Of a stretch of 64,000 nt of DNA, positions 1 through 64,000 are shown piece by piece (position 1 is the first letter of the stretch; the number at the start of each line of letters is the position of its first letter). The notes under the pieces are model-generated. The model made no database searches. It saw nothing but the letters and a program-made list of their open reading frames with translations, and was not told where the DNA came from. The position numbers and the translations under genes are program-made. The stretch is from positions 110,627 to 174,626 of IMG/VR virus record IMGVR_UViG_3300023048_000001. The stretch is one strand, 5' to 3'. The stretch is from a virus. Its lineage: Duplodnaviria; Caudoviricetes.

Positions 1-60
1 AGTTAAAAAACGATGATACGCCATGGTCGATTACTCGTTATCACATTGTATCATCAAACA

Positions 61-212
61 GGCGGAGATAGAGGGAGTCGAACCCCCAAAACAATGCTTC
101 ATCTATTAGGCATGTACTTAGCCATTTTATCACTGGTTGTCTGCGCAAACTTCCAGAGGATTACACATTGCACTGACACGCATGTCAGCAGCTACCAATT
201 GCTTTTATCTCC
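61..212 (-). ncRNA. expanded tRNA-like RNA (152 nt)
   Basis: Acceptor GGAGATA/TATCTCC, D-arm AGC-AATTGGTA-GCT, T-arm GGGGG-TTCGACT-CCCTC; anticodon/variable region replaced by ~100 nt with hairpins; ends GCCU. Confidence 0.7.
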
Positions 213-283
213 ATAAAACTAAGTTCAGGGAATCGAACACCTGAAGTACGTGACACTGTACTCAGCAGCCATGCTAACAAAGA

Positions 284-359
284 TGGTGGGTTGTGCGGGA
301 TTCGAACCCGCGACCACGGGATTAAAAGTCCCATGCTCTACCAACTGAGCTAACAACCC
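284..359 (-). tRNA. tRNA-Lys(TTT)
   Basis: Canonical 76-nt cloverleaf, loop CT-TTT-AA, GGTTCGAATCC, encoded CCA. Confidence 0.95.
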
Positions 360-474
360 GAAACTATTACTACACTAATCGCGGTAGCAGCGGGACATTC
401 TTTCCTGTCCTAAGTCAAATGGATTCTCACCATTATAGTCAGTTTTAACTCAACTGGCAAACTTTTTTATATTA

Positions 475-597
475 TTCGGTTTCGTAATCAACGGTCGGGT
501 ACCGTAGGTGTAGTCGCCATCACCCCAATCTATCAATTACCACTAGCTCTAAGACTACTTTTCCGGCCCAGCGATCCACCGAAAGTTTGCTGGGTGA
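475..597 (-). ncRNA. putative structured small RNA
   Basis: ORF-free, directly downstream of promoter 603..630; stems CCCAGC/GCTGGG, GTAGTC/GACTAC, ACGGT/ACCGT. Confidence 0.45.
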
Positions 598-602
598 ATT
601 AC

Positions 603-630
603 ATTATACAGATTTGGAGTAGGTTGTCAA
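603..630 (-). promoter_or_regulatory. sigma70-type promoter
   Basis: TTGACA-N16-TATAAT. Confidence 0.8.
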
Positions 631-633
631 CAC

Positions 634-828
634 TTACCAGAAGAACAAACCCATCACGACGCCCAGCGGTGCAACAACGATGCCGATGGCACGCAGAGCC
701 AGTTCACCACCGATATCCGACAGTTGAGCCAGTGCAATGATACCCGTGATTGCCTTGACGGCGTTGATCCCCCAACCAAGCGCGGCGACGATCCAGAGGA
801 TGAAGTAGAGAATTCCGATTTTGAACAT
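634..828 (-). CDS. small membrane protein
   Basis: 64 aa, two hydrophobic helices; own promoter TTTACA-N17-TATAAT at 857..885. Confidence 0.7.
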   Translation of the reverse strand: MFKIGILYFILWIVAALGWGINAVKAITGIIALAQLSDIGGELALRAIGIVVAPLGVVMGLFFW

Positions 829-888
829 GTTGGTGAATCCTTGTTGGTATAATGCAATTATACAGACTTTAAAACAGGTTGTAAAGCT

Positions 889-1773
889 TTACATCTTGCC
901 ATAGTTACTCGTTTTGAACTTGTCGCGAAGCTCAATAATCTCCACATAACGACTGTATCGACGCCACGGCAGTTTCAACATACGAATGAGATTTTCGAAA
1001 TTCCTGTTATGGTCTTTCACCTTGCGGGAATTGACTTCGTTACTGGAAATCAGGTCACGGCGAGCTACCGGATTCTTAATAGCATGTTCCACAAAACTCT
1101 GTGCGAATGCCATATGTTCTTCCTGCATTTCCCATGTCTGAGCAATGTCAAACATGCGGAATTCCACTGTCTCATAGCAACGGCGATAAGCAATGGGACC
1201 AGCCTTCATGCTTTCAGCCTGCGACGATGTATATACGTCACTGGATTTTTGTCGGGTGTTTAGTAGCCCATGATACGAGTCAGATGGGCTACAGAATGCA
1301 AACATGGCTTCAGGATGATTGAGCATCAGTTGGCGAACCTTCTGCGCTTCGGATGAATCCTTGATGCCGATGTGTACGTGACCACCACTGCCGCACTGTT
1401 CTTCCACCCAGCGGATAAGGCCTAGGTCTTCACAGAGGCCATCGACCTTGTGATAGAACTCGTTGAGCTGATCCCAGCCAGTCAGGATAGCACTGGACAC
1501 TTCCACACATCCGGGATCATACCCGAAGGCATTGAGAATATGCATGTTGTCCCGTTCGAACTTAGGCAGTAAAGCTTCCCGCACGGCTTCGTAGTGAGCT
1601 TCAGCAGGCTCACGAAACTGCGAAATAATGTAACGCCTGTTATCGTACTTGTCATGCGGAAAATACTTGTCCGCAGTTGCCTTGATATGCGGTGGCACCG
1701 TTTCGTCAAATTCCCACGGACGCAGACGGGTAAGCTCAACGCCAGCGGTGCGGTGCCATTCGATATTCTTCAC
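889..1773 (-). CDS. putative amidoligase (COOH-NH2 ligase-like)
   Basis: Motifs VEVSS, GSGGHVHIG, TVEFRMF typical of phage amidoligase_2; own promoter at 1803..1830. Confidence 0.65.
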   Translation of the reverse strand: MKNIEWHRTAGVELTRLRPWEFDETVPPHIKATADKYFPHDKYDNRRYIISQFREPAEAHYEAVREALLPKFERDNMHILNAFGYDPGCVEVSSAILTGWDQLNEFYHKVDGLCEDLGLIRWVEEQCGSGGHVHIGIKDSSEAQKVRQLMLNHPEAMFAFCSPSDSYHGLLNTRQKSSDVYTSSQAESMKAGPIAYRRCYETVEFRMFDIAQTWEMQEEHMAFAQSFVEHAIKNPVARRDLISSNEVNSRKVKDHNRNFENLIRMLKLPWRRYSRYVEIIELRDKFKTSNYGKM

Positions 1774-1802
1774 GGGAAGTTACCTGTTTGTTGATGATTT
1801 AC

Positions 1803-1830
1803 ATTATACAGAAACGAGAATTGGTGTCAA
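1803..1830 (-). promoter_or_regulatory. sigma70-type promoter
   Basis: AAAAGTG-TTGACA-N16-TATAAT. Confidence 0.8.
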
Positions 1831-1846
1831 CACTTTTCTATAAAAG

Positions 1847-1871
1847 AAAAGCCCTCACTAGGAGGGCTTTC
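1847..1871 (-). terminator. intrinsic terminator
   Basis: AAAGCCCTC-CTAGT-GAGGGCTTT hairpin plus U tract. Confidence 0.75.
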
Positions 1872-1894
1872 GTTTGTTCAGCCGATGATTCGAC

Positions 1895-2113
1895 TTAGAG
1901 CGTGATGTGACGCATCTGGCCGTTCGGACCTTCGACAACCACGAAATTCTTGCCGTCCTTTTCCTTGACCACTGCCGGGACGCCGTACTTGATGGCATTT
2001 GCCATGCTGGTGTAATTCTTCGCGGCGGACACGTCGAGCGGACTACGGCCGGTCATGCGATTGGTGTCATTGAAACGGGCAGCGGACAGGATGCGGAAGT
2101 TGGCGGTGGACAT
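1895..2113 (-). CDS. hypothetical protein
   Basis: 72 aa, AAGGAA RBS, own promoter and terminator. Confidence 0.75.
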   Translation of the reverse strand: MSTANFRILSAARFNDTNRMTGRSPLDVSAAKNYTSMANAIKYGVPAVVKEKDGKNFVVVEGPNGQMRHITL

Positions 2114-2146
2114 GTGGTGTGTTCCTTGTTGGTTGGTGTGTAAGTA

Positions 2147-2175
2147 ATTCTAAAAGAATTGAACTAGGCTGTCAA
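2147..2175 (-). promoter_or_regulatory. sigma70-type promoter
   Basis: AAAAGTG-TTGACA-N17-TAGAAT. Confidence 0.8.
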
Positions 2176-2189
2176 CACTTTTCTTGAAA

Positions 2190-2540
2190 TTAATTTAGAG
2201 CTTTCACCAGCAGGTGCAGACTCTTGAGATACGTGACGGCATCGCCTTCACTGTATGCATGGACCAGATCGTTACGTTTAGTAACGTTATCCTCGGTGAC
2301 GATGCCACGGACCTTGCAGGCCGTCCAATCGATTTCGATAACACGCTTGCGCCAGCCGATGGTGATGATACCGAAGTCAGTCACCGCAGCGAACCACGGG
2401 CTTTCAACTAGATCGGTGTAATAGCGCGGATCACGAGGCCAATACTGGTTGATCATTTCGAACATGTGACTGACCTTGATGTCAGCCAGCATGAACAGTG
2501 CAGCAGCTTTGTGATGGTCAAACGGACGCAGTGCTGGCAT
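2190..2540 (-). CDS. hypothetical protein
   Basis: 116 aa, AGGAG RBS, upstream TTGACA promoter. Confidence 0.75.
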   Translation of the reverse strand: MPALRPFDHHKAAALFMLADIKVSHMFEMINQYWPRDPRYYTDLVESPWFAAVTDFGIITIGWRKRVIEIDWTACKVRGIVTEDNVTKRNDLVHAYSEGDAVTYLKSLHLLVKALN

Positions 2541-2587
2541 GTGTTGCTCCTGAATATGTTTATAGCTTACTGAATTCTTTTAAGATG

Positions 2588-3442
2588 TCAAGCAACTTGT
2601 GCAAGCATTTCCACTTTCAAAGGGACGAAGTTAACCGTTTCGTCAAGCATATCGAATTCGCTGGGGTAGATGGGATTGCGACCGATGCGCATGGTGCGGA
2701 CACGACCATCCGCGTCACCGTAATAGTTGTCAACCTTGGCAACGGTAGAGGTAATGATAGCTTCCAGCTTGTCCGTATCAAACGTGATGGACAGTGTGTC
2801 ACCAAAGTCAACATGACGACTATGGCTCTTAATGGCGATCATATTCATTTCCATGAACTGGATAAGGTCACTATTGGAATGCTTGCCATAACGAGCCTGC
2901 GCACGATTCCAGCCACGGAATGACCAGATAAGTGCAGACTGAATAGCACCCATCTTCTTTTCGAATTCTTCCTGCTTACTCACGTCGAACGTCCACGTAT
3001 CGGTACGCCAGTCATGCTTGGACAGGGCACGACGAATGGTCGTATAGCAATACCTATGGAAGTCACGCACCAGTGCACGCAGGATAGGATCATCCGGGAG
3101 TGGTTCATCGCACGGCTCGACCTTCCATTCACGTTGTTCAAGAAAGTTGTAGAAATCCGTATAGATGGTTTCCAGCATGTAATCACGGGAATGGTACTGA
3201 TTCCACATACGCTTACCACAGCGAAACAGGAATGCGGCTCCAAAGGCCATCATTTCATCTTCAATGCTGTCCTTGTCATCTTCATGATGTTCGTACACAT
3301 CATGGCACACCACATGCGGAGAATGGCACGGATCGAAGTGCGGACGATTCTCTATGCGCCAGCCACCGCTAGGACCAAAGAAATGACCATTGGTGATTTC
3401 AGCATAAACAAACTTGCGGGTCTGGATCGTCATAGGATTCAT
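2588..3442 (-). CDS. hypothetical protein (possible metal-binding HDxxEH motif)
   Basis: 284 aa ORF with RBS and promoter; CHDVYEHH. Confidence 0.75.
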   Translation of the reverse strand: MNPMTIQTRKFVYAEITNGHFFGPSGGWRIENRPHFDPCHSPHVVCHDVYEHHEDDKDSIEDEMMAFGAAFLFRCGKRMWNQYHSRDYMLETIYTDFYNFLEQREWKVEPCDEPLPDDPILRALVRDFHRYCYTTIRRALSKHDWRTDTWTFDVSKQEEFEKKMGAIQSALIWSFRGWNRAQARYGKHSNSDLIQFMEMNMIAIKSHSRHVDFGDTLSITFDTDKLEAIITSTVAKVDNYYGDADGRVRTMRIGRNPIYPSEFDMLDETVNFVPLKVEMLAQVA

Positions 3443-3538
3443 TCCTGTGGTGTGTTGATGGATTTAATTATACACACCACCATCACTGATGCAAGTCCTT
3501 TTAAGAATGAAATTGAGGTTTTATTTTACACAAACGTA

Positions 3539-3640
3539 TTGACTGATTTCGATTTCTATTATAAAATAGGATGGAGGCTGGAAGACTAGCCTCCCGAAAC
3601 TGAACAAATAAAAAGCCCCGACCAACGTGGCCGAGGCTTT
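3539..3640 (+). promoter_or_regulatory. promoter plus short hairpin transcript sharing the module left-site motif
   Basis: TTGACT-N17-TAAAAT, then AGGATGGAGGCTGG-AAGA-CTAGCCTCC hairpin and a terminator-like stem. Confidence 0.55.
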
Positions 3641-3868
3641 GTGTATCATTCAAGTTTGTATCATCTAAGTGTTAATCAATTCTCAATATGGTTGTGAGCG
3701 GATTACATATAGATACCCTCGTTCATGATTTGATGTTACTGACAATGTTGCGTCTGAGGTTACATCTTACGGCACCACCAACACTTTGTAAAGCTTTTAT
3801 TACGTCTTGTTCTTGTGACGCATGTACAGGATGAACGCCACCGTTAGCACGAGCAGAATGACCACGAC

Positions 3869-4234
3869 TTACTCCTTCAGGTTGGAAACGCCAGTCCACG
3901 GAATTACACTGGCATCGGTCAGGTTGAACACGTTACCACGAGCGAAGTTCTTGGCCGGAGCCGACCAGCTTGACGCCTTGAGGATGTCACCACGCTTGAA
4001 GTAGACACCCTTATCCGACTTGACGGTATTGTCTTCCTTCACGATGAAACCGAAAGCCGAACCCGTCTTCTCGACAAGCACACCATTGCGGGTATCCATG
4101 GAGACGAGACGCACCAGCTTATCACCTTCAAGATACATGATGCACTTTCCGAAGCCATGCTCATTGCCACCGAACTTATTGAAGTCACGGGTGACGAGGG
4201 TGTTGATCAGAGGAAGGGTATCTTCGATATTCAA
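3869..4234 (-). CDS. conserved phage hypothetical protein
   Basis: GDILKASSWSAPAKNFARGNVF motif resembles a T4-like phage family; promoter TTGACA-N17-TATAAT at 4264..4292. Confidence 0.75.
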   Translation of the reverse strand: MNIEDTLPLINTLVTRDFNKFGGNEHGFGKCIMYLEGDKLVRLVSMDTRNGVLVEKTGSAFGFIVKEDNTVKSDKGVYFKRGDILKASSWSAPAKNFARGNVFNLTDASVIPWTGVSNLKE

Positions 4235-4670
4235 TGTGGTGTATCCCTTGAGTTGATGGAAGAATTATATAACGTAATTCAGATGGTGTCAACATGTTTC
4301 GGCATATTTCTACATGCTTCTAGTGCTTCTACCATCTGACGCAAAATATGGGCTACCTGTGTACCAGTGTACTCGTTTTTACCACTCTCAATCGACTGTG
4401 CAATGGTTTCAACATTGACAGCCCTTCCACCTTCACGAATGATCATAATGATTCCTCTATGTGAAGGTAGTGTATGCAATCTCACATCTTTAAAACAAGA
4501 TGCGGTGCAACAATCATTAGTGGGAACGGATGTAAGGAATAGCCACAATGCCCACTACAACGATGATGTACAGGACAGCGCTAAAGAAGTTCGAAAGTGA
4601 CATGAGTCTATCTCCGTGGTGTGGAATCATTATATTTAAGATGATCCAGCATGTCAACACTTTGAGCATA

Positions 4671-4698
4671 AAAAAAGCCCCCAATGTGGGGGCTTTTG
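4671..4698 (-). terminator. bidirectional intrinsic terminator
   Basis: AAAAGCCCCCA-ATG-TGGGGGCTTTT. Confidence 0.8.
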
Positions 4699-4716
4699 AG
4701 TATTACATGACTTGGA

Positions 4717-5103
4717 TCAGGCCAGCGAGGCGGACACCGAACGCGTGAACTTGAGGGCATCATTCGAATGAAGCTCGATGATATTCGCGGCCTTGCCACG
4801 GCTACCCGGATTCGCCTTGAGTTCACCGACCTTCTTGACGATGCCGTATTTGAGCATCATGGAAAGGTGCGGACCTTCCAGCGGGACGCCATTGAGCAGG
4901 ACACCGGCGATCAGTTCACCCGTGGTACCGCTGATGACTTCATTCTGCGCCGTGGCGGCAGCAGCCTTGGGAGCCTTCGGTGCGGACTTCTTGGCAGCAG
5001 GTGCAGCAGCTTTCTTCTCGACGGGCTTCTTTGCCGGAGCAGCCTTGACATTCTTGACGGTGGACTTGGGAGCGGCAGCGGCGGTCTTCGTGGACTTCGA
5101 CAT
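4717..5103 (-). CDS. Lys/Ala-rich histone-H1-like DNA-binding protein
   Basis: N-terminal AAPAKK/KAPKAAAA repeats plus a globular C-terminus; GAGGA RBS before MSKSTK; own promoter. Confidence 0.6.
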   Translation of the reverse strand: MSKSTKTAAAAPKSTVKNVKAAPAKKPVEKKAAAPAAKKSAPKAPKAAAATAQNEVISGTTGELIAGVLLNGVPLEGPHLSMMLKYGIVKKVGELKANPGSRGKAANIIELHSNDALKFTRSVSASLA

Positions 5104-5213
5104 GGTGTGATCCTCAGGTTTGTTGTTGGTGGACTGGTTTGCTTCCCAGTGATTAAAAGTATACTCCACTCTAAAAGATTGTCAACACTTTTTTAGAATG
5201 GAATGAACTTTTT

Positions 5214-5927
5214 TTACAACCCCTTGAATTCTTTGGGCATAAGCTTGACATTGCCAATGCTCAGGGATTCAAAGTTATTCTCATTGAACGCTAAGTTCTT
5301 GATTTGCGTGGTCTTTGGTAGCTTTTCCTTGATGGCATTGCTGATGATGACAGGAATACCACTGTTTACAGGCTTGACTTGAGCCGCTTCGATCACGTTA
5401 CGGGATACTTCAATGATGTTGAGCATGATAGAGCCAACCATGGGCAGACCCGTTTCCTTATCTAGTACAGGATAGCTCTGCTTGTCATCCTTGTTGACTT
5501 CGGTAACAAAATTGATCTTGACACCGTTGGTCAGTGTGAGGTAGTTACGATCATTGCTGGCACGACGATTGTCGTCACGATCACCATCCAAGGTTTTCTT
5601 GAGTGAGGCAATCTCAACCGACTTTCGATCTTCGAAGGCCTTGTTCAGATCAGCCACGCTCAAACCCTTGATCTTTTCAGATTCTTTGAGGATATCCATG
5701 ATATCGCCCAACGTGAGGGCTTCGATTGCCTCAATCCTGCGCTCATAGAGCTTCGCAGTAGAGAATCGTGAAATGAAGTTGATATCGGCCTTATAGCCGG
5801 AACTAGCCACATATCCCTTGACAGTAGCGAATCCGCCACCGTTGGAATCCATGAGGCTTTCCAGTGCAGCGGCCTGACGTGCTGCCGCAATGAACTTTTG
5901 ACCGTTATTTTCGATGATGACGCGCAT
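5214..5927 (-). CDS. hypothetical protein
   Basis: 237 aa, RBS, promoter TTGACA-N17-TAGAAT at 5952..5980. Confidence 0.8.
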   Translation of the reverse strand: MRVIIENNGQKFIAAARQAAALESLMDSNGGGFATVKGYVASSGYKADINFISRFSTAKLYERRIEAIEALTLGDIMDILKESEKIKGLSVADLNKAFEDRKSVEIASLKKTLDGDRDDNRRASNDRNYLTLTNGVKINFVTEVNKDDKQSYPVLDKETGLPMVGSIMLNIIEVSRNVIEAAQVKPVNSGIPVIISNAIKEKLPKTTQIKNLAFNENNFESLSIGNVKLMPKEFKGL

Positions 5928-6090
5928 ACGGGTGTTCCTTATTATAGTTTCATTCTAAAGGGAAATGGATCAAGTGTCAAGAGGTTTGTGTATGAAGGTC
6001 ATACACGAAAATTTGATTATCTGTTTGGTACCTTATCAACATAGCAAAAAGGGCAGCGGTTTCCCGCCACCCTTCATACTTGATCGGAGC

Positions 6091-6696
6091 TTAGTTCTTT
6101 TCGTGCTTATACTTGCTGTAATACACGTTTGCAGTCTGCAACGGCATACCCAATTCCTTTTCCATGCGCGCCAGCGTATGGGCACGTACACGACCAGCGT
6201 TCACGTCTTCCGTATAGATGGCCTTGCCAAGCTGGTAATTGCTGCCGGACGAAGGGGAACGGGTGGCCTTCGGCTTGCGCTCGACAGAAGCGATGATTTC
6301 ACCATCTTCACCGATGACCGGAGTTTCGTCTTCCTCTTCGTCACCTTCAGCCACAATTTCAATGGGACGATACTTGAGAGCTTCCGGGTAGACATCGCTA
6401 TCGCTGTTCTGCCATTCCTGCCAGATGATGGCCTCGGCTTTCATCTTTTCGAAATGCTCAGCGCCGAACGTTGCGTTGAGGTCGAACTTCTGGTCAGCGT
6501 GGGTCAGGTGGGTAATGGCACGCTGTAGGGTCAGTACGGACAGGTGATCGTTCCCCAGCACGTCATGGGACACGTCCGGGAACATACGGCGAAGCTGATT
6601 GATGGCAGCAGTGTGTGCAGCGTCCTGCGGGGTGTTGGCGTAGGTGTAGCCTTCGAAGTCGGAATCATTGAGGGCAAATGCGAGAGCAGAATTCAT
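6091..6696 (-). CDS. hypothetical protein, C-terminal helical DNA-binding-like domain
   Basis: 201 aa; EKELGMPLQTANVYYSK resembles MKELELTEEVAQVYFYN in 60389..61132. Confidence 0.7.
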   Translation of the reverse strand: MNSALAFALNDSDFEGYTYANTPQDAAHTAAINQLRRMFPDVSHDVLGNDHLSVLTLQRAITHLTHADQKFDLNATFGAEHFEKMKAEAIIWQEWQNSDSDVYPEALKYRPIEIVAEGDEEEDETPVIGEDGEIIASVERKPKATRSPSSGSNYQLGKAIYTEDVNAGRVRAHTLARMEKELGMPLQTANVYYSKYKHEKN

Positions 6697-6777
6697 TATT
6701 ATGTAATCCGTTTAGTTATGTGGTGTTGGTGTGAAGAGAACTGTAATGGGCGTGTTACACCCTGTCAACAACTTTTT

Positions 6778-7272
6778 CTACTTTTCTTCACTTTCGTTAG
6801 TAATGGTGTTGGAACACAGATCACGAATCCCGTCAAGCGCCAGCGAATCCCGGAAGTTCGCCAGATTGATGTCACGAGCGCATTCATTACAATAGTGGGC
6901 ACGGGTGCTTCGGTTGAACCAATAGGCTCCCGGAGCCAGACAGGCAGAACGGTTGCACAAGCCACCACGTTCACCTTTAACCTTTGAAAGCTGGGTAAGG
7001 GTGTTGATGTGTTCGCGTTCGAACTGGCGGTGTTGCTTGTTGATCAGAAATGCATGATCGATCACGCTGGGGAAGTTGTTAGGGGAGTAGTTATGTTGCG
7101 TGAGCCAGTTTTCGATAAGTGCAGAGCACTTTTGATTATTCGTTTCGTAGAACAGTTCAGGCCAAGGTTTGGCAATGTACATATTCACGAAACGCTGCCC
7201 CATGCGTTGCTTATCGTGTGCTTCTTTGCGGTAGTGATAATCGTAGAACTCGATAAGTAAGCTGATGGTCAT
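6778..7272 (-). CDS. hypothetical Zn-finger protein
   Basis: CNRSAC...YCNECA motif. Confidence 0.7.
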   Translation of the reverse strand: MTISLLIEFYDYHYRKEAHDKQRMGQRFVNMYIAKPWPELFYETNNQKCSALIENWLTQHNYSPNNFPSVIDHAFLINKQHRQFEREHINTLTQLSKVKGERGGLCNRSACLAPGAYWFNRSTRAHYCNECARDINLANFRDSLALDGIRDLCSNTITNESEEK

Positions 7273-7387
7273 TTGCCCTATCCCTCGTTTGAGTATGTGA
7301 AGAGTGTAAAGGGTGATTCACACATGTCAATAGGCTGTGTAACATTTGTGATGCTCTTTTTCGGTGGGGGTTTTGTTTCATTGATAC

Positions 7388-7466
7388 CTTCAAAGATTGT
7401 GAGGGTAGTTCTCCAGCCACAACCTATTTTACCATATGGAACCTGAATGTAGCCTGAACAATCAAT
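7388..7466. repeat. module left site, copy 1
   Basis: CTTCAAAG-N17-CCAGCCACAACCTATTTTA...CTGAATGTAGCCTGAACA; same spacing at 11327..11406, core at 15951..15996. Confidence 0.85.
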
Positions 7467-7546
7467 TGAATATAATGGTTGACAGGTGGGTTACGTTTTA
7501 GTAGTCTGGATGGATGTGATATCGACCAAGGGAGGTCCGAACCTGA

Positions 7547-7945
7547 ATGGTTTGTAAAGTTATCGTTAAGCCATTGTTAGCTGTTGAGCAACCGGTCATT
7601 GACCAGTTTCGTCTACACAATCATGGCTATGAAGAAGGTAGGATGCTGGAAGCCATTGACTTTGCTTACAATGAAAGGAACCTTGGCGAGGATGACAATA
7701 GAGTATACCGGGCAGTGACCGCTGGTTACATTCTGGATGATGGTGAGTTACATTCATGGGGTCTGATATACGAGTTGTATGAGTCCCGTGGGGTGTATTC
7801 CTATCACATGGATGTATACACGGTACCCAAGGCCAGAGGGATGGGTTACGGTACACTGATAGTGAAGACCCTCAAGCAATTACATGATGGCTACATCTAT
7901 ACGTACAAGGCACATTCTTCGATCTACACCAGACTAGGGATGTAA
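7547..7945 (+). CDS. GNAT-family acetyltransferase
   Basis: Acetyl-CoA motif A VYTVPKARGMGYGT; GGAGG RBS. Confidence 0.8.
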   Translation: MVCKVIVKPLLAVEQPVIDQFRLHNHGYEEGRMLEAIDFAYNERNLGEDDNRVYRAVTAGYILDDGELHSWGLIYELYESRGVYSYHMDVYTVPKARGMGYGTLIVKTLKQLHDGYIYTYKAHSSIYTRLGM

Positions 7946-7972
7946 TTAAGTCCTTACGCTTGCGTAACCATA
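7944..7972. repeat. module right site, copy 1 (palindrome)
   Basis: TAAGTCCTTACGCTTGCGTAA identical at 11881 and 16518; TTACGC-TT-GCGTAA inverted repeat. Confidence 0.9.
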
Positions 7973-7996
7973 AAGGCCCCTACAGGGGCCTTTGTT

Positions 7997-8356
7997 TTAT
8001 GCGAGGATTGAGAGTGGATGAGTCTCGACTTCTACCGCATTGTTGAATTTAAATGCCACTTGTCCAATGGACACTGGTTCAACTATCTTAATCTTAAAGA
8101 TTTTAACAACATAGCCATACTTCTGCAACAGTTCAATCATCCCCTGATTGAACCATGTACGTAATGCTTCCATGCTATCACATCCAAAGTGATATTCAGG
8201 AGCAATCAACCTATGTGGTGGTGCTGGATGAGAGTCAGCCTTAAGGTGTTCATGGATGATATCGCAATACGCTGCATCATCACTATAACTCATATCTAGG
8301 CCCTTCATGGAGAACGGACCCACACCGGACGGAGTTTCAACACGGTAGACAAGCAT
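7997..8356 (-). CDS. hypothetical protein, YRxE..GxGPF paralog family
   Basis: Similar to 25505..25825 and 26116..26481. Confidence 0.75.
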   Translation of the reverse strand: MLVYRVETPSGVGPFSMKGLDMSYSDDAAYCDIIHEHLKADSHPAPPHRLIAPEYHFGCDSMEALRTWFNQGMIELLQKYGYVVKIFKIKIVEPVSIGQVAFKFNNAVEVETHPLSILA

Positions 8357-8370
8357 GGGTCCAATAATCC

Positions 8371-8667
8371 TTAAGCAGCCGTGGCAACAGTCTTGGCAGC
8401 AATCTTACGGGCAGTAGCCTCGTTGGTGCGACGGATGGCACGGTTCAGTGCATCACGCAGAGCGGTGGCACGCTTGACGTTGGTGACCAGCGTCAGCGGA
8501 CCCGTACCCTGACTATAAGCATTGATTCCGGCTTCTGCAAGAATCTGTGCAACTTCGTTACGCGACTGGATGGTGCCCTCGTAGGTACGAGCCTCAGCCT
8601 GCGAATCGAACAGCTTGCCGTCAGAGGTTTCGAACTTGGTAACAGCCTTGATGGAGGTAATAGCCAT
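8371..8667 (-). CDS. hypothetical protein
   Basis: 98 aa, FETSDGKLFDSQAEA motif, RBS. Confidence 0.75.
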   Translation of the reverse strand: MAITSIKAVTKFETSDGKLFDSQAEARTYEGTIQSRNEVAQILAEAGINAYSQGTGPLTLVTNVKRATALRDALNRAIRRTNEATARKIAAKTVATAA

Positions 8668-8699
8668 GGTGTTATGTCCTGTTAAATAGTGTGTTTGAT

Positions 8700-8845
8700 G
8701 ATGTAGAAAATGGCAAAACCTTGGAAAATCAGGTAAATAACCATTAAAAATTGATAAAAACGCTTAAAAATCAACGATTTAGGGTCATTTTCAGCGTATT
8801 TTGGCATCGAAAAGGCCAAAAACAACCCCAAAAACCCGAAAATTA
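8700..8845. other. phased A/T-tract (intrinsically curved DNA)
   Basis: About 14 A or T tracts at ~10-bp period in an ORF-free gap. Confidence 0.65.
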
Positions 8846-8857
8846 TGATCAATGTGG

Positions 8858-9859
8858 TCATGTGTGTAGGAGTTCGTGTGCCTGACGATGGAGATAATTT
8901 ACGTCATCTTCACTGAGGTTGTCAACTAATTTAATTGTTCCATTGAGGATATTTTCAGAAACTTTGTGTATGAAGGTCAAATCTGCCTTGGATACGACCT
9001 CACGGTAATTATTTAAAGCAAAATCTCTGAACCATCCTGAGGTGAGAGTGGTACAAACACGTTCCAGTGCCTTGTGGAAGGCCTTTGAGACGTCTCTCTC
9101 ACCATTTAAAAGATATCTCTCAGTGGCTATCACGTAACTCTCTTCTAGTACGCAACAGATTTGCTGATGGTGAGTCAGGTCATCCCACTTTCTCTTTAAA
9201 CATAATGCCATTTCAAGATCATCCTTCATCTTTTCATAGATGGGACGGTCCTCATGCTTCACGGCTTCATGGATATCATCGTGAATGACGAAATATCTCA
9301 CGCTGTAGTGCTTGTCACTGAAGAATTCAGAATTGGTCATGTTCAGCTTGGGAGTAGACTTACGTCTCACACGGTTGGTCGTCTCCTTCTTACGTAGCTG
9401 GGCATACCTCAGGTCCATCTTTAACTTATTCTCAGACACGTATGCCTGTAGGTCTAGGTAGTCCTGTACATTCTTAGCAAAATGGATAGGGTGATTGATG
9501 TGGGCTCGCTTAGTAGCGAACAGGTCAGCGATGGGGAGGGCTTCAAAGGTGTTGTTGAAATCATCATCCACCAAAGGACCAAGCATCGTTCCACGGTTGT
9601 AGATGTATTCTACCGAGGGAAGGAGGTTGTTTTCAATTTCATAGTGAACCTTGCGCTCACCATAGAGGTCTAGTATTACACTGACCTTGTACTCAGACTT
9701 ACTTTTAAACTTAATGACATGGGAGCTAACACGCTCATACCATGCATCATATTCATCGGTAGACATAAAAACGTCAAAGTCCGCTCGTGCTAGACGGGCA
9801 GACTCGACTTTAATCTTATTGTGTGCAGCTAATGCACGAGAGCCAATAATGTACATCAC
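8858..9859 (-). CDS. nucleotidyltransferase-fold protein
   Basis: N-terminal IIGSRAL...ADFDV (GS..DxD) motif; C-terminal HDDIHEAV and LTSGWFRDFAL block typical of a phage NTase family. Confidence 0.65.
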   Translation of the reverse strand: MMYIIGSRALAAHNKIKVESARLARADFDVFMSTDEYDAWYERVSSHVIKFKSKSEYKVSVILDLYGERKVHYEIENNLLPSVEYIYNRGTMLGPLVDDDFNNTFEALPIADLFATKRAHINHPIHFAKNVQDYLDLQAYVSENKLKMDLRYAQLRKKETTNRVRRKSTPKLNMTNSEFFSDKHYSVRYFVIHDDIHEAVKHEDRPIYEKMKDDLEMALCLKRKWDDLTHHQQICCVLEESYVIATERYLLNGERDVSKAFHKALERVCTTLTSGWFRDFALNNYREVVSKADLTFIHKVSENILNGTIKLVDNLSEDDVNYLHRQAHELLHT

Positions 9860-9904
9860 AAATCCTAAATGATGTACACATTCTATTGACTAGCTGTGTT
9901 TAAA

Positions 9905-10231
9905 TCAAACTGGCGGGTTGAAATGGATATCCGGCCAGATGACGTAGGTCTTGTCTTCATTGATGATGATACCACCCATGAGGCCATGACGTGCGGCAAT
10001 CTCAAGGATTTGTGCCGGGGAACCTTCCATTGCCCAGCAACGCGGCTGCGCCATGTGGAAGCTGAAACCCTTCTTGACAACCGTAGCACAAACTGTCTGC
10101 TCTTCGATATGATCGAACAGAGCCTTCAGGTCTTCATGCGAATCACCACGGCTATAAGACGCCAGATTCACTGACAACTCACGATTCGATCCGTTGTAGG
10201 ATTGAATCATCTTTTCGATAAGGGGATGCAT
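9905..10231 (-). CDS. hypothetical protein
   Basis: 108 aa, GAGGA RBS. Confidence 0.7.
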   Translation of the reverse strand: MHPLIEKMIQSYNGSNRELSVNLASYSRGDSHEDLKALFDHIEEQTVCATVVKKGFSFHMAQPRCWAMEGSPAQILEIAARHGLMGGIIINEDKTYVIWPDIHFNPPV

Positions 10232-10240
10232 GATGGTTCC

Positions 10241-10876
10241 TCAGAGTGATGCAACGTTGAGTTTGGGAAGCATTGCCTTTGACCAACGATAGAACATGTG
10301 CCGTCCTACCCGAGCGATGAGCTTGTAATTCTTGTCCTTAGCCCAATAAGGTTTAACATATTCAGCATGGTAGTGCGTCATGCCATCGATGTCAATCTTC
10401 TTGGAAGGCTTTAACGCACCAAGCATGACCAGCTTTGCGATAGTATATGACTGTTCCCATTCCGCTGCAACAGCATCGTTCGTGAAATCAATATCATGGT
10501 TCTCACCATCGCATACCCATGAGAATGAACACTTGGCCTTGATGAGGTTACCATGACTGTCTGTGTTGGCCTGATTGACCACACCACAGATGGTGGAAGG
10601 GAAGTGGGGAGACATGGTGCGTTCCAGTACAACGGTGGCAACCATCACCTTTCCATTTGCATCCTCACCACGCGATTCAAAGAATACGTTTTGAGCCATG
10701 CAATCCAATTGCACCATATCCAACATCTGAATAGGTTTAACAGTGTTGGGTGGAATCGCAACGGCTATATGTGACCGTGGCCGAACGATTGCGTATTCCC
10801 ACAATGCTGCAATCATTAGTGAAGCAAATAACCCGAAGCTTACCCAAGCCATGAAAGAACACAGGCGAGTTCGCAT
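10241..10876 (-). CDS. SleB/Hydrolase_2 cell-wall hydrolase with N-terminal TM anchor
   Basis: CMAQNVFFESRGE, FPSTICGVV, FSWVCDG, THYHAEYVKPYW, GRHMFY; start chosen at the AAGGAG RBS. Confidence 0.88.
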   Translation of the reverse strand: MRTRLCSFMAWVSFGLFASLMIAALWEYAIVRPRSHIAVAIPPNTVKPIQMLDMVQLDCMAQNVFFESRGEDANGKVMVATVVLERTMSPHFPSTICGVVNQANTDSHGNLIKAKCSFSWVCDGENHDIDFTNDAVAAEWEQSYTIAKLVMLGALKPSKKIDIDGMTHYHAEYVKPYWAKDKNYKLIARVGRHMFYRWSKAMLPKLNVASL

Positions 10877-10922
10877 CTCTACTCCTTGTTGAGTCAGTGG
10901 GGTAATGATACGGTTATATAAT

Positions 10923-11276
10923 TTAAATGTCAATAGCTGGGAAGCGAGCCATAGCAGTAGGGACACCACCCAATGCACGAGTGGCTTCCTTCCATTCTTT
11001 ACCATGGATGTATCGTGCATAAGGGAACATGATCCCCTGAACGATATGTGCTATTTCGTGAGGAATGATTTCCTGTATCACGTAATCCCGGTTCATACGT
11101 GCATAGGCTGGATTGATGTAGACGACATTGATGTTCTGGTCAGCCAGACCTACATAGTCATCACCAATATCTTCAATTCTGAGCTTGATGTTATACATGT
11201 CAAGATCAGGCCACAGAAGCTTCGCCTTGGCTAGGCAACGATTGAATGCAATATGCAGTGCGGGATAGAGTTCCAT
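10923..11276 (-). CDS. SprT-like zinc metalloprotease
   Basis: IPHEIAH...HGKEWK. Confidence 0.85.
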   Translation of the reverse strand: MELYPALHIAFNRCLAKAKLLWPDLDMYNIKLRIEDIGDDYVGLADQNINVVYINPAYARMNRDYVIQEIIPHEIAHIVQGIMFPYARYIHGKEWKEATRALGGVPTAMARFPAIDI

Positions 11277-11326
11277 GGTAAAAGAATATCCGATTTAAAT
11301 TATACGGTCAAGCCTTTCACCAAAAT

Positions 11327-11406
11327 CTTCAAAGTCGAGAAGGCATATCCCCCAGCCACAACCTATTTTATCATATCTATTCTGAACGTAGGCTGAACAG
11401 ATCAAT
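11327..11406. repeat. module left site, copy 2
   Basis: CTTCAAAG-N17-CCAGCCACAACCTATTTTA...CTGAACGTAGGCTGAACA. Confidence 0.85.
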
Positions 11407-11496
11407 ATCGTTTAGATTCGGTTCATATGTTAACGGCATAATGACTTCTGTGAATTTGGCATCAACGTTTGAGCATCATATAACAGGTTGTTAAGA

Positions 11497-11883
11497 ATGA
11501 GTTACGTAATCGTCTATAGTGAACCACTTGAGTCAATTAGTTCGGAAATGCGCAAAGAGCTTTACACACTGAACTCTGGTACCAATGGAAGGATGCAATG
11601 CAACCTTGCATATTACGGTACACAGAATGCTCGCATGCAAAATGCTACAGTGTTCTATATCCTCAAAAGGAATAAAGTCGTTTCATGGGCAGTTGTGTAT
11701 AATCCAACTCTTTACCCAAATCGATTCTCCAAGAAATTTGAAATGGATATCTTCACCCGTAAGTCAGCCCGTGGTAATGGCTATGGAACTGCTGTTGCGG
11801 AAACAGTGAGAGATGCATTTAAAGGTAAACTCATTCATGCGTGTAAGGGCATGACATCAGTCTATAGACGTGCTGGTATTTAA
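11497..11883 (+). CDS. GNAT-family acetyltransferase
   Basis: IFTRKSARGNGYGT; distant paralog of 7547..7945. Confidence 0.8.
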   Translation: MSYVIVYSEPLESISSEMRKELYTLNSGTNGRMQCNLAYYGTQNARMQNATVFYILKRNKVVSWAVVYNPTLYPNRFSKKFEMDIFTRKSARGNGYGTAVAETVRDAFKGKLIHACKGMTSVYRRAGI

Positions 11884-11922
11884 GTCCTTACGCTTGCGTA
11901 ATGTAGAGGTGTATGGTACAGT
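11881..11922 (+). promoter_or_regulatory. module right site, copy 2, overlapping a promoter
   Basis: TAAGTCCTTACGCTTGCGTAA; TTGCGT-N17-TACAGT upstream of 11929. Confidence 0.75.
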
Positions 11923-11928
11923 CCTAGC

Positions 11929-12432
11929 ATGGACACTATTATCTTCTTTGATCTTGAAAATACTCTCATATGGGATTGGACGGATAACCGCGATCCCATG
12001 TGGCTAAAGCACCCTGAAATCACCGAGTGGATTTTCGCTCAAGGTGATTTCCGTGCTGGTCTCTTTTCATGGGCTATCTGGAATCCTAAAGATATAGCCG
12101 AGTTCAGTGAAGAGGGTGGAGTCCGTGAAGCCATCGAAACAACCCACCAGTTTCAATTTGAGGATGATCTAATCATCACTCGTGGAATGCTGGGTGACCG
12201 CTTCAGGAAATGGTTTAAAACTATGCCTTGGGTCTCTGACGATGATTGGTTTGAGTTCTTCAAGAAGCGCCAGACCATCCAAGAGCTATGGCTCCATGAA
12301 TTCAATCAGCCGAACACTCGTGTTGTTCTATTGGATGACACTGTAGAGAACGTGACTATGATTAATAATAGTGTCGAGAACAACCGTCTAGAGTTGATCG
12401 ACCCATGGACCTTTAAGGGAATGTTTAAATGA
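11929..12432 (+). CDS. HAD-superfamily phosphatase-like protein
   Basis: IIFFDLENTL (motif I variant) and VLLDD (motif IV). Confidence 0.65.
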   Translation: MDTIIFFDLENTLIWDWTDNRDPMWLKHPEITEWIFAQGDFRAGLFSWAIWNPKDIAEFSEEGGVREAIETTHQFQFEDDLIITRGMLGDRFRKWFKTMPWVSDDDWFEFFKKRQTIQELWLHEFNQPNTRVVLLDDTVENVTMINNSVENNRLELIDPWTFKGMFK

Positions 12433-12752
12433 CAATGCGTTTCTTCGCTATCCAATGCACTGCTTGCAATGATGTGCTAATCAGCCGTGCAGGCCATGAC
12501 TTCAACCGCTGCTCATGTGAGGACATGCTATTCATCGATGGAAACAGTTCCCTGTCAGGTGATGGCTACTATCGTGTGGGTTACAACATCACTGAAGCTC
12601 GTCCTAGTGTCAATGTCATGTATGTCGATCTTCCCATTACACCAAGGGAAGCTTACGATGACTGGAACAAAAGAATTGATAAGTGGAAGAAAATCGATAT
12701 TACTAAGTATCCACCTATCGAAATTCCCAAAGAATCTGACAAGAATAAATAG
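12429..12752 (+). CDS. Zn-binding phage hypothetical protein
   Basis: AIQCTACNDVLISRAGHDFNRCSC...IDG. Confidence 0.75.
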   Translation: MTMRFFAIQCTACNDVLISRAGHDFNRCSCEDMLFIDGNSSLSGDGYYRVGYNITEARPSVNVMYVDLPITPREAYDDWNKRIDKWKKIDITKYPPIEIPKESDKNK

Positions 12753-12772
12753 ATCAAACATTAGGTAATAAC

Positions 12773-13105
12773 ATGACAGCACACGTTTCAAGTACTCAAA
12801 TCCTCGATCATATTAAAACTGCTACCTCTATCTCTGTAGAAGGTAAGGTCTTTGATAAGATCACTGTAACAGATACAAAGGTATCAATCGGTCCTTATAC
12901 CTTCCTCATTGATCATTTTGATATTGGTGGTCTGTCTCCACAGACTATCGTACTCATGGATACTGATGGTGAGTATAGACATCTTATGCTCCTAGGTGAG
13001 GATGATACCCGTCTCGATCATCCTGATTGGTCCATTGAACAATATAACCCTGAAAAGATTCGCAATCATCACCTCCTACCAAAGGGTGACAAGAAGACCA
13101 AATAA
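12773..13105 (+). CDS. hypothetical protein
   Basis: 110 aa, in operon. Confidence 0.7.
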   Translation: MTAHVSSTQILDHIKTATSISVEGKVFDKITVTDTKVSIGPYTFLIDHFDIGGLSPQTIVLMDTDGEYRHLMLLGEDDTRLDHPDWSIEQYNPEKIRNHHLLPKGDKKTK

Positions 13106-13145
13106 GGTTTGACAGGAAGTTATAAAACATCTAATATTTGTCTCG

Positions 13146-13273
13146 TGGTCAACAACATGTAACTCACCGCTAGGGCGGATATATTCACCAGTAATATATG
13201 AAGGTGCGATCCCTTGAGACAGCGTTAGACGTTCTATATGAGGGTGCGATTCCTTCCTGTTGTTGTGAAGCCA
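13146..13273 (+). ncRNA. tRNA-like RNA with two T-arms
   Basis: Promoter TTGACA-N17-TAATAT at 13109; closing stem CAACAACA/TGTTGTTG; AAGG-TGCGATC-CCTT and GAGGG-TGCGATT-CCTTC. Confidence 0.55.
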
Positions 13274-13382
13274 AAGTTACGGTGAAAAGTGATGCATAAG
13301 CCAAGCGTGCGTGTGCAAACATCTGATCCATTTTTCTAGAGAATGAAATCTAGCCGTAGCGGTACTAAATTTAGAATAATAT

Positions 13383-13467
13383 GCCACTATGGCGGAATAG
13401 GTAGACGCAGCAGACTTAAAATCTGCCGCCCTTGGGCGTCCGGGTTCGATTCCCGGTGGTGGTACCA
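13383..13467 (+). tRNA. tRNA-Leu(TAA)
   Basis: Class II cloverleaf, loop CT-TAA-AA, CCA. Confidence 0.95.
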
Positions 13468-13484
13468 TATTATTCAAACAGTTT

Positions 13485-13612
13485 GATCCCTTAGCTCAGT
13501 GGTCTGATGGAAGAACAATCATTCTTAGTGTAATCAGAATGACCTTCGGAAGTCTTAGAGCGGAGAACTCTAAATCCTCGCGTCGTGGGTTCGAATCCCA
13601 CAGGGATCGCCA
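13485..13612 (+). tRNA. amber-suppressor-type tRNA (CTA) with 52-nt D-loop insertion
   Basis: Acceptor GATCCCT/AGGGATC-G-CCA, D-stem GCTC/GAGC separated by the insertion, loop CT-CTA-AA (13570-72), perfect T-arm. Confidence 0.8.
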
Positions 13613-13746
13613 AATTGATGTAGTTGCAGTGAGACACACTCCTGTAATTTAAGTAGGCAAGAATGCAGTGACTTAATACTTCTTTTTAGTGTGTATAACA
13701 CAAAAGCCCTTGACGATTGTTAAGGGCTTTCTTTTTGGAAAATATA

Positions 13747-13986
13747 ATGGAACTTCTAATCAACATCTTATTCGTCCTCCACTTCGGCTATCATGCCGCT
13801 GCTACCATTGGTGGAGTCTGGTCCCTTCTACATAGCCACAATGCTCACAAACGTAGCTGGTGGAAGATTGCCCTAGCTTTTGTATGGCTCGCTTTGAGTA
13901 TCTTGCTACTCGTTGTCAGCCATGATAAACTCCATCATCACGAGGACGAATGCAATCATGTTCAAACTATTCAAGAAAAAGCCTGA
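13747..13986 (+). CDS. small membrane protein
   Basis: Two TM segments, His-rich tail. Confidence 0.65.
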   Translation: MELLINILFVLHFGYHAAATIGGVWSLLHSHNAHKRSWWKIALAFVWLALSILLLVVSHDKLHHHEDECNHVQTIQEKA

Positions 13987-14365
13987 ACCTTTCATCCATC
14001 ACGATCTGTACAAAAACGCAATCAAAGCTATTGATGAGCTTTTCAAGGATATGCTCAATGATGATGCCAAGATGCGTAAGCTTTACCTATTCCATTATGG
14101 TGAAGCGCCAGCCACAGAACTTCATGCCACCTTCGCAGCTACCCTAGTCCATAACCTCTACAATAGGGTTAGCCTAGAGCTTCCAACTAAGTTTAAAGAG
14201 AAACACGATACCTTTACATCCACTCTGGAATTCTGTTATACTCCTTATCTTGAAACAGGTGCAGTACTGGTCGAACTCAAGATCGCCACACTGTTACTCT
14301 GGAAAGCAACAGAACATCATCATAAAGATTGGACTACCTATGAAGAAGCAAACCCACAAACCTAA
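13958..14365 (+). CDS. hypothetical protein
   Basis: 135 aa, overlapping operon arrangement. Confidence 0.65.
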   Translation: MFKLFKKKPEPFIHHDLYKNAIKAIDELFKDMLNDDAKMRKLYLFHYGEAPATELHATFAATLVHNLYNRVSLELPTKFKEKHDTFTSTLEFCYTPYLETGAVLVELKIATLLLWKATEHHHKDWTTYEEANPQT

Positions 14366-14483
14366 AATTAATAACCTTGTGGCGAAACATGCCATGAAGG
14401 TGAACAAGGCTGCGGTCATGCGTGATCGTAAGAATGACTATAACCGTACCGACAAACATAAGAAGGGAGAAGGTGATGAGTAA
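14340..14483 (+). CDS. small basic conserved phage protein
   Basis: NLVAKHAMKVNKAAVMRDRK, common in T4-like phages. Confidence 0.65.
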   Translation: MKKQTHKPKINNLVAKHAMKVNKAAVMRDRKNDYNRTDKHKKGEGDE

Positions 14484-14731
14484 TTTCTTTAATTGGTACT
14501 TCGTTATCGGTGGTACTCTCTCACTTGCTCTCGTAATTGCATATATGTTCAATCCGGGAATGATCGATCCTCGACTACTCATCGTGACCAACTCATTTGC
14601 TGTTGCTGGTCTCGGATTCCGTATAGCTTATGATCATTATCACCCTGAAGCGTCAAAGCATTGACATTTGTGATTTTAAAGCATATTATACTTGCACCTA
14701 ATATAAACATCGAAGGATGCAATAAAAACCA

Positions 14732-14956
14732 ATGAGTAATGCGAAAAATCTTCAGGCTCAAATTCAGAAGCTCAGTAAGGATTTGGTTGAAGCAGAACAT
14801 AACCTGAATCAGGCTGAATCCAATCCTGATACCGATGAAGCTACTATGCTGGAACTTGAAGATATCGTACAAGATGTTCAGGATGCCCTCTATGATGCTC
14901 AGGAAGAACTCGATAGACTCTATGCTCCCGATGCCTACTACGATGATAACTATTAA
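14732..14956 (+). CDS. acidic coiled-coil hypothetical protein
   Basis: 74 aa, own promoter, followed by terminator. Confidence 0.7.
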   Translation: MSNAKNLQAQIQKLSKDLVEAEHNLNQAESNPDTDEATMLELEDIVQDVQDALYDAQEELDRLYAPDAYYDDNY

Positions 14957-14982
14957 TCAATAACTCATCTAGTAATGAATAG

Positions 14983-15006
14983 ACCCGCTTCGGCGGGTTT
15001 TCTTTT
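14983..15006 (+). terminator. intrinsic terminator
   Basis: ACCCGC-TTCG-GCGGGT-TTTCTTTT. Confidence 0.85.
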
Positions 15007-15402
15007 GCCCATCATTTGAACATACAAAGAAAAAGGCCACCCGAAGATGACCTTTCATTATAACTTAACCTAATACCTTAGACTTCAGATTCTTGCTCTG
15101 CCTTCTCACTCAAAGCTTTCTGATCCTCACGGCCTTCCCACATAGAAAAGACACCATAAACCATGACTGCAAACATCAAAATCCAGAAATCCAATAAATC
15201 AACAGTGACACCATGACGATGCATTACGTTAAACATCAATGACAGACCCACATACTGCAAGACCTGATAGAACTTAATGTTCTCCTTCACCCAATCCTTA
15301 ATCTTTGTCCACATGTATATACACTCCAAAAGTAATGTATATATTGTATCCTCTTAACAAACAAAAAGAAAGGGTCGTTTTCACGACCCTTTCATGGGTA
15401 AT

Positions 15403-15855
15403 TCAATATTCTGTTCCTTCGCACACTAACCCCCACTTATAACGTAACCCTCTCAGGTTCTTACCCAAATCCTCAAGGAAGTATCTCTTCTCCTGCCGTA
15501 TACTGTCATGCACCATCTGCAAATCTTGAAGAAATTCACACCTCATCTTCAAAAACTTCGCATCAATGTCATCCCGTACATCCAAATGATCCATGTAATG
15601 CTGCACCAGATAACACACCGATGTATGGTTACCCCTGTCCATTTCCGGTAAATATAAAGGGTCAGGCATGATCATCCCTATCGTATCCCTACACCCTCCC
15701 TCTCCCCTGTAACTACATCTGATTATCTGTAATTGATGATCGAAGGTCGTACTCTTCCTACCCTGCTCAACCATCCGTATCTCAACATATTCTAAAACTA
15801 TCTCTTCATTGATATAACCATTAAGATATTCTGATATACCTATCGTTGACATCAT
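15403..15855 (-). CDS. hypothetical protein, LxYVE...VEQG..CxY paralog family
   Basis: Similar to 29301..29756 and 29766..30215. Confidence 0.75.
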   Translation of the reverse strand: MMSTIGISEYLNGYINEEIVLEYVEIRMVEQGRKSTTFDHQLQIIRCSYRGEGGCRDTIGMIMPDPLYLPEMDRGNHTSVCYLVQHYMDHLDVRDDIDAKFLKMRCEFLQDLQMVHDSIRQEKRYFLEDLGKNLRGLRYKWGLVCEGTEY

Positions 15856-15859
15856 TCCT

Positions 15860-16950
15860 CTCCCTAAAGATTAGACTCCTGCCATCCTCAATATAACCCA
15901 TCCATACCACAAGTGTCAATCAACACAAAAATGTGACTGCCATTCTCCCCGCCTCCATCCTATTTTATCATATCCAACCTGAACCTAACCTGAACAAAAT
16001 TTATTTTCTCGATCACCCGTTTAACACCCCGAATCTGCGTATCATAGGCCTCCACCAACAAGGTATCCCATCTAACACACCTTACCTGAACGGTTACTGA
16101 ACCAATTGTTAAGAATGTTAAAACTTCGTTATCTTTAAAATGAATGGAACCTGAACCGTGGCTGAACGATGCCAGAACCGGTTTCATCTTAAAGATATAC
16201 ACAATCATCTTTAAAGTATTCGATGAATGCAACGTTCATCTTAAAACATAAGTGTAGTTTTTCCCCTTGCGAGCAAAGAATCATCCTAATAGTGATGTAT
16301 CGCATAGGGCAGAATGACACCAATCACTTACTCAATCATACCAATCCCTATAAAACAGTGGGATATCGTGGACTGCAACGGTCTATACGATAGGGTTAAG
16401 TGTGTTTTATCCCCTTACAAGCAAAGAATCTATACAATCATTCATCATAAAAATGATGTATCGCATAGGGGAAAAGTACACTAAGTCTCTTTAAACATAA
16501 ACAAACCCTGACCAAATTAAGTCCTTACGCTTGCGTAACCATAGGACATGTGTTAGTATATACATACTGAAACCGTTGGGAGACAACGACTGTAGATATT
16601 TTTAAATGAAAAATTAGCCAAAAGGTTATAAATTTTCAGAAAAAATGTAATCGCGATGCACGGGAAGTACCCTTGAAAGTAATCATCATATAACACAATT
16701 ACTTACCCGTTTCCGCACCCTTCTGCACCACCCATTCCCACTATTTTCCACCTATTCCCATTAATATTCTATTGAATTATTTCTTCAATAGAATCAATGA
16801 CTTATAACTGTACAAATGTATGGTCTGTAAGTGCTTGTAAACACTACAAAATATTAGTGTTTCTAATTACCTTTTGAGTGCACGTAACCTCGTTCCTATG
16901 GGAACGAGGAATCATGGCGTTGAGCCTTGTAACCTCGTACCTAACCTATG
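15860..16950. other. repeat-rich non-coding locus, candidate replication origin
   Basis: Module left site (15951-15996) and right site (16515-16543), extra CTGAAC pairs, four (T)CATCTT(T)AAA-like repeats, duplicated CCCCTTRCRAGCAAAGAATC and TGATGTATCGCATAGGG, hairpins; GC skew flips here. Confidence 0.55.
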
Positions 16951-16956
16951 TCTAGA

Positions 16957-17313
16957 TTAACTCCAAGCTAATACCTGATCTACAGTAGTAGCATGTTTAG
17001 TAATGAACTTAAAAGGGAATCTAGCATCAGGGCTATTGTCTTCTACCTTCTGTTTAGTCCATAGGAGTTTAACACGTCCTAGGTTAGGCATGGCATAACT
17101 AAGTTCACTGGTGGAATATACACGTACTTCATCACTAGGGAATGCATTAGCGAAATCTAATCTGAACTTAGGATCATTGAGTTCTTCTTTGGTAATATCT
17201 TCCATCCCATTGAAGTCTTGTGGCTTCATGAGTGACCAAGGGAATTCCATCTTCTCGTGTTTATGATTAGCTTTGACGGTAGCTTTACGTACTGCGATAT
17301 AGTGAGTGTTCAT
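16957..17313 (-). CDS. hypothetical protein
   Basis: 118 aa ORF. Confidence 0.7.
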   Translation of the reverse strand: MNTHYIAVRKATVKANHKHEKMEFPWSLMKPQDFNGMEDITKEELNDPKFRLDFANAFPSDEVRVYSTSELSYAMPNLGRVKLLWTKQKVEDNSPDARFPFKFITKHATTVDQVLAWS

Positions 17314-18729
17314 AGGTTATCCGTTCTTAGATTTAGCTATGGATTTAAATTGTTCAGGATTGAACAGGGTGATGTATCGTGGGTAGTGAATAGGATACTC
17401 GCTATTACGGATTATCTTATTCCATGCTTTGGTGTATTCATCTTTAGTCATGTTAGGCTCCCCATTGGGTATCTTTCCATTCATCTAGTTTCCTTGCATC
17501 ATAGGCATTATTGAGTAGTTTCTTATAACGTCTAGCCATACTCTCATGGGTGATGACAAGCATGAGAGGTTCGATATCTCTTACTTCATCGGGTTCCATA
17601 CCGAGTTCTAGTTCATCTTTAGTGAGTGCTAGTTTATATCCGAATGTTCCATCAGGATACTGGATAGTCCAGAGGTAAGCAATAGGTTGGATGTTACTCA
17701 TAGGGAAAGGATGCCTCTGTATATTAGAAAACCCATAACGAGTATGAGTATTAATGGGAAGATGGTTCTTAGTACATCCCATAGGAAGTTGATTACTACC
17801 AACAGGGATAGGTATGTTATGAGCAGGATTTGATCAAAGAGGGATAGTTTCTTACTCATAGGATTATCTTAGTGGAATAGGTGTATGTACTTTATGTTCA
17901 TCGGGAATAAGTAGGATATGTCTGCCTTTAGCATCATCCATCTTATGTAACAGATGTGTTCCTTGGTATCCCATCTTGATCAGTTCAGCCTTCATGTATT
18001 CATACTCATAGGAGAATATGCCATAGGGATGATCATACAGGCGATTATTGATAAATGCATCATCTTGCTCTTTGGAGTAGCTAACCTCTACGGTATTCAC
18101 TTGAACATGCCTATGTCTTCAAGCTTCTCTACATATAGATTAAAGATGTTCCCATAGATGCGTTCTAGCCATTTGAAGAGGCTGCTTAACATAGGGATAG
18201 GAAGACAGAAGGCAAGGATGATGATCAATGCAATGATCTGTAGGAGTTTTAATGTCTTATTCATTAGTATATCTCGGGAGATGTTCCTGTTTCATCTTCA
18301 TAGTGAAGTTTGGCTCTGGCTGAGTAGTATTGAATTTCACCGCATTTTGTACATTTCATTCTATGCAGGTCTATGTCCTCAAGGGTTGACCTGACACCAT
18401 ACTCAGTTGAGGTATATGTCTCACCCGTGTAGAAATTCTCATGGGTCACTTCCTTAGTGAATGAGGTCTGATGTGTGCAGTTATTCATAGACCGCTCTTA
18501 GTGAATAGATCAAGAATGTCATCTAGTGCTTCATCACTCAGGCGTTCGGCTTGATACTTCTCCTTCCAGTATTTCTTAAGGAATTCCTTTTCAGCTACAA
18601 GGAATTTCAGCGTGCTGACGACATCTGCATGATCTTCATAGGATACATAAGGTCCATTCTTGGTTTCATGTCTCTCTATTGCCTCACAACCACACTGACA
18701 TGTCTCAAAGGTGTAACGTTTAATATCAG

Positions 18730-19128
18730 TCATGACTTCTTCCTGTTTCTGGTGGATAGACGCTTGAGCATAGCAATTTCATCGTCATCATCTTCACAGG
18801 TGATAGGTGGTATGCGTTGGGTTGTATCTTCCTCTTCATCCCACATGATGTTCTTGAAGTCATCCTCATAAACCTTGGGTGCGAGTTCTCTTGTGCTAAA
18901 CAACTTCTCAAGGTAGTTATCTACCATTGAGTTTAGACTATAGGTTACTACAGTTTCAATTCGCACTACCTTGACTTCATAGCCCTTGACTATGAATTCT
19001 TTAATTTTTTTCTTGAAGTTTTCTGGTGATATACCATTAGGTGGCACTGACTCGACTGTCCAATTGGCAGAACTATTATGTCTGTACCAGATAGATAGCT
19101 TGTTCATGTCTATTTTTGTTTTATTCAT
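18730..19128 (-). CDS. hypothetical protein
   Basis: 132 aa, translationally coupled to 18485..18733 and 18264..18488. Confidence 0.65.
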   Translation of the reverse strand: MNKTKIDMNKLSIWYRHNSSANWTVESVPPNGISPENFKKKIKEFIVKGYEVKVVRIETVVTYSLNSMVDNYLEKLFSTRELAPKVYEDDFKNIMWDEEEDTTQRIPPITCEDDDDEIAMLKRLSTRNRKKS

Positions 19129-19704
19129 AGGAATCTCTTAATGTATTAGGTTACACATGGCTACTACAATCATGATGAAGATGAACGTAGCTACCAGTAC
19201 CATAAAGCCATAGGCTGCAATGACGAACATAAACTCAAGGGCCATCATAAGCAGCAGTAACGGTGATAGTAATAAACGTAGAAAGGTCTGGAAGATCATT
19301 TGTAATCCAAGATGATGAAGCATGCAACGATAATGACTAGCATGAGGACAGGTAGCCATTCCTCTAGTTTAAGGATGAATCTTAATAGGTAATTCATAGG
19401 AAGAAAGATAGAATCTGAATGGTTAGGTCAACTAATAAGACAACCACATCAAAGTAATTATCAATGAAACGTCTTAGTCTTTGCATGGCTTTTTATTTCT
19501 TTTTAATCCAACGGGTAGACTCATCAGCAATGGTCAACAGGACTGCCATGAGTGCCATGAATACCTCATCTACTACTGCAAAGACGATTGCGATAGCTTT
19601 GAAGATCAACCACAAAGGAGTCACCATCAAAAGAAATGGTGTGATGAAGATAAGGACAATGATGTCCACGAAATAACTGAGCAATTTAAGTGTGATTTCC
19701 ATAA

Positions 19705-20052
19705 TTATTCTCCGATCTTATATTCATGGGTCAGCTTCGACTCATGTTTAACAGGAATAATTTCGTATTTAATTAATATTTCACCATCACCGAACTTATA
19801 ATCGACGCTATTGATTGCCTGAATATAGGCAATTACATCTTCAATTTTTGAATCCCAAAAACCATTAACATCCTCCCAAGCTTTGGTAGTTAAGATGTTT
19901 AAACCATTAGACTTTGTACTGTATTTTCCCGACTTAACAATAGCGTAACGGACAACTCCATTTGAATTAAGATCGATGTTTTCAGTATGTTCTACTAATT
20001 CATTATGTTCTACTGATTCAATGGCTTTTGTTCTAGATTTAATTCCAAGCAT
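19705..20052 (-). CDS. hypothetical protein
   Basis: 115 aa in tight operon. Confidence 0.65.
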   Translation of the reverse strand: MLGIKSRTKAIESVEHNELVEHTENIDLNSNGVVRYAIVKSGKYSTKSNGLNILTTKAWEDVNGFWDSKIEDVIAYIQAINSVDYKFGDGEILIKYEIIPVKHESKLTHEYKIGE

Positions 20053-20054
20053 AA

Positions 20055-20513
20055 TTAATTTTCCGTTGTAATGGTGATGTATGGGTATGGCTTTTCAGCA
20101 TAAACTTTGTCTGTAGACACGAAAATACTAAGAACATATCCACTAGCATACATGTGAATATTGTAACCTTCATCCTCTAATTTTTGATAAAGATATTGAA
20201 AGAAATACCATGAATATCTGGTGTACACGAAATTGAAACCTACATATCCATAAGGCTGTATGTTCTCCATGGCCTGCTTGTATGGTGGTGTCATTCCATC
20301 ATCAATGAAGCGAAAATCTTCCCAATCCAAGTTATTATCGATATCAACCCCACCAAAAGGCGTTATAAGCGCTCCACGGAGCCCTGTAGGGCCATGGGTG
20401 ACCACTGATGTCAGATAGGTTCGGATCGCTTTAGAAAAGCCCTCAAGAGCTTTCTGTGAGCGAGAGCTTCGCTTATACCAAGCGAAGAAAATATCTCTAA
20501 TGTAGTTCCTCAT
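20055..20513 (-). CDS. hypothetical protein
   Basis: 152 aa in tight operon. Confidence 0.7.
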   Translation of the reverse strand: MRNYIRDIFFAWYKRSSRSQKALEGFSKAIRTYLTSVVTHGPTGLRGALITPFGGVDIDNNLDWEDFRFIDDGMTPPYKQAMENIQPYGYVGFNFVYTRYSWYFFQYLYQKLEDEGYNIHMYASGYVLSIFVSTDKVYAEKPYPYITITTEN

Positions 20514-20697
20514 CTGCGTCTCCTATTTTTACGACTGTTGAGTTTATTGATAAGTTCGATTTGCTTCTTACGAAGCGCCTCTACTTCAATAATTAAATCT
20601 AGAATTTGCTTCTTGTGGCGTAGACGTGTTAATGGTTTTAGAAATATACAAGTAATTCCTAAAATTATTGTAATAATTGAAATAATTGTCATCATAA

Positions 20698-21588
20698 TTA
20701 TCGATATACCGGAGTATCACCGTTAAATAACTTAGGAGCTTTAACCAAAATCATCTTAGTTGGTGCAAATATAACTGGTTTGGCACGATATCCTTTATGT
20801 TTAATCGACCCAATAAGTCCACGCAGATGATCACTCTTGATATCTTTGTAATTAAATATAAATTGATACACCCCTTTAACATAAGAAACTTCAAATGCTA
20901 TATTATTAATCGTTTGAACTGACCATACCGGACCAGTATTAGTGCCAGCCTTGATGGCACCATCAATAATATCAACAATTTGAATACTGTTAAAAGAATT
21001 AAATATAATTTCTTCTGATCGTTCAATAACTTTATTAATAAATTTTTCGACTTTATCAAAAAACTCATTAAAATTAAAATTATTCCAGTTATTGTAACAA
21101 AATAAGTCCTTTAATCCCTTGTATTCTACATTAAATAGATATGGTAAAGCCTCATATTCAGAATAACTACCATGTGACGATTCAGGTAGGTTAAATACAG
21201 TATTGTTATACCAACTAATAATAGAATGTTTAGCGTAATTAACAACTTCGATAGGAGGATGGTATCCATGGTGATGTGAAGAATCAATAGAAAATCTATT
21301 GGAGCCATTTTTACCATGACCACTAGAAATAGCGATCTGAAAATCACCAATATTACCCGCATTAATTACATCTTCAAGAAAAGATTCTCTGATAGTGGAA
21401 AATAACCCTGAGTATGTACTACCTGTTGGGCTGGGTATCGCGTGTCTGCCGGGAATACAATTCAAGGCCTGCATTTCTTTAATCTTACTATCTGCAATGG
21501 CAGAGCCATGGACACGTAAAACATCGAGGACCATCCTCAGGTTATTTTGCTGATATGGGCTTAAAACATTTCTAATGTATGGATGCAT
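20698..21588 (-). CDS. hypothetical protein (AT-rich)
   Basis: 296 aa, AGGAGG RBS. Confidence 0.75.
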   Translation of the reverse strand: MHPYIRNVLSPYQQNNLRMVLDVLRVHGSAIADSKIKEMQALNCIPGRHAIPSPTGSTYSGLFSTIRESFLEDVINAGNIGDFQIAISSGHGKNGSNRFSIDSSHHHGYHPPIEVVNYAKHSIISWYNNTVFNLPESSHGSYSEYEALPYLFNVEYKGLKDLFCYNNWNNFNFNEFFDKVEKFINKVIERSEEIIFNSFNSIQIVDIIDGAIKAGTNTGPVWSVQTINNIAFEVSYVKGVYQFIFNYKDIKSDHLRGLIGSIKHKGYRAKPVIFAPTKMILVKAPKLFNGDTPVYR

Positions 21589-21640
21589 ATTGATCCTCCT
21601 ATAAAAGACACATGGTCTATTTTTTAATTCTTTTAGTCAA

Positions 21641-21982
21641 CTAGGGGATAATGTCCAACTCATCTGAGTCTGACAAAGAATCGTAAAGGTCTGGATCAAT
21701 GTTGATGCACCCATTAGTGACATGCCTACGCTGTTCTGGATCATCTGAAAACAGACGCTCTAGCCTCTTCTCACTTGGCTTCAAGAGCCACACTCGGTGG
21801 ATAGCTAGAATTGTTTTAGCATTTTCCGAGAACATTAAAACATCACCACCGTAACCCGGTAGGTCTGTATCTGCTCTAGTAACTTTAAAAGTACCTACGG
21901 GTGTCGCATCACCGACCAGTGCCGGAAAGCATTGGCTAGCAACACATAGAAGAGCTTTAGATAGAAACACAGTAATTGTCAT
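21641..21982 (-). CDS. L,D-transpeptidase (YkuD-like) domain protein
   Basis: PALVGDATPVGTF, AIHRVW...TNGCIN catalytic His/Cys motif. Confidence 0.8.
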   Translation of the reverse strand: MTITVFLSKALLCVASQCFPALVGDATPVGTFKVTRADTDLPGYGGDVLMFSENAKTILAIHRVWLLKPSEKRLERLFSDDPEQRRHVTNGCINIDPDLYDSLSDSDELDIIP

Positions 21983-22043
21983 GACCTAGACCCTGAAATA
22001 AGAAGCCCGCCAATTGGCGGGCTTCTGTTTAGATTAAAATGTA

Positions 22044-23423
22044 TTACTGGCCGATACGCTTGCGGATAACTGTCTTGGGACCATTGTCCACTATGACATG
22101 TACCGTTTCACGCTGAAGGGGACCAAGATCGCAGTCATGAAGCTGGATGCTGGTGACAAGCTGGTTCATCGATGCGGAAGCACCACCGCCAAGCTGTCCA
22201 GATGCGCCACCATTGCCATTTCCACCCATGGCGAAGTTGCGAGCGCCAGACACGCTAACCACTGTGGAGGTAAGTACAGGCTGAGTACCGATCAGATGAT
22301 AGCTGCCATCAGGAAGAAGGAACTTCTTATAGAAGACCTGTTCACCATGGCTATCAATTTCAGGTGCCAGAGTATCCGTGGTTCCCTGCTCGATACGCTT
22401 AGTCTTAAAGAAGCCGAAGTAGGTACCCTGAATCGGGGTCTTCACTACAACCTGACGTGGACCGCATGCCAAGGTTTCCTTGATGATCTGACCTGCGAAA
22501 GTCTGCGACGCTGGGGTCTGCGGAACGATGGCAGGAATGAAGATGGTCTTGTCGCTGTAGCTATTGCTAGAACGATCCGAAGCATCGACACTTACATCCG
22601 ATCCCGAGCGAGTGTTTGCACTCTGACCATTCGTGCTGCTGGTCGTGCTTGACTGGCCCTGACCAACGGTGTTTGCAGAACTCTGTCCATTGGACTGGTT
22701 TCCACCTTTAACCGTATTAGCTGAGGACTGACCATTCGCATTGGTGGAAGACTGGCCGTTGGTGTTCGCATTACCGTTGGTATTAGCGGACGACTGACCC
22801 TGACCTTGGCCCTGACCCTGTGCAGCAGTGGAAGTGCCACCAGTTGCGTTACCACCGGCACCGCCAGCACCACCGTTTGCCGATGTGTTACCAACTGAGC
22901 CACCAGTACCACCATTAGCGGTATTGGTTGCAGTATTCGAACCGTTGGTCAGTGTATTACCACCGCTGGTTGAACCGCCGAGAATGTTACCACCACTATT
23001 CGAACCGCTGGTAGTGGTATTGCCGCCATTGCTGGCAGATGTATTACCTACCGATGACTTGTTGTCGTTGTTGGAGAGGTTACCCGTTGCAGATGTATTG
23101 CCAACAGAACCACCTGTAGCACCGCTGGTGGTGTTTCCACCACTGATGGTACCCGTTGTTGTATTGGTGGCGTTCTGCGTCGTCTGCGTCTTGTTATCGA
23201 AAGACGGATCGATGGTTGTACCCGAGGCAATCGAGTTGGATGAGTTACCAGCCTGACTTGCATTGCTCTGTGAGCCATCTGCTGTCGATCCGTTACTCAC
23301 ATCACCCATGCTCTGAGTGCTGGTAGTGCAACTGGTGGTTCCCGCAGGACATGGAGGAACGGTCTGTGCCTGTACGGACATCATGCCCGTGGAAAGCAAT
23401 AGTGCTGCCAAAAACTTATTCAT
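22044..23423 (-). CDS. secreted Ser/Thr/Asn/Gly-rich repeat protein
   Basis: Signal peptide MNKFLAALLLSTGMMSVQA; SVGNTSA and NGQSSAN repeats; globular C-terminus. Confidence 0.8.
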   Translation of the reverse strand: MNKFLAALLLSTGMMSVQAQTVPPCPAGTTSCTTSTQSMGDVSNGSTADGSQSNASQAGNSSNSIASGTTIDPSFDNKTQTTQNATNTTTGTISGGNTTSGATGGSVGNTSATGNLSNNDNKSSVGNTSASNGGNTTTSGSNSGGNILGGSTSGGNTLTNGSNTATNTANGGTGGSVGNTSANGGAGGAGGNATGGTSTAAQGQGQGQGQSSANTNGNANTNGQSSTNANGQSSANTVKGGNQSNGQSSANTVGQGQSSTTSSTNGQSANTRSGSDVSVDASDRSSNSYSDKTIFIPAIVPQTPASQTFAGQIIKETLACGPRQVVVKTPIQGTYFGFFKTKRIEQGTTDTLAPEIDSHGEQVFYKKFLLPDGSYHLIGTQPVLTSTVVSVSGARNFAMGGNGNGGASGQLGGGASASMNQLVTSIQLHDCDLGPLQRETVHVIVDNGPKTVIRKRIGQ

Positions 23424-23899
23424 TTAAAATTCCCTGTTTTGTTGTGAGTGGTAACAGGTGCGGATGTTAGGGTTGTTAATACCTTCTGTCAAGCCTTTTC
23501 GGCCAGCATATTCATTATCGGAAATAATAAAAGAAAACCCGCCGAAGCGGGTTATTCTTAATATATACGGTAGTTGCCAAATATGGGTCGCAGACTTATT
23601 CCTCTCATCCTTGCGGTGTGAGACTACCGCAATTTTTAATGCTTAACTGAATTGTAGTAATCTTTAGAAAAACTGGATTCAATTGATGCTGGAACATAAA
23701 CTTGTGTGCATGATTCCTTCCAGAAACCTTCACATGCCTTTGATGCGCGATAGTGTTGGACACCATTAAGGACATCACTGGCAATAGTGATAAGAAGAAT
23801 GATAATAATAAAATTATACAGGCTCTTGCGCATCGGGAAAGTCTTTGACTTCTCTGGTACAACTTCTGGTTCTGGTGTTGACATTTAAAATATTCCTTG

Positions 23900-23940
23900 T
23901 TGAAATTCTTATTGAAATTCTTATTGAAATTCTTATTGAA
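23900..23940. repeat. 12-bp tandem repeat x3.4
   Basis: TTGAAATTCTTA repeated upstream of 23636..23884. Confidence 0.85.
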
Positions 23941-24654
23941 TGAAGGCCGTCACTAGGACGGCCTTTCATCAATCTATTACGTGTCGCGAACCTCTGATTT
24001 CATCCACATATCCTACAGTGAGCTTATATATTCCTTGCTCTACAACTACCTGTCCAAAGGGACTCCGGTCGTTCTTCTTGTATAACGTAACGTGACTATC
24101 ATATAGAAACTCTTCGGTATCAAGATCAAGTGCATTAAGAATGCGGTGGCTCAACTGCATATTAACTCCGATTGTGAAATGGTGTTCTATTTATTACTTC
24201 TTCTTTTTTGAACCCTTTCGCCAATCAACTCGGACATGACTGACCGGCTTGCTGGACTTAACAATAATGTTGCCCTTCTCATCGCAGATATAGCAATCCG
24301 TGCGATCTGCGTCCTTCACCAGTTCGGTGTGGAACTCAAGTGCCGTAAGCTTACGGCCACCTTCGCGAACGTCATATACTGGACGCTTTGGGTTGAATGA
24401 ATAAACATTGCCAGCATTATAAAAATCGTACTTCATATTTCAATATTTCCTTAACGGATAACGGTTTGGGTAATGTGACTTTCTTTGTTGAAAGTCGCTG
24501 CTAAATCGAACTGATGGCATTGAAAGCCAGCATTTGTTTTCAGTTCGATAAACTTTTGCATTCCTTCGGAATCATTCTCTCCGAAGGTTTGCGTTGTATT
24601 TAAAAGGCCGGACTTAGTGTTGCTACGTGTTACTAAGATTAGATACTTATCCAT

Positions 24655-25230
24655 TTAAGTTTCCCTGTAGAATACATGTCTTCCAATATGAGCTACTTCT
24701 TGTAAGCCCCTTTTGGTCCACCCGGCATTGACACCGGACAAGTGGAATGATACGGCTTGTGGAATCCAGTTGTCAATCTTTTTATTCAAAATTGATTCTG
24801 CAATCCTCAATGACTCAGCGTAATTTTCATTACTTATTTGAGCATTTAATTTCTTATCACCACCAGAACAATACCATGAGAATTGGCAAAACTTCTTGCC
24901 ATCCTTCATCGTCTGCTGCTTTATAACTTTGCAGATAGATGATGGGTATTTCTTATTAGTAGTTCGGTTTAAAATAACGAAGCCAACTGCTTCTTTACCT
25001 CTTACCGATTCACTTCCAGCTTCATAATAGATGCCTTTAGCCAAACAATTTACGTCTTGAGGTAGAAGTATATGCTCTTGACGAAATAATACAACAGGGT
25101 CATTGTGTATAATGAATTTGGCATCCAACACTATGATTGGCTTAGTTGATACTTCGGTTTTAATTGGTTGAACGCTACAACTACTTATCAATAAGCAGAC
25201 TGCAACGATTACTGCGATACACTGTCTCAT
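24655..25230 (-). CDS. SleB/Hydrolase_2 cell-wall hydrolase, probable lipoprotein
   Basis: CLAKGIYYEAGSE, YPSSICKVI, CQFSWYC, IGRHVFY; lipobox-like LISSC. Confidence 0.88.
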   Translation of the reverse strand: MRQCIAVIVAVCLLISSCSVQPIKTEVSTKPIIVLDAKFIIHNDPVVLFRQEHILLPQDVNCLAKGIYYEAGSESVRGKEAVGFVILNRTTNKKYPSSICKVIKQQTMKDGKKFCQFSWYCSGGDKKLNAQISNENYAESLRIAESILNKKIDNWIPQAVSFHLSGVNAGWTKRGLQEVAHIGRHVFYRET

Positions 25231-25490
25231 CGTTATGATCCTATATTTAATTTTGGTTGTGTGACTTTCGTTTTGATGTTGTGAATTTTAAACAAAAAAA
25301 GGCCGATCTAAGCGTTAACCTAGATCGGCCTAACTTGTGCTATTTCATTACCCGATAGTAGCTTCTACGTGATAGTGGAATTAGATATCCTTCCATTTCT
25401 CAAGCCATTAAACACAATGGCTGGCACTTAATTGTTACAGATTTATATCATGATCCTTATATTTAGGTCAAGAAATTAACCGTGCAATAG

Positions 25491-25498
25491 TATTTATA
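25491..25498 (-). promoter_or_regulatory. T4-type late promoter candidate
   Basis: Intergenic TATAAATA. Confidence 0.45.
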
Positions 25499-25504
25499 AT
25501 TAAA

Positions 25505-25825
25505 TTATATTTTATTAAAGGCTACCTGACCATCAGCAAAGACTCTGCATTGAGATTCTTCTAAATTATAAATTTTTAGTATAAAACCTATTTTATTAAA
25601 TTCTTTCAATAATTCAGGATTACAAAACCTGTTGAAGTCCATCATAGAGTACCAACCCCACATCTTATTCTTAATGAATAAGGAGTTAGCCATTCCTGCG
25701 AACCCTCTCCCGTGATCAATATGAAAGCCTAACTGCTGGCGTAACTCAACATCCGTATCGTCAGAATTTATGTGCATGAACGGACCCAGCCCCGAGTCTA
25801 TATGCTCTAATCTATAAATGTTCAT
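25505..25825 (-). CDS. hypothetical protein, YRxE..GxGPF paralog family
   Basis: IYRLEHIDSGLGPF...GQVAF. Confidence 0.75.
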   Translation of the reverse strand: MNIYRLEHIDSGLGPFMHINSDDTDVELRQQLGFHIDHGRGFAGMANSLFIKNKMWGWYSMMDFNRFCNPELLKEFNKIGFILKIYNLEESQCRVFADGQVAFNKI

Positions 25826-26106
25826 TAGAATTCTTTAGGATAATGGAATGTCTTACAGTTCTTATAAGAATCCTGTGGTGTATCGCCACCATACCATTTA
25901 TCGTTAAACCTTGTGTACCACTTGTCAGTTGGCTTGCCATCCCATTTGGTCTTGCTGATACGTGGCTTCTCATCAGTCGTGAATGGCACTAGACGTGATT
26001 CATCAGGCATCATGGGGATGATATGATCATCATTGACGGTCATTGGAATGACCTTAGTATCAGTAATGGCATCAGCCCATTTGTTTAAGAAGTCTTTGAT
26101 ACTCAT
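25825..26106 (-). CDS. hypothetical protein
   Basis: 93 aa, coupled stop/start. Confidence 0.65.
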   Translation of the reverse strand: MSIKDFLNKWADAITDTKVIPMTVNDDHIIPMMPDESRLVPFTTDEKPRISKTKWDGKPTDKWYTRFNDKWYGGDTPQDSYKNCKTFHYPKEF

Positions 26107-26115
26107 ACTCGCACC

Positions 26116-26481
26116 TTATAGTAAACGTACACTTTTCAGAGTTCTAAAACTATTCGTTCGTTCGAAAGCTATCTGGTTATCAATAAAAATATAACAGTTG
26201 GTTTTTACGTTATATCGCTTAATGACAAATCCTAAATCAATTAGTTTTCTTTTTAATTTATTTGAACAAAATTTATCAAATAGTTTTCGTGATGTCCAAC
26301 CATATATCCATTGCTGCTTACACATTTTTCTAAAGGTCTTGGCATCAATCATATCTGAGGGGTCTTTGTGGTATGCCAACTGCATACATTCAGATAATTG
26401 ATCACCATTGTGACGATGTTCAAATGGACCCATACCAGATTTTTTATGTTCAATTCTATAAGCGAACATGATTATAGCCAA
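26116..26481 (-). CDS. hypothetical protein, YRxE..GxGPF paralog family
   Basis: AYRIEHKKSGMGPF...NQIAF. Confidence 0.75.
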   Translation of the reverse strand: MAIIMFAYRIEHKKSGMGPFEHRHNGDQLSECMQLAYHKDPSDMIDAKTFRKMCKQQWIYGWTSRKLFDKFCSNKLKRKLIDLGFVIKRYNVKTNCYIFIDNQIAFERTNSFRTLKSVRLL

Positions 26482-26907
26482 ATTATTATGGATGAGAAAT
26501 ATTATCAGTTATTACTAGAAATATCAACCCGACCTTAACATTATTTTGAATTCCAGAAATGAAAAAAGGTGGAGCAATGCTCACACCTTTTCAAGTTCAA
26601 TTAACTTTTCTACTGCTTGAACAAGTCGCTGCTTGTCCTCTTCTGTCCAACGCCATAACTCTTCGTTACCGGGTCTACAGTAACACTTATCACCCATACA
26701 AGCATGAAGTTTTGATGTAATTTCTTCCATGATATTCCTGTTTTCTCTATTCACATATTTATTATGGTTTAACCTGTAGCCAACAACGACATAAGCTAAA
26801 AACCTGTCTCTGAAATTGCATTCTAACATCATGAGTGATGTCTATAGTTCCTCGGCTCTCTATTCCGCTGCGTAATCGCACTGCTTGAATAGCGCTGTAA
26901 ACCTATT

Positions 26908-26984
26908 TGGTATCGCTGACGGGATTCGAACCCGCATTATCTAGAATGAGAATCTAGTGTCCTGACCAGTTAGACGACATCGAT
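26908..26984 (-). tRNA. tRNA-Glu(CTC)
   Basis: Cloverleaf, loop TT-CTC-AT, CCA; one acceptor mismatch. Confidence 0.88.
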
Positions 26985-26988
26985 ATAA

Positions 26989-27297
26989 TTATTTATTTAA
27001 CAAACGATCAATGAATTTATTTGCTAGTAGCTCATGAATCTCTTCATAAGGATGAAAGACAACGGCTACAACCCAACGCTCATTTAGATTTGTTTTCTTG
27101 TTGTAAACTACAGCCTGTATGTAACAGGAATCATGTTTACGATATATGTTATCTACTTCACATGCTTCAAGGAGGTAATTGTCACTCCAACGCTTAATAA
27201 ATTCGATTTCAAGAATATCTTCAATCTTTTCCACTGAAATATCAATGGGATCACCATCGACAAAACCGGGTATATGCTGTAGTACGCGAATGCTCAT
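26989..27297 (-). CDS. hypothetical protein
   Basis: 102 aa, RBS. Confidence 0.7.
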   Translation of the reverse strand: MSIRVLQHIPGFVDGDPIDISVEKIEDILEIEFIKRWSDNYLLEACEVDNIYRKHDSCYIQAVVYNKKTNLNERWVVAVVFHPYEEIHELLANKFIDRLLNK

Positions 27298-27322
27298 ACA
27301 CTTCCTATTGATTTAAATTTAT

Positions 27323-28170
27323 CGGGCTGAGAATAGACCCTGACACGTTGATACTTTAGTTTGGATTATGGCATCTTGCGGATGCTTTCCCACTTTTCCA
27401 CTACAACCATCCTTCCGAATGCATCATAGTATATCAACATAGCAGCCTTATTTAAGTGGTGGCATTTCCACTGTCACCGTAACCTATTCGGCATGTCCTA
27501 TTCAGTCTGCCTTGCGAGCAGCAAAGGGTTCGACCCCATCCTTGCAATTCTTTACCAACATTCATCGGCCTTGCGAGCTTCCGAATGACTCTATTGTCTT
27601 ACGACTAGAGCATTATGCTATTTTCAGTTACGACCGAATCCGTCTTTGCGTTTTTTCAAGGTTGGATTTGAACCAACGTATGATCGTTTAAGAGACGATT
27701 GCTTATCCACTAAGCTACTAGTTATCCCACTAAGGTCGAGCGGATTCATAGGTCCATACCCTTTTGGGGTACAAAATTCTATCCGACCTCATCTGCTTCT
27801 CACCCGCTAAGGTTACACTCGCAGTTCGTTTCACGACTCTTTCAAGCCATTAACAATGTATAAACGCATTCGTCCGCTAAGACTCACACCCTCATACTAC
27901 CAATTCATCATCCACTGGTTCAACGTTAGACCGGCTAGAGGTTTCTATTCCTCTCATCACTCACCGATTGGCCTGTGATGGTTTTAACCGCATTGAATTC
28001 CAATATATCTCCGAAAGCTTCCGAAGCCAGAGCGTTCCACTCTGTGATATGTTGGCTTTTATAAACGAGTCCATTTTCATGGTGGGACGCTGGTAGGCGC
28101 ATTCCCGTTTGACACCTCACGGTATCTTATCTCTCCCTCATAACCCTTTCGAATTATGAGGTACTACACA
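27323..28170 (-). ncRNA. giant structured ncRNA, GOLLD-like
   Basis: ~850 nt without a credible ORF, own promoter, many GNRA-capped stems, embedded tRNA, located in a tRNA cluster; family call from memory of GOLLD architecture. Confidence 0.65.
27654..27724 (-). tRNA. embedded tRNA-Lys(CTT)-like domain with disrupted acceptor stem
   Basis: D-arm GCTT/AAGC, ATCGT-CTCTTAA-ACGAT, GTTGG-TTCAAAT-CCAAC; no good acceptor stem or CCA. Confidence 0.7.
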
Positions 28171-28222
28171 TACGTTATTCCTTTAACGTTTCGTTCCTCT
28201 AAGTGGGAACTCATCAGTGTGT
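28166..28222 (-). ncRNA. type I hammerhead ribozyme
   Basis: ACACA-CUGAUGA-GUUCC/GGAAC-GAAA-CGUUA/UAACG-UA-UGUGU; full core, GUA cleavage triplet. Confidence 0.92.
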
Positions 28223-28237
28223 GACTTGATGTAGAAC

Positions 28238-28266
28238 ATATTAAAGTGTTTAACTATTCCTGTCAA
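28238..28266 (-). promoter_or_regulatory. sigma70-type promoter for hammerhead/GOLLD-like transcript
   Basis: TTGACA-N17-TAATAT. Confidence 0.8.
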
Positions 28267-28275
28267 CACTTAAAT

Positions 28276-28416
28276 TGGATGTTTCATTCGGGAAGGTGAT
28301 CAAACCTTCCTAGCTTATCTTCCTAACACTCCTTTGGAGGTTCTAGTCTTTGCTCATATAGAAGATTTTTGAGTCTACGGTAGCCTGTATCCGCGATATT
28401 GATCCGAATGAAACGT
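28276..28416 (-). ncRNA. tRNA-like RNA with long acceptor helix
   Basis: GTTTCATTCG/CGAATGAAAC, T-like arm GGAAGG-TTTGATCA-CCTTCC, 3' TCCA; own promoter upstream. Confidence 0.55.
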
Positions 28417-28491
28417 TTGCCTTTCGGCCAACAAATATAGTGTATATGTTAATCTCTTTATGTCAAGAGCATAAACACTAGGATTACAATT

Positions 28492-28566
28492 TGGTACTCT
28501 GTACGGGTATCGATCCCGTTTCTGCTGGGTGAAAACCAACTATCCTAGCCACTAGACGAACAGAGC
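28492..28566 (-). tRNA. tRNA-Glu(TTC)
   Basis: Cloverleaf, loop TT-TTC-AC, T-loop ATCGATA, CCA. Confidence 0.88.
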
Positions 28567-28776
28567 ATATTTAATAATTACATCTTATCCAAACATACCC
28601 ACGATAATTACCGGGAGTTGTTGGCATCGTATCCTCAAATATAGGCAGAGGATCATTGATATAGACTTTACTGCTACCACGTTCAAACGTGTATGCCGTA
28701 TCATAATGTACTGTTGAACATGAAGTCAAGAAGATAATTATGAAAGGTGACAAATATTTGATCATAGTTTTAAAAT

Positions 28777-28863
28777 TGGTATACCAGACGGGATTCGAAC
28801 CCGCAATGCATCACTGCAACTGAGTGAAAGTCAGTCCACTTTGTCCAATTTGTATACTGGTAT
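28777..28863 (-). tRNA. tRNA with TTC (Glu) anticodon on a class II body
   Basis: ATACCAG/CTGGTAT-A-CCA, ACTGA-CTTTCAC-TCAGT, long variable arm TGCA-GTGA-TGCA. Confidence 0.8.
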
Positions 28864-29300
28864 ATAAACTGTTGCTTTATTTATTATTACGGTAAGCAAA
28901 TGCAATAATTATGCATTTGCGATTACACAATAAGCCATACCATGATCAATACGACACTCACGATATGAATCCATCTGTGAATAAATGCTGATACCAGCAA
29001 TCAATAAGATGAATAAGGCTATGAGTGTAGCCATGATTTTGTCTGTGACTGTCTTCATAGAGCGTATCTTACCTTATATTATAACTTTGTCAAATGATTT
29101 ATTTGATCACTCATCATATCAGAACTCAACTTACTATATGAGCTTGGAATTCTGTAGTCATATTTTTCAAAATCCCAAGTGGGATCGAGAACTTCAAACC
29201 AATGATTTTGATCTTTAATACTGCATTCAATAAATTTTAGTTTACTGAATGCTAATTTAATTTCTAATTCTGTTGCCATAAAATAATCCTTTCGGATTAT

Positions 29301-29756
29301 TTATAAAGTGTTGATTGCAGTAGGATGAACGTTACGAATTGTGCGCATTCTTTCCTTAAAGGATTCCACGAAATTATCACGAATATTTAATGAATCGTGT
29401 GCATTCTGCACCTCTGTCAAAACATCCAATAATTTTGTCAGACGAATGTCCTCTGGTACACCAAGGGTACGCTTCATACCAAAGGTTCTGTCATTGACAT
29501 CAAAATATTCTGCATTACTACTTAGAACAGAATATACATTACCACCCATTCCGCGACTAAGGTAAGCATGATCTTCAGCCGAAAGTAAATGGCCAACAGC
29601 ACATTTACTACCATCATTTGTAAGATACACGCAATGACCCGCCGCGTTGAGTGCAGGATGTCCCTGCTCTACAACTTTGGCTTCTACGTAGTCAAGTGTG
29701 TCCTTAAGGCTGACTTTACCAGCGATCAATTTCTTAAGAGTAGGTACATTAGACAT
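29301..29756 (-). CDS. hypothetical protein, tandem paralog
   Basis: MSNVPTLKKL...LDYVEAKVVEQGHPAL shared with 29766..30215. Confidence 0.8.
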   Translation of the reverse strand: MSNVPTLKKLIAGKVSLKDTLDYVEAKVVEQGHPALNAAGHCVYLTNDGSKCAVGHLLSAEDHAYLSRGMGGNVYSVLSSNAEYFDVNDRTFGMKRTLGVPEDIRLTKLLDVLTEVQNAHDSLNIRDNFVESFKERMRTIRNVHPTAINTL

Positions 29757-29765
29757 AGTTATTCC

Positions 29766-30215
29766 TTAATATTTTGCAATAATATCAGCATTATCTTCAC
29801 GAATGAATGCCATTTCTGCCTTGAATTTATTTACGAAGTCATCATGATTACTCTGCTCATCATGTGCACACTGAACAGCATGTAGAGTTTTATAAATACC
29901 GACAAGTGAAGTGTCTTCATTATTAGTACGATGATAGAAAGGCTGTGTCATATCAATTTCAAAATATTCTTTATTGAGTGAAATAATACCAAGCAAGCTT
30001 TTATCCAATCCCTTAAGACCATGTAAGTGATCTTCTTCAGTAAGAAGATGACCAATAGCGCATTTTTCACCTGTTTCAGTGAGATATACACAACTTCCAC
30101 GGTAATCAAGCGCAGGATGACCTTGTTCGACCACCTTGGCTTCGACATAATCAAGAGTCGCGGCAAGAGTTACTTCACCAGCCAAAAGCTTCTTTAATGT
30201 AGGTACATTAGACAT
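29766..30215 (-). CDS. hypothetical protein, tandem paralog
   Basis: Shares N-terminal half with 29301..29756; conserved C, C, H and HD residues. Confidence 0.8.
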   Translation of the reverse strand: MSNVPTLKKLLAGEVTLAATLDYVEAKVVEQGHPALDYRGSCVYLTETGEKCAIGHLLTEEDHLHGLKGLDKSLLGIISLNKEYFEIDMTQPFYHRTNNEDTSLVGIYKTLHAVQCAHDEQSNHDDFVNKFKAEMAFIREDNADIIAKY

Positions 30216-30549
30216 GGTTATTCCTTGATATCAAACGAGTTGAGGACGCGAGCAATTTCTGCTGCTATCTGGTTATAGGATGCCGGTTCTTCACCGTAGA
30301 AAATACCCTTGATTTCGATATCAAGCATACCATACTTCTCGCGAAGAATCCCATTGATAATTTCTTTGCTCTGAGCATCACCGATTACAAAAATCGGTGA
30401 GTTCTTCAGGCCGGTTACATAATTGAGTTCGGTCATATTCGTTATTAGGTTGATTCTGAAGGTACAGTGTACCTTTTATCATTCGATAAAGGAAGTTATT
30501 TGTTGGAATACTGTTAAGCACATCCTCAAAGAACTTTTCACCCATTAGT

Positions 30550-30870
30550 TCAACGACCATAATCTTCCTTCGGAATCATACCTTCCTTACCGGGAATCAA
30601 CTGAAACTTATCATCAATGGAATTGAAGTACTCGGAACGGTTGCAATTGAGGCAATTACGTTCCTTACGATAAACCGATCCCGGCTGATTGCCGCCCATG
30701 GTTCTCTCACCCGGAAGCGTTTCAGCGGTATTACCTTTGTATAGGAATCGACCAGTCATCCCACCATACCAATCATGGAATCCGATTGAACAAAGGAATC
30801 CCTGATCATGTGAGAAATGGACCAGAAGAAAGAAGCCAATGATGAGGACTAAAGCAATGATAATGGACAT
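30550..30870 (-). CDS. membrane-anchored Zn-binding hypothetical protein
   Basis: N-terminal TM, LCSIGFHDW...CLNC. Confidence 0.65.
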   Translation of the reverse strand: MSIIIALVLIIGFFLLVHFSHDQGFLCSIGFHDWYGGMTGRFLYKGNTAETLPGERTMGGNQPGSVYRKERNCLNCNRSEYFNSIDDKFQLIPGKEGMIPKEDYGR

Positions 30871-30877
30871 ATGGGTC

Positions 30878-31186
30878 TCAGTATTTGAGTGTGATTTCAG
30901 TGTAGGGATTAATATCTGTCAAAGCTTCGAAGATAAAGAATCTACCAAAGCTACATACTGTAATGATTTTGAAGTTGGGTTCATCGGAGTGATTACAGTA
31001 GGTAAACTCACTCAGGACGACACATAAAGGCTTCGGACCATTCTTAAGAGGAAAGACATGGTGATCTAACTCGTTGGTGTCTACAGGCAGAATGGGAACC
31101 GTAAAGGTCTGTCCTGCCTTTATATTTGCACGGGTGAAACATCCAAAACCATGAATGGATGAATCATCTATGAAGAAATCTTTCAT
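30878..31186 (-). CDS. SET-domain methyltransferase
   Basis: SSIHGFGCFT, YCNHSDEPN, EITLKY motifs. Confidence 0.85.
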   Translation of the reverse strand: MKDFFIDDSSIHGFGCFTRANIKAGQTFTVPILPVDTNELDHHVFPLKNGPKPLCVVLSEFTYCNHSDEPNFKIITVCSFGRFFIFEALTDINPYTEITLKY

Positions 31187-31476
31187 TTCGGCTTACGACC
31201 CATGAAGACAACATTTCGCGATCCACGATCACCAATTTCGATCAGACCAGCAATACCAAAACCCCAGCGGAACGGAAGAAGCCTTCCCGGAACCTTGGGA
31301 TTACAATGATGGTTGGTAAAAGTATAAAATATACCATGCAATTTCAAACATACACGCCAATTCTTCCACCTGTGCTTAGGAGCAATATGGATAGGATTAT
31401 GATAGGTACCATCCGGCTTCAGCGTGGTAATGCCGATACGAACCAGAGGACTAAGCAGTTTTTCTTTGGTGATCAT
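31183..31476 (-). CDS. hypothetical protein
   Basis: 97 aa, AGGAG RBS, own promoter. Confidence 0.65.
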   Translation of the reverse strand: MITKEKLLSPLVRIGITTLKPDGTYHNPIHIAPKHRWKNWRVCLKLHGIFYTFTNHHCNPKVPGRLLPFRWGFGIAGLIEIGDRGSRNVVFMGRKPK

Positions 31477-31530
31477 GGTTATCTCCTGTTGACTATAGTT
31501 TAGTGAATTTAATTCTTATCGTCAATAAGA

Positions 31531-31780
31531 AAAAAGCTCGCCAAAGCGAGCTTTTTATCTAATAAAAGAAGGATTAATTTTTAATAGCAACCATATCCTA
31601 GTAAAGTATCTTTGCTATCCGATAGAACAGTTTCTATTCCATCCTGCCCACTGTGATGTAGGGTGTGCTTTTTGGGAGGTCGTACAGTTTCGGAACGCAC
31701 TCCATTCCTCACCATTTTGCTATCTCTCGACAGTCTTTGAGTTGATTGGGTAGAAAAAAGGATTAACCTACCGGCTCAAC
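31531..31780 (-). ncRNA. putative ~250-nt small RNA (or 44-aa micro-ORF)
   Basis: Bounded by TTGACA-N17-TATTCT (31787..31815) and terminator AAAAAGCTCGC/GCGAGCTTTTT. Confidence 0.5.
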
Positions 31781-31818
31781 AATTATAGAATATAACTTTT
31801 AAAACTTTATGTCAATAC

Positions 31819-32124
31819 TTAGTAAGTAGGACCAGTGTGATGATTGAAAGTCAGCATTGCATCATGGCTCACCGGCCACAGCGGACAAGCACCTTCATGG
31901 CCGAAACCTGCACTACAAAACCAACCCTTGGGATGGTCATGCTTGCATGGACCATTCTTCTCTTCAGCACGATAGCTCTGAAGATCAGTAAACATCTGTT
32001 CCATAATCTTCCATGGCTCGTAGATGTCCTTCAGAAGTGGAAAGCCTTCAGCAGTCTTCTTTGCCCATTCAATGAACTGGGCAAGCTGTTCGTCAGTGTA
32101 ATTGAATTTAACTTCAGTCGTCAT
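31819..32124 (-). CDS. hypothetical protein
   Basis: 101 aa, C-terminal C/H cluster. Confidence 0.65.
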   Translation of the reverse strand: MTTEVKFNYTDEQLAQFIEWAKKTAEGFPLLKDIYEPWKIMEQMFTDLQSYRAEEKNGPCKHDHPKGWFCSAGFGHEGACPLWPVSHDAMLTFNHHTGPTY

Positions 32125-32370
32125 AACTTTGCTCGGTGTTGGTGAGATTGAATTCTACCGGATTTAAAAGTTAAATCCAAGTACTCATGACATAGAGTGG
32201 AAATGTTCCAATAAGAAGCAAGACAATACTGATCACAAAGTCAATTACCTCAAAGCCATATCCTTTCTTCCAACGTAAGATGGTTATAAACCCACCATAG
32301 AAGCCAAATCCAAACAATAGACCAAGCAAGATAGGTATAAAAATGTAACTCATAATATTTCCTAATAAGG

Positions 32371-32444
32371 GAACTGTGATGGGATTCGAACCCACGATAC
32401 CTTCCCTTCCGGGTGAGTCGCTTAACCATCAGCGTTCACAGTTC
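32371..32444 (-). ncRNA. anticodon-less tRNA-like RNA
   Basis: GAACTGTG/CACAGTTC, D-arm CGCT/AGCG, perfect T-arm; anticodon arm reduced to CCC-GGAA-GGG. Confidence 0.65.
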
Positions 32445-32452
32445 AGATTTTT

Positions 32453-32935
32453 TTAATCTTTACGTGTCAATAAAGCACGTTTGTACCAAGCTGATTTTGC
32501 AAATTCCCAAAAGCCATCATAGGGTTTACCCTGTTCACCCATAAACCATTTGGTGAATTCCTTCTCTTCGTCAATAGAAGATGAAACGTGATTATGGTCG
32601 GGTAAGCCGAATAGATTATCTGAAATCCAAGTATCAGCCTTACCCTTGGTATCAACACGCCATACACCCATTGTGGATACATCAGCAGGACGCCAGATGG
32701 TTCCACATTTTAAACAAGTATGACTACGATGCGGTGGATTGGTCCACTCAGCCTCATATGCCTCCATAGCCTTTCTAAGAGACTCTAGGTCTTCAACTGA
32801 CTCAGTGCCCATAGGAGCATCGAACTTATCAGACCAATGGTTTGGTCTATCTAGATGCTGAAACCCGCATACGGGACAGTGTAGAACCATTTTGATGGGC
32901 GTTTGATCCGTCATATCAATCTCTTTTATTTTCAT
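32453..32935 (-). CDS. Zn-ribbon hypothetical protein
   Basis: LHCPVCGFQHLD...NPPHRSHTCLKCG; 21-bp duplication of RBS/start at 32911..32952. Confidence 0.75.
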   Translation of the reverse strand: MKIKEIDMTDQTPIKMVLHCPVCGFQHLDRPNHWSDKFDAPMGTESVEDLESLRKAMEAYEAEWTNPPHRSHTCLKCGTIWRPADVSTMGVWRVDTKGKADTWISDNLFGLPDHNHVSSSIDEEKEFTKWFMGEQGKPYDGFWEFAKSAWYKRALLTRKD

Positions 32936-32970
32936 ATCAATCTCTTTTATTTGTATATTAATAATTAACT

Positions 32971-33525
32971 CTATGATACTAGTTTATGAGCATAATCAAT
33001 AATGTTATTTAAGTATTGGTCTTCTATAGGACGTACTATATCACCAAACGCAGCGATTAAATTGTCTTTGAATTTGGGATTATAGTCCATACCACCACGC
33101 ATGTAATTATACAAGTATTCAAAGTCACCAGCTACTACACCCTTACTAAGACAAATATCACAGATATTCGATACGTGTGGAAACTTAGCTGGATCATTTA
33201 CAACAAACACTGCGCCATCAAAGTCTGATCCATATCCAGTTGAGACTACGTGCATATCAATCTTATCGTAATAGCTTAGATCGGCTGCACAGCCATTACC
33301 TTGGAAGTATGAACCTTCTCTTTCAGCGTCATGCCACCACACAGGAAAGCGTGCAACACAAATATCGCAGGTTCCTACCTTAAGAAGTCGCAGATTCCTT
33401 AACGTATTTCTACGAGCCCTCCATGAGTTCTTTAATAGCCAATTCCGGGTCAGCTTTAATGATCTTGGCCCTTCAGGCTCATACGGTATTTCAAACCAAT
33501 CAGATAATGAACTAATAGTGGTCAT
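32971..33525 (-). CDS. hypothetical protein
   Basis: 184 aa, CDIC twice, GYGSDFDG. Confidence 0.7.
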   Translation of the reverse strand: MTTISSLSDWFEIPYEPEGPRSLKLTRNWLLKNSWRARRNTLRNLRLLKVGTCDICVARFPVWWHDAEREGSYFQGNGCAADLSYYDKIDMHVVSTGYGSDFDGAVFVVNDPAKFPHVSNICDICLSKGVVAGDFEYLYNYMRGGMDYNPKFKDNLIAAFGDIVRPIEDQYLNNIIDYAHKLVS

Positions 33526-33769
33526 GGGTTAATCCTTTATAAAACTTCATTGCATCAGAAAATTCTGTATCAGACAATGGATTATCCATGGTGTAAACTT
33601 TGTTCTGATAAGCTTCCAGATTGACTAGCTGAATCTCAAATGTATTAGTATCTAAATACCAGTCAATTAGTTCTTTGATCTGTTCATCCGTAACATGATC
33701 ACCGATGTCATCCACCCTCCACTCACCATGAGCATATGATTTATGTTGTCGATACAGAATAGCTCTCAT
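33512..33769 (-). CDS. hypothetical protein
   Basis: N-terminus paralogous to 33790..34314. Confidence 0.65.
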   Translation of the reverse strand: MRAILYRQHKSYAHGEWRVDDIGDHVTDEQIKELIDWYLDTNTFEIQLVNLEAYQNKVYTMDNPLSDTEFSDAMKFYKGLTHDHY

Positions 33770-33789
33770 CCCTAATCCTTATGTAAGTA

Positions 33790-34314
33790 TTACCATTTAA
33801 AATCTTCGCCATAAATGCTCTTCATATGGGTCGTAATAATTGAGCTAACTGTTGATTGTGTCCTTGGTCTAACTTTACCACTTTTAACCGCGTCAGGTTT
33901 TACACCCTCAGAATCTTCATGGTTTAAAACACAGTTGGGATTACCACAAGGGCATGCGACGTATTCATATTCTTCACGGGAAAACAGTCTATTTCCAGAA
34001 GGTGCATAGCCTTCGCTGTCAGCATAACCAGCTTCATCACCATAATCATTCTTTTCAGATGGCTTTGAATAGAAACTCTCAACCACTCCTAAGCTGACTT
34101 CTGATAGCATGCTATCAATAGTATACGTATTATCATTATGAATATCATAATCAATCAACTGAGTTTCATTCCCAGCCTTTACAGATTCTTCAAGAAGATA
34201 ACGAACCTGTGTCTGGTCAGCATCTTCACTGATAACTCTGATTAACCATCCACTATTTGGATTGCTACGGTTAATATTTTTATTTAAATTCTTTCGGTAT
34301 AAAATTGCTTTCAT
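33790..34314 (-). CDS. hypothetical protein
   Basis: 174 aa, CPCGNPNC motif. Confidence 0.7.
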   Translation of the reverse strand: MKAILYRKNLNKNINRSNPNSGWLIRVISEDADQTQVRYLLEESVKAGNETQLIDYDIHNDNTYTIDSMLSEVSLGVVESFYSKPSEKNDYGDEAGYADSEGYAPSGNRLFSREEYEYVACPCGNPNCVLNHEDSEGVKPDAVKSGKVRPRTQSTVSSIITTHMKSIYGEDFKW

Positions 34315-34341
34315 TTATTATTCTCTTATATGATGTTAAAT

Positions 34342-34623
34342 CTATTGGCTTGATGGATAGCGTGGAGTCATATCAATAACCCTACGGCGCAGTCCAATGG
34401 GAATGTCAGCACCGTTAATATCATTCCAAGTCTCGCAACATGGGCACTGAAACGTAATATAATCTTCACTGCTTTGATCTATAAACGTGTTGTGCGTGTG
34501 GAATAGATCAGCACTAGAAACCTCTAGGAGAGCGCCACAGCCATGATTGCCATTACCCCTACCATCGCAGGCGTATTGCTTCGACCATGAACCACCCTCA
34601 GTACCTTTTTTAATGATCTTCAT
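34342..34623 (-). CDS. Zn-ribbon protein, tandem paralog
   Basis: GCGALLEVS...FxC shared with 34627..34935. Confidence 0.75.
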   Translation of the reverse strand: MKIIKKGTEGGSWSKQYACDGRGNGNHGCGALLEVSSADLFHTHNTFIDQSSEDYITFQCPCCETWNDINGADIPIGLRRRVIDMTPRYPSSQ

Positions 34624-34626
34624 GAT

Positions 34627-34935
34627 TTAGTTTCTTTTAGTAATTTCTGTGATCGGTAGAGACATGATCTTATCCCATAGCATGGATGGTATTACAAGTT
34701 TACTTATTTCATTAAGCTCTTGACATGATAGACATCTAAACACAGCCATATTAGCATTATAAAATGTTATACCACCAAATTCACCAACGTAGTAATGCCT
34801 ACTATCCATTTTTACATGAAACATGTCTGGCACCGATACTTCAAGCAGCGCTCCACATCCATCTTTATTTAAACCACGACATTTGGCTCGCATATTCCAA
34901 ATATCATTGTTTCTTCCTTCTTTAATGATTTTCAT
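34627..34935 (-). CDS. Zn-ribbon protein, tandem paralog
   Basis: GCGALLEVS...FRCLSC. Confidence 0.75.
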   Translation of the reverse strand: MKIIKEGRNNDIWNMRAKCRGLNKDGCGALLEVSVPDMFHVKMDSRHYYVGEFGGITFYNANMAVFRCLSCQELNEISKLVIPSMLWDKIMSLPITEITKRN

Positions 34936-35133
34936 AGATTCTCACTTGACGTAAACACAATATGCGTCACGAGTGCTGCTACGTGTCTTAAGCCAATCGA
35001 TCTGCGCAGTACAAGCTTCCTTGGTTGTGAAACCGGGAATCATCTGACTCGCCACCGCTGAATCATAACCGTTGTAATTGTTCAAAAGAATGATCAATAC
35101 CCAATGCATAAGAAATCCTCTGAGAAGATTGGA

Positions 35134-35835
35134 TTATAACTCTTGAGTGGTTATAAAGCTACCATCGACTGCACGCTTCTTACCTTGGACATTGCGTCCT
35201 GCATAGGTTGAGGTCTGTGAATGACAGTTAGGACAAAGGAAGCAAAGGTTATCCAATCGGTTATCATTACCAACACCATTGATATGCTCAAGATGTAACA
35301 CAATTGGCTGACCATTCCATGTATCTGTGATAGTACATTGTGGACCGGAACATTTGTAAGGAATGAGGTTGAGTGACAGGATTCTGCTTTTTACTGTAGG
35401 ACGAAGTGCTGTAGAGTTTTCACAAAATATATCGTCGTATGACCTCGTACCACTGTTATTTTGTGCAGCAGCTTTTCTTGCATCAAAATGTGATACATCA
35501 GTCTTGTAATGTTTAATCAACTTTCTAACTGTTTGAATATTATTACCAGAGAACCTAATATCCATATGCTTCATAAGATCAGTCCAACATATAGACTCAT
35601 TTGCAAGCTGTTGGATAGTTTCTTTTGAATATCTCTTATGTAACGGGTTTCCCATACAATGATGGGAAATATTAATTTCATGACTTGCAATGAAATTTAT
35701 TAAGTATTTAAGTGCTTGAGCATTCTTTATGTTGATACCAAGCCTGCGTAGTATCTCTTGTTTTGATGTGCATTCTGATATAAGCAAAGTGAGTTCACTT
35801 ACTGGCTTCATTCTAATTTTATCTATTTCTGTCAT
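35134..35835 (-). CDS. free-standing HNH homing endonuclease
   Basis: LHLEHINGVGNDNRLDNLCFLCPNCHSQT; adjacent to tRNA genes. Confidence 0.9.
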   Translation of the reverse strand: MTEIDKIRMKPVSELTLLISECTSKQEILRRLGINIKNAQALKYLINFIASHEINISHHCMGNPLHKRYSKETIQQLANESICWTDLMKHMDIRFSGNNIQTVRKLIKHYKTDVSHFDARKAAAQNNSGTRSYDDIFCENSTALRPTVKSRILSLNLIPYKCSGPQCTITDTWNGQPIVLHLEHINGVGNDNRLDNLCFLCPNCHSQTSTYAGRNVQGKKRAVDGSFITTQEL

Positions 35836-35917
35836 ACAATATCTCAGTTAATGAGATATTTATCAAACGTAGAGCAGTGTGTCACGACGCAGTGTATGGT
35901 CATAAACATTAGATATT

Positions 35918-35942
35918 AAAAAACCCGCCGAAGCGGGTTTTT
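35918..35942 (-). terminator. intrinsic terminator after tRNA-Pro pair
   Basis: AAAAACCCGC-TTCG-GCGGGTTTTT. Confidence 0.85.
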
Positions 35943-35947
35943 ATAAC

Positions 35948-36024
35948 TGGTCCGAGTTGCAGGATTCGAACCTGCGACCTTCGCGTCCCAAACGCGACGC
36001 ACTGCCAGACTGTGCAAAACTCGG
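35948..36024 (-). tRNA. tRNA-Pro(TGG)
   Basis: Canonical, loop TT-TGG-GA, CCA. Confidence 0.95.
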
Positions 36025-36033
36025 ATTTTAAAT

Positions 36034-36110
36034 TGGTCTCCACGGTTCGACTCGAACGAACAACCTCAAGCTTCCAAAGCTCGCCATCTACCTATTGATA
36101 TTACGCGGAG
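36034..36110 (-). tRNA. tRNA-Pro(TGG), A37 variant
   Basis: Cloverleaf, loop TT-TGG-AA, CCA. Confidence 0.88.
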
Positions 36111-36124
36111 AGATTATGTTACGT

Positions 36125-36153
36125 ATTATACATCTATTTATAACTGTTGTCAA
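36125..36153 (-). promoter_or_regulatory. sigma70 promoter with nested TATAAATA
   Basis: TTGACA-N17-TATAAT; TATAAATA at 36135..36142 within the spacer. Confidence 0.75.
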
Positions 36154-36404
36154 GCATTTAATATTCTCTACCATTTTCCACTCTATTGGGTGGTGAGCAA
36201 TATTGTAATTATTTAGGACGCCATACAAGAGTGATGCACTTATTACCTTGTTCTTTAAGAACTTGCATTTGGTTCATCGCATCTTGCAATGATTCACCAC
36301 TCCAAACTTGAGCATTTCCCCAGCCATCGTATCCATCATTACGTTCGATGCCAGTATATTTCCAAACAAGAATTGTGTATTCTGTGCCCATGTTATCTCT
36401 TAAA

Positions 36405-36482
36405 TGGTGGCCAGAGGTGGATTCGACCCACCATCTACCGGTTAAAATACCGGTGATTTTGAACCGCTTAAACTATCCGGCC
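36405..36482 (-). tRNA. Lys-like tRNA with 8-nt anticodon loop
   Basis: GGCCGGA/TCTGGCC-A-CCA; ACCGG-TATTTTAA-CCGGT; T-loop GTCGAAT. Confidence 0.7.
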
Positions 36483-37779
36483 ATTAACTTGTGAAACTAT
36501 TTATGTATATTAAACTAGTTGTGAAATTAAAGCAAGGGATTCTTTCGATCAATTACTTGAAGTTCAATTTCATCAAACTTTGAGCCCCATCCACTAAAGA
36601 TGGCATCTGGTTCTTCACCAGTTAGCTCAATATAAGCCTTACGAATGGCTTGACGCATTGATAAATCTGCACCGGGAGGAACTTCAACACCATCTACGGA
36701 GCCGATCTTGCATTCCCATACGAAACGTGTACTATCTAATACTGTATCAGTCATACATTATCCAGTTTAATATTCTTTGAAGCTTCAAATAATTCATCTT
36801 CGGTATTATAAAAATTACCTGTTTTAATTAGAAGTGCTTGTAGCTCACGTTCATTGTACGTTTCGGCAACGAATCCACCATAATAGAAGATGGTTCCGAT
36901 GAGGTGTGCAATTTTCTTATGATCAGGCTGGGTGATCATGGAAGCTAGTGAGCGAATGTATGTTGAGGTATGAGGGCCAAGTGTTGTCCCAAGATCGATA
37001 CCATCTTTCTTGAGTGCATCGGCCAATTCTGTTGCGATAATTGTAGCTGATAATCCTTCGGCGCTCATGCTTAATCTTCCTTTAAAAATTCTGGTGCAGT
37101 TTTCATAGATCATTTAACCTTTTGACTTCAGTAATTGCGTTGTTCCAGCCTTCACGATAACCTCTACGTTCTGCCATCCATTCAAGACTGATTGGTGCAC
37201 AAACTTCAAGACCGATAGGCTTTGGTAGTTCGATGATTTCGTAATTAGCAGCCATGTAATCGAGTGTATCTCTTACCAAGGTGATAAGAGCATCACGATC
37301 AGCTTTCGATCCTTGAATTTTTGCTAGAGTGAGGCTTTCACTCATACTCATTAGTTGAAGTTTACTCATAATTATCCATTAATAGCAAGATTGTTTCCTA
37401 CCTATGAAGCATACCAAGTGTATACCCTTCATACGTTCATTATAACATTGAAGTTATGAGTAGCGGAAACACTCTCTACAGTAGACCTTCTCAGGTCGTC
37501 GCTGAGGCTCGTTACCGTTCCGACTCCCTCAACCTATCTAACGCATTCTACTTTATGCGCTTCGGTTTACTTTAATATGTGATACCAAGCTTTTCTATTT
37601 GATCTTTACCATGAACTGTAAATTCTTTTCCATTATGCATGGTAATAATATACTCATGATAAACAGCAGTTGATCTTAATTCAATACTAGAAATGCTATT
37701 AGGATTAATCCAAATCTGCATATCTTTACCGCCATAATTTGCTAGAAATCTTGATGTCAATCTAATAAGCTCAGTCATG

Positions 37780-38157
37780 TTACGAAATCGTCTTAATGAA
37801 ATTGGTGCAGTCTTCGACCGTATCAAAGCCGAGAGTTACATATGCTTGATTCTTGTGTGTACGATCGATGGAGAATGGAATATGCTTGGCCTGATGTTCT
37901 CGCCAGAATCGCTTGAGGACTGCGGTTTCAGTTGGGCAACCATCATCTTCAACGCATACCTTATCAGATGCTTCGAATTCTTCAATTTGATTATGTAGAG
38001 CCTGACAAGCTTCGAATCCTGTTGCGAATGTATTGCCATGGTTATTGTCAATGGCATTGGCAATCAGAATCATTTTATGTGCATGATCCTCATAGCCATT
38101 ACCTGAAAAGTATTGGGCATGGTCACGCAGATATTTTTCAGCTTCATCAAGTTTCAT
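37780..38157 (-). CDS. hypothetical protein with shared 27-aa module
   Basis: DKVCVEDDGCPTETAVLKRFWREHQAK also in 38932..39207. Confidence 0.75.
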   Translation of the reverse strand: MKLDEAEKYLRDHAQYFSGNGYEDHAHKMILIANAIDNNHGNTFATGFEACQALHNQIEEFEASDKVCVEDDGCPTETAVLKRFWREHQAKHIPFSIDRTHKNQAYVTLGFDTVEDCTNFIKTIS

Positions 38158-38565
38158 ATTAGCTCCACAATGGTTTCAAGGATTTTAACTATTATTTGAA
38201 ACGCTCAGGCATCACTAGCACAGTCATAACGAATACCTAGTGATGCAAGCGTGCACTCATCAGGAACAGTGAGTTCATCGTAATGAAAACCATCACCATC
38301 ACAACCGAGCGAATCATAATCAAACTCACCGTTATGATATGCCGCTTCCTTCTTCTTAATCCACTCTGCATTGAAAGTGTATTGTGCGCTGGATGAGCCA
38401 TCACCATTGTTGCTGATTAGAACGAAAAGCTTCTTTGCCATTGTATTATCCAGTTGTTGATTAAATGTAAATCATGTTGGTAATGACTTCCAACTCTACG
38501 GGGATTGATCCCGTTACCCGTCCATTTTCATGAAGCGCGGAGATAGAGGCACGACAGTCCGTGCA

Positions 38566-38922
38566 TTAATGATTTACTTTATAAACTTCACGATCATTTA
38601 AAGCTTCTTCACGATCAGCTTTGGTATGTTGCTTTCCCCAAGCATTTAAGCCACCGAAGTGAGCATTATAATCTTGAGAACTCTTCTTTAATTTACGTAA
38701 GGAAGTCATTCTAACTAAACGCTTGGTATCTCTATCGACATAGCCTTTATAATCATTAGCTATATCAAGATCATTTTCATGATAAATTCTTACATTCTTT
38801 CCAGAATCTACAACCTGAACATGATGGTCATCAATGATTCGCCAAACTCGTCCAAACATACCTCCATCACGAACACCATCTTTGTTCAATGGGAAGGTGA
38901 TATCATTACGTTTAAATTTCAT
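38566..38922 (-). CDS. hypothetical protein
   Basis: 118 aa. Confidence 0.65.
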   Translation of the reverse strand: MKFKRNDITFPLNKDGVRDGGMFGRVWRIIDDHHVQVVDSGKNVRIYHENDLDIANDYKGYVDRDTKRLVRMTSLRKLKKSSQDYNAHFGGLNAWGKQHTKADREEALNDREVYKVNH

Positions 38923-38931
38923 TTGAATGCC

Positions 38932-39207
38932 TTAGGATATTTTAGCTTGGTGTTCTCGCCAGAATCGTTTAAGGACTGCGGTTTCAGTTGGACAACCATC
39001 GTCTTCAACACATACCTTGTCAGCAACTTCAGGTGTTAACTCATTTAATGCCTGATATGTACGGGCTACTAGCCAACCTTGAAATCCAGCTTCGATTGCA
39101 AGATTAATATATGCACCATCAGCATTAACATTAAAATAATGTGCTTTATGTGCTGTATCAGCTTGATCTTGCATTGCTGCTTCAAACAGCTTACGTTCGT
39201 TGGACAT
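38932..39207 (-). CDS. hypothetical protein with shared 27-aa module
   Basis: Shares DKVCVEDDGCPTETAVLKRFWREHQAK with 37780..38157. Confidence 0.75.
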   Translation of the reverse strand: MSNERKLFEAAMQDQADTAHKAHYFNVNADGAYINLAIEAGFQGWLVARTYQALNELTPEVADKVCVEDDGCPTETAVLKRFWREHQAKIS

Positions 39208-39221
39208 ATAAATCCTGATAT

Positions 39222-39318
39222 TGATGCTAGGAAGAAGGGATTCGAACCCTTGGTTTGATGTTATCGCACATCCGCTCTTTAAGGCGGAACACTTTAATCC
39301 TCTCGGTCACTTCCCGCA
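39222..39318 (-). ncRNA. Ser-body tRNA-like RNA, 8-nt loop, bulged acceptor
   Basis: TCCGC-CTTAAAGA-GCGGA, long variable arm, AAGGG-TTCGAAT-CCCTT. Confidence 0.6.
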
Positions 39319-39325
39319 TATTAAC

Positions 39326-39400
39326 TGGTGCCCTGACGTGGTTATCCTCCACGGTTGCTTCCCTAAGCGGGAAGTGTTCTTATATCTAAACTATCAGGAC
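39326..39400 (-). ncRNA. tRNA-like RNA with non-canonical elbow
   Basis: GTCCTGA/TCAGGGC-A-CCA; T-loop AGGATAA; D-loop lacks GG; CTTCCC-GCTTA-GGGAAG. Confidence 0.7.
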
Positions 39401-39406
39401 TGAATT

Positions 39407-39481
39407 TGGTGGCTTGCCATGGTTATTCTCCACGGTCGTTCCTCTGAGTGAGGGTGCTTTAATTCATTAAGCTAGCAAGCC
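39407..39481 (-). ncRNA. tRNA-like RNA with non-canonical elbow
   Basis: GGCTTGC/GCAAGCC-A-CCA; T-loop AGAATAA; 5-nt anticodon loop. Confidence 0.7.
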
Positions 39482-39511
39482 ATAATATAGTACAATTTTT
39501 AAATCGTTAAA

Positions 39512-39832
39512 TCAAGCGTCTGATTCGTTGTCGGTTGTTTCGGTTGTGTTATCGGTCTCATAGAAACCAAGATCATCTAAGTAAACCAATGTTTCAGTCA
39601 CTCCACGCTCTGTGGCTGGTGTAACGTCTGTTGTGTTTTCTTCTTCGGATTCAGGAATTGAGAAGATAATTTTAATACATTCTTGTAGTAGATCGACATC
39701 AGTTGCACCGCATACTACTGCACCAGCTAATTGGGTAGCAATCTCATCGCGAACTTTCTTCTTAAACTTCAAACCGTTTACTTTTTCAATATTGTTAATA
39801 GATGCTTCAATTACAGTAGGAATAGCGTTCAT
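39512..39832 (-). CDS. hypothetical protein, acidic tail
   Basis: 106 aa. Confidence 0.65.
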   Translation of the reverse strand: MNAIPTVIEASINNIEKVNGLKFKKKVRDEIATQLAGAVVCGATDVDLLQECIKIIFSIPESEEENTTDVTPATERGVTETLVYLDDLGFYETDNTTETTDNESDA

Positions 39833-41511
39833 TTGTAACCTTGATTATGAATTAATGATACCAATCAACACCATTATTGTCAACAATATCTTCAGCTTTC
39901 TGCTTACTAATACGTTTGACACTTACATCTACAATGCTTTTAATCTCTTCGGCACGATGCTTTGCATACTGCAATGCTTCTTTAGCATTCTTGGATGACA
40001 GCACGATATCGGTCTGCAAGAAGCCATCATCAAACTTAAAAGTGACCTGAAAAGCCAGCATTAGTTTATCTCCGAAATGGTTTATGTGTCATCGCCATCA
40101 CGCTTAAGGCGAACACCCTGACCAAGAAGAATATACTCCATGATAGCGAGCCTTACAACACTTTTCATGGAATGATAGAAAAGACTTCCACATCCCTTGG
40201 TCATATAATTCAGTGCTTCATCACTTGCATACTGTTCCTGTTCAGGCGTAGCAATAGGAAGACTTTTGTAAGCGGTGTAATTAGGGTTCATTACTATTCC
40301 TTAGGTAGGTTTTTGCTGCTATCTAATAGGTCTTGGACACTAAGTAACACTGTTGCATCATTTACAAGGCTACTGTCCATGTTGGCACATAGTATCATTT
40401 CAGCTAGTTCTAATGCAATAGAATGACGAAGATTTTCATCCAGCTTCATCTTAACTCTGGACTCAATTTGATCAAGCGAGAAGATGAAGACTTCTGGATA
40501 TGCTCTATCCATTACCAGTATCTCGTAATTGTATCAATAGCATCAAATATACTGATTTCATGGATTAAACCAACCTGTTGGAATGATGAATAGCTTCATA
40601 AGCTCATCATGTTTTCTGGCCTTTTCAGCCTTCTCTTCATCAAGACGAGCTTTCAGATCAGTATATGTGATACTGAAAGGTAAATCAAGTTCACTTTTGA
40701 AATCCATTAAGAAATTATAGGGGCCATGATATCGATAATTACCAAAATACCTACCACCATACAGGATTGATTCATTATCTATAAGATGCATGATTAGACC
40801 TTGATAGAGAATTTCTTTATTTTACCGCACTTGGAACATTCCTTGATCCACCAATGTGAATCATAGAAATCCCATCCCATCTTACGGTCTTTCCCCTGCT
40901 TGAGTGTTTCACTATAACTGTGATCGCAGAGGCCTAGAATGTACTTCAAAAATAGCAACATAAATTACCTAAATTGATTTATATGTCAAAATTTTATGTT
41001 ATTAACGTGTTTCTTGACTTATAAGTCATCTGCCATAGCCATGGCTTGTTCAATACTCAATAACACATCACTATTGATTAATTCTTTTATATATGCGATT
41101 GCATCCTCATGCCCAAACACTTCACCGTATGGTGTATGAGTAGAAACAATCTTGCATGGGTCTTGATCCATCTTATCGTTGTTAACTAAATTTGTCCAGT
41201 CCATTATCTTTCCTGAATTAAAGAAAGGAGCCTAAAGGCTCCTTTCCATTACTTCTTTTTGCCCTTGGATTCGGACTTGTCCTTCTTCGGCTTTTCAGCC
41301 TTGGACTTGTTGAACTCAGGACCATTCAGCATGTCGCGCCAAACCTTCTTTTCGGCTGGCGAAGTTGCAGTGCGCAGATAGTGACGAACCTGCTTGATGG
41401 AAAGCTGTGCATCAAGTGGACCACGATAGTTCATATCAGAAAAAGCCATTTTGTATCCTTAGTTGTTTAGTGTTGTTGAAGATGATTAGTATATCGAATT
41501 TAAAGTAGATG

Positions 41512-41853
41512 TCAAACGTACTTATAAAACCCATCACTGGTACAGAAGTTAACGCCAGCACGGATCAATTCAAGAACATCATTAGTTGAAAGGGTTGCAA
41601 ACTTGAATTTGTCAACTTCGAAATAGATTTGATCATGTTCGGCAGCAGCAATGACATCTGCATTAGGACTCACTTTAACCTTGTCCAGAATAATTAATGC
41701 ATTAATAAATGCATGCGGATAATAGGTAAAGATATAATCTTCATCTTTACCATGAAGACTTTCGTTATTTTCAAAGAATTCTCCAATATAGACATCAATG
41801 GATTCTTCCTTGTCCCACTTATCACCTTCAAGCGTTTCAATATCAAGTAACAT
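41512..41853 (-). CDS. hypothetical protein
   Basis: 113 aa, DVIAAAEHDQIYF motif common in phages. Confidence 0.7.
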   Translation of the reverse strand: MLLDIETLEGDKWDKEESIDVYIGEFFENNESLHGKDEDYIFTYYPHAFINALIILDKVKVSPNADVIAAAEHDQIYFEVDKFKFATLSTNDVLELIRAGVNFCTSDGFYKYV

Positions 41854-41863
41854 GTTAGTTCCG

Positions 41864-43000
41864 TTATTCGGTTTCTGTTAGTTCGGGATCGTCGCCAATT
41901 CCGAACTCCTTATAATGCTTGATCATCCATGTCTTGTAGTCGTTCTCCTTCCCAAGGTAAAGGTTCATCGCAAGGCTGAAATACAGACGGTCTAGCTCTT
42001 TCTGTCCAGCAATCGCATAATCCTTTCTCTCTAGATCACTATTTGAATTATAGAACCCAACAACATACTTGTCAATATTGCGATAAATTGCCTTGACCTT
42101 GAGTTCCATTTCGTCAATGAGTTTGAGCATATATTCATCATACGAGAAGTTAGCACGGGCATCATCGTGGCCTTCGTTCACTACCACAATGAAGCGCTTC
42201 TTAGGTGAGTTAATATCATCCTTAAGATTGTGTAGTGAACAATACCAGTCAGTCTTGTGCTTCGTTAGAACACCCTCAACACCAATGATGTAGCCCTCTA
42301 CTCCCGTCTTTGCTGGAATTGAATCAACAAATGCTGGAACATCATCAACCTTATAGCTCTTTACCAAATAATCAAGAACAAGTGGATCAAATGAGACCAT
42401 TGTCATTACGACTTCATTATATGCCAGTACTTTACCATCATCACGATCACGAACATGGAGAACAGTCAGCTTATCTTCCTGATAAGGAAGAACAATACGG
42501 TGTACCGGCGAAGTCCATTCCAAAGAAACAGAGAATTTAGCCTGTTCCATGTATTCTAAATATTTTAGCAATCTATCATTTTCGCCATTGAACAAAAATT
42601 CCATGGCAGCATTTGCCTGCTCTGAAGCTAGCGATGTTTTGCTCTTCAGATATGTGTTTCCATGGATCATGTAAGTGGTCATAATGCTACCATCCATCTT
42701 ATCCATGACAATATCTGCCTTGGAGAAGTCGATGTCCATAACCAAAGGATTTTCCTTAAAATTAAAGAATTTTCGGGGTGGCAGGGAAGCCAGACGCTTC
42801 ATACGTCCATCTTCCATTTCAAACATGATACCACGAGCCTCAAGAGCCGAAGGCTTCAGGAAGTCGCTATAGGAAGCTAGACGATAGTTGAACACACGGA
42901 AGGTAACACCTTCCATCTGATGTTCTACGATATAAAATGGTGAGTCAGGAGCATGAATAAGCTCCATCAACTCATCATATAGAGTTGATTCATAATGCAT
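41864..43000 (-). CDS. rnlA: RNA ligase 1 (T4 Rnl1 family)
   Basis: FNYRLASYSDF, EARGIMFE, KFFN, motif I KMDGS, LKSK, EGY, KTDWY. Confidence 0.92.
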   Translation of the reverse strand: MHYESTLYDELMELIHAPDSPFYIVEHQMEGVTFRVFNYRLASYSDFLKPSALEARGIMFEMEDGRMKRLASLPPRKFFNFKENPLVMDIDFSKADIVMDKMDGSIMTTYMIHGNTYLKSKTSLASEQANAAMEFLFNGENDRLLKYLEYMEQAKFSVSLEWTSPVHRIVLPYQEDKLTVLHVRDRDDGKVLAYNEVVMTMVSFDPLVLDYLVKSYKVDDVPAFVDSIPAKTGVEGYIIGVEGVLTKHKTDWYCSLHNLKDDINSPKKRFIVVVNEGHDDARANFSYDEYMLKLIDEMELKVKAIYRNIDKYVVGFYNSNSDLERKDYAIAGQKELDRLYFSLAMNLYLGKENDYKTWMIKHYKEFGIGDDPELTETE

Positions 43001-43649
43001 GATTTGATTCCTTTCAGGAATTTTAATTAAAGGGTTGGGGTAGTGATCGGCGGTGGCGGTACGAGATTAATCCATGACTTACCGAAATCTTCAAGTGGAT
43101 TAACGCCAAAGCTCAGATGGCGATTGGAAGTTCCAACATTTGAGAATGTTGCCTTATGGCTTTCAGCGCTTACACAGAAAGCATTCAAGCGCATAAGATG
43201 CGCGAGCTTCTTGGTAAGTTTCTCAAATTTGGGCTTGGGAACAAACTTGGTGTTGCTCAGGTAAGTAGTAATTTCCTGATGCTTCTTGACCACATAGCGG
43301 TTCAGATCGATAACGTTAGACATATGAGATATAGCCTTGATAGAAAGTAATAAAAGGGACCACCAAACCCAAATACAGTTAATGACATCATCACTGCAAA
43401 TAGGAACCAAAGAACAGAATCAATTTTCTTCATGGGGGTATCCCGGCTATGCTAATATTTAGCAAGAATACTCAGTAAAGATCGTCATCCTTAGGATATT
43501 TTTCCTCATGTTCGACGCCAACATTTACAATAAATGTCGGAATAGCTACAAATAGGATGAAAGCTCCTAGGTACCACAGAAAGAATGTAAGCATAATGTA
43601 TTATCATCCGTAATGCAATCGTTGTCTTTGTAGATGCAGCACAAACCTA

Positions 43650-44057
43650 TTACAATAAATTCCATAGAATTACATTATAATAATCAGACCAATCCTTAGC
43701 TTGATCTGGAATTTGAGGGAATTTATTTGAACGTTTTATTTCATCGCCCTTTTCCAAAGCTTTATAAGCCTTCTTAATTAACTTATACATCTTCTTGCAT
43801 TTTTCTTGATCATAATAATCATTGAGGTTCATCAGGCCGCTACTGGCGATGGATTTAGCACTAGTTAATCCGGTACTGTATGATGCGGTAACAACAATAA
43901 ATTCATCGAATTCTTTCATAACTTTAACTGAAAGATTTTCATTAATATCTACTATATAATAATTTAAATGACTAGAATAGGAAATCCAACGCCATGAACC
44001 ACTCATGACTTTGTAGTAGAGCATATCTATTCCAGAATTTTCAGTGATCATATCCAA
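43650..44057 (-). CDS. hypothetical protein
   Basis: 135 aa. Confidence 0.65.
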   Translation of the reverse strand: MDMITENSGIDMLYYKVMSGSWRWISYSSHLNYYIVDINENLSVKVMKEFDEFIVVTASYSTGLTSAKSIASSGLMNLNDYYDQEKCKKMYKLIKKAYKALEKGDEIKRSNKFPQIPDQAKDWSDYYNVILWNLL

Positions 44058-44410
44058 ATTTTTCCATCTTTGAGTTTTACATTTTTAGATTCATGAACAG
44101 GACTTCCCGTGTTCACATCGATGAATGTGTCACCGTGATAAGGATTATAGCGAACTTGAGTGTTAAATACATCCTTGTAGATGTTTCTAAATGCATCAGT
44201 ATCGATGGGTTTGATATATCTGTCACATACCACATAGGCATGAACATTTTTATGTTTGGTTCTCAACACCTTCTGGCGGCCAACTTCATACACTTTAAAT
44301 GAAACATTATGAGCATATAGTTCGTCCAGATGTGCAATCACCTTCCCGCGATATTTCACAGAGAAGGTGTTTTTATGCAGGTTTCTATAAATGTAGAATT
44401 TAGCGGACAT
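44048..44410 (-). CDS. conserved phage hypothetical protein
   Basis: YRNLHK..FSVK..GKVIAH, GRQKVL...KNVHAYV, YNPY. Confidence 0.75.
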   Translation of the reverse strand: MSAKFYIYRNLHKNTFSVKYRGKVIAHLDELYAHNVSFKVYEVGRQKVLRTKHKNVHAYVVCDRYIKPIDTDAFRNIYKDVFNTQVRYNPYHGDTFIDVNTGSPVHESKNVKLKDGKIWI

Positions 44411-44591
44411 CAATTCAATTTCTTTACCTGACCGCAATGGGTGCAGTAAATACGTGCCAGACGGATGTTATATGGATAAATGTATTCAAGTGTTGATTTT
44501 CACTCGTTTAGTGAAATCCTGATCAACATGCTTTACAAATTCATGTTTGCAGAACCAGCTTCTAATAAGATTGATCATAAAATTCTCAAAT

Positions 44592-44738
44592 TGGTGGAGC
44601 ATTAACGATTCGAACGTCATCAGCCCTACCACCTCTGATACGTCATGGACAGTAGTACTCCTGACACCATCATCTTTATCAGTCAGTTTCAAGGGCGGCG
44701 GTTTAATGTCGCTGGGTTTTCCAATTCCCTATTACTCC
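44592..44738 (-). ncRNA. expanded tRNA-like RNA (147 nt)
   Basis: GGAGTA/TGCTCC-A-CCA, D-arm GGG-AATTGGAAAA-CCC, branched variable domain closed by GCCCT/AGGGC, T-arm TTCGAAT. Confidence 0.7.
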
Positions 44739-44746
44739 AAAACTTT

Positions 44747-44871
44747 GCTTTCGGAAGGATTCGAACCTTCTTGTCCATTCCTCAGGATAAGCTCAGCCTT
44801 AACAATTATGTTCCACGGAATCGAACCGTGAGCCTTATCTTTTCGGGTCGGTCCCCTAGAGTTTCGAAAGC
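44747..44871 (-). ncRNA. tRNA-like RNA with two T-arms
   Basis: GCTTTCG/CGAAAGC; inner CACGG-TTCGATT-CCGTG inside GATAAG/CTTATC; outer GAAGG-TTCGAAT-CCTTC. Confidence 0.7.
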
Positions 44872-44877
44872 ATAAAT

Positions 44878-44996
44878 TGGCAGATGTGGATGGATTCGAA
44901 CCACCGACAGCTATGTCATATTGTCCATTCCTATACGGGAGGACTCAACATTATGCACCTCTCCACGAGGCCACTCTTCCACTGAGTTACACATCT
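44878..44996 (-). ncRNA. expanded tRNA-like RNA (119 nt)
   Basis: AGATGTG/CACATCT-G-CCA, canonical D and T arms, 5-nt anticodon loop, ~48-nt variable hairpin. Confidence 0.75.
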
Positions 44997-45412
44997 AAAA
45001 CTTATTGTGGCATATCCTTTACCACGTTATCCCAAGAATCTCCGTCCGGGTAAACGATATTATCATCTATATCGTCATCATTAATCAAGCCCAACTTTTG
45101 TTTTAATTCAGTAGGATCGATTTCAGGATTATGGTCAATGATAAATTCTTTAATCATTTCTTCATGGTTGTCTCCACCTAACTGTAACAGAAAGGCGAGG
45201 AAACTTACATCTACATAAACTATTTGCATCATTATTTCTCTGGATAAATTAATTCACCAATCCAATCATCACCGGGACTTGAAAATGATCCACCCATACC
45301 TTTAGGTCCATTCCACTTCCAGAAGCCGCTTTCCATCTTATACCAGTAACCATCCTTAGTTGGTGCTTTAGTCCCTACTGGTGCAGCTTGAAGAAGGCTC
45401 CATGTCACCATG

Positions 45413-45805
45413 TTATTCATCCAGCTTTGCACCCACATATACATTACGGTCTGCAATTTTAAATCCACGGACATCGCTGTTTTCAAGGCCAATGTCAATG
45501 TTTATCATAAATCTAAGACCAGCGGGGAGAAATCTTTCGCCCATAGCGTAAGCTAGGTCGTTGTGATTAACAACAAAATGCTTTCTTGGGTCCAACGCCG
45601 AAATAACGATATATGCCTTTCCACTATCAACATAATCTAGTCGTGCAACAGTCCTGTAGATATGCGATTGTGTAGCGTGATTCATAGCTGCAACGTAACC
45701 GGTTGCATAGGCTAGCTGGGACTCAAGATCATCTGGATAGAGGGCCTTACCATAGGTAATAGAACGCTTGATGATATCTTCCGCTTCAAAAGTCTTATCC
45801 GACAT
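45413..45805 (-). CDS. hypothetical protein
   Basis: 130 aa in operon. Confidence 0.65.
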   Translation of the reverse strand: MSDKTFEAEDIIKRSITYGKALYPDDLESQLAYATGYVAAMNHATQSHIYRTVARLDYVDSGKAYIVISALDPRKHFVVNHNDLAYAMGERFLPAGLRFMINIDIGLENSDVRGFKIADRNVYVGAKLDE

Positions 45806-46157
45806 TTATTTTATCCTTATTCAGAACCATGTACGTATGTGCAGAATTCCAATATCTTGAAATACTATTTGTTCGTTTAAGAATCAAATAGCCTTCCTTA
45901 ACCATCTTACACAGATGCTTATACCTAGGCTCATTTGTATTTGTTTTAGGAAATCCTTCACTATTAACACGCATGTTTCCATACGTGCCTTCAAGGATTT
46001 GTTTAATCAAATTATCACGATAGTCTGCGTATGAGACTCTAGGCTCTATAGGGTCATCAAATCTATACTGATACACAGCAATCTTGCCGCTTTCCCTTCG
46101 CTTAGGCATACGAAGATTGATCTTTTGAATTTGGGTCAGGTATCTACTTCTTGACAT
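45795..46157 (-). CDS. hypothetical protein
   Basis: 120 aa in operon. Confidence 0.65.
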   Translation of the reverse strand: MSRSRYLTQIQKINLRMPKRRESGKIAVYQYRFDDPIEPRVSYADYRDNLIKQILEGTYGNMRVNSEGFPKTNTNEPRYKHLCKMVKEGYLILKRTNSISRYWNSAHTYMVLNKDKINVG

Positions 46158-46165
46158 GTTATTCC

Positions 46166-47359
46166 TTAATAATTACTCATTCTAGTAACAATATTATACT
46201 GGAATGCCCACTTGTCAACCATATTACTCTCATGGTTAGTAGCTGCACGATTAGCACGACCGCGAACCTGTGTGATTCGACGCGATACGTTATTCATTTG
46301 AATTGTCAGGTGACGCTTCTCAACACCAGTTGCATTATATGACTTAACGGACCAGATGGAAGTGGTTCCGCTCTTGCACATATCACGATAAGAATAAACA
46401 CAATGACGCATAGATGTACCTTCAGCCGCAAGTACTTTGGCAGTCTTGATCTGTGTGAATGTCCACCTACGAACGTTCTTCTGATCATCCTTGAATTCGA
46501 ATTCATAGTCAGGCAAATCAATACCTTCCCAAGAATGATCACCCATCACCTTGACACGAGCAAGCTCATAGTGCCAATCCTTCATTTTGTTATGAAGAGT
46601 CTTGATGGTGTAGTTCTTACCCAATGGTGTGAAGTTCAAGATACGGTTAAATTCAGCCCAAAGATAATCGAGAAGATCATTAGTCTTTTCGATGCTATCA
46701 GGTGCATGCATGGAGAAGAATTGAATAACTTCACGCCAGAACTTACCAGAAAGCTCTACGTTGAGCTTCTTCTGATTGAGCTTAGACTTAGCCAGTCTTA
46801 GTGCAACACCGATGCTAGCGCCATAGGAGAGTGCCACAGAGTAGATAACAGCTTCTTCGGGTGTTATGTCATGTGGACAAGTACTGAAAACATGGATTTC
46901 CTTCTTTGTCAGGAAATCCTTGCAGTATTCCCTGTACAGCGAACCACCGCTGGCGAGACAAATCCACCAAGCCCTGAAGTTGTAGAGCGTCTGCTCTTTA
47001 CGCAAAGCAACTTCATTGACAGCGTTACGGCGGCGACGATGGTTTTCATTGTAAGTATGTACTTTTGTAGCAGGAGGATGCTGGTACCATGCAAAATCAA
47101 GGAAGCTAGGAACACGGAACTTCCCGAAGGTGTACTTCAGGAATTCCATCTTCAGCTTTTGGACATCCGAAGACTTCGACTTGGTAGTGAAGAGGTTCGG
47201 ATTATTGACAATCTTGTCTTCGAAACCGGCAGGCACGATTTTCCCATAATCAGGAACATACTTGGTCTTGACTGATCTGATAGCAGTATCAGTCAAGCGC
47301 TGGCGGAACTTGGCTTCGTCTTCTGCGGAATATTCAATTTTCTTTAGTTGCTTAGCCAT
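46166..47359 (-). CDS. PcfJ-like domain protein
   Basis: LAAEGTSMRHCVYSY...TIQM...QVRGRANR. Confidence 0.85.
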   Translation of the reverse strand: MAKQLKKIEYSAEDEAKFRQRLTDTAIRSVKTKYVPDYGKIVPAGFEDKIVNNPNLFTTKSKSSDVQKLKMEFLKYTFGKFRVPSFLDFAWYQHPPATKVHTYNENHRRRRNAVNEVALRKEQTLYNFRAWWICLASGGSLYREYCKDFLTKKEIHVFSTCPHDITPEEAVIYSVALSYGASIGVALRLAKSKLNQKKLNVELSGKFWREVIQFFSMHAPDSIEKTNDLLDYLWAEFNRILNFTPLGKNYTIKTLHNKMKDWHYELARVKVMGDHSWEGIDLPDYEFEFKDDQKNVRRWTFTQIKTAKVLAAEGTSMRHCVYSYRDMCKSGTTSIWSVKSYNATGVEKRHLTIQMNNVSRRITQVRGRANRAATNHESNMVDKWAFQYNIVTRMSNY

Positions 47360-48497
47360 ATCATTCCTATAAAATTTACTGTGCAGCCGCCATTGCCGCT
47401 GCTAGAACACGACGCCATGATGTGAAGTTGATACCATAAAAACTAGCATCAATTGCTCCACGTTCTGCGGCCTCTTCCTCGCCTCGCTGCCAACGCTGTA
47501 GAGCGTAGGTTATGACCATGATGGTGCATTCATCCTCATAACCACAAACCTTCAATTCCTCAAGGCCTGCTGCGATATCGACATTATCCAGATTCACACC
47601 CGGAGTACCATGATGACTATCAGTAAACTGTGCGCGCATGATGATTAACCCGGAAAGACGTAGTGACCAGCGGAATAGCAAATATTTGAGTCGAAATCAG
47701 GACGATCTTCATCATGTTCCATGGTCTGTTCATACTCGTCTCCCTGAATGAAATAAAGGTCAGGAAGATCACCACCAAAATCTGTAGTTGCACTGTAGTT
47801 ACCTTCATAAAGTTGATCATTGAACAAAGCAGTAATCTCTTCGCGTTTGCTGCTATAGTCAACGCCAATAGCATCCTTGATATCAGTGATAACTTGGTCA
47901 GCTTCGTAGTGGCAGTCAGATACAGACATGATAATTTCCAGTTAATTTGGTTTAGATGATTTAGACGATTTAATACGATAGAAAATGTCGATGGGGACAA
48001 TGATAAACCAAACAAATGAATTAAACATCATAGTAGCTGTCATTATCTTTAAACACAGCTTATCAATATCTTCGATTGACATGTTTTGGGTCAACATATT
48101 ACTTTTAAAAGTAATATAACTATTGTTATTAATTCGAAGAGCCATGATTTCTTCTTTACAGATGAGGAAGAGCATAAAATAAACAAATGCTCCGCCAAAA
48201 TAAATCATTAATAGAGTACTCATATTATTACCTTTGATGGGAAGCTATTATAGTAATTTAATTACTTAACATCAAGCCCAATTTATGAAAAGATCAAGCT
48301 GTTTGACACCTTCAACATTACACAGAACAATAGTAGGTGGCTGATTCGGATCACGAAAATGATATTGAATCCACATATCAGTTACGAGGGTATATTTGTT
48401 CCTTTTTTCTTCAGAAAAAGTAACTTCAATATCACCAGATAGTTCCTGACATTGTTTGAGTTCTTCAATCAGTTTTGAGATTTTCATAATCTACCTG

Positions 48498-48842
48498 TTA
48501 GATTTTAGGCTTCTTAACTGGAACTAGTGGAATGTCAAGTGCCTTTTCAGCAGCACGCTTGATGTCTCTTGCGAGATATCCTAACTTATAAAGAGCCGAA
48601 CCGATATTGATAAACGGAAGGACTGCAATGATTGCACGACCTACCAGAGTACCAATCTTGATCTTAGGTGTGTAACCCTTAGACAGACCATTGAGGTAAT
48701 CAGTACGAGCTTCAATATCCAGCTTATATTCTGTGATAGACGTTGCAAGGAACGCTAGTGCAGAGATAAAAAGTGGAACAAAGTAAAAATATAGAACGTT
48801 GTTCTGTGCAAAAGAAAATAGGGTTTCTAGATATATATTCAT
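48498..48842 (-). CDS. membrane protein
   Basis: Two TM segments. Confidence 0.65.
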   Translation of the reverse strand: MNIYLETLFSFAQNNVLYFYFVPLFISALAFLATSITEYKLDIEARTDYLNGLSKGYTPKIKIGTLVGRAIIAVLPFINIGSALYKLGYLARDIKRAAEKALDIPLVPVKKPKI

Positions 48843-49098
48843 TTTATTCCTTAATTATTTGGTTAAGTCTTGCTGGCATCCAGAATGGTACTTCAGGAAT
48901 TACAGTTGTAAAACCACCACCAACACGAACTACACAATCTCCATCGGCATGGTACTTACCAATGTGAAGCTGTCTGAATGGTTCAAACAAATATACAATC
49001 ATTTGCTGATCTTCAGGACGAGTTTCGATAGGAATCCAACGTGGCATGTCTTGAACTGTAAGCTCGTTCATAATTATCCTAAATGCATGATGGGTGGA

Positions 49099-49391
49099 TG
49101 AAGTGATGTTATGGTGTGCTGTTACGCCAAATGCTCTAAGGGTCTTACTGTATATCTTGCCTTATCATATCCCTTACTTTCCGGCAATTTCTTTAAGGTC
49201 TAGGGCTTCGCCCCCAAACCAAATTCAGTAAACAGTGCTTGTTCTTCCCCTGAAGTTATACGTCCCCATGCTGGGATTGCTAGGGTATCGGTTCCTTCTT
49301 GCAACTCATTATAGGAATCAATCAACTTAGTTGATTGACCGAACTTACGTTCTGGCTGCCTCTAAGCCAACCTCCCATAACAACTACTTCA
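49099..49391 (-). ncRNA. orphan ~295-nt structured RNA
   Basis: Promoter TTGACT-N17-TATCAT immediately upstream; 5' TGAAGTAGTTGTTATGG pairs with 3' CCATAACATCACTTCA; many internal hairpins. Confidence 0.65.
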
Positions 49392-49433
49392 AGCCGTCAT
49401 GATACTGGCTTTATAAATCTCAGTCAATACAAT

Positions 49434-49700
49434 AAAAAAACCCGACCTTATATCCGTAGATACAGTGGATCGGGCCGTGTTATTGGTTGTAACCTTTGGT
49501 TCCCTGATGAGAGGTTCCGAGCGGGTAGGTTACGATAGCGCTTACACGCATTTGGTTGTGACTTTACTAACTTTCCCTGCGCATGATATCGAGGAAAGAC
49601 CCGCCGTCACGAAAATGTATTATACTCAGCTTCGGGATGGTCTGTGTAGGCTGGACCGAGCTTCAACGGTATAAATTGTTTATGATGGTTGAACATCGTG
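49434..49700 (-). ncRNA. putative structured RNA ending in terminator
   Basis: GCGGGT/ACCCGC, CTTTCC/GGAAAG, GTAACCT/AGGTTAC; CCCGA...TCGGG-T7. Confidence 0.45.
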
Positions 49701-49705
49701 GGGTT

Positions 49706-49778
49706 TGGAAGCGGGGTTTGGAATCGAACCATTTTAGTTCCGTAGCTTATGAGGCTAGGTCACACCTTGCTCCCCGCA
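49706..49778 (-). ncRNA. initiator-like (CAT) tRNA with degenerate D-arm
   Basis: GCGGGG/CCCCGC, TAGC-CTCATAA-GCTA, TGG-TTCGATT-CCA, CCA end. Confidence 0.6.
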
Positions 49779-49784
49779 ATAATT

Positions 49785-49836
49785 TGGTGTCCGGCTACAT
49801 TTCTGTATAACGTGGCATTCCGTGCCACTACCAGAC
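49785..49836 (-). ncRNA. 52-nt mini tRNA-like RNA
   Basis: GTCTGGT/GCCGGAC-A-CCA enclosing GTGGCA/TGCCAC and TACA-GAAA-TGTA. Confidence 0.55.
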
Positions 49837-50037
49837 ATAATCAGCCCAAGAGATTCCTTTCAGACATCCTTGGGATGTAAGGGCTACATATACTCCTTAC
49901 AACTGAAACGGATTATGACGTTTCTATTAATTATTTGTCTATCACTTTATGGTCCCCAAAATCCCGCAACTCTAAGGATGCAGCTATCCGGTTTCTCAGT
50001 TTTAGTAATTAATGTTACGTACCGATCATTTCAAAAC

Positions 50038-50131
50038 TGGCGGAAGATTGAGGTCACGCTCCCCAAGCGAGATTTGACCTCGCTCCCATCGATTTCAAGT
50101 CGAGTCCAGCACCTCGGCCGGTTAATCTTCC
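50038..50131 (-). tRNA. tRNA-Ser(TGA), 8/4 acceptor/T architecture
   Basis: GGAAGATT/AATCTTCC-G-CCA, loop CT-TGA-AA, long variable arm, 4-bp T-stem with loop AGCGTGA. Confidence 0.8.
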
Positions 50132-50257
50132 ATTTTGTAGATTTATTTATTGCTGTTGCAATAATTTGTCTACAAATAATAACATATTATTTACGATTGT
50201 CAAGCTCTTTATTCAACATTTTCAAGGTTTAATCAATAAACTTGATATTCCTAGACT

Positions 50258-51325
50258 TCATATCTTCCCAACGATCCCTGTCTGATCAGCTTCACCGATC
50301 CACTCAGCCGTGGTATAAACATCATTATCTTCATCACTACGCGAATAGCATGTAAAGCGGTATTTACCGGGTTTGATTTTTGCAGTTTCAAGCTTCTTTT
50401 CGTAGTAATTTTTGTTTCTTTCAGTACATAGTTTTGAAATCATGATGTCATAATATTTCTTGTCTAGCATGGTTACCCACCAAAGATCAGTGCAGAACCA
50501 ACCAGCTTTTTCAAAGCCTTCTTCAGGCTCTACTTCATTGCCGTCATCATAAATTTCACCAATACGAATCTGTGCAGTTTCTTTATTATAGAACCATGTC
50601 GGAGAGCTATTACCTACGCTCTGGTGGAAGATATGCTGACGTGCAAACACATCTGAACGCTGGCGTTGTCCCTTCAGAAAATTAATGGACTCACCATCAG
50701 CACCATCAAGGATACCAGCACTAGTCAGTTCTGAGAAACGATCTGGCCAATCAGAGAACACGACTTCACCAGTGGGGAAATCTACTTCAAGACTGAACTT
50801 AAGGTTGTTCTCACAAGGTTTAGCACCTATTAGGTGAACTTCATTCCCCTTGAAACGAAAGCCAAGCTTAACCGCGCAATCTTCACACCTCTGCTCGTAG
50901 GTGCCTCCAACTGTGAACCATTCTTCACCAGCCAAGGCCTTAGCGAAAAGCTCATTGTCATTAATGATGAGGAAATCATGGATCATGGTATCTATGCTGT
51001 AAATGAAATCTTTTTCATGAACATCAACGTCCTGAAAATCATACTTGCGTGGCTTATCAATATTAGCAAATTGCTTAAGGATATAAACAATTGATAGATG
51101 ATCAGTATCACCAGTCACAATAATGGAACGATCTTTAATGATAGTTTTAATGTGCGTCTTAAGTAACCTCACACCTTTCATAATTTCTTGATGTGGAGTC
51201 AATTTTTCCTTTATCAACTCAAGAATCTCTTCTTTCTCAGGACTATCCAATTCACTAGCTTTTTCTTTAAGAGTTTCAGTTAGCTTATTGAAAGCCTCTT
51301 CAAGCTGGTTTTTAATATCGGGCAT
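50258..51325 (-). CDS. hypothetical protein
   Basis: 355 aa; CEDC, SVGNSSP, FCTDLWW motifs; RBS and promoter. Confidence 0.8.
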   Translation of the reverse strand: MPDIKNQLEEAFNKLTETLKEKASELDSPEKEEILELIKEKLTPHQEIMKGVRLLKTHIKTIIKDRSIIVTGDTDHLSIVYILKQFANIDKPRKYDFQDVDVHEKDFIYSIDTMIHDFLIINDNELFAKALAGEEWFTVGGTYEQRCEDCAVKLGFRFKGNEVHLIGAKPCENNLKFSLEVDFPTGEVVFSDWPDRFSELTSAGILDGADGESINFLKGQRQRSDVFARQHIFHQSVGNSSPTWFYNKETAQIRIGEIYDDGNEVEPEEGFEKAGWFCTDLWWVTMLDKKYYDIMISKLCTERNKNYYEKKLETAKIKPGKYRFTCYSRSDEDNDVYTTAEWIGEADQTGIVGKI

Positions 51326-51629
51326 GATAATCCTTGCGTTAACGGTATAATGTTGTTAAAAGAACTTCTTTTTGTCAAATCGGGTTTCATGGATCATAAG
51401 AAAAATTGGACCAATAATAGCTACAATTATACTCTGAATCAGAAGTTTCTTTTTGAAGAGTTCTGGTTTAAACAAGTAGAAACTTATTTCTACTAAAGCC
51501 TCTCCTACTCCTATGATAAAGAATAAAAGAGATGGTAGAAAAATGAGTAAGAGTGGATTGGTATGCATATCAATTCTCTATAATGAAGGTTACGATTGTA
51601 CACCTTGGGAATTGATAATTCAATGATGT

Positions 51630-51750
51630 ATGTAATTTGGGATTTGAACCCGATAACTCTATATGGACTTATGTAGCGCCGGTCTTACAACGGAGTCGAA
51701 CCGTCTTCTGCCTCGGTAGAGTAAGCTTACACCACAGCTTTCGATTACAT
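51630..51750 (-). ncRNA. tRNA-like RNA with two T-arms
   Basis: ATGTAAT/ATTACAT, D-arm AAGCT/AGCTT, ACTCTA/TAGAGT enclosing GACGG-TTCGACT-CCGTT, outer GGG-TTCAAAT-CCC. Confidence 0.7.
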
Positions 51751-51768
51751 ATAATATGTTATATTAAT

Positions 51769-51856
51769 TGGAGGAAGGCAACAGATTCGAACTGTAACCC
51801 CTTTCGGGGTCGTACCGCTTTCGAAACGGTCCCAATCCCTGACTGGTTTACCTTCC
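51769..51856 (-). tRNA. tRNA-Ser(CGA), 8/4 architecture
   Basis: GGAAGGTA/TGCCTTCC-T-CCA, loop TT-CGA-AA, variable arm ACCCC-GAAA-GGGGT. Confidence 0.85.
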
Positions 51857-51863
51857 TTAAATA

Positions 51864-51968
51864 TGGTCGGCAGAGTAGGACTTTCACCTACAATTGCTAA
51901 GCGTCAACATGTATTCGACTTAGACACCACATTATTAGTGGCGCGTATGATAATTCCGCCATCTGCCG
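51864..51968 (-). ncRNA. Leu-body tRNA-like RNA with enlarged variable arm
   Basis: CGGCAGA/TCTGCCG-A-CCA; loop TAATAAT; T-loop TGAAAGT; D-loop AT for GG. Confidence 0.7.
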
Positions 51969-51974
51969 TAACTT

Positions 51975-52048
51975 TCAGGATAAAGGGATTCGAACCCTTG
52001 GCCGCTTGCCTCGGATGCAATTACTCTACCAGACTGAGCTATATCCTG
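51975..52048 (-). tRNA. Pro-body tRNA with atypical loop AT-CCG-AG
   Basis: CAGGATA/TATCCTG-A, canonical D and T arms, no encoded CCA. Confidence 0.65.
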
Positions 52049-52054
52049 TAAAAC

Positions 52055-52130
52055 TGGCGCAGGGTGGTGGGAATTCTCCACCGTCTCTCCCCTCGATGGG
52101 AGAGTCCTAGGTATGCTAGACGAACCCTGC
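52055..52130 (-). ncRNA. tRNA-like RNA with non-canonical elbow (Glu-like body)
   Basis: GCAGGGT/ACCCTGC-G-CCA; T-loop AGAATTC; 6-nt anticodon loop. Confidence 0.7.
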
Positions 52131-52240
52131 ATTGAACTTATATTCCTAGCTTTTTAATTGCCGATTACCATAACCTGTGATCAGGAAAGGTAATCTGATA
52201 GTGCTTTATTGATCAATCGAGCTAACCTACCGGAATATTC

Positions 52241-52516
52241 TTAAGACTGTTTAGTTTGTTGATTTTTACCGATGTGGTAACCATCACAAAACATACATTT
52301 GTAATTGCTAAAATAAACTGAGTGTTTCTGAGCCATTTTTACTGCAACACTTGTTGCCGTGGCCTTGGTATTGTACATCACTTTCGCATTTCCACCATCA
52401 CGATAATGGGAGCGTTTGTGAAACACACCAAATATGTTACCATTTCTGAAGTTTTTGAGCATTCTAGACAATGGTAACTGGTCTTTCAATGCTAATAAGA
52501 TATTTCTGATTTTCAT
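52241..52516 (-). CDS. basic Zn-binding hypothetical protein
   Basis: YKCMFCDGYHIG. Confidence 0.7.
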   Translation of the reverse strand: MKIRNILLALKDQLPLSRMLKNFRNGNIFGVFHKRSHYRDGGNAKVMYNTKATATSVAVKMAQKHSVYFSNYKCMFCDGYHIGKNQQTKQS

Positions 52517-52530
52517 TGAAATCCTAAATT

Positions 52531-52604
52531 TGGAGCGGGCTGCGGGAATCGAACCCGCGACTTGAGTTTGGAAAACTCTAATTTTGCCATTAAACTAAGC
52601 CCGC
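52531..52604 (-). tRNA. tRNA-Gly(TCC)
   Basis: GCGGGC acceptor, U73, loop TT-TCC-AA, CCA. Confidence 0.93.
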
Positions 52605-53495
52605 ATATTGAGGATACCGATATTACCTCTAAACATCCTATGGTTGATCGCCAATATACATTGTGCTGGGCCTAGGTTTATAGTTTAGATTCTTGATGCA
52701 CCTTTCAGTAACATCTATCCTCAAATCTATTTATTATTGTATAAGAACTTTTGATTTCGTGGCATTTCGCCAGAACATGTTGAATATTATAGATGTTTAA
52801 TGCAGAATGTCAAGTGTAAAAAAGTCACGGAAAGGAATGATTAGCCAAGATGATATTCCACTTGTAACTCCAAACCAACACACCAGTACGGTGAGAAATG
52901 ATCCACCATCAGAAAACAGTGAGTAAAGACACATAAATGTTATTACAAACATAAATGCACCAAATACAAACAAAAATATATTAAGCCACAGTGTGCGTGT
53001 CATCAGGAATAGTTTCTTCATCGGTAGGCTCAGGGTCTTTCCATGGACCTGCTAAGCCTGACCAATCCTGTACTGTAACCGACGCAAACATAAACCAGTT
53101 GTACACCGGATATGTAATGCTACCAAGCCAGCCATTCGTCACGAGAGTACGACTGATGATGTGGCCGATCCAGAAGAGACCCCAAGCTAGAGGCCATGCA
53201 ATAATTTTCTTAAACATTGTTATCCTATTTATTATTAATTAAAACCAACAGATTAAGCATGTCCATCGCATACTGGTACTTGTCCCTCAAAATATCAAAG
53301 ATGATACCGAGGCTAGGGTACCAAGAGCGACACGAATCAACATAGTCTGCTTCGGCTTGAAACTTGTCTCGCATTGCCAGAATCTTTTGATCTACCTTAT
53401 TAGGTTCACTTGGACCTGCTGCAACCTGTTCGAACAGACCCTTCATTTCCCCGTACAATACTTTTAACGTATCGTGGAGGTCTTTACCGCCACGC

Positions 53496-53843
53496 TCAAG
53501 GGATGGCTTCACCATGACTGTCTCCGGTATGGTTTAAATTGATTGTAGGAGGGGTCTCTACAGGAGGTAATGCTTTAGGATAAATGTTCGACAACAGTAT
53601 GCCATCGATCAATATCTTTGAGAAGAACCTACCATAGGTCATCATTTTAAAGAGGTAACTCTCTAGAGTGATGATTGTCCCGTCCAAACCATGAAAACAC
53701 ATATCAGAACCGAAGTCAAGGCTGGTCTTACTTTTAAAGTTTTTATACTCAGGGTCTAGGTATGTATCTACTTCGACCTTGAAGGTTCGCTTATTTTTAA
53801 GCTGATCCATACAGAACTGTTTAACAAAATCAGGGATTATCAT
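53496..53843 (-). CDS. hypothetical protein
   Basis: 115 aa in operon. Confidence 0.65.
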   Translation of the reverse strand: MIIPDFVKQFCMDQLKNKRTFKVEVDTYLDPEYKNFKSKTSLDFGSDMCFHGLDGTIITLESYLFKMMTYGRFFSKILIDGILLSNIYPKALPPVETPPTINLNHTGDSHGEAIP

Positions 53844-54274
53844 TGCTTGATATTCACGCCAAGTTCTTTAGCCAATGCCTTTAGGCGAGCCATCTTCTTC
53901 TCTGTGGGTGTCAACTTTACATTATTAATCTCAATCTGGTACTGCTTCCATGCATTAAAGATTTTCACCTGCGCTTCCCTCTTACGAAGGTTGAAATCAT
54001 GGGTAGATTCCTCAGTATTCCTAATCAATGAAAGAATAGATTCTGATCGGTATGAGTCATCATCGGTATCAATTTCAAACTGATACACTTCTGGATCATC
54101 CTTATATTCATTAAGGAATTCCAGCAAGTCATCTAGCGATGATCCACCAGAATAAGGAATAGGAGTATGACGATGAATTTTCCTCATCCCTGATACATCA
54201 ATATCCTTAGGCTCAACTGGTTTTATTTTAGCTAGGTTAACTTCAATGCCATCAGCATAATAACGATTACGCAT
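53840..54274 (-). CDS. hypothetical protein
   Basis: 144 aa in operon. Confidence 0.7.
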   Translation of the reverse strand: MRNRYYADGIEVNLAKIKPVEPKDIDVSGMRKIHRHTPIPYSGGSSLDDLLEFLNEYKDDPEVYQFEIDTDDDSYRSESILSLIRNTEESTHDFNLRKREAQVKIFNAWKQYQIEINNVKLTPTEKKMARLKALAKELGVNIKQ

Positions 54275-54283
54275 AATAAATCC

Positions 54284-54754
54284 TTAATGATAGTAAGAGT
54301 AGATTCCATACTTAAGAGTAATGGAATCCTCTCCGTAAATTTTCTTGAACTCAGCCATGAACTTATCAATCTTTACCTTGATATTTTCCAGCATCGGTAG
54401 CTTGTCAAGAGTCTCAATAACCCAAGGGATATCATCAATATCGTCTTTGGATGTAGTGTTAAAGTTGATTTTATGGAATGAGTCACTTGCTCGATATGCT
54501 GGCGTAAAACCATAATCTTCAAATGGTGCAAGGGAAGGATGTCCTTCAATGAATACCTGAAAATGATTGATATCTCTTTTGGCATACTTCTCTACAACCT
54601 CGATCTTACCGCCACATGAGCCACAGTAGCTGTCACTATTGATGTCGTGTGTCTTGTTACATGAAGAACACGCACGACGAGTACTTTTCTTTGTCGAGGT
54701 GATAGGTGGAATATCAAAGTAATATCCCATGGTGATGGTGCGATAGCTTCCCAT
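54284..54754 (-). CDS. Zn-ribbon hypothetical protein
   Basis: CSSC...YCGSCG. Confidence 0.7.
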   Translation of the reverse strand: MGSYRTITMGYYFDIPPITSTKKSTRRACSSCNKTHDINSDSYCGSCGGKIEVVEKYAKRDINHFQVFIEGHPSLAPFEDYGFTPAYRASDSFHKINFNTTSKDDIDDIPWVIETLDKLPMLENIKVKIDKFMAEFKKIYGEDSITLKYGIYSYYH

Positions 54755-54765
54755 TTAAGATAACC

Positions 54766-55428
54766 TTAGTGTAGTGGCGACCAGCCGGGAACGTTCAGAC
54801 GAACGACCGTGCGGAAGCAATCAGTTTTAAGAGGAAGCGACTCATGGAGCATGCCAACGTTTCCGGCGTAGACATGATTAGCCTGCATGTCAATACGATC
54901 AAAATGACCGCTGATGCGAGAGGCTTCACCACCTTCACCTAGCAGACTTTCATCGTAAAGACCATTGTAGGCCGCACAGGCTTGGATATCCGAGGCAAGG
55001 ATGATGCCTTCAGGATAAGAGAAATCAACATCATCCCAACCCTTGCTTTGGTTAAGGCTCCACTTTCTGCTGCGGCTCCACTCACCATCGTCTTTCTCTT
55101 TTACAGGAGAATGCTTGTTGCCACCATGAGCATGGATACGATGTCCACCATGACCATTACCACGATGGGCACTCTCAATCCAATAGCCATCCACATGCTT
55201 ACCGGGACGACGATGGGCATTACCACCGGGAACAAACGCCTGATCAACCATAAGATAAATCGGCTGGTCAGTCTCGATGCCAGCAAGCATGCTACTCACC
55301 GTTGGTTGCCAGCGTTTGAGCGCTTCAGGTAGACCTTCATTCTTAAAGAACTTTTGCATGTAAACACGTTCAGCCATGAATTCCGGAAACTGAACTTGAC
55401 CACGCTTCTGGACGATACTCTGATACAT
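54766..55428 (-). CDS. 2OG-Fe(II) oxygenase-like protein
   Basis: HRRPGKHVDG (HxD), LHES, RTVVRL pattern; His/Gly-rich insert. Confidence 0.55.
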   Translation of the reverse strand: MYQSIVQKRGQVQFPEFMAERVYMQKFFKNEGLPEALKRWQPTVSSMLAGIETDQPIYLMVDQAFVPGGNAHRRPGKHVDGYWIESAHRGNGHGGHRIHAHGGNKHSPVKEKDDGEWSRSRKWSLNQSKGWDDVDFSYPEGIILASDIQACAAYNGLYDESLLGEGGEASRISGHFDRIDMQANHVYAGNVGMLHESLPLKTDCFRTVVRLNVPGWSPLH

Positions 55429-55503
55429 GATGTTTCCTTGTTGGTTGCCGCTGGTTCTTAAGAACCAGCGGCTTCGGTTAGCATTATGACAGTGTTAATG
55501 TGT

Positions 55504-56469
55504 TCAGTCAATCTTGTTACATTCGGTCAACCAGTACTGGCGTGCAGTCTGCATAACCTGACCCTGAACACCTCTCCAATCAAATCCACTAGCTGCGATA
55601 GTCTCAAGTTCTTCCTTAAGAATATCATGGGCAATCCATTTCAAATAATCACCAGTCCCATTTGGTAGGATAGGTGTTTCCTGCTCTTTCATTGCCATAA
55701 CACCCTGTTCAAGACGCCATAGAGGAAGAATTTCTTCAACGAGTTCCTTGATTGATGCAAGCTTCTGATCATCGATCTTGATCTTCTGGCCCTTTGTTTT
55801 ATCATTACCCTTGTGAAGCAAACCCTTTGTCTTAAACCAAAGGTCTGAGATTTCAGGATGCTCAACACATTCCCACACGATCCCCTCACCAACACCTTCA
55901 GGAGCGCCACGGAAAGTCGCCCATGGGCAGTTCTCTTCAACTGCTAGAGTAAGGTTAGAAAGAATCTCTGAGGCTGGCTCAGGCGATAGGAAGTCCACAG
56001 TTACCGTGTAGGTGGGAATCTGGTAAATGTTGAATACCTTGTTCTCGTTATCAAATAGATCACGAGGAAGTGGCTGGTACTCGCCATTAACTTTTACCTT
56101 AAAGAGAACCAAATGCTTGTCAAGGTTGACGAGAGCAACAGACTTCTGGATACCGGAGCCACACCACTCACCGTATAGAGTCACATCAGCATCAGCCGGA
56201 AACCCAGCAAATAGTTTCTCAACAGCTTCCTTATGGCTTTCAACGAAAAATGCAAAGCCATAGTTATCGGATTCAATACTGAGGATACGTTCACGCGACT
56301 GTGCTTGTAGCTTACCCGAGGATGTGCGACGAATGCCTGCATTACTACCATGGAGTTTCACGGTACCTTCAAAGGTAAGTGTTGGGAACGGCTGTCCACG
56401 GTTGTTTGAAAATTTACGAACCTTAGAAACGGTGTGTTTGAAAGATTCAATAGAAGAAAACTTTTCCAT
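55504..56469 (-). CDS. RNA ligase 2 family (Rnl2-like)
   Basis: Motif I VKLHGSN, QSRER, YGEWCG, GEGIVW, FKTK. Confidence 0.85.
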   Translation of the reverse strand: MEKFSSIESFKHTVSKVRKFSNNRGQPFPTLTFEGTVKLHGSNAGIRRTSSGKLQAQSRERILSIESDNYGFAFFVESHKEAVEKLFAGFPADADVTLYGEWCGSGIQKSVALVNLDKHLVLFKVKVNGEYQPLPRDLFDNENKVFNIYQIPTYTVTVDFLSPEPASEILSNLTLAVEENCPWATFRGAPEGVGEGIVWECVEHPEISDLWFKTKGLLHKGNDKTKGQKIKIDDQKLASIKELVEEILPLWRLEQGVMAMKEQETPILPNGTGDYLKWIAHDILKEELETIAASGFDWRGVQGQVMQTARQYWLTECNKID

Positions 56470-57065
56470 ATCTTGTCTCTGTATTTAAGTCAATGTATTA
56501 TAGATTTTCAAAGCCATTAAATCAAGTTATTAAACTGTAATCACAGTTCTGCTTAGTACGGAATATGGGATCAAAATAGTCCCTTTTGTTTGTGTTAATT
56601 TACCAAATTTATCAAACCTCACATAGGTGAACATCAAGTCGCTCTTATTAGTCAAACAGCGCATCACCTGAGTTAGAAGTTCTTGCGAGGTATCAAAACT
56701 CATAATATGATCATGAGTTTTGCCAGTATCAATATATGTAATGTTTACATAAACTTTATTCATAATATTTCTCACATAAAAAAGGGATGATATTGCTATC
56801 ATCCCTTTAAATCAAGCGTTATTGTTATTAACGTTTCATCTTATTGATTTGAAATGTAACACCGTTAGTTTCAAACGGTAATCCACCTAAATTAAGCGTG
56901 AATTGAAGAGAGTTTTCCTTTACTCCGCACTGATTGAGGAAACCCACAAGCTCATCATAATTAACTGCATTAGGACAAACTTCACCATTCATAATAACGT
57001 TATACATTCTACTACCTCTACTCAGTTCATTGTGTAAGAAATTCTATCGGGTTAAATGTTTTATG

Positions 57066-57401
57066 TCAAAGGAGAATTTGGTGCCAAGCCCAACCACCAG
57101 CCCATAGGAAAGTGATCGCTAGCGAAGTAGTAATCATACTAGAAACTACGCTTGCCATGCGGTCAACAAAGTGTTCGCCTGAACTATCCTTGAAATTTTC
57201 CAAGATAATGTAAATCGTTGAAAAGATGTAACCAAGGAAGATATTGATACCGATCATCTGTTGGATGGAGATTGCCACATGAGTGATAGGTTCCATGAAC
57301 CATGTCCACAACATATGGCCGATGTAGCCACTGTAGAGTGCAACTGGAATACTCATGATGAACGCAAAAATCAAACTGATAGCGATAAGAAAGAGTTTCA
57401 T
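57066..57401 (-). CDS. membrane protein
   Basis: Three hydrophobic segments. Confidence 0.65.
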   Translation of the reverse strand: MKLFLIAISLIFAFIMSIPVALYSGYIGHMLWTWFMEPITHVAISIQQMIGINIFLGYIFSTIYIILENFKDSSGEHFVDRMASVVSSMITTSLAITFLWAGGWAWHQILL

Positions 57402-57662
57402 GTTAGTCCTTGAAGTTGAATGAGCCACGATCTTCATTGTGAAGATCATTGTAGGCCGACATCAGGATATTGGTGTGATTGACTGAGGTTTCATCTTCAA
57501 CAAGGACGCCAGTACGAATCTTGAACAGGACTTCCAGTAGAGCATCATCAATGATACTGGCAAGATTGAAATTGATGCCAAGATCATGAGCCTTCTTGAT
57601 TGACGGAAGTGCGAAGCCTACAGCCGACCAAACGTTTTCTTCAGTGTAAGGAATATAGTTAT

Positions 57663-58232
57663 TCATAGAATGTTCCAATTGATTGTAATTATACCGTCAT
57701 CATCATCCACATTGTATCCATTATCTTTTAGCTCTTCAACTATTACTTCGCAAATAGTAGCATCAGAGAGAAGATAGCTAATTTCAAACTTACCATTTAG
57801 GGATGCGTCTTTAATCTGTGAAGCAATTTGGGACTGGTGGCGTTGAAATGATACTTCACGATAACGCTCAGTCTGTTTGCTAGCTTCTTCGGCTGGCATG
57901 AAAGGATTAGTACTGGAACCATTCATAAGTGGTTTGAATTCCTCTAGATACTTGTTCATTTCATATGGAATTGTTTCATCGTGTTGACGTTTAAACACGA
58001 TGATTTTCTTCTCAAAATCACGGATTGTCATCACACGAGATAGGCCTTCAGCCATCTTCTTCAGTGTTGAACTGTTAACACATGAGACAGTATCAAGCCA
58101 CACGGTAATCCTTGAGGGACGATCAAGTAGGCGACTATGGATTGCCGCTACAAACCCTTCGATATGCTCAGGAGTCATAGTCCAAAAAGTTTTAAGATCA
58201 TCACTGATGCTGTATTCGAATTGGTTAGCCAT
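57663..58232 (-). CDS. hypothetical protein
   Basis: 189 aa in operon. Confidence 0.7.
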   Translation of the reverse strand: MANQFEYSISDDLKTFWTMTPEHIEGFVAAIHSRLLDRPSRITVWLDTVSCVNSSTLKKMAEGLSRVMTIRDFEKKIIVFKRQHDETIPYEMNKYLEEFKPLMNGSSTNPFMPAEEASKQTERYREVSFQRHQSQIASQIKDASLNGKFEISYLLSDATICEVIVEELKDNGYNVDDDDGIITINWNIL

Positions 58233-58549
58233 TACTTAGCTGCCTCATAGTGAGCTTCAACGTACTTGCCCTTGATAAGGTGTTCAACTTTATCACAGGG
58301 AACGTTGGTGAAGAGGGTATCCTGATTCATCTGACGATACACGAAGCACAGACCGCTACGCTCATCCTTAATGTAATCAAGCTCAGCAATGTAGCCTGTA
58401 TATGTTTTATGCATAGACCTCTCATGCTCAGCTTCCGATGGACCAACACAAAGGATAATGACAATAGATATGATGAGAAAAGCAATAATTACAGATATGA
58501 ATTTCATTTGAAGTTCCTTGTTAGATAGGATGAAGGAATTATAATGAAT

Positions 58550-59092
58550 TTAATGAGTGTAATCAACTGGGCGGTTGTTATTAACCATCGCAGAAGTATG
58601 CATTTCGTTCATAATCGCGATGAGCTTGCGCTGACGCTCTTCCTCTTCCTTATTTTCAAGAATATCCTGAGCAAGGGTAGGAATACTCCAAGTGAGTTCC
58701 TTAGCCAGAAGATCATTCATCTTAATCTTAAACGTAGCCTTGATCTTACGATAGGTGCGTTCACCAGTCACAAAATCACCTTCCCACAGGATAACTTCGA
58801 CTTGAAACCATGGCTTACCATCATGACGAATGACCTTGATAGCCGTGTCAGAGCAACCTTCATACGTGGAGAATTCAATGGAGTTAACTGGATACTCGAC
58901 CAAATTGCTACCAGTAAAACGCTTGAATTCAAATCCTTTGATCTTGTTGTCAAGGATAGCCAGTCTCACATAATCAACCCACTGGTAATTATTACTATGG
59001 ATGATGTGATTGTGATTATCGCAGATGTCCCACATCAAATCGAAATCGTTGTAGTTGAAAGGAATTTTGGAAGAGTCGATATGCATGGTCAT
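58550..59092 (-). CDS. hypothetical protein
   Basis: 180 aa, own promoter. Confidence 0.7.
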   Translation of the reverse strand: MTMHIDSSKIPFNYNDFDLMWDICDNHNHIIHSNNYQWVDYVRLAILDNKIKGFEFKRFTGSNLVEYPVNSIEFSTYEGCSDTAIKVIRHDGKPWFQVEVILWEGDFVTGERTYRKIKATFKIKMNDLLAKELTWSIPTLAQDILENKEEEERQRKLIAIMNEMHTSAMVNNNRPVDYTH

Positions 59093-59177
59093 TCCATGTG
59101 GTTGATGTGAGAAGTATAATGGAATTAAATATGACAGTCAACAAAAAACCCTGACCATTGCTGATCAGGGTTTGGAT

Positions 59178-59254
59178 TGGTCCGGCTAGCAAGATTCAAA
59201 CTTGCAACATTCGACTTAGAAGGTCGATGCTCTGTTCAGTTGAGCTATAGCCGG
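59178..59254 (-). tRNA. tRNA-Arg(TCT)
   Basis: Loop CT-TCT-AA, CCA; D-loop GA and T-loop TTTGAAT co-vary. Confidence 0.9.
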
Positions 59255-59309
59255 ATGTTATTTGATAGCTTGTTGCGACCCAACAGAACATTTCCCAATA
59301 TTCGATGTT

Positions 59310-59436
59310 TGGCGTTGTGTTCCTGAATCGAACAGGATTCACCCTCACAAATTGAGGGGATTCTAGCTACTAATCTTTTCGACCAATGTTTGGTAGGGGT
59401 ACTAGGATGTTTGCTTTGCCATTAAACTAACACAAC
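59310..59436 (-). ncRNA. expanded tRNA-like RNA (127 nt)
   Basis: GTTGTGT/ACACAAC-G-CCA, D-arm GTTT-AATGGC-AAAGC, T-arm TCCTG-TTCGATT-CAGGA, ~70-nt replaced centre. Confidence 0.75.
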
Positions 59437-59439
59437 ATA

Positions 59440-59748
59440 TTAACGATAATTCAAAATCTTTTCAACACATGTTTTGACGAAGATCGTATTATCACTGATA
59501 GCACAGATAAAGTAAACTCCGCTCTTCTTGACAATCTCAAAATCTTTACCATGCATAGATTTCATTTTATTTACATAAAATGGAACCTCTTTCCAAGATT
59601 GCAATACAACTCCATTCGATACTTGAGCTACGATCAACGATTCAGTCATCTTATAATTACCGAAGTAATTTCGAAAACGGAAATAGAATCGTTCTTTCAA
59701 TCGATCTACCGCATGTCGGGAGACCACGACTTTTGCTGTAATGCTCAT
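59440..59748 (-). CDS. hypothetical protein
   Basis: SRHAVDRLKER motif seen in RelE-fold-like phage proteins. Confidence 0.65.
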   Translation of the reverse strand: MSITAKVVVSRHAVDRLKERFYFRFRNYFGNYKMTESLIVAQVSNGVVLQSWKEVPFYVNKMKSMHGKDFEIVKKSGVYFICAISDNTIFVKTCVEKILNYR

Positions 59749-59765
59749 ATCAAAGTCTCTAAATT

Positions 59766-59841
59766 TGGTCCGCTCGGAGGGATTCGAACCCCCATAATGC
59801 CTAGTTAGAAGCTAGGTGCCCATCCCTTAGACCACGAGCGG
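59766..59841 (-). tRNA. tRNA-Arg(TCT)
   Basis: Cloverleaf, loop CT-TCT-AA, CCA. Confidence 0.92.
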
Positions 59842-60388
59842 AAAGTATTATCTATTATAGACAATTAATTGTTTGCTGTCCAGAGTATTTATTCTGCTTC
59901 AGCTTTCTTTTTATTTCCCTTCTCAGCCTTGACTACACCACTATCCATCATAGCGTCAATGACCACACGAACCGCAGTCATTCGGTTTTCGTACATGACA
60001 GACGGAATGACATCCTTGGACGGTGCTTTGAAGTATGCACTAAACCATTCATCATTGACTATGGCCTGAACCAGCCATTCATTAACAACGAGTGACTTAC
60101 AATTGAGAGCTACGTATTCGAAGCGTTCTTCATCAGTACGGATATTCATTAATGATCACCAAAAAACATATTAGCAATAATGGACCAAAGGATAAGCCAA
60201 CCAAAAGTACTTCCGGCCTGCGTAGTAAATTCGTGACTAGGGAATGGAACACCTGAGCATGCAGTCCAAACTACACTGATTAGACCAAGGATGATACCAA
60301 TTAAAATGACATTCATAGGATTCCTAGGGTTAAAGAAAATGGGACTAGGAATTGAACACTAGTCCCTTCCGCCCTCTCAAGGTTCGGT

Positions 60389-61132
60389 TTACTCGGCGCT
60401 GGTGGTATCTTCGCTGGTGACTTCAGTGGTATCGACGGTGGTTGTATCCGTGGCAGTGGTCGTGTCGGCCTTGGGAGCCTTCGGGGTACGAACCTTGCGA
60501 GCCGATGCCGGACGCTTATTGTAAAAATAGACCTGTGCAACTTCTTCGGTAAGTTCAAGTTCCTTCATTAGGAGAGGAACAGCAATCGACTTGGTAAGCT
60601 GGTCAGCCGGGAGTGCAGCAAGGAAAGCAGCAGCACGGTTGATCTTGCTATTCGGATCAGGCTTGCGACCACGCTTCTGTGGGGTCTTGACTACCGGAGT
60701 TGCAGTTGCGGTGGTTGTGGCGACAGTGGTATCTGTTAGAGCTACGGCAGTATCGTTCATTGTGTTTTCCTCAAATGTGTTGTGAATTAGGTCCGATTGG
60801 ACAATTAAAATGTTATCTTCGATTAATGTATTTGTCAAGTTAAATCGTTTTGCAGCTTGACGTGTCTTACGTTTCTTAACTTCAGGTTCTACGGGTGTTT
60901 CAATAACAGGTTCATCTTTTTCTGCAATATAATCATTGGAGATTAGATTCCAGCTTTTGAATACACTTTCTTCCTTATTTTCAAACTTAACAGTTACATC
61001 ATAATAGGGATATGACTGCTTATAGCCATGTTTTTCTTCAAAGAAGGAAACTTTCCCTACCTTTCCTGCATGCTTGCCAGTGTCAGTAACACGAACTTCT
61101 TTGCCCTTCTTTAACTCATTATCTGAAAGCAT
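60389..61132 (-). CDS. KOW-motif protein with nested in-frame Thr-rich DNA-binding-like product (60389..60760)
   Basis: GKEVRVTDTGKHAGKVGKV; internal promoter and RBS; KRGRKP motif. Confidence 0.6.
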   Translation of the reverse strand: MLSDNELKKGKEVRVTDTGKHAGKVGKVSFFEEKHGYKQSYPYYDVTVKFENKEESVFKSWNLISNDYIAEKDEPVIETPVEPEVKKRKTRQAAKRFNLTNTLIEDNILIVQSDLIHNTFEENTMNDTAVALTDTTVATTTATATPVVKTPQKRGRKPDPNSKINRAAAFLAALPADQLTKSIAVPLLMKELELTEEVAQVYFYNKRPASARKVRTPKAPKADTTTATDTTTVDTTEVTSEDTTSAE

Positions 61133-61133
61133 A

Positions 61134-61541
61134 TTATTTTCCTTTGTAGATAGGCTCTGCCTTTTCACCCTTGGGAATTACATACCTTTCTGATAAATGC
61201 TCAAAATAAGCTTCGTCCAAATATTTGACTTCCTTCTGGCATCGCTTCTCATGATTCTTCCAAGCTGCGATGGGGTCATTCTCAAAGAAAATCCATTTAA
61301 TGTCAATATCTGTTCCAAACACTTTATTTAAGTGCATTATAATCAAATCATGTCTGACCAAGATCATAGTAGCATCAGATATAATGATATCACTCTTTCC
61401 AGATTTTAATGCATCTTTATAATGATCATACTCACGACATGGGTTATCTATGAAGTAAGTATTTGGTTTTGTTAGGGATTTACCTAGAATGGTTTTACCA
61501 CTTCCCGGAAGTCCCATGATAACAGTTATTGTATATTTCAT
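61134..61541 (-). CDS. P-loop kinase (AAA_33 / polynucleotide-kinase-like domain)
   Basis: VIMGLPGSGKT, IIISDAT, AWKNHEKR. Confidence 0.7.
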   Translation of the reverse strand: MKYTITVIMGLPGSGKTILGKSLTKPNTYFIDNPCREYDHYKDALKSGKSDIIISDATMILVRHDLIIMHLNKVFGTDIDIKWIFFENDPIAAWKNHEKRCQKEVKYLDEAYFEHLSERYVIPKGEKAEPIYKGK

Positions 61542-61590
61542 ATAAAAGGGCAGATATTTCTATCTGCCCTGAAGGTTACGTATTGGTGAA

Positions 61591-61884
61591 TCAGCTTAGG
61601 CGGAAATCGATGTGGTCAACGATGTCCTTCCACTTGGTGGAACCATTGATTTCGGAGAGTTCGAAGCGACCCGACTTCAGGAATCGAGTATTTGCTTCAT
61701 TCACACCCTTATGGATGCGGCCAAGCACGATTTCACGGCCAATGGCCTTGACAAACTGATCCTTGGGATTGCAGTACGAAATACCGAAATCGACGGTGTT
61801 GGTGTCATCATTGATACGATAGCCAACGGTACGATTGCCGTAGGGATCGCGGAGGTGTGCAAACTTAAATTCCTGACGTGCCAT
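61591..61884 (-). CDS. conserved phage hypothetical protein
   Basis: GISYCNPKDQFVKAIGREIVLGR. Confidence 0.75.
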   Translation of the reverse strand: MARQEFKFAHLRDPYGNRTVGYRINDDTNTVDFGISYCNPKDQFVKAIGREIVLGRIHKGVNEANTRFLKSGRFELSEINGSTKWKDIVDHIDFRLS

Positions 61885-62299
61885 GATGGTGAAACCTATG
61901 TGTTGTGGGAGTGAAGTAAGTATAACAATTAATTTGTAAGAGTCAATCCAAGCCTTCCATCAATTCTTCATAGGTAGGCATATCTTCACGAGAGCCAAAT
62001 ACAAACTTGACATCAATGGTATCGTCAAATGCGTCATCGTCACCCGGACGATAGTTACCCTGCGCTGTTCTTACGATCATTTGCAATCAACTCCTTATAA
62101 CCATTGAGTAATTTTTGGTAGTTAAGATCAAACGCACTCACCAGTGATGCTTGCGCGATCAGGATGCCAGTCACGATATATTCAAGCTTAGCTTTCTCCA
62201 TATGGCTCATAGTGTTGGACTCTTTAATGTCCTTCTCGTAGCCATCGATTCGTAGCTGTAGACTGTTGAATGTTGAGATAGCCTTCTGTTTGGCCTTGG

Positions 62300-62926
62300 T
62301 CATTGCCATGACTGTTCTCTCTGTATAATGTATTTGATGGTGGTGATCTGAAGCTTAATTGCACGTTTAATAAGTTCAAAGGTAGCCTCATACTCAGGGT
62401 AGAGCTTGCGGGCTGTCTTGAGCATGGGAAGATGATACTCTTCCGTTTCATCGATATACCTTTGCATCTTCTCCATAGAGAAGACTCCAAGCATGGTCGA
62501 TAGGTTATGCCACCTGTCAACACCTTTCACGATAGCCGATTGTGGAGTGCTAATCAGACCAAGGAAATATGTCTCCTTGGGAAGCACATAGCCACGATGC
62601 TTCTTGGTCAATAGCTTGGCATCTGAGGCAATCTCAGGACCAAATTTATGATCAAGTTCTTCAAAGCCGATGTCATTGTCTTCAGGAGTATCGTGAAGGA
62701 ATGCCAGAGCGATACAGCGACGAAGCATGTCATCAGGAAGGCCAAAGGTACGGATCGTACTGGCAATCCAAATCTGGTGGTAGAACTCAGGAGTAACACC
62801 ATCCTTGCGCACACCAGAATGATGCTCTTCGGCATAATTCATGATTTTCAGTTCTTTCCAGAACTCTTTACCCTTGAGCCAAGAGTTCAAAGAAATACGT
62901 TCTTTTTCGATGTGGTTGAGTGACAT
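62300..62926 (-). CDS. HD-domain hydrolase (RelA/SpoT/Mesh1-like)
   Basis: HSGVRKDGVTPEFYH, AFLHDTPED, LLTK, VKGVDRWHNL. Confidence 0.85.
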   Translation of the reverse strand: MSLNHIEKERISLNSWLKGKEFWKELKIMNYAEEHHSGVRKDGVTPEFYHQIWIASTIRTFGLPDDMLRRCIALAFLHDTPEDNDIGFEELDHKFGPEIASDAKLLTKKHRGYVLPKETYFLGLISTPQSAIVKGVDRWHNLSTMLGVFSMEKMQRYIDETEEYHLPMLKTARKLYPEYEATFELIKRAIKLQITTIKYIIQREQSWQ

Positions 62927-63611
62927 AATTTTCTCCTTAGCGGGATAAGTAGTCTGCACAATTTAATTATAAAAGTCAATACGAAAAGACCCACTCAAGG
63001 GAGTGGGTCTATAAATTCAAAGCGGCCTTCTTCGTAAGGTATCTTCACGATTTGACCTAATTGGTTTATGAACAAATATTGATCAGCAATTTTAGAACTT
63101 ACAGGTAATCGACCAATGCAAACATACGTCTTACCAGCGTAAAAGCCATGTTGAATTAACCATTTAGAAAACCATAGATCATTGCATTTGATTATAGCTT
63201 CTCTCAGTTCTTGAGGTTTAAACATTTGAACCTCCGGCGAAAGATCATCCATGTTACACCACAAAGATTGCGGAATCATAAGGAATTGTCACAGTAACAC
63301 CGTCTTCACGAGTTAAGGTGATGTTTGTTCCGTTACGACTTCCTTCGTACTGCTTATAAAAATTCAGTCCAGCATTTGCAATGCTCTGACGCATTTCATC
63401 AGAGATATCAAAATGAAGACCTTCGTTAATCCAATACTTTTTCATTATCTTACCTTTTCATTAAGGAAATCGTTACGAAGCTGTTCCTGTTTATAATTCT
63501 CAATGGTGACCACAGCGTTGATAAGAACATCTGATACAGTCTTATTCTCAGCTAAAATTTTAGCTAAAGAACGCAAAGTACTAATCTGTTCATTCAAACT
63601 AGCTATGCTAC

Positions 63612-64000
63612 TCATGCTAGTTTGCTCTTGATTAGCTGTGATACCTTACTCATGTCGGCCTTTCCAGCTAGTTCAGCCTTTACAAGAGCCATGATCTTGC
63701 CCATATCCTTCAGGGTGGCGCTTCCAACAGTTTCGAAGGCCTTGGTAACGGATGCAAGGATGGCTTCCTCTGAGGCCTGCTCAGGGAGGAATTCCTTGAT
63801 GATCTTGAGTTCTGCTTCTTCCTTATCGGAAAGATCAGTACGCTTGGCAGCGATGAACTGCTCAATCGAGTCAAGACGCTGCTTGATCATCTTTTGAATG
63901 ATTGTAACGATGGATGGGTCATCCAGTTCGGTACGTGTGTCTACTTCCTGCTGCTTAATGGCTGCAAGAACAAGAGAAAGGGTTTGTGAACGTGCGGAAT
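63612..64000 (-). CDS. yqeY: GatB/YqeY domain protein (5' end outside window)
   Basis: Frame open to window edge: LAAIKQQEVDTRTELDD...KMIKQRLDSIEQF...KDMGKIMALVK...GKADMSKVS. Confidence 0.92.
   Translation of the reverse strand, partial: SARSQTLSLVLAAIKQQEVDTRTELDDPSIVTIIQKMIKQRLDSIEQFIAAKRTDLSDKEEAELKIIKEFLPEQASEEAILASVTKAFETVGSATLKDMGKIMALVKAELAGKADMSKVSQLIKSKLA

Follow-up and report, generated by a model that had tools for sequence, protein, structure and literature searches.

A repeated promoter, cargo and near-palindrome unit as a probable regulatory cassette of XacN1-like jumbo phages

The window analysed here, 64,000 nucleotides of a virus of the Caudoviricetes (IMG/VR record IMGVR_UViG_3300023048_000001, positions 110,627 to 174,626), carries a repeated unit in which a left site is followed by about 0.5 kb of cargo and a near-palindromic right site. 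This raises the question whether the unit is a regulatory element, a mobile cassette, a replication origin or a remnant of duplication. The unit, pointed out in an earlier note on this DNA, was confirmed. The right site TAAGTCCTTACGCTTGCGTAA occurs exactly and always on the plus strand at 7947-7967, 11881-11901 and 16518-16538 (expected number 0; no match across 100 shuffles with three mismatches permitted). Exact copies of the left core CCTATTTTANCATAT lie at 7423, 11362 and 15959, giving distances from left core to right site of 524, 519 and 559 bp in copies 1, 2 and 3, in agreement with the earlier note. The reported number of three copies holds for the window, but a fourth module lies 5.7 kb upstream of it (contig positions 104262-104965), with AA at the palindrome centre and without the CTGAAC repeats of the window copies. 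The flanks are better conserved than the cargo, as had been claimed: identity between copies is 0.81-1.00 for the 26-bp right site and 0.57-0.77 for the 73-bp left site, whereas cargo DNA of different modules is 0.48-0.53 identical, which is the level of shuffled controls. The element CTTCAAAG-N17-CCAGCCACAA was recovered, as described, in copies 1 and 2 only.

The three right sites in their longer form are located on the plus strand at 7944..7969 (AAT-TAAGTCC-TTACGC-TT-GCGTAA-CC), 11878..11903 and 16515..16540, and the consensus is TAAGTCC-TWACGC-NN-GCGTWA, a near-palindrome of 21-28 bp including the longest forms. The statement that the stop codon of the cargo gene abuts the site needs a small correction: in copy 2 the first three bases of the exact match double as the stop codon TAA, with the next gene starting at 11929, and in copy 1 the stop codon ends one base before the match. 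Right site 1 is followed by a bidirectional intrinsic terminator at 7972..7998 (GGCCCC-TACA-GGGGCC with A and T runs on both sides; fold -20.9 kcal/mol, z -3.6), which separates it from a convergent leftward operon. A promoter TTGCGT-N17-TAnnnT, said to overlap the palindrome, proved weak and is not a general feature; its -35 matches at three of six positions, a consensus scan made no call and it is not conserved in the other copies or in relatives.

At least nine genomes or contigs of related jumbo phages, all of them distant relatives, carry the right site, with 4-7 copies per genome and no hits for reversed-pattern controls. The nine comprise three contigs (four metagenome loci), two IMG/VR genomes that are 100% complete according to CheckV (G001 and G002) and the cultured phages XacN1, Xoo-sp13, RAS14 and CM1. 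The site follows all 11 GNAT paralogues examined and has a reversed copy of the promoter family described below (element A) 465-750 bp upstream in about 16 of 22 cases; it also occurs without a GNAT gene and without element A. At the four metagenome loci tested, DNA similarity was limited to the right sites and promoter cores, and the protein matches were GNATs with 25-33% identity plus two other proteins at one locus. A search of 596 Gb of cellular genomes gave three scattered right-site matches, whereas roughly 17 would be expected by chance; the signal is not one of the host. The earlier note had allowed that unlinked or unconserved sites would mark mere remnants; the scan of this genome and its relatives found the sites to be linked and conserved, so that objection falls. 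Judged from these comparisons, the repeated unit appears to be a real regulatory cassette common to the XacN1-like giant phage clade.

The left site had been regarded as a cassette-specific end, and this part had to be abandoned. It is the reverse strand of one subtype of a promoter family, element A [TAAAATAGG(T/A)TG(T/G)GGCTGG], which has 13 copies in the contig interval 96.7-126.6 kb, nine of them without a right site. In this family the -10 hexamer is TAAAAT, and a conserved G-rich transcript start comes after it. Nine or ten copies have TTGACT or TTGCAC exactly 17 bp from the -10, and four copies (class B) have a pair of RTTCAG hexamers instead. All three window left sites belong to class B, lie on the minus strand and are predicted to read leftward, away from the cargo. 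In module 1 (7388..7459) the box GTTCAG-N5-ATTCAG (7443-7459) is separated by an 11-nt gap from the -10 (7426-7431), which has TGn just before it and is followed by the G-rich transcript start (AGGTTGTGGCTGG..., 7388-7425). Modules 2 (11327..11398) and 3 (15925..15995) have the box GTTCAG-N5-GTTCAG (11382-11398 and 15979-15995) and TAAAAT at 11365-11370 and 15962-15967. Each of the three sites faces minus-strand genes that also have a proximal sigma-70 promoter. For module 1 this proximal promoter (7303..7330, TTGACA-16-TACACT) and the class B promoter stand in tandem before the leftward gene 6778-7272, and for module 3 it lies at 15919-15890 (TTGACA-18-TATATT) ahead of gene 15403-15855. The leftward promoter of module 2 heads a predicted SprT-like/cell-wall-hydrolase operon, from 11276 down to about 7997.

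The CTGAA-N6-CTGAAC repeats, found at the fixed offsets from the core that had been described, are the same boxes read on the plus strand, with additional copies within copy 3 at 16086 and 16151. RTTCAG-N5-RTTCAG is found exactly five times in the window (expected number 0.11), each time on the minus strand, and takes the place of the -35 in the three left sites, with TAAAAT 11 nt downstream; a fourth promoter copy with a box of the form GTTCAG-N5-(A/G)TTCAG lies at contig position 107181. The hexamer agrees with the Pseudomonas PhoP motif (CGTTCAGNNNNNRTTCAG; PMC7916210), a consensus that comes from P. aeruginosa and may not be that of the host. In architecture I class II PhoP promoters of Salmonella the gap between box and -10 is 11-12 nt (PMC3335776). 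The phage promoters share with such promoters the direct orientation of the hexamers, the 5 nt between them, the 11-bp period and the box over the -35 that ends 11-12 nt before the -10. The 11-nt gap to TAAAAT is kept in four of four copies in this phage, in three in L012 and in 13 in G001 and G002 (8 and 5 copies; controls 0). The phage promoters differ in that they sit in a lytic jumbo phage, share their -10 and transcript start with a constitutive-looking sigma-70 family, and in copy 3 are accompanied by boxes that bring the number within one 200-bp stretch to three. Because the tandem box replaces the -35, the class B promoters would be class II and activator-dependent. No gene for a Trans_reg_C/OmpR-type winged-helix protein was found in this contig or in five relatives, and the reader of the box would thus be a host protein or a phage protein of unrecognised type. 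A host PhoP-type response regulator is most likely, judging from the box. The proposal in the earlier note of an OmpR/PhoB-type activator site is borne out by the -35 position and the box match, but the promoter leads away from the cargo.

The cargo of copies 1 and 2 consists of plus-strand genes for predicted GNAT-like acetyltransferases of 132 amino acids (7547..7945) and 128 amino acids (11497..11883, the first gene of a rightward operon). The two proteins are highly diverged, as noted before, with 31% identity (E 4e-16). They score 20.2 and 20.6 bits against Pfam Acetyltransf_1, just under the curated cut-off of 20.7; the syntenic RAS14 protein reaches 37.9 bits against the Pfam GNAT model, ORF064 of XacN1 is annotated as an N-acetyltransferase, and a profile of the family weakly matches diamine acetyltransferase 2bei (E 0.0067). 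By sequence reading, a candidate rightward promoter for cargo 1 lies at 7479..7507 (plus strand, TTGACA-N17-TAGTCT), and a rightward TTGACAGG...TAGTCT is found at the equivalent place in the non-coding module of XacN1 (65.4-66.1 kb). Cargo 3 (15996..16517) is non-coding, in agreement with the earlier reading, and no GNAT remnant was found in it. It contains two more PhoP-type boxes (16086-16102 and 16151-16167), ATCTT(T)AAA repeats, twin long repeats and the motif TGTTAAAACTTCGTTA (16116-16131), which is common to the XacN1 and Xoo-sp13 non-coding modules, and it corresponds to the XacN1 locus that contains the boundary of the terminal repeat.

The best explanation of these features, to which we give about even chances, is that the modules are copies of a regulatory cassette conserved in the early/terminal-repeat region of XacN1-like jumbo phages. 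The left site would provide a minus-strand element A promoter that drives the neighbouring leftward operon, in its class B form under a presumed host PhoP-type response regulator. Back to back with it, the cargo would form a short unit (about 0.5 kb) read rightward, which holds either a small gene, for a GNAT acetyltransferase or another product, or a conserved block of non-coding iterons and palindromes. The right site would be bound as DNA by a dimeric protein encoded by the clade, with one strong and one shortened half-site, and may act as an operator or boundary that governs rightward transcription beyond the first unit. Since the ends are repeated and conserved, they could serve as homology patches through which ordinary phage recombination duplicates cassettes and exchanges cargo. 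Against this explanation, the reader of the RTTCAG boxes could instead be an activator of the phage itself whose fold escaped recognition (MotA was searched for without a positive control), and the element A copies without a right site in this phage are matched by a few right sites without element A in relatives. These unpaired copies of either site indicate that pairing is frequent, not obligatory, and it may stem from common descent and not from a function of the two sites together.

The co-orientation of the right sites with local transcription, and the position of many of them between cistrons, fit an RNA signal as well. About 19 of 21 sites run in the same direction as the transcription unit they end, many stand right after a stop codon and 5-35 nt ahead of the next start codon, and an intrinsic terminator lies within 5-45 nt downstream of three. 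A short hairpin with single-stranded UAAGUCC, read by a phage protein in the rightward transcript, could function in nut-like antitermination or termination, as a processing site or as a translational operator after the first cistron. The copies are identical inside a genome, and between two lineages T and A are exchanged symmetrically; lambdoid boxB/N pairs show the same pattern of identity within and swap between genomes. The arms of the right site, however, occur in three states (TT..AA, TA..TA and the non-pairing TA..AA), and in the six core-intact module-type copies of G001 and G002 TAACGC..GCGTAA would leave an A-A mismatch in the stem. Pairing is therefore not maintained by compensatory change in all lineages, contrary to what a boxB-like RNA would lead one to expect. 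The isolated hairpin amounts to -2.5 to -2.8 kcal/mol and does not appear in the minimum-energy fold calculated for copy 2, one copy (L014) comes after an intrinsic terminator, and two are antisense to local genes (XacN1 19093, Xoo-sp13 19009). Because of the non-complementary variant in one lineage and the weak hairpin, binding of a dimeric phage protein to the DNA is favoured and an RNA-level signal appears rather unlikely.

Less probable still, and in our view doubtful, is a mobile or invertible cassette that is bounded by the two sites and moved by a site-specific enzyme dedicated to it, with crossover, cleavage or, as in phage T5, strand-specific nicking at the right site. Such a cassette would account for the variety of DNA that the conserved ends enclose (a GNAT gene, a different small ORF, non-coding sequence or, in Xoo-sp13, a leftward gene), the variable 2-bp centre between symmetric arms, the full 28-bp palindromes of two G001/G002 copies, the common strand, within a genome, of all copies with zero mismatch to the search pattern, and an XacN1 site 218 bp outside the terminal-repeat boundary. 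Serine and tyrosine recombinase domains (PF00239 and PF00589) were nevertheless absent from G001, G002 and the deposited complete genomes of RAS14, XacN1 and Xoo-sp13, all of which carry the sites, and PF00239 was absent from this half-genome contig; in control genomes they were detected in 12 of 14 and 14 of 14. The module spacing of about 2.7-4.6 kb is syntenic among this phage, XacN1 and Xoo-sp13, which argues for long stability and not recent movement, both full palindromes fall within a conserved coding region and the left end is an ordinary promoter-family member. The suggestion of recombination cassette ends is thus unlikely to hold, and a dedicated mobile element is improbable. The cassette is also unlikely to be a set of replication origins, another earlier suggestion: the GNAT copies offer no support for it and origin- or terminus-like content is found in non-coding copy 3 only. 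That the units are plain duplication remnants of a promoter-GNAT unit, with diverged genes, constrained promoters and a functionless right site, would suit the paralogy of the two window GNATs and the multi-copy state of element A but is very improbable, being already contradicted by the conservation of the exact or near-exact right site across the relatives, where it also turns up apart from GNAT genes and element A. At the four metagenome loci tested it accompanies GNATs of only 25-33% identity with no other similarity in the DNA, and cargo identity is at the shuffled level, which speaks against remnants too. Overall, the observation of the earlier note stands and its interpretation is partly supported.

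Among known systems, the regulatory cassette seems closest to the T4-type PeSL (promoter-early stem-loop) cassettes, composite units before each gene in which a terminator stem-loop precedes a strong sigma-70 early promoter and a Shine-Dalgarno sequence, and whose neighbouring copies can recombine to yield indels or mini-circles (Arbiol, Comeau and Krisch 2010, PMC2839356; Comeau et al. 2014, PMC4122927). In both, small regulatory flanks, conserved far beyond the cargo, surround short and variable genes, most of them of unknown nature, in an early region that is hyperplastic, and the repeats offer homology through which cargo could be exchanged even if no dedicated recombinase exists. The jumbo-phage cassette differs in having two unlike ends instead of one composite unit, a left end that is a divergent promoter facing away from the cargo and a right site conserved across genera. 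The right site lacks a T run and is thus not a terminator, and with its weak hairpin and without a called promoter it does not form the PeSL composite. True PeSL-like units of the region are TATAAT-CCACACCACAGGAG leader units, distinct from both sites. As a short symmetric signal that is identical within a genome and shifts between lineages, the right site also resembles phage operators and lambda nut. Its place behind the opening gene of an early operon recalls nutR, which comes after cro in lambda; it differs in its arms, which are not always complementary, and in an asymmetric extension of 7 nt that is conserved. A partner of the N or repressor kind was not found for the right site.

More tentatively, the right site and element A may together be a clade-specific punctuation of the terminal-repeat/early region. 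A phage DNA-binding protein would read the near-palindrome and set domain boundaries; the non-coding cassette (window copy 3 and its XacN1 counterpart) would hold the physical terminal-repeat boundary and so have a part in forming the ends, in packaging or in starting replication; and in one sub-lineage 4 to 8 early promoters would be gated by PhoP of the host, a sensor of Mg2+ and envelope stress. If this is true, a lytic giant phage would sense the physiological state of its host at takeover, via PhoP.

Every element of the three-copy module described in the earlier note (a left site, about 0.5 kb of cargo and a right site) was found in the window, which forms the final 64 kb of a 174.6-kb IMG/VR contig with a completeness rating of about 50%. 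The 21-mer TAAGTCCTTACGCTTGCGTAA of the right site is present exactly at 7947, 11881 and 16518, each time on the plus strand, and was not matched in 100 shuffles even when three mismatches were allowed. The left core CCTATTTTANCATAT is exact at 7423, 11362 and 15959, with left-to-right spacings of 524, 519 and 559 bp as described, and is accompanied at fixed offsets by CTGAA-N6-CTGAAC direct repeats, further copies of which occur within module copy 3. A fourth module is located just upstream of the window (contig positions 104262-104965); its palindrome has AA at the centre and its cargo is a 95-aa ORF. The flanks are indeed more conserved than the cargo: identity among copies is 0.81-1.00 for the right site (26 bp) and 0.57-0.77 for the left site (73 bp), whereas identity of the cargo DNA (0.48-0.53) is at the level of shuffled controls. 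The GNAT-like proteins of cargo 1 and 2 are highly diverged, as claimed (31% identity), and no Rfam families were found at the module sites.

The DNA polymerase of this phage is 50% identical to that of the Xanthomonas jumbo phage XacN1; the next-nearest polymerases are those of Xoo-sp13 and of the Stenotrophomonas phages CM1 and RAS14. No match was obtained by megablast of 10 kb against a phage collection or by scans of IMG/VR with the GNAT, DUF7275 and P0003 proteins. Closer GNAT homologues (proteins P0002-P0005) are 57-74% identical, and PHROGs and Pfam were uninformative on the function of the flanking genes. First motif scans of IMG/VR yielded chance matches only (loci L005-L008). Exact right sites were detected at four metagenome loci in a metagenome scan, and an IMG/VR scan identified the site in two jumbo genomes of 340-350 kb (G001 and G002). 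RAS14 and CM1, indicated by a short blastn query and then examined by pattern searches, contain five right sites each, Xoo-sp13 four or five, and XacN1 five unique sites, four of which are duplicated in its terminal repeats; the reversed-pattern control gave 0 for each of these phages. The same pattern search found none in Ralstonia phage RsoM2USA. The consensus is (AAT)-TAAGTCC-TWACGC-NN-GCGTWA-(CC or GG), in which the two central bases are free. Right sites and promoter cores are the sole DNA similarity between the phage and the four metagenome loci tested, where protein matches are confined to GNATs (25-33% identity) besides two other proteins at one locus (L015).

The scan of relatives proposed with the module showed that both sites are linked and conserved in related phages. 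A reversed copy of element A, the promoter family to which the left site belongs, is located 465-750 bp upstream of the right site in about 16 of 22 cases (partly manual reading). The right site follows every GNAT paralogue examined, namely two each in this phage, G001 and G002, those of loci L012 and L013, RAS14 and Xoo-sp13, and XacN1 ORF064, which is annotated as N-acetyltransferase. Three sites spaced about 2.7-4.6 kb apart are common to the window, XacN1 (19093, 22953, 26812) and Xoo-sp13 (19009, 21746, 26364), which indicates that this arrangement is old.

On the minus strand the left core reads TAAAATAGG(T/A)TG(T/G)GGCTGG, of which 13 copies occur between contig positions 96.7 and 126.6 kb, and the family falls into two classes. 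In class A, with nine or ten copies, TTGACT or TTGCAC precedes TAAAAT by exactly 17 bp and the upstream region is A/T-rich; by its sequence this class is a predicted near-consensus sigma-70 promoter with a conserved G-rich transcript start. Class B, comprising the three left sites of the window and a copy at contig position 107181, has the -10 and transcript start of class A, but its -35 is replaced by RTTCAG-N5-RTTCAG, the end of which is 11 nt from TAAAAT in every copy. Since the window copies face leftward minus-strand genes (6778-7272, an operon of SprT-like/cell-wall-hydrolase type starting at 11276, and 15403-15855), the left site is very probably a leftward promoter firing away from the cargo. 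A proximal sigma-70-type promoter is also present at each of these three target genes. The CTTCAAAG-N17-CCAGCCACAA block would then form the start of the leftward transcript. A conserved hairpin in the variable 17-mer of this leader was considered and dropped, as its fold z-scores (-0.6 and +0.8) are at shuffle level. The promoter that the earlier note placed over the palindrome falls under the consensus threshold.

Nine class A copies are located at contig positions 96.7-114.2 kb (window -13934 to 3570), the sole one inside the window being at 3548-3583 on the plus strand. Eight of the nine point rightward, opposing leftward genes, and in seven of these eight a bidirectional terminator follows about 45-60 nt on, so that they would make very short G-rich transcripts, for which small RNAs, decoys or R-loop formers are candidate purposes.

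RTTCAG-N5-RTTCAG occurs five times in the window against 0.11 expected, always on the minus strand. It equals two sequences from P. aeruginosa, the predicted site of PhoP, CGTTCAGNNNNNRTTCAG, and a motif from ChIP-seq, G/ATTCAG (PMC7916210). In Salmonella, architecture I PhoP promoters have a single directly oriented box that lies 11-12 nt upstream of the -10, and overlap of this box with the -35 makes them class II promoters (PMC3335776); the geometry of box and -10 is the same in the class B promoters of the phage. The composite box-N11-TAAAAT occurs eight times in one and five times in another CheckV-100% relative (controls 0), and 0 times in XacN1, Xoo-sp13 and RAS14. RAS14 has just one copy of CGTTCAGGTTAGGTTCAG, the sequence that forms the box in window copy 3, near the end of its record (L016:163-190; RAS14 319446-319473), with no TAAAAT at the usual distance. 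Because neither the contig nor five relatives encode an OmpR-type winged-helix domain, a response regulator of the host is the probable reader of the box, though it may instead be a phage protein of unrecognised fold. No MotA-type genes were found in a search that had no positive control. PhoP, or a regulator like it, seems to us just on the probable side as the reader of the box. The assignment of the 11-bp repeats at -35 to a winged-helix activator thus gains a match to the PhoP box in sequence and geometry, but the promoter concerned would fire leftward, off the cargo.

The right site is, by a modest judgement of likelihood, read as DNA. The favoured form of this reading, suggested by the motif, is a duplex-DNA binding site for a dimeric phage protein, with a full and a shortened half-site; it is favoured because of the non-pairing arms, the weak hairpin, the placement of sites, and the cellular and recombinase negatives. 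The main rival is that the site is read as RNA, which would fit the orientation of most right sites, equal to that of the unit they end, and the intercistronic position of many. However, the six core-intact module-type copies of G001 and G002 read TAACGC..GCGTAA, with arms unpairable at one position, and the isolated hairpin reaches just -2.5 to -2.8 kcal/mol. Moreover, one right site (locus L014) comes after an intrinsic terminator, and two are antisense between leftward genes, beside a leftward -35 (XacN1 19093, Xoo-sp13 19009). Full 28-bp palindromes, AAAG(T/A)CCTWACGC-NN-GCGTWAGG(A/T)CTTT, occur once each in G002 (L071:2047-2074) and G001 (L072:2078-2105), and were given no weight because they fall within a conserved gene that is lipase-like. 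Between the two phages the palindrome shows a symmetric double change (GTCC/GGAC versus GACC/GGTC), equivalent to one amino-acid and one synonymous change. As to who reads the duplex site, a search of 596 Gb of cellular genomes showed no enrichment of the full motif (three scattered matches against a rough chance estimate of about 17), which makes a phage-encoded reader likelier than a host factor; a common host-genome motif was dropped on the same count. For recombination cassette ends, as suggested earlier, no resolvase or integrase gene was found in five relatives, of which two (G001 and G002) are rated 100% complete by CheckV and three (RAS14, XacN1 and Xoo-sp13) are deposited genomes.

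The cargo of copy 3 gave no trace of a GNAT in tblastn, and its interpretation as a decayed GNAT gene was dropped. A module type that combines a reversed element A with a rightward TTGACA promoter, non-coding DNA of about 0.55 kb and a right site is found in XacN1 (65.4-66.1 kb; L062), Xoo-sp13 (about 71.1-71.7 kb; L052), RAS14 (266.8-267.4 kb) and locus L012. As relatives have matching modules, copy 3 is a conserved non-coding locus and not a degenerate gene. TGTTAAAACTTCGTTA occurs in window copy 3 and, at a comparable relative place, in the modules of XacN1 and Xoo-sp13, with about six iteron-like repeats in Xoo-sp13. The terminal repeat of XacN1 ends at 65,875 (PMC5852040), a position within its non-coding module, 218 bp before the right site, and between a TGTTAAAAnTTCGTTA repeat array and GATATC palindromes. 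In this phage the copy 3 locus is therefore a lead on the boundary of a terminal repeat, or on where replication or packaging begins. The idea that GC skew inverts sharply and globally at copy 3 was dropped, as the 2-kb window profile has a local dip only and no clear switch.

Contig positions 94-123 kb (window up to about 12000) have 46-49% G+C versus 38-40% elsewhere and are dense with small, mostly leftward genes bearing repeated promoter-leader units. This is a hyperplastic early region like those known from T4-type phages (PMC2839356, PMC4122927); the island may be a terminal repeat or first-injected region. The motif (T)TCCAGAAAAAATGTAA is shared by two non-coding blocks, one at the left edge of the island (contig 93.5-94.0 kb) and one lying about 3.5 kb past the right edge (window 15856-16956). 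About twenty leftward genes at contig positions 95-116 kb (e.g. window 4616-4634) are preceded by TATAAT and then GGAATCACACCACAGGAGATACAC before the ATG; these units are true PeSL-like cassettes. Two terminator loops in the same interval display CCACACCACA. Further into the window, a full-length GOLLD RNA (27324-27791, minus strand; Rfam RF02032, 201.8 bits versus a gathering score of 150) has a tRNA embedded at 27653-27724, with about 14 tRNA genes around it, two of which have odd anticodon loops in ARAGORN (36405-36482, 39226-39316).

The module is a conserved early-region cassette. In the proposed arrangement, a divergent promoter hub (leftward element A, here of the PhoP-box type, and a rightward promoter) would be followed by a first short unit, either a GNAT, another small gene or a non-coding block, which would be closed by the right site as a protein-read boundary. 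The sequence features, the assignment of the motifs to families, their conservation and their linkage are shown directly; that the promoters are active and depend on PhoP, and that the right site is read as DNA and serves as an operator or boundary, is inferred. For this combined statement we regard the chances as evenly balanced. Among known systems the nearest parallel is the PeSL regulatory cassette described in T4-type phages, but the module lacks the defining PeSL anatomy, and for this reason we claim only a PeSL-like working, as a homology source for modular shuffling.

With the promoter family, its activator-box subtype and the conserved boundary site, a little-studied clade of phages of 310-385 kb gains its first defined set of cis-regulatory signals. 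Four members are in culture (XacN1, Xoo-sp13, RAS14 and CM1), which opens all of the inferences to bench tests. The right site can serve as bait for a new DNA- or RNA-binding protein, and the non-coding cassette across the XacN1 terminal-repeat boundary is a lead on what sets the limits of the longest terminal repeats known in phages. The box type could aid host prediction for uncultured relatives. If host PhoP does drive the early promoters, a virulent phage would couple its takeover genes to a host two-component signal.

What the first reader, a model, noticed from the sequence alone, without database searches (positions are those of the whole stretch)
13146..51750. Family of double-T-arm RNAs (13146+, 44747-, 51630-)
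Three loci of ~120-128 nt with unrelated sequences each have a closing acceptor-like stem and two T-loop hairpins. In 44747 and 51630 the second T-arm lies inside a stem that replaces the anticodon arm (GATAAG/CTTATC; ACTCTA/TAGAGT), suggesting a two-elbow molecule. Known: paired T-loops in T-box Stem I, RNase P and the L1 stalk bind tRNA elbows, and bacterial Y RNAs carry a tRNA-like domain. These RNAs may mimic two tRNAs or bind tRNA.
Basis: partly seen in the sequence, partly recalled or inferred. Interest (0 to 1): 0.75.

Follow-up and report, generated by a model that had tools for sequence, protein, structure and literature searches.

The report
Phage RNA2 homologue plus two look-alikes
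Only one of the three "double T-arm" RNAs (51630-51750) is a conserved gene: it is this jumbo phage's copy of phage T5 "RNA2", a tRNA-shaped RNA of unknown function whose anticodon loop is replaced by a 48-base module with a second T-arm, while the other two are young, lineage-specific tRNA-derived elements.

Summary
The window is the tRNA-rich early region of an XacN1-like jumbo myophage. All three loci have the hairpins described, and strict T-arms are not chance: 18 lie in the last 65 kb of the contig and none in the first 110 kb.

The three loci are not one family.

Locus 3 (51630-51750, minus strand) is a homologue of phage T5 rna2 ("RNA2"), which GenBank lists as an RNA gene and which no Rfam family matches. 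Ten homologues from jumbo, T5-like and Acinetobacter T4-like phages share one design. A tRNA cloverleaf has a 5-bp anticodon stem that closes a 47-49-nt insert with a true T-arm. Compensatory changes support the anticodon stem, both T-arms and, where it is clear, the acceptor. It cannot decode: position 37 is always a pyrimidine, U33 is lost in ZZ1, and the "anticodon" reads CCA or CCG.

Locus 2 is missing from the nearest relative as a clean indel, has no homologue, and looks like a recent chimeric copy of its neighbour.

Locus 1 is the 5' leader of a tRNA operon. Its two "T-arms" are a 40-nt tandem duplication that orthologues lack.

No Y RNA or Ro60 signal was found. This scan had already found RNA2 repeatedly in T5-like phages. 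Function remains unknown.

The parts
51630..51750 (-). Locus 3: RNA2-family tRNA-shaped RNA, 121 nt. Acceptor 51744-51750 / 51630-51636. D-arm within 51722-51743. Anticodon-type stem 51717-51721 / 51657-51661.
   Evidence: Homologues: L007, G001 (L146), Acinetobacter phages and T5 rna2. Covariation. Covariance model score 76.5 bits.
51668..51715 (-). Conserved 48-nt insert of locus 3. It replaces the anticodon loop and holds T-arm1 (51689-51705), two invariant GG dinucleotides and a GAGG motif. It is followed by the conserved UCCAUA (51662-51667).
   Evidence: Insert length is 47-49 nt in nine homologues. Insert identity window vs G001 is 42/49, against 45/74 for the tRNA body. The T-arm1 stem has 3 of 5 pairs with both sides changed.
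51637..51653 (-). T-arm2 of locus 3 (the tRNA-position T-arm).
   Evidence: three of 5 pairs are compensatory.
44747..44871 (-). Locus 2: lineage-specific tRNA-like gene, 125 nt. T-arm1 44814-44830, T-arm2 44754-44770.
   Evidence: Clean indel of about 135 nt relative to relative L007. No homologue in 50,697 phage records, IMG/VR patterns or G001. Shares AACTC...GAG and an exact 12-mer AGGAATGGACAA with its neighbour 44882-44996.
13146..13270 (+). Locus 1: structured 5' leader of a tRNA operon. Closing stem 13150-13157 / 13258-13265. Duplicated hairpins 13200-13216 and 13240-13256.
   Evidence: Sequence read. The 40-nt tandem duplication and the orthologues L141/L142, which lack T-arm1 and have a non-T-loop last hairpin, are. 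G001 has no leader.
13109..13137 (+). Sigma-70-type promoter TTGACA-N17-TAATAT that drives locus 1, tRNA-Leu(UAA) and the interrupted tRNA(CUA).
   Evidence: Conserved in L141/L142.
13703..13730 (+). Intrinsic terminator that closes the locus 1 operon.
   Evidence: 12-bp stem plus T run. Conserved in L141/L142.

Best explanation
The three loci are three unrelated tRNA-derived genes in the tRNA-rich early region of an XacN1-like jumbo phage, not one family.

Locus 3 is the phage's copy of the RNA2 family (phage T5 rna2). It has a tRNA body with acceptor, D-arm, a 5-bp anticodon-type stem and a T-arm. In place of the anticodon loop it carries a conserved 48-nt three-way junction holding a second true T-arm.

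Shown: homology, the conserved architecture, covariation, and the lack of a usable anticodon loop.

Inferred: it is transcribed with the neighbouring tRNAs and cut out by RNase P and 3' trimming, because it keeps the acceptor/T-arm/D-arm chassis. It does not decode. Its conserved module is the working part. That module comprises T-arm1, two invariant GG dinucleotides that could give a second elbow, and the GAGG and UCC(R)(Y)A motifs. The most likely role is a tRNA mimic that occupies a tRNA-reading factor, either a host tRNA-targeting defence nuclease or a tRNA-processing or modifying enzyme. I put this last step at about 0.3.

Locus 2 is a recent chimeric paralogue of the adjacent tRNA-like gene with an extra T-arm-bearing insert. 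Locus 1 is an operon leader whose second hairpin arose by a 40-nt duplication. Neither has evidence of a conserved double-T-arm function.
For: Setting: the phage DNA polymerase is 50% identical to that of XacN1. The window holds GOLLD and many tRNAs.

Locus 3 homology chain:
- Window to Acinetobacter phage AB1I1M-1, E 8e-10.
- The AB1I1M-1 copy hits 420 phage records, including T5 misc_RNA rna2.
- Also present in L007 and in the complete 350-kb phage G001.
- Covariance model scores: 76.5 bits for the window and 67 bits for IMG/VR locus L116.

Locus 3 covariation:
- Among the three jumbo-phage copies, 9 of 21 cloverleaf pairs are compensatory.
- Across nine sequences, 18 of 22 pairs are compensatory, and the anticodon stem has no non-pair.
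- T-arm1 has 3 of 5 pairs with both sides changed.

Locus 3 is not a decoder: the loop remnant reads C/G | (U/A)CC(A/G)(U/C)A. No Rfam tRNA hit appears even at E<=10. G001 also has a normal tRNA-Trp.

Locus 2: indel relative to L007, and no homologues.

Locus 1: promoter and terminator; duplication and non-conserved hairpins.
Against:
- ARAGORN in intron mode reads locus 3 as tRNA-Trp(CCA) plus a 48-nt intron. The spliced form passes its default test, so splicing is not excluded.
- Per PMC10802454, T5 variants that lack this stretch of the tRNA region (T5Mos, deletion 30661-38625, which covers rna2 at 32962-33086) still grow on E. coli. Any function is therefore conditional.
- For the Acinetobacter copies the acceptor strand was picked by best pairing and is uncertain.
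- Loci 1 and 2 could still be functional in ways that single sequences cannot show.
Confidence: 0.7

Rival explanations
1. One reading: all three loci form one functional family of two-elbow RNAs that mimic two tRNAs or bind tRNA elbows, in the manner of T-box Stem I, RNase P or the L1 stalk.
For: Each locus has a closing stem and two T-arm-like hairpins. Acceptor-closed RNAs with two T-arms recur in viral contigs: 38 of 97 sites against 4-6 expected, of which 28 are 96-196 nt long.
Against: The loci share no sequence or model similarity. Locus 2 is absent in the nearest relative. Locus 1's hairpins are a recent duplication with a non-T-loop orthologue. The IMG/VR set is heterogeneous: nested whole tRNAs, intron-like minihelices and class II tRNAs with T-loop-like anticodon loops. 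The known elbow binders use interdigitated pentaloops, not two full T-arms (my own knowledge).
Confidence: 0.08
2. Locus 3 is a tRNA-Trp(CCA) gene interrupted at position 32/33 by a 48-nt intron of the "enigmatic" large-phage kind. The intron is removed by cellular tRNA-processing nucleases, and the exons are rejoined by one of the phage RNA ligases.
For: ARAGORN intron mode calls tRNA-Trp plus a 48-49-nt intron in the window, L007, G001 and AB1I1M-1. The spliced form passes default ARAGORN. Rnl1-like and Rnl2-like ligases are encoded at 41864-43000 and 55504-56469. Lak phage tRNAs carry short introns, one of them tRNA-shaped (PMC6784885). tRNA-shaped inserts and nested tRNAs occur in the IMG/VR sample.
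Against: The insert is present in all ten homologues, and no intron-less allele was seen. The would-be anticodon loop has a pyrimidine at position 37 in every sequence, lacks U33 in ZZ1, and reads CCG rather than CCA in T5, K44, phage 133 and L116. The discriminator is A, no CCA is encoded, and G001 has a separate canonical tRNA-Trp. The insert has no acceptor-like helix or NCCA for RNase P or RNase Z to use. T5 rna2 is annotated at the full 125 nt.
Confidence: 0.1
3. All three loci are decaying or rearranged tRNA pseudogenes with no function, the debris of rapid tRNA-array turnover.
For: Between close relatives this region shows gene-sized indels and insertions. Examples are locus 2, a 46-nt D-loop insertion in tRNA(CUA), and an extra module in L007. 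Loci 1 and 2 have no conserved homologues.
Against: For locus 3 this is excluded. Helices are kept by compensatory changes across phage families, and the insert is more conserved than the body. Locus 1 keeps its promoter, closing stem and operon position in relatives.
Confidence: 0.1
4. The loci are bacterial Y-RNA-like (YrlA-type) RNAs that work with a Ro60/Rsr protein.
For: The inner modules have the permuted order stem / T-arm / small hairpin with GG, which recalls the tRNA-like domain of YrlA (my own knowledge, applied).
Against: No Rfam family of any kind hit the loci at E<=10. No TROVE domain was found in the 175 kb held, although the positive controls were detected. In these RNAs the ends lie in the acceptor stem, not in a Ro-binding stem.
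Confidence: 0.02

Closest known systems
Phage T5 rna2 / RNA2 (misc_RNA, AY692264.1 32962-33086, 125 nt)
   Same: Homologous to locus 3. Both have an acceptor-closed tRNA body, a 5-bp anticodon-type stem, a 48-nt insert with T-arm1, the GAGG and UCC(R)(Y)A motifs, and a position inside a phage tRNA cluster.
   Different: The window copy sits in an XacN1-like jumbo myophage. Its tRNA body is strongly diverged (61% identity even within the jumbo clade). The loop remnant is UCCAUA rather than UCCGCA, and the loop after T-arm1 is 1-3 nt longer. Loci 1 and 2 are not members.
Phage T4 stable RNA C (species 1, rnaC, 139 nt)
   Same: A non-decoding stable RNA in a phage tRNA cluster, with a canonical T-arm abutting a terminal stem. 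Its function is unknown.
   Different: It has a single T-arm, long hairpins instead of a cloverleaf, and no sequence similarity seen by eye.
"Enigmatic" short introns of Lak megaphage tRNAs (Devoto et al. 2019, PMC6784885)
   Same: Short inserts in anticodon loops of large-phage tRNA genes, some of them tRNA-shaped. Comparable nested tRNAs and minihelix inserts were seen in IMG/VR loci L039, L090, L042 and L095.
   Different: In Lak phages some alleles lack the intron and the exons give a normal anticodon loop. For locus 3 no insert-less allele exists and the loop remnant is not a usable anticodon loop.
Canonical tRNA (Rfam RF00005)
   Same: Locus 3 has acceptor, D-arm with GG, anticodon-type stem and T-arm at tRNA spacing. 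Locus 2 has the acceptor plus T-arm minihelix.
   Different: None of the three loci reaches the tRNA model, even at E<=10 in small searches. None has a 7-nt anticodon loop.
YrlA / bacterial Y RNAs with Ro60 (Rsr)
   Same: A tRNA-like T-arm plus D-like module used for mimicry (my own knowledge).
   Different: No model hit and no TROVE protein was found. The RNA ends lie in the acceptor stem rather than in a Ro-binding stem.

Membership tests
T5 RNA2 (rna2) family - locus 3 | Sequence or model homology to T5 rna2 | tested here: met
   blastn chain: window to AB1I1M-1 at E 8e-10, then AB1I1M-1 to T5 rna2 at E 4e-7. Alignment of 9 sequences. Model R1 scores 76.5 bits on the window.
T5 RNA2 (rna2) family - locus 3 | A 5-bp anticodon-type stem closing a 47-49-nt insert that carries a T-arm | tested here: met
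   Insert is 47-49 nt in 9 sequences. The anticodon stem has 0 non-pairs, with all 5 pairs compensatory. T-arm1 has 3 compensatory pairs.
T5 RNA2 (rna2) family - locus 3 | tRNA-type acceptor stem abutting a second T-arm; gene lies in a phage tRNA cluster | tested here: met
   Directly downstream of tRNA-Ser(CGA) in the window. Within or next to tRNA genes in T5, AB1I1M-1 and phage 133.
T5 RNA2 (rna2) family - locus 3 | Accumulates as a stable, unspliced RNA of about 120 nt | not testable with these tools
Only the T5 annotation length of 125 nt is available.
T5 RNA2 (rna2) family - loci 1 and 2 | Homology to the RNA2 module | tested here: not met
   Model R1 matches only the bare T-arm of locus 2 (18 bits, E 0.21) and nothing in locus 1. 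No blastn matches.
Canonical tRNA | Reaches the Rfam RF00005 gathering score; 7-nt anticodon loop with U33 and a purine at 37 | tested here: not met
   No RF00005 hit for any of the three loci. The loop remnant of locus 3 has a pyrimidine at 37.
Intron-containing phage tRNA (Lak type) | Exons rejoin to a canonical anticodon loop; intron-less alleles exist | tested here: not met
   No allele without the insert among the ten homologues examined. U33 is lost in ZZ1, position 37 is a pyrimidine in all, and the triplet is CCA or CCG.
YrlA / Y RNA with Ro60 | Match to a Y RNA model and a Ro60/TROVE partner gene | tested here: not met
   No Rfam hit at E<=10. No PF05731 match in the 175 kb held, which is about half the genome, so the protein part is only half tested.
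Interdigitated double T-loop elbow binders (T-box Stem I, RNase P, L1 stalk) | Two T-loop pentamers interlocked to form a flat platform that stacks on a tRNA elbow | not testable with these tools
   This needs a 3D structure or probing. The loci have two complete 5-bp/7-nt T-arms rather than internal-loop pentamers.

The most novel reading that the evidence does not exclude
In the RNA2 family, which includes locus 3, the inner T-arm docks on one of the two invariant GG dinucleotides of the insert. This would form a second tRNA-type elbow at the tip of the anticodon arm. The resulting two-elbow tRNA mimic would be used by phages from at least three families to jam or retarget a factor that reads tRNA elbows or anticodon arms, for example a tRNA-cleaving defence nuclease or RNase P.
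Probability: 0.25. Interest if true: 0.8.

Novelty: new member of a known kind. Interest (0 to 1): 0.45.

Why it matters
RNA2 is listed in the phage T5 GenBank record, but I found no description of its function, and no Rfam family matches it.

This work shows that a homologue sits in an XacN1-like jumbo phage, and that the design is held by compensatory evolution across T5-like, Acinetobacter T4-like and jumbo phages. That marks it as a widespread, selected phage RNA. It probably acts in the tRNA-centred conflict between phages and hosts. This phage also carries two RNA ligases and a Thg1-like enzyme.

The result also warns against grouping tRNA-like oddities by shape. In this region, short structured insertions and duplications create look-alikes quickly.

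Tried and rejected
- Protein-anchored scans of IMG/VR with the Rnl1-like and 355-aa neighbours: no relatives.
- Exact T-arm pattern scans for loci 2 and 3 in IMG/VR: nothing. A loose RNA2 pattern gave chance hits apart from G001.
- The metagenome scan found other double-T-arm RNAs but no locus 3 kin.
- Minimum-free-energy z-scores are not significant.
- In constrained folds, the stems enclosing T-arm1 are no better than in shuffled sequences, so thermodynamics cannot confirm nesting.
- Multi-copy mobile-element idea: each insert is single-copy in the 175-kb contig and close relatives.
- Inner module as an acceptor/T-arm minihelix ending in NCCA, as in tRNA-shaped introns: the seven bases after T-arm1 have no complementary strand upstream in loci 2 or 3 (read).
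- Locus 3 as the phage's only tRNA-Trp: rejected, because G001 has a normal tRNA-Trp as well.
- XacN1 has many unannotated tRNA-like RNAs but no RNA2 homologue by BLAST.
- Literature searches for "two T-arms" and for T5 stable RNAs found no description of RNA2's structure or role.

Full report
CONTEXT

The window is the last 64 kb of a 174.6-kb viral contig. CheckV rates the contig as about 50% complete. The same phage appears as a 346-kb contig in the protein collection.

The phage is a myovirus, with a tail sheath and a family B DNA polymerase. Its polymerase is 50% identical to that of Xanthomonas jumbo phage XacN1. XacN1 carries its tRNA genes in a 66-kb terminal repeat (PMC5852040).

The window holds 14 ARAGORN tRNAs, a GOLLD RNA with a nested tRNA, and two RNA ligases, one Rnl1-like and one Rnl2-like. 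The contig also encodes a Thg1-like enzyme. All strict T-arm hairpins of the contig (18) lie in its last 64.6 kb. None lies in the first 110 kb.

THE OBSERVATION

The sequences at the three coordinates have the features described.

- Loci 2 and 3 each have a 7-bp terminal stem that directly abuts a canonical T-arm, plus a second canonical T-arm 41-49 nt upstream.
- Locus 1 has an 8-bp terminal stem and two hairpins with UGCGAUY loops. One extra base lies between the last hairpin and the stem.

None of the three loci is called by ARAGORN or by the Rfam tRNA model. No Rfam family reaches E<=10 on any of them. Free-energy z-scores are unremarkable. The tRNA-like folds are 4-6.6 kcal/mol above the minimum free energy, so the case has to rest on comparison with related sequences.

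LOCUS 3

A close relative (L007) keeps locus 3 at 95% identity while its flanks are unrelated. One T-stem pair changes from G:C to A:U.

A complete 350-kb jumbo phage (G001; loci L146, L147 and L151) has a much more diverged copy. The tRNA body is 45/74 identical but the 48-49-nt insert is 42/49 identical. Nine of 21 cloverleaf pairs carry compensatory changes.

blastn against 50,697 phage records then found the element in Acinetobacter phage AB1I1M-1. With that copy as query, 420 records matched. Most are T5-like Salmonella and Escherichia phages. The Acinetobacter T4-like phages ZZ1, Acj9 and 133 also matched. In phage T5 the match is the annotated misc_RNA "rna2".

Across nine sequences:
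- The 5-bp anticodon-type stem has no non-pair, and all five pairs covary.
- T-arm1 has three covarying pairs, which RNAalifold confirms.
- T-arm2 has three covarying pairs.
- The insert is always 47-49 nt.

The acceptor is clear in the jumbo and T5 groups, where it covaries. In the Acinetobacter copies I chose the 5' strand by best pairing, so I do not rely on it there.

A covariance model of the module scores 76.5 bits on the window. It picked out one further member (L116, 67 bits) among the IMG/VR loci.

IS LOCUS 3 AN INTERRUPTED tRNA-Trp?

ARAGORN in intron mode reads it as tRNA-Trp(CCA) plus a 48-nt intron at position 32/33. The spliced form passes its default test.

The family alignment argues against a decoder:
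- The loop remnant is C/G followed by (U/A)CC(A/G)(U/C)A.
- Position 37 is a pyrimidine in every copy.
- ZZ1 has A at position 33.
- T5, K44, phage 133 and L116 read CCG where the others read CCA.

In addition, no copy lacks the insert. G001 has a separate canonical tRNA-Trp. T5 rna2 is annotated at the full 125 nt.

I therefore read the insert as the conserved working part carried on a tRNA chassis, not as an intron. I leave about 0.1 for splicing.

The insert contains two invariant GG dinucleotides, a GAGG motif, and, in the non-jumbo copies, a GAA/UUC mini-hairpin with a GG loop right after T-arm1. A second T-loop/GG elbow is therefore plausible but unproven.

According to PMC10802454, T5 variants missing this part of the tRNA region still grow on E. 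coli. T5Mos carries a deletion of 30661-38625, which covers rna2 at 32962-33086. Any role is therefore conditional.

LOCUS 2

In L007 the two flanking tRNA-like genes are about 91-93% identical to the window's copies and lie 7 nt apart. Locus 2 is a clean indel of about 135 nt with only a TTT microhomology at the junction.

It has no homologue in the phage collection, in IMG/VR patterns or in G001.

It shares AACTC...GAG (a D-stem position) and an exact 12-mer, AGGAATGGACAA, with its upstream neighbour 44882-44996. My estimate of the chance of such a 12-mer match is about 1e-3. The L007 orthologue of that neighbour has diverged at this motif. Locus 2 therefore looks like a recent partial copy.

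Folding does not prefer that stem.

LOCUS 1

A consensus promoter (13109-13137) and a strong terminator (13703-13730) bracket one operon. The operon runs locus 1, then tRNA-Leu(UAA), then a tRNA(CUA).

Relatives L141 and L142 keep the promoter, the closing stem (with G.U and U-A replacements) and the rest of the operon. Their leader interior differs. There is no first hairpin, and the last hairpin has the loop AUCGUGC, which is not a T-loop.

In the window the two hairpins are a 40-nt tandem repeat of the form TATATGA(A/G)GGTGCGAT(C/T)CCTT. G001 has no leader at all.

The "double T-arm" of locus 1 is therefore a lineage-specific duplication in a leader RNA.

THE WIDER PICTURE

The window has at least six more uncalled tRNA-like genes with 28-60-nt insertions. 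XacN1 also has many unannotated ones.

The results were:
- Of 97 distinct sites, 38 have a 7-bp stem that abuts T-arm2 and encloses T-arm1, against 4-6 expected.
- Of those, 28 are 96-196 nt long.
- These are heterogeneous: whole tRNAs nested in anticodon loops, minihelix-type inserts, class II tRNAs whose anticodon loop looks like a T-loop, and one RNA2 member.

Two T-arms inside a closing stem is thus a common outcome in phage tRNA arrays and does not define a family.

COMPARISON WITH EARLIER NOTES

After reaching T5 rna2 independently, I looked up this scan's notes. Several earlier follow-ups on T5-like phages describe the same RNA2 family in the same terms. This window adds a jumbo-phage member.

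The earlier notes on tRNA-shaped introns led me to the Lak phage paper (PMC6784885) and to the intron test above.

VERDICT

Locus 3 is a new member of a known but uncharacterised RNA family. Loci 1 and 2 are young tRNA-derived elements. No Y RNA/Ro60 link was found.

Noticed in passing
window 27324-27791 (-): GOLLD RNA (Rfam 201.8 bits, full-length model match) with a tRNA nested at 27653-27724.
   Followed up: no
window 13485-13612 (+): tRNA with anticodon loop CUCUAAA (CUA, amber-suppressor type) carrying a roughly 46-nt structured insertion in its D-loop. Relatives L141/L142 have the same gene without the insertion, as a normal 76-nt tRNA.
   Followed up: partly
window 44595-44739 (-); XacN1 AP018399.1 45297-45441 (L144): A tRNA-like RNA of about 145 nt ending in CCA. 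Its D-arm region, TAGGGAATTGGAAAAC(C/T)C, is shared with an unannotated element of cultured phage XacN1, so it is conserved across the jumbo clade.
   Followed up: partly
window 44882-44996 (-); L008 6037-6076: A tRNA-like gene (Rfam tRNA 38.9 bits, with a 58-nt insert). In a more distant relative its orthologue is reduced to a bare acceptor/T-arm minihelix of about 40 nt that keeps the same acceptor and T-arm sequence.
   Followed up: partly
window 64-212 (-), 51863-51968 (-), about 52060-52135 (-), 59314-59436 (-): Further uncalled tRNA-like genes with a 7-bp acceptor and T-arm, mostly with encoded CCA, and large insertions. ARAGORN intron mode reads 61-212 as Leu(AAG)+59 nt and 59310-59436 as Thr(AGU)+28 nt.
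   Followed up: partly
window 41864-43000 (-), 55504-56469 (-); contig G000:82301-82690 (-): A tRNA-repair-type enzyme set: a T4 Rnl1-like RNA ligase, a second RNA ligase (PF09414) and a Thg1-like protein (103 bits). No CCA-adding enzyme was found in the 175 kb held.
   Followed up: partly
L007 about 3590-3675: The closest relative has an extra 87-nt stem-closed module with a T-arm (CATGG-TTCGATT-CCATG) between a tRNA-like gene and tRNA-Arg(CCG). The window lacks it. Its start resembles the inner part of locus 2.
   Followed up: partly
IMG/VR loci L039 (about 4994-5144), L090 (about 4971-5120), L042 (about 3836-3990): Complete tRNAs (Ile-GAU, Phe-GAA, Met-CAU) nested inside the anticodon loop of an outer tRNA-like gene. 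L095 carries a minihelix-type insert ending in UCCA in a tRNA-Thr(UGU).
   Followed up: partly
XacN1 AP018399.1 36560-39053 (L144): A 2.5-kb ORF-free stretch with three consensus promoters, a tmRNA-like gene (a tag frame ending in ...ALAA) and several unannotated T-arm-bearing elements. XacN1 tRNAs for Lys, Cys, Asn, Gly and Thr are 86-91 nt long, with long variable arms.
   Followed up: no
G001 (IMGVR_UViG_3300048854_000081) 204985-205113 and 203969-204063: Expanded His-like (129 nt) and Cys-like (95 nt) genes sit beside or in addition to canonical tRNA-His and tRNA-Cys, the same pairing seen for the RNA2 copy and tRNA-Trp.
   Followed up: no
T5 AY692264.1 30397-33086 (L241): T5 annotates four further small RNAs in its tRNA region: RNAIV, RNA2H, RNA1 and RNAI. 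RNA1 (144 nt) has a class II-type D-arm and a T-arm, so it is another tRNA-chassis RNA.
   Followed up: no

Follow-up and report, generated by a model that had tools for sequence, protein, structure and literature searches.

The window, by which we mean the whole 64,000-nt stretch of DNA analysed here, forms the final 64 kb of a 174,626-bp viral contig from IMG/VR. It contains a 128-nt gene for a tRNA with a CUA anticodon, hereafter tRNA(CUA), in which 52 nt interrupt the D-loop (Table 1). The anatomy of the gene was read directly from the letters. The acceptor stem GATCCCT/AGGGATC was paired in all seven positions, its 5′ strand with 13602-13608, and was followed by U8 and A9. All four pairs of the D-stem (GCTC/GAGC) were present, with A14 and G18G19 lying 5′ of the insert and A21 lying 3′ of it. 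After G26 came an anticodon stem (GAGAA/TCCTC) with four of five pairs, the sole mismatch being A30-C40, which closes a canonical 7-nt loop, CTCTAAA, with U33, A37 and the anticodon CTA at 13570-13572. The variable loop had 5 nt and the stem of the T arm (GTGGG-TTCGAAT-CCCAC) was fully paired (5/5). The discriminator was G73, and the 3′ CCA was encoded in the gene.

With the insert, the D-loop measures 60 nt (13498-13557), against 7–11 nt in a canonical elongator tRNA. The motif GTCT was present at both insert junctions as a 4-nt direct repeat, so the boundary of the insert may slide by up to 4 nt.

ARAGORN, with default settings, listed 14 tRNAs in the window, and the tRNA(CUA) gene was not among them. 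The Rfam tRNA model (RF00005) gave no match to the gene even at E ≤ 10, with either 141 or 401 nt searched. The single D-loop insertion accounts for this invisibility to both tools. ARAGORN reported a tRNA(cta) once ~52 nt were deleted. In a systematic trial-deletion scan it proved permissive and returned further readings as well, and its calls after deletion were therefore not counted as evidence.

Uninterrupted relatives in huge phages

A pattern scan of viral contigs, in which the start of the D-arm and the CTCTAAA loop were demanded, retrieved 29 uninterrupted viral tRNA(CUA) genes, many of them on contigs of 300–530 kb. Huge phages commonly carry this type of tRNA body, with the D-arm GCTCAGTGG..AGAGCGG, the loop CTCTAAA and the T arm GTGGG/CCCAC. 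Exact removal of the 52 nt from our gene gave the D-arm AGTGGTTAGAGCGG, every letter of which is shared with three of the relatives (L212, L209 and L198). Without the insert, the tRNA was identical to uninterrupted relatives in up to 64 of 76 positions, and to L212 in a run of 23 nt from the variable loop through the T arm. We used 25 of the uninterrupted phage genes to build a covariance model (model R1), which matched 13549-13609 with 42.1 bits (E 2e-11), without the displaced 5′ part. Because of this match, and because the D-arm of the relatives reappears once the 52 nt are taken out, we conclude from the sequence that this is a genuine amber-suppressor-type tRNA gene carrying a 52-nt insertion. 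The first-pass annotation, which had read a CTA tRNA with a 52-nt D-loop insertion here, is thereby borne out.

None of the 29 uninterrupted relatives has the insert, nor does it occur in 19 of the huge-phage records to which they belong. An orthologue with the insert was found neither by three DNA patterns, run against viral and metagenome sequences, nor by three neighbouring proteins, and the same patterns and proteins gave no close relative of this genome region. Among the sequences searched, the insert is specific to one lineage, and since no orthologue carries it, there is no sign of selection on it. The first-pass annotation had looked to homologues for a conserved CTA and a conserved insert. 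The CTA was indeed shared by the relatives, partly by construction because CTCTAAA was part of the pattern, whereas the insert was found in none.

The relative L212 belongs to a distant, complete phage (G020) of 516,805 bp with 57 tRNAs, which shares 12 ORFs with our soil phage at 23–43% identity. It uses the standard code, with TAG as 83 of 571 stops. In its uninterrupted tRNA(CUA) copy, the acceptor stem contained two U-U mismatches and the CCA was missing, so selection on such tRNA(CUA) genes is possibly weak. The same genome encoded a tRNA-Lys(CUU) of 91 nt (477842-477932, minus strand) and a tRNA-Lys(UUU) of 85 nt (478446-478530, minus strand), in each of which the extra arm is long, an unusual feature for Lys.

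Phage genome and use of TAG

CheckV rated completeness of the contig at ~50%, which puts the probable size of the phage genome near 350 kb. The phage was a myovirus with a T4-like family B DNA polymerase and a G + C content of 40.7%, and its GMP reductase was closest to the versions of Xanthomonas and Stenotrophomonas jumbo phages. Among sequencing runs, the locus occurred in one DNA run, from a leaf-litter metagenome that is probably the source sample, and in no RNA runs.

The genes read normally in code 11 and TAG was rare, as had been stated from the letters alone. The longest ORFs (up to 1890 aa) were intact and did not lengthen when TAG was read through. TAG was the rarest stop and closed 10 of 154 long ORFs; for crude genes the count was 16 of 228. 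Within the 174-kb contig, about half of the genome, we saw no recoding to code 15 (TAG = Gln). A search for TAG-interrupted genes, which had been suggested as a check, returned eight TAG-joined frames in the 174 kb. All eight either overlapped opposite-strand genes with a better codon score or were without family support. Thus, no TAG-interrupted gene in the contig gives the suppressor an obvious job.

Operon context and other tRNA-like RNAs

The tRNA-Leu(UAA) gene ends 17 nt upstream of the tRNA(CUA) gene, and the two are probably co-transcribed. A candidate promoter lies upstream and a terminator-like hairpin closes the operon (Table 1).

Table 1 Positions of the tRNA(CUA) gene, its parts and related features in the window, and of tRNA genes with an insert at the same D-loop site in other sequences.
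Feature	Sequence	Position	Strand	Remarks
tRNA(CUA) gene, 128 nt	Window	13485-13612	+	Direct reading of the sequence
tRNA 5′ part (acceptor strand, U8 A9, D-stem GCTC, A14-U20 including G18G19)	Window	13485-13503	+	Direct reading
Insertion, 52 nt, in the variable (beta) D-loop segment	Window	13504-13555	+	Between U20 and A21
tRNA 3′ part (U, A21, D-stem 3′ strand, G26, anticodon arm, variable loop, T arm, acceptor strand, G73, CCA)	Window	13556-13612	+	Model R1 match, direct reading
Candidate promoter-like site, TTGACA-17-TAATAT	Window	13109-13137	+	Consensus scan, 10/12 matches; number of sites in the region no higher than in shuffles
tRNA-Leu(UAA)	Window	13383-13467	+	ARAGORN; Rfam tRNA 57.1 bits
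Intrinsic-terminator-like hairpin closing the operon	Window	13703-13740	+	12-pair stem, then T-rich tail
Rnl1-like RNA ligase	Window	41864-43000	-	tRNA-specific C-terminal domain
Rnl2-like RNA ligase	Window	55504-56469	-	
tRNA-Asn(GTT)	L005	2152-2262	+	Viral contig
tRNA-Lys(TTT)	L010	11810-11922	-	Viral contig
tRNA-Phe(GAA)	L145	6501-6621	+	Viral contig (provirus record)
tRNA-Gly(CCC)	L147	13236-13345	-	Viral contig; same as L170
tRNA-Gly(CCC)	L170	2268-2377	+	Viral contig; same as L147
tRNA-Gly(CCC)	L163	395-503	-	Viral contig
tRNA-Gly(CCC)	L151	7763-7875	-	Added later to the Gly(CCC) family
tRNA-Ile(TAT)	L177	1964-2187	-	Two tandem copies, giant-virus MAG
tRNA, anticodon GCT	L055	4312-4439	+	Terriglobales MAG
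tRNA, anticodon ACT	L129	1297-1417	+	Genome collection

At the start of the operon (13144-13382, plus strand, ~240 nt) we recognized two T-arm-like hairpins, GAAGG-TGCGATC-CCTTG and GAGGG-TGCGATT-CCTTC, and no recognisable tRNA; model R1 gave a weak match at 13185-13264 (9.7 bits). Further tRNA-like RNAs were found elsewhere in the window, all on the minus strand: (i) a full-length GOLLD RNA (RF02032, 201.8 bits) at 27324-27791, with an embedded tRNA-like match at 27653-27724; (ii) four oversized tRNA-shaped genes of 119–153 nt, at 59310-59436, 44878-44996, 44743-44871 and 60-212, with perfect acceptor and T arms and rebuilt interiors; and (iii) two tRNAs called by ARAGORN, at 39226-39316 and 36405-36482, with irregular anticodon loops of four bases (‘taaa’) and two bases (‘tt’), respectively. 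From the oversized genes, the one at 44878-44996 can be read as a GGA (Ser-type) tRNA with a variable arm of ~50 nt (Rfam tRNA 38.9 bits), and the one at 44743-44871 had two T-arm-like hairpins.

Several oversized tRNA-shaped genes with rebuilt interiors, a GOLLD RNA, two RNA ligases and an operon that opens with a two-T-arm RNA are all features that would suit a non-decoding role for tRNA(CUA). The RNA would then mimic a tRNA and engage a tRNA-binding enzyme with its extra arm as a handle, joining the large set of rebuilt tRNA-like RNAs of this phage. The proposed targets are a host defence nuclease, a modification enzyme, a synthetase or the RNA-repair enzymes of the phage. We regard such mimicry as unlikely. 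Unlike the oversized RNAs, tRNA(CUA) keeps the canonical 7-nt anticodon loop of an ordinary suppressor family, and no partner protein was found. The phage gave no match to Ro60/TROVE (PF05731), and the best match to YrlA (RF02553), located elsewhere in the genome, reached 16.7 bits against a gathering score of 69.

Phage T4 has two stable RNAs, C and D (rnaC and rnaD), in its tRNA cluster, and YrlA/Y RNAs carry tRNA-like modules; none of these has a canonical anticodon loop. Like rnaC and rnaD, tRNA(CUA) is an oversized tRNA-shaped RNA among phage tRNAs, beside RNA-repair genes. It differs from them and from YrlA in having an intact decoding arm.

Folding and nature of the insert

In the predicted minimum free energy structure, the cloverleaf was preserved and the insert formed a side arm. 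Both this structure and the ensemble predicted an irregular hairpin of ~14 bp, built from U20 (13503) plus the insert. Its outer helix (13503-13507/13546-13550) was followed by two pairs (13509-13510/13543-13544), an 8-nt bulge (13511-13518), an inner helix (13519-13525/13536-13542) and an apical loop (13526-13535). On the 3′ side, a single-stranded linker of 7 nt (13551-13557) was predicted. The hairpin begins directly at U20, without a 5′ linker, and by this prediction it could disturb the G18G19 elbow.

The first-pass annotation had also proposed two exclusive folds of the insert, and with them a switchable suppressor. Both sets of helices do exist. With the cloverleaf enforced, the first fold had -33.4 kcal/mol and ensemble pair probabilities >0.9, and the second -27.4 kcal/mol and a pair probability of ~0. 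The second fold thus lies 6 kcal/mol above the first and is practically unpopulated. A switch has no support here, and we rejected the two-state model on both energy and ensemble. On its own, the insert did not exceed shuffled sequence in stability (z = 0.19).

With respect to its nature, the insert gave no Rfam family match at E ≤ 10, including group I and II introns, hammerhead, twister, pistol and hatchet, and the earlier remark that 52 nt do not suffice for a group I or II intron stands. Group I introns in bacterial and phage tRNAs have at least 200 nt, lie in the anticodon loop, match Rfam and hide the genes from tRNA finders. The insert resembles them in that it interrupts a tRNA gene and hides it from such tools, and differs in its length of 52 nt, its place in the D-loop and its lack of an Rfam match. 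No second copy was present in the 174 kb or in the 19 huge-phage records with related tRNAs. On this single-copy status, a mobile element or repeat was rejected.

Several other origins and roles were considered and dismissed. Local alignment of the insert with the gene's own anticodon arm or with tRNA-Leu scored at the mean of shuffles, and the insert was not taken as a decayed duplicate of either. GAAGTCT-TAG resembles GATCCCT-TAG, the true 5′ end, in four of seven positions outside the common TAG, which was not significant. The loops of the arm, with 10 nt (6 nt in the second fold), are unlike a 7-nt anticodon loop, and the arm was not considered a spare one. The apical loop starts with TAG (13526-13528, plus strand), complementary to the tRNA's own CUA, with four potential pairs including A37-U. 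For this pairing with the anticodon the chance expectation is ~12%, the feature is missing in the analogues described below, and the pairing was rejected.

D-loop arms at the same site in other tRNAs

We scanned viral contigs and, for prokaryotes, one genome per species for tRNAs with 30–65 extra bases right after G18G19. The far 5′ strand had to pair with the 3′ acceptor strand, and ARAGORN had to find no ordinary tRNA inside. Among the 50 candidates, 39 had a complete tRNA downstream of a 5′ tRNA fragment, and 11 were single tRNAs with a D-loop insert. These 11 were the tRNA(CUA) gene and ten others, viral or bacterial, with sense anticodons (Table 1).

In the 39 fragment-plus-tRNA matches (genome loci L015 to L134, e.g., L021, L042 and L075), the complete tRNA began 30–60 nt after the fragment, which comprised the acceptor strand and half of the D-arm. 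Many of the matches listed came from MAGs of Patescibacteria/Saccharibacteria and DPANN. These loci are probably scars of elements inserting into tRNA genes.

The analogues had a common layout: GG-U, a hairpin, a single-stranded linker of 5–9 nt and the D-stem, with the remaining cloverleaf canonical. By its predicted fold, tRNA(CUA) has the same layout, with the hairpin at 13503-13550 and the linker at 13551-13557. Across the Gly(CCC) family (L147, L151, L163 and L170), all 11 pairs of the arm were paired in every sequence (100%), with three compensatory double changes. This is as well paired as the canonical stems of the same tRNAs, the four sequences being effectively two lineages. Because the Gly(CCC) arm covaries, such arms can persist in presumably decoding tRNAs. 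Removal of the hairpin only would leave the analogues with D-loops of ~15 nt, and for this reason a retained arm with flexible linkers fits them better than an excised intron. As the scan covered only positions right after G18G19, it does not mark this site as special.

There were differences between tRNA(CUA) and its analogues. The analogue arms were mostly shorter (~30–50 nt vs 52 nt), more regular and on sense-codon tRNAs. The arm of tRNA(CUA) is a singleton on a suppressor, weakly stable and bulged, whereas that of Gly(CCC) is conserved with covariation. Neither full-text searches of the literature nor a 2020 review of non-canonical tRNAs yielded a description of a D-loop hairpin insertion in bacterial or phage tRNAs.

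Proposed excision of the insert and the RNA ligases

The first-pass annotation had noted that the phage encodes two RNA ligases, which is correct (Table 1), and had considered protein-assisted excision conceivable, for which we found little. RNA ligases are frequent in tRNA-rich jumbo phages, and the presence of two does not by itself imply splicing. For excision, a phage or host endonuclease would have to cut the RNA and the Rnl1-like or Rnl2-like ligase reseal it to a 76-nt suppressor, which could tie suppression to the expression of the repair enzymes. Taking out the 52 nt does leave a perfect D-loop, identical to that of the relatives. The Rnl1-like ligase has the tRNA-specific C-terminal domain, and an Rnl2-like gene was also present in one of five contigs with analogues.

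Several observations nevertheless make excision very unlikely. On inspection, a bulge-helix-bulge (BHB) motif was not formed at the junctions, where the predicted pairing was a 5-bp helix plus a 7-nt single strand and not 3-4-3. EndA (PF01974) and RtcB (PF01139) were absent from the 174-kb contig, which is ~50% of the genome. No ribozyme or intron family was recognized in the insert, which was also not conserved in the relatives. The ~15-nt D-loops that hairpin removal would leave in the analogues are a further point against excision. Of the five analogue contigs searched, all of them fragments, four showed no RNA ligase and none showed RtcB. To our knowledge, bacteria and phages have no pathway that would excise a segment of this kind.

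The closest precedents for a short D-loop segment whose precise removal restores the tRNA are tRNA introns of archaea and red algae that lie at non-canonical positions, the D-loop among them, where EndA cuts at the BHB and RtcB joins the ends (PMC4090602, PMC3241643). In this feature tRNA(CUA) is like them; it differs in that no BHB, EndA or RtcB was found in the 174 kb, and in being carried by a bacterial myovirus.

A possible retained fifth arm or a decaying gene

The explanation that we favour, tentatively and at somewhat less than even chance, is that the tRNA, 128 nt long, has kept a lineage-specific insert as its fifth arm and is perhaps still charged and able to read UAG. Here the retention of the arm, the charging and the suppression are all inferred from the letters. 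tRNA(CUA) would share with tRNA-Leu(UAA) a transcript that starts at the promoter-like site (13109) and stops at the terminator (13703), and the ends of the tRNA would be processed like those of any other. The 52 nt would have entered between U20 and A21, in a D-loop segment of variable length among tRNAs, and been left in. The mature RNA would then have 128 nt and five arms, the fifth being the irregular ~14-bp hairpin with its 7-nt linker. It would keep the elbow between G18G19 and the T-loop, the acceptor end and the anticodon arm and, if charged, would read UAG at some level.

The likeliest amino acid for such charging is Gln or Lys, judging from G73, C34, U35 and the Lys-like body; G73, C34 and U35 belong to the tRNA identity rules behind this assignment. 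Isotype assignment via nearest neighbours was discarded, being ambiguous (Met, Arg and Lys) with a biased comparison set. A CTCTAAA loop with A31-U39 is a classic context for efficient amber suppression, as in E. coli supF. Reading of UAG would cost little, because this standard-code phage ends only ~7% of its genes in TAG.

A serious rival to the retained arm is an inactivated gene, in which a dispensable suppressor took up the 52-nt insertion and is now dead, yet too young to show further decay. The origin might be, for example, a replication or recombination accident that left GTCT at the junctions, and the 4-nt direct repeat there fits such an event. The insert is unique to this lineage, in comparison with 29 uninterrupted relatives, and its fold is not unusually stable. 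The A30-C40 mismatch, the lack of a TAG-interrupted gene in need of a suppressor, and the tRNA(CUA) of L212/G020 with two acceptor mismatches and no CCA all point in the same direction. However, the acceptor stem (7/7), T-stem (5/5), D-stem (4/4), G18G19, U33, A37 and CCA are intact, the gene sits in a compact operon reaching from a promoter-like site to a terminator, and the insert is neither a repeat nor a known mobile element. In addition, the D-loop position of the insertion is the very one at which arms are kept in other tRNAs. Weighing these, we consider inactivation rather unlikely.

Far less probable, and in our view barely credible, is an extension of the retained fifth arm to a functional control or identity module that gates suppression. 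Gating would come about either through removal or remodelling of the arm by the RNA-repair enzymes of the phage, giving stage-specific read-through of UAG, or through docking of the arm on a partner or on its own anticodon. If true, this would be a new form of genetic-code regulation through a structural insert in a tRNA.

Suppressor tRNAs hidden by their structure

tRNA(CUA) is like the tRNA-Sup-CTA of huge and recoded phages in its CUA within a CTCTAAA loop and in the body shared with 29 viral genes. Unlike the recoded phages, this genome keeps TAG as a stop, and the 52-nt D-loop insertion occurs in none of the relatives. Borges et al. found suppressor tRNAs also in standard-code relatives of recoded phages, and proposed that, after a stop codon has turned rare, orphan suppressors are a first step in recoding (10.1101/2021.08.26.457843). 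In the same study, suppressor tRNAs were found in only 35–40% of recoded phages, and the authors suspected that non-canonical structures hide the rest (10.1101/2021.08.26.457843).

The biological pay-off of the tRNA(CUA) gene is uncertain, and the intron and switch readings are unsupported. Suppressor tRNAs are how phages begin to rewrite the genetic code, and the tRNA(CUA) gene is a concrete case of a suppressor-type tRNA hidden from annotation by its structure. Together with its ten analogues, it suggests that the tRNA fold has a site at which a fifth arm is tolerated. If these armed RNAs are charged and used by the ribosome, they would matter for tRNA annotation, for the tolerance of the tRNA elbow and for tRNA engineering, where handles or aptamers could be placed at this site.

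Follow-up and report, generated by a model that had tools for sequence, protein, structure and literature searches.

GOLLD is one of the largest non-coding RNAs of bacteria and phages. The GOLLD cages solved by cryo-EM are the env-38 14-mer and the Streptococcus agalactiae 12-mer. The linker, which is less conserved than any other part of the family, lies within the cage's inner space and is sometimes occupied by tRNAs (Kretsch et al. 2025). The GOLLD of M. aubagnense contains a pseudo-tRNA for which no separate RNA was detected (Behra et al. 2019, PMC6582537), and mycobacterial GOLLDs with an embedded tRNA are credited to Morgado et al. 2020 in PMC12990946. For embedded GOLLD tRNAs, "inhibited storage" has been proposed (PMC12990946; Kretsch et al.). 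A tRNA or pseudo-tRNA in the GOLLD linker is therefore already published (Kretsch 2025, Behra 2019), and the locus described below is no new class. Phage tRNAs are also involved in responses to tRNA-cutting defences: AriB of PARIS cuts tRNA-Lys and phages respond with variant tRNAs (PMC11455837; PMC10264068), anticodon-loop variation being a known escape mode of nuclease-resistant phage tRNAs (PMC10264068).

We analyzed a 64-kb stretch of DNA (hereafter the window) from a 174.6-kb IMG/VR contig, which represents roughly half the genome of an uncultured jumbo phage. Among cultured phages, the Xanthomonas phages X1, BUDD, and XacN1 are its nearest kin. A first-pass annotation had noted a GOLLD-like giant RNA in the window and had proposed a search with the Rfam models. 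From the covariance search, we obtained a match to GOLLD (RF02032) at 27324-27791 on the minus strand, which covers model positions 1-416 of 416 and reaches 201.8 bits (E = 1.8e-55), above the gathering score of 150. This positive result implies no new RNA class. Neither ROOL (RF03087) nor, with the exception of the nested tRNA, any other Rfam family matched 27200-28500 at E ≤ 1. In the Rfam alignment, the P13 hairpin (27730-27791, model positions 1-62) is the final helix ahead of the linker J13/15, and the conserved 3′ domain past the linker (27324-27652) keeps the long-range pseudoknot with 9 of 10 pairs (27635-27626 with 27484-27475). The 379-nt 5′ domain (27792-28170) is homologous to its counterparts in five Rfam-confirmed GOLLDs; when aligned with them, it gave a mean column identity of 62%, and 22 of 38 RNAalifold pairs displayed compensatory change. 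The segment 27324-28170 is the gene for a full-length, true GOLLD RNA of a jumbo phage, in line with the first-pass proposal. The repeated GCAA/GTAA tetraloop stems listed there were likewise recovered, as the Rfam alignment contains GCAA/GUAA/GAAA-capped hairpins such as two CUCGCAAGG hairpins.

The locus itself is free of genes and sits in a tRNA island, with tRNA-Glu genes on both sides and with 15 Rfam tRNA matches and 14 ARAGORN tRNA genes within the window. We scanned ten ORFs around the locus and found no informative families; one ORF was an endolysin, one an HNH endonuclease, and the others had no assignment. Like the solved GOLLDs, the window GOLLD has the 3′ domain from end to end with its pseudoknot, a variable 5′ domain of about 380 nt, a length of about 850 nt, a phage origin, and a place in a tRNA island. 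Unlike them, it carries a tRNA-like module in J13/15 and a predicted hammerhead upstream.

A type I hammerhead ribozyme probably frees this GOLLD RNA at its front end. The predicted element occupies 28166-28222 on the minus strand, where ACACA (28222-28218) pairs with UGUGU (28170-28166) as stem I, enclosing the core CUGAUGA (28217-28211), stem II (28210-28193), GAAA (28192-28189), stem III (28188-28173), and the cleavage-site bases U16.1 (28172) and H17 (A, 28171). The core order and the three helices, with 5, 5, and 6 pairs, are complete. The predicted cut between A28171 and U28170 would leave an RNA of 847 nt with a 5′-OH, which runs from the cleavage site to the end of the Rfam model (28170-27324). 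The length of about 850 nt given in the first-pass annotation holds, and its end at 28170 coincides with the predicted cleavage site. Our motif-plus-pairing scanner found this element as the sole match on both strands of the window, and control scans in GOLLD loci gave 0 antisense and 0 shuffled matches.

We noticed that a hammerhead also precedes the GOLLDs of the closest relative, the contig L084, and of X1, BUDD, and XacN1, at the same distance and with differing stem sequences. In these relatives it lies 426-460 nt ahead of the 3′-domain model, and their predicted mature lengths are 821, 813, 812, and 796 nt, compared with 847 nt in the window. No hammerhead was found ahead of the GOLLDs of Phosso, Magneto, DSS3_MAL1, and Cp1R7A-A1. 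The Rfam hammerhead models scored 17.6 bits (RF03152, cut-off 56.3) and 16.9 bits (RF00008, cut-off 48.5). As these scores are far under the cut-offs, the ribozyme call rests on the motif, the pairing, and the conservation in relatives. With the type I hammerheads of bacteria and phages (RF00163, RF03152), the element shares the core CUGANGA...GAAA...UH, three stems, an open stem I, and the G10.1-C11.1 pair closing stem II; it differs from them in its score far below the Rfam cut-offs and in its position as a GOLLD 5′ leader, of which we found no description in the searchable literature. A consensus scan further pointed to a putative sigma-70-like promoter (28238-28266, minus strand) composed of TTGACA, a 17-nt spacer, and TAATAT, with 10 of 12 consensus matches, and an identical TTGACA-17-TAATAT stands in front of the XacN1 hammerhead. 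Transcription from this promoter would start about 8-10 nt ahead of the hammerhead. In one phage clade, which includes the cultured X1, BUDD, and XacN1, the hammerhead would then define the GOLLD 5′ end, predicting a 5′-OH and an exact mature length.

The second feature that sets the window GOLLD apart lies inside the variable J13/15 linker. We found a match to the full tRNA model (RF00005, 47.5 bits) at 27653-27724 on the minus strand, in which the D arm (4/4 pairs), the anticodon arm (5/5), and the T arm (5/5) are intact, giving 14 of 14 core pairs. The anticodon loop is CUCUUAA (27694-27688) with the anticodon CUU (Lys, 27692-27690), the T loop is UUCAAAU, and the conserved nucleotides U8, A14, G18G19, U33, C48, U54U55C56, and A58 are all present. 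The tRNA-Lys(CTT) domain with intact D, anticodon, and T arms that the first-pass annotation had read inside the RNA is hence supported. Its description as acceptor-less and lacking CCA held in part: the CCA is indeed absent, the 3′ flank being AAAAACGC, but the acceptor helix is weakened, with 4 of 7 pairs, rather than missing. Pairs 1:72, 4:69, 6:67, and 7:66 are formed, 2:71 (A.A), 3:70 (A.A), and 5:68 (U.U) are broken, and the discriminator base is A73. The minimum-energy fold of the module has no acceptor helix, and ARAGORN did not call it. Among the 14 tRNA genes that ARAGORN called in the window, 13 have 6-7 of 7 acceptor pairs, the exception being an irregular one (39226-39316, 5/7), and 12 end in a genome-encoded CCA. 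The module was not copied recently from any other tRNA of the window or of the loci. Judging from these features, it looks neither chargeable nor excisable and is almost certainly unable to become a working tRNA; the weak acceptor stem might still permit slow RNase P processing.

We compared seven phage GOLLD modules, including those of the window, Caulobacter phage phiCbK, and Sinorhizobium phage Phosso. All seven occupy the identical point of the linker, directly before a conserved A-rich (A)CGCAAAG / AGCAAAAG motif. In their D, anticodon, and T helices, pairing is 96-100% complete and both partners have changed in 7 pairs, and the acceptor pair 3:70 is unpaired in 7/7 modules and 2:71 in 5/7. 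The CUCUUAA loop is common to the window, L084, Magneto, Karma, and RBC57. Other anticodons are UCU (Phosso, DSS3_MAL1) and CAG (Cp1R7A-A1), and position 33 is G or A in loops of phiCbK, BL57, and DSS3_MAL1. L084 has lost the T arm and kept the CUCUUAA loop; its D and anticodon arms are 80% identical to those of the window, versus 68% for the conserved 3′ domain. The linker tRNA-shaped inserts do not look like random captured tRNAs; they combine an intact core with a broken acceptor top and no CCA. The seven modules might nonetheless be independent captures of different tRNAs instead of products of one descent, and the compensatory changes would then be no evidence of selection in situ.

Six phiCbK-like phages provided a comparison at closer range. 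In the 450 nt that start shortly ahead of the module and run to the 3′ end of the GOLLD, they have 6 variable columns, 5 of which are the anticodon-loop positions 33-37 (alleles UCUUA, GUCCU, and AUCCU); the 5′ domains of the same six GOLLDs contain >40. The concentrated loop changes could reflect as few as two mutational events. At the linker position that the module takes in the window, Rfam-confirmed GOLLDs of the phiCbK group contain the annotated "tRNA-Lys" and "tRNA-Gly" genes, and those of Mesorhizobium phage Cp1R7A-A1 and phage DSS3_MAL1 contain similar tRNA annotations. These modules share with ours the intact core, the broken 2:71 and/or 3:70, and the lack of CCA, and differ in having no hammerhead leader, Alphaproteobacteria hosts, and a slightly longer acceptor stub (4-5/7 pairs). 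The module design occurs in well-studied phages, phiCbK among them, whose inserts appear in GenBank as ordinary tRNA genes. Together with the predicted 5′ end and the fast-changing loop, this design opens the linker's role to genetic tests in Caulobacter, Sinorhizobium, and Xanthomonas systems.

Three related GOLLDs lack such a module. The X1 and XacN1 GOLLDs keep a short hairpin in the linker and no tRNA-shaped module, and the near-identical GOLLD of BUDD gave no tRNA match there. ARAGORN, at default and 85% thresholds, reported no tRNA in the linker zone of any viral-scan GOLLD locus, the window included; it is blind to linker modules. With a tRNA nhmmer profile, we found no tRNA-like linker sequence in 103 other motif-selected IMG/VR GOLLD loci, and in 107 bacterial-genome loci the linker matched only in M. 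alsense and a Saccharofermentans MAG, in samples whose selection pattern may include some non-GOLLD loci. Since linker modules are rare in these two samples of about 100 loci each, the module is not needed for GOLLD function in general. The mycobacterial GOLLDs resemble the window in having a tRNA-shaped insert in the same linker, and differ from it as chromosomal or prophage copies in Actinobacteria for which no hammerhead is reported; in M. alsense, the one we examined, the GOLLD tRNA has 6 of 7 acceptor pairs and a His-type anticodon. In a search for further relatives with the Lys module, only L084, L121, and chance coding matches came out of exact-pattern scans of IMG/VR, and a metagenome scan returned just the L084 contig. 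By eye, the region upstream of the L121 3′ domain is unlike a 5′ domain and more coding-like.

Taking these results together, we consider it likely that the locus encodes a full-length, hammerhead-released GOLLD carrying a tethered tRNA mimic. The RNA would be read from the minus strand, probably via its own sigma-70-like promoter, and self-cleavage by the upstream hammerhead at A28171/U28170 would give the 847-nt species with its 5′-OH end. By homology with the solved GOLLDs, 12-14 copies of this RNA would form a cage consisting of RNA only, its J13/15 linkers turned inward. The linker here is a 72-nt tRNA mimic with the full core and elbow nucleotides, a broken acceptor top, and no CCA, its strands continuing into the GOLLD. 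We read it as a permanently tethered look-alike, one to each subunit, that is kept by selection and is no tRNA gene. The intact arms with compensatory changes, the break of 3:70 in all seven modules, and the almost loop-only variation in the phiCbK-like set make the module look like a selected, permanently tethered mimic. As the loop is the sole part that changes fast between close relatives, our best guess is a factor that contacts the mimic and reads its anticodon loop. This factor could be a host tRNA-targeting defence nuclease that the phage baits or evades, a serious possibility that we place somewhat below an even chance; less probably, it is something else that binds tRNA, for example the ribosome, a modification enzyme, or the ligase of the phage itself.

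The module could alternatively be a decaying relic, i.e., an array tRNA captured in an unconstrained linker and now drifting without function. GOLLD genes do sit among arrayed tRNA genes, no part of the family is less conserved than the linker, modules are rare in both motif-selected samples, and the relatives resemble stages of decay, with L084 lacking the T arm and X1 and XacN1 keeping a short hairpin; the mycobacterial example has been termed a pseudo-tRNA (PMC6582537). We regard drift as improbable, given that all 14 core pairs and every elbow nucleotide have been kept and the three breaks all fall in the acceptor stem, for which random chance is 35/1330, or ~0.03 (21 pairs), and that the Phosso module has the same break pattern. 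The near-complete pairing of the core helices over seven modules, with compensatory changes, argues in the same direction, as do the better conservation of the D and anticodon arms than of the 3′ domain between the window and L084 and the module body of the six phiCbK-like phages, which is invariant next to their variable 5′ domains. The module might instead be a stored pro-tRNA, inactive in the cage until RNase P/Z or cage opening frees tRNA-Lys(CUU) late in infection, as storage has been proposed for embedded tRNAs (PMC12990946; Kretsch et al.). Some GOLLD tRNAs do have a nearly intact acceptor, like that of M. alsense. U35 of the anticodon and A73 serve LysRS as identity elements, and the module has A73. 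Against this stand the acceptor stem of 4/7 pairs with 2:71 and 3:70 broken, and the absence of a CCA that the phage encodes in 12 of its 14 ARAGORN-called tRNA genes; no CCA-adding enzyme was found in the contig (about half of the genome). Storage also fits poorly with G33 or A33 in homologous modules, which is unexpected for a decoding tRNA, with the loss of the T arm in L084, and with the mycobacterial pseudo-tRNA not being detected as a separate RNA (PMC6582537), and we hold it to be very improbable.

A further explanation concerns the Lys anticodon itself and the gene context. At 41864-43000 on the minus strand, in the same tRNA island and 14 kb from the GOLLD, an ORF matched PHROG 562 (E = 8.6e-91) and, by direct profile scan, PF09511 (54.1 bits) and PF20819 (T4_Rnl1_C, 46.9 bits), identifying a T4 Rnl1-type RNA ligase gene. 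T4 Rnl1 repairs tRNA-Lys cut by PrrC. RtcB, PNK3P, and the Pnkp partner of Rnl1 were not found in the contig, and because the contig is about half of the genome, such absences of repair genes mean little. The one AAA_33 match belonged to an unrelated AAA ATPase. The ligase and the many tRNA genes of the island resemble known phage answers to tRNA-cutting defences, with the difference that T4 Rnl1/Pnkp repair and nuclease-resistant phage tRNAs involve free functional tRNAs, whereas the tRNA shape in the window is locked into a large RNA and seems unable to decode.

In this context, the module might be a bait for tRNA-Lys nucleases (PrrC, AriB), as the first-pass annotation suggested; being multivalent, it would absorb or occupy them so that the real tRNA-Lys of the cell or phage survives, which we judge unlikely. 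The described target of PrrC and AriB is tRNA-Lys(UUU), and not the CUU form that the module resembles. CUCUUAA does fit the loop form of tRNA-Lys(CUU), displayed on an intact anticodon arm and tRNA body, and this loop is kept in Magneto, Karma, RBC57, and, despite the T-arm loss, L084. The ligase with its tRNA-specific C-terminal domain, the hypervariable loop positions 33-37 in the phiCbK group, which fit an arms race, and the precedent of AriB and the variant phage tRNAs (PMC11455837; PMC10264068) also speak for a bait. However, homologous modules have Arg-like, Leu-like, or non-canonical (G33/A33) loops, so nothing ties the module class to Lys, and the GOLLDs of X1, XacN1, and BUDD do without a tRNA-shaped module. 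Cleavage of the bait would moreover sever the GOLLD itself, the position of the linker inside the cage in the solved structure may limit nuclease access, and the contig yielded no Pnkp partner for the ligase.

Returning to the tethered mimic, a wider version would hold that, in phages of Proteobacteria, GOLLD cages contain 12-14 tethered mimics that cannot be excised, with anticodon loops that are an arms-race interface with host tRNA-targeting defence nucleases, serving as a multivalent bait, sensor, or sponge. We put this forward as a doubtful extension. If true, it would be the first function for a GOLLD RNA, and which loop a phage carries (CUU here; UCU, CAG, or a non-canonical one elsewhere) would vary with the set of nucleases that its host has.

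Finally, the first-pass annotation had listed a repeated CTTAGYGG motif. We counted 6 matches in the window, where 2.3 are expected for its whole length, and 4 of the 6 cluster inside 27707-27881 on the minus strand. The repeat holds, except that one of these four is the D arm of the tRNA module. Two of the other three lie at homologous positions in relatives, where they are predicted to form small UAGY-loop hairpins with covarying stems.

The window makes up the final 64 kb of a 174.6-kb IMG/VR virus contig, whose completeness was estimated by CheckV at about half. An Rfam search gave a match to GOLLD (RF02032), a family of large cage-forming RNAs, at 27324-27791 (-). The match covered the whole model and scored 201.8 bits (E = 1.8e-55) against a gathering score of 150 bits, and 9 of the 10 pairs of the long-range pseudoknot were kept in the Rfam alignment. 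Apart from the tRNA nested in it, no other Rfam family, ROOL included, matched 27200-28500 at E<=1. The GOLLD-like giant RNA claimed in the first-pass annotation was therefore borne out, the check it suggested with the GOLLD and ROOL models being positive for the former and without a match for the latter, and the GOLLD assignment is firm.

Around the locus, tRNA genes form a dense island: the window has 15 tRNA matches by Rfam and 14 genes by ARAGORN, almost all of them on the GOLLD strand. An HNH endonuclease gene (35134-35835 (-); PHROG 10822, E = 2e-42) is flanked by tRNA genes, as likewise reported for mycobacterial tRNA/GOLLD clusters. At the DNA level, the nearest cultured relatives are the Xanthomonas phages X1, BUDD and XacN1 and the Sinorhizobium phage Phosso; all of these phages are large, and none has its GOLLD annotated. 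The window itself gave no tmRNA; permuted tmRNA genes of the two-piece type occur a few kb or less from the GOLLD in XacN1 (L002 4275-4694), in L084, the locus of the closest relative (L084 10134-10572), in phiCbK-group phages (L259/L260 about 630-1070) and in DSS3_MAL1 (L261 2041-2457).

Within the GOLLD, the tRNA model RF00005 matched 27653-27724 (-) with 47.5 bits. This module falls between the P13 hairpin (RF02032 model positions 1-62) and the pseudoknot, that is, in the variable linker J13/15. Its three arms are perfectly paired, intact as the first-pass annotation had read them: there are 4 pairs in the D arm, 5 in the anticodon arm, whose loop CUCUUAA holds the anticodon CUU at 27692-27690, and 5 in the T arm, which has the loop UUCAAAU. 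The full set of tRNA-elbow nucleotides is present. In the acceptor stem, pairs 1:72, 4:69, 6:67 and 7:66 are left, with mismatches at 2:71 (A.A), 3:70 (A.A) and 5:68 (U.U), and the acceptor helix is absent from the minimum-energy fold of the module. The module has no CCA end and received no tRNA call from ARAGORN; by comparison, of the window's 14 ARAGORN tRNA genes, 13 show 6-7 acceptor pairs and 12 end in an encoded CCA. The earlier statement that the domain lacks both acceptor helix and CCA thus holds for the CCA, while the helix, with four pairs remaining, is broken rather than absent. The description was right in substance: the tRNA-like insert is real, and it is very probably not a working tRNA. 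We also considered the module as a recent copy of another tRNA of the window, which was rejected on comparison with the window's tRNAs.

A GOLLD with an embedded tRNA-like insert is an already known kind of object. Kretsch et al. note that the linker sometimes contains a tRNA. A pseudo-tRNA inside the M. aubagnense GOLLD was not detectable as a separate RNA (Behra et al. 2019, PMC6582537), and a 2026 review (PMC12990946) cites a Mycolicibacterium GOLLD with tRNA-Phe in J13/15. In 103 other IMG/VR loci, selected by the GOLLD 3'-end motif, the linker zone held no tRNA-like sequence by ARAGORN and a tRNA nhmmer profile. Among 107 bacterial-genome loci, a tRNA-like linker occurred only in M. alsense (His-like, 6/7 acceptor pairs) and in one Saccharofermentans MAG.

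Within the wider clade of the window, linker modules are frequent. The Phosso module is complete: its loop is CUUCUAA (UCU), its core arms are perfect and 4/7 acceptor pairs form, and it too lacks a CCA and an ARAGORN call. The Phosso GOLLD as query matched phiCbK-group Caulobacter phages, the Mesorhizobium phage Cp1R7A-A1 and phage DSS3_MAL1, in which annotated 'tRNA-Lys/-Gly/-Leu/-Arg' sit inside Rfam-confirmed GOLLDs at the equivalent linker position. These modules (phiCbK group, L259 1591-1662 and L260 1591-1663; DSS3_MAL1, L261 1579-1654; Cp1R7A-A1, L262 1532-1603) stand in GenBank as ordinary tRNA genes, labelled Lys, Gly, Arg and Leu, and the enclosing GOLLD is unannotated. The tRNA-gene counts of these phages are probably inflated by one non-functional entry each. 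L084 retains only part of the module: the T arm and 3' acceptor strand are lost, while the 5' acceptor strand, the D arm (loop shortened) and the anticodon arm (loop CUCUUAA, as in the window) remain. Its module segment is 80% identical to that of the window, versus 68% for the conserved 3' domain. No tRNA match was found in the linker of the BUDD GOLLD. The linkers of X1 (L001 3363-3343) and XacN1 (L002 about 3235-3215) carry, instead of a tRNA module, a short hairpin with a 5-bp stem and a 6-7-nt loop ending GGUUAA, and that of L121, a further IMG/VR locus, has a hairpin with loop AUAUUA. These hairpins may be anticodon-arm remnants or a minimal form of the module.

In an alignment of seven phage GOLLD modules, the D, anticodon and T helices were 96%, 100% and 100% paired, and for seven core-helix pairs both partners had changed. 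The acceptor helix had 3:70 unpaired in all seven modules and 2:71 in five, with pairs 4-7 mostly retained. No CCA follows any of the seven, and each stops right in front of a conserved A-rich motif, (A)CGCAAAG / AGCAAAAG. Decoding tRNAs have U at position 33; three of the modules have G or A there. The alignment indicates that the modules share one design, in which the tRNA body is intact and the acceptor end opened, and are not randomly decaying tRNA genes. On this comparative basis the module appears to be kept by selection, assuming common ancestry of the modules, which is supported by the identical insertion point, by the 3:70 mismatch in every module and by the 5' acceptor strand UUGCGA, common to Phosso, Magneto and Cp1R7A-A1.

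In a further 1.5-kb alignment, of six phiCbK-like phages, the ~450 nt that start shortly upstream of the module and run to the GOLLD 3' end held just six variable columns, and five of these were anticodon-loop positions 33-37; the 5' domain, upstream of the Rfam model, had >40 variable columns. Three alleles of positions 33-37 occur: UCUUA (Magneto, Karma, RBC57), GUCCU (phiCbK, Ccr29) and AUCCU (BL57). The loop length is constant at 7 nt; the window carries the UCUUA (Lys-type) allele. The mutational events underlying the phiCbK-group changes may be few. An invariant body with a changing loop is the pattern that would be expected if something reads the loop.

Upstream of the GOLLD, all elements of a type I hammerhead can be read at 28222-28166 (-): stem I (ACACA with UGUGU), the core CUGAUGA, a G-C-closed stem II of 5 pairs, the GAAA element, a stem III of 6 pairs, A15.1-U16.1 among them, and a UA cleavage site. 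The predicted cut, between A28171 and U28170, coincides exactly with the upper boundary of 28170 in the first-pass annotation. A promoter match, TTGACA-17-TAATAT, lies at 28266-28238 (-). With a scanner requiring the core motifs and all three helices, 28222-28166 was the sole match on both strands of the window; there were four matches over 2.24 Mb of fetched loci, and in controls on 119 GOLLD loci 0 on the antisense strand and 0 in shuffles. Rfam hammerhead models gave just 17-18 bits; the evidence for the ribozyme is therefore its motif, pairing and conservation.

Hammerheads whose core is unchanged and whose stem sequences differ also precede the GOLLDs of L084, X1, BUDD and XacN1, at 426-460 nt before the 3'-domain model. 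XacN1 has an identical TTGACA-17-TAATAT promoter match, and X1 a promoter-like sequence, read by eye. The predicted mature GOLLD measures 847 nt in the window and 821, 813, 812 and 796 nt in these four relatives. No hammerhead leader was found before the GOLLDs of Phosso, the phiCbK group, DSS3_MAL1 and Cp1R7A-A1, and no paper linking hammerheads to GOLLD was found in the literature searched. In L084, a second complete hammerhead (L084 3336-3390 (+)) directly follows the GOLLD 3' end and is predicted to cut 51 nt downstream, with H17 at 3384. It separates the GOLLD from an ORF that starts ~120 nt later. The L084 GOLLD is thus bracketed by two predicted ribozymes. In the window, a 102-aa ORF (26989-27297 (-)) with a good ribosome-binding site begins just 27 nt past the GOLLD 3' end and is followed after 5 nt by tRNA-Glu(CUC). 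No terminator or ribozyme lies between GOLLD and ORF, which leaves the 3' end of the RNA undefined in this phage.

From the predicted cleavage site to the Rfam model, the 5' domain spans 379 nt. Aligned with its counterparts in L084, X1, BUDD, XacN1 and Phosso, it showed a mean column identity of 62% and compensatory change in 22 of 38 RNAalifold pairs. The repeated CUUAGYGG motif reported earlier is real, four of its six matches in the window lying within 27707-27881. One of these four is the D arm of the module, and two others occupy conserved positions and are predicted to form small UAGY-loop hairpins.

We propose that the locus is a transcription unit of promoter, hammerhead and GOLLD, whose product, as a family member, would assemble like other GOLLDs. 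Kretsch et al. described the unresolved GOLLD linker as directed into the interior of a 14-mer cage. Given this position, the broken acceptor helix and the missing CCA, each subunit would hold one non-excisable tRNA mimic in the cage interior. Inside the tRNA island lies a T4 Rnl1-type RNA ligase gene (41864-43000 (-); PHROG 562, E 8.6e-91; PF09511 and T4_Rnl1_C domain), overlooked in a genome-wide family search; the available ~half of the genome yielded no Pnkp partner. Phage tRNAs escape anticodon nucleases through loop mutations (PMC10264068, PMC11455837). The loop hypervariability and the ligase with its tRNA-specific C-terminal domain would be compatible with a link between the module and tRNA-targeting defence.

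The narrower idea of the first-pass annotation, a decoy for tRNA-Lys nucleases, is possible, but several points speak against a Lys-specific bait: the loops vary among modules, with G33 and A33 variants, the linker points inside the cage, and close relatives lack a tRNA-shaped module. Covariation and the invariant module body disfavour a pure relic. The 2026 review (PMC12990946) proposes 'inhibited storage' for a tRNA in the GOLLD linker; a stored pro-tRNA is disfavoured here because the acceptor stem is defective, the CCA is missing and some alleles lack U33. What the locus and its relatives usefully add to a known family is a predicted hammerhead leader, a conserved open-acceptor design and, in cultured relatives, a hypervariable loop, each of them testable in existing phage-host systems.

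Irregular tRNA-like calls also occur elsewhere in the window. ARAGORN called a tRNA-like sequence at 39226-39316 (-) with a 4-nt anticodon (taaa) and 5/7 acceptor pairs. Two Rfam matches were missed by ARAGORN, a weak one at 32371-32443 (-) with 32.5 bits and a 116-nt one at 44881-44996 (-) with 38.9 bits and a possible insert or intron. The tRNA at 36405-36482 (-) (Rfam tRNA, 49.3 bits) has a full acceptor stem and CCA, an anticodon loop of apparently 8 nt (UAUUUUAA) and an anticodon that is irregular according to ARAGORN; possible readings are a Lys-type tRNA whose loop is altered and a tRNA of the frameshift type.
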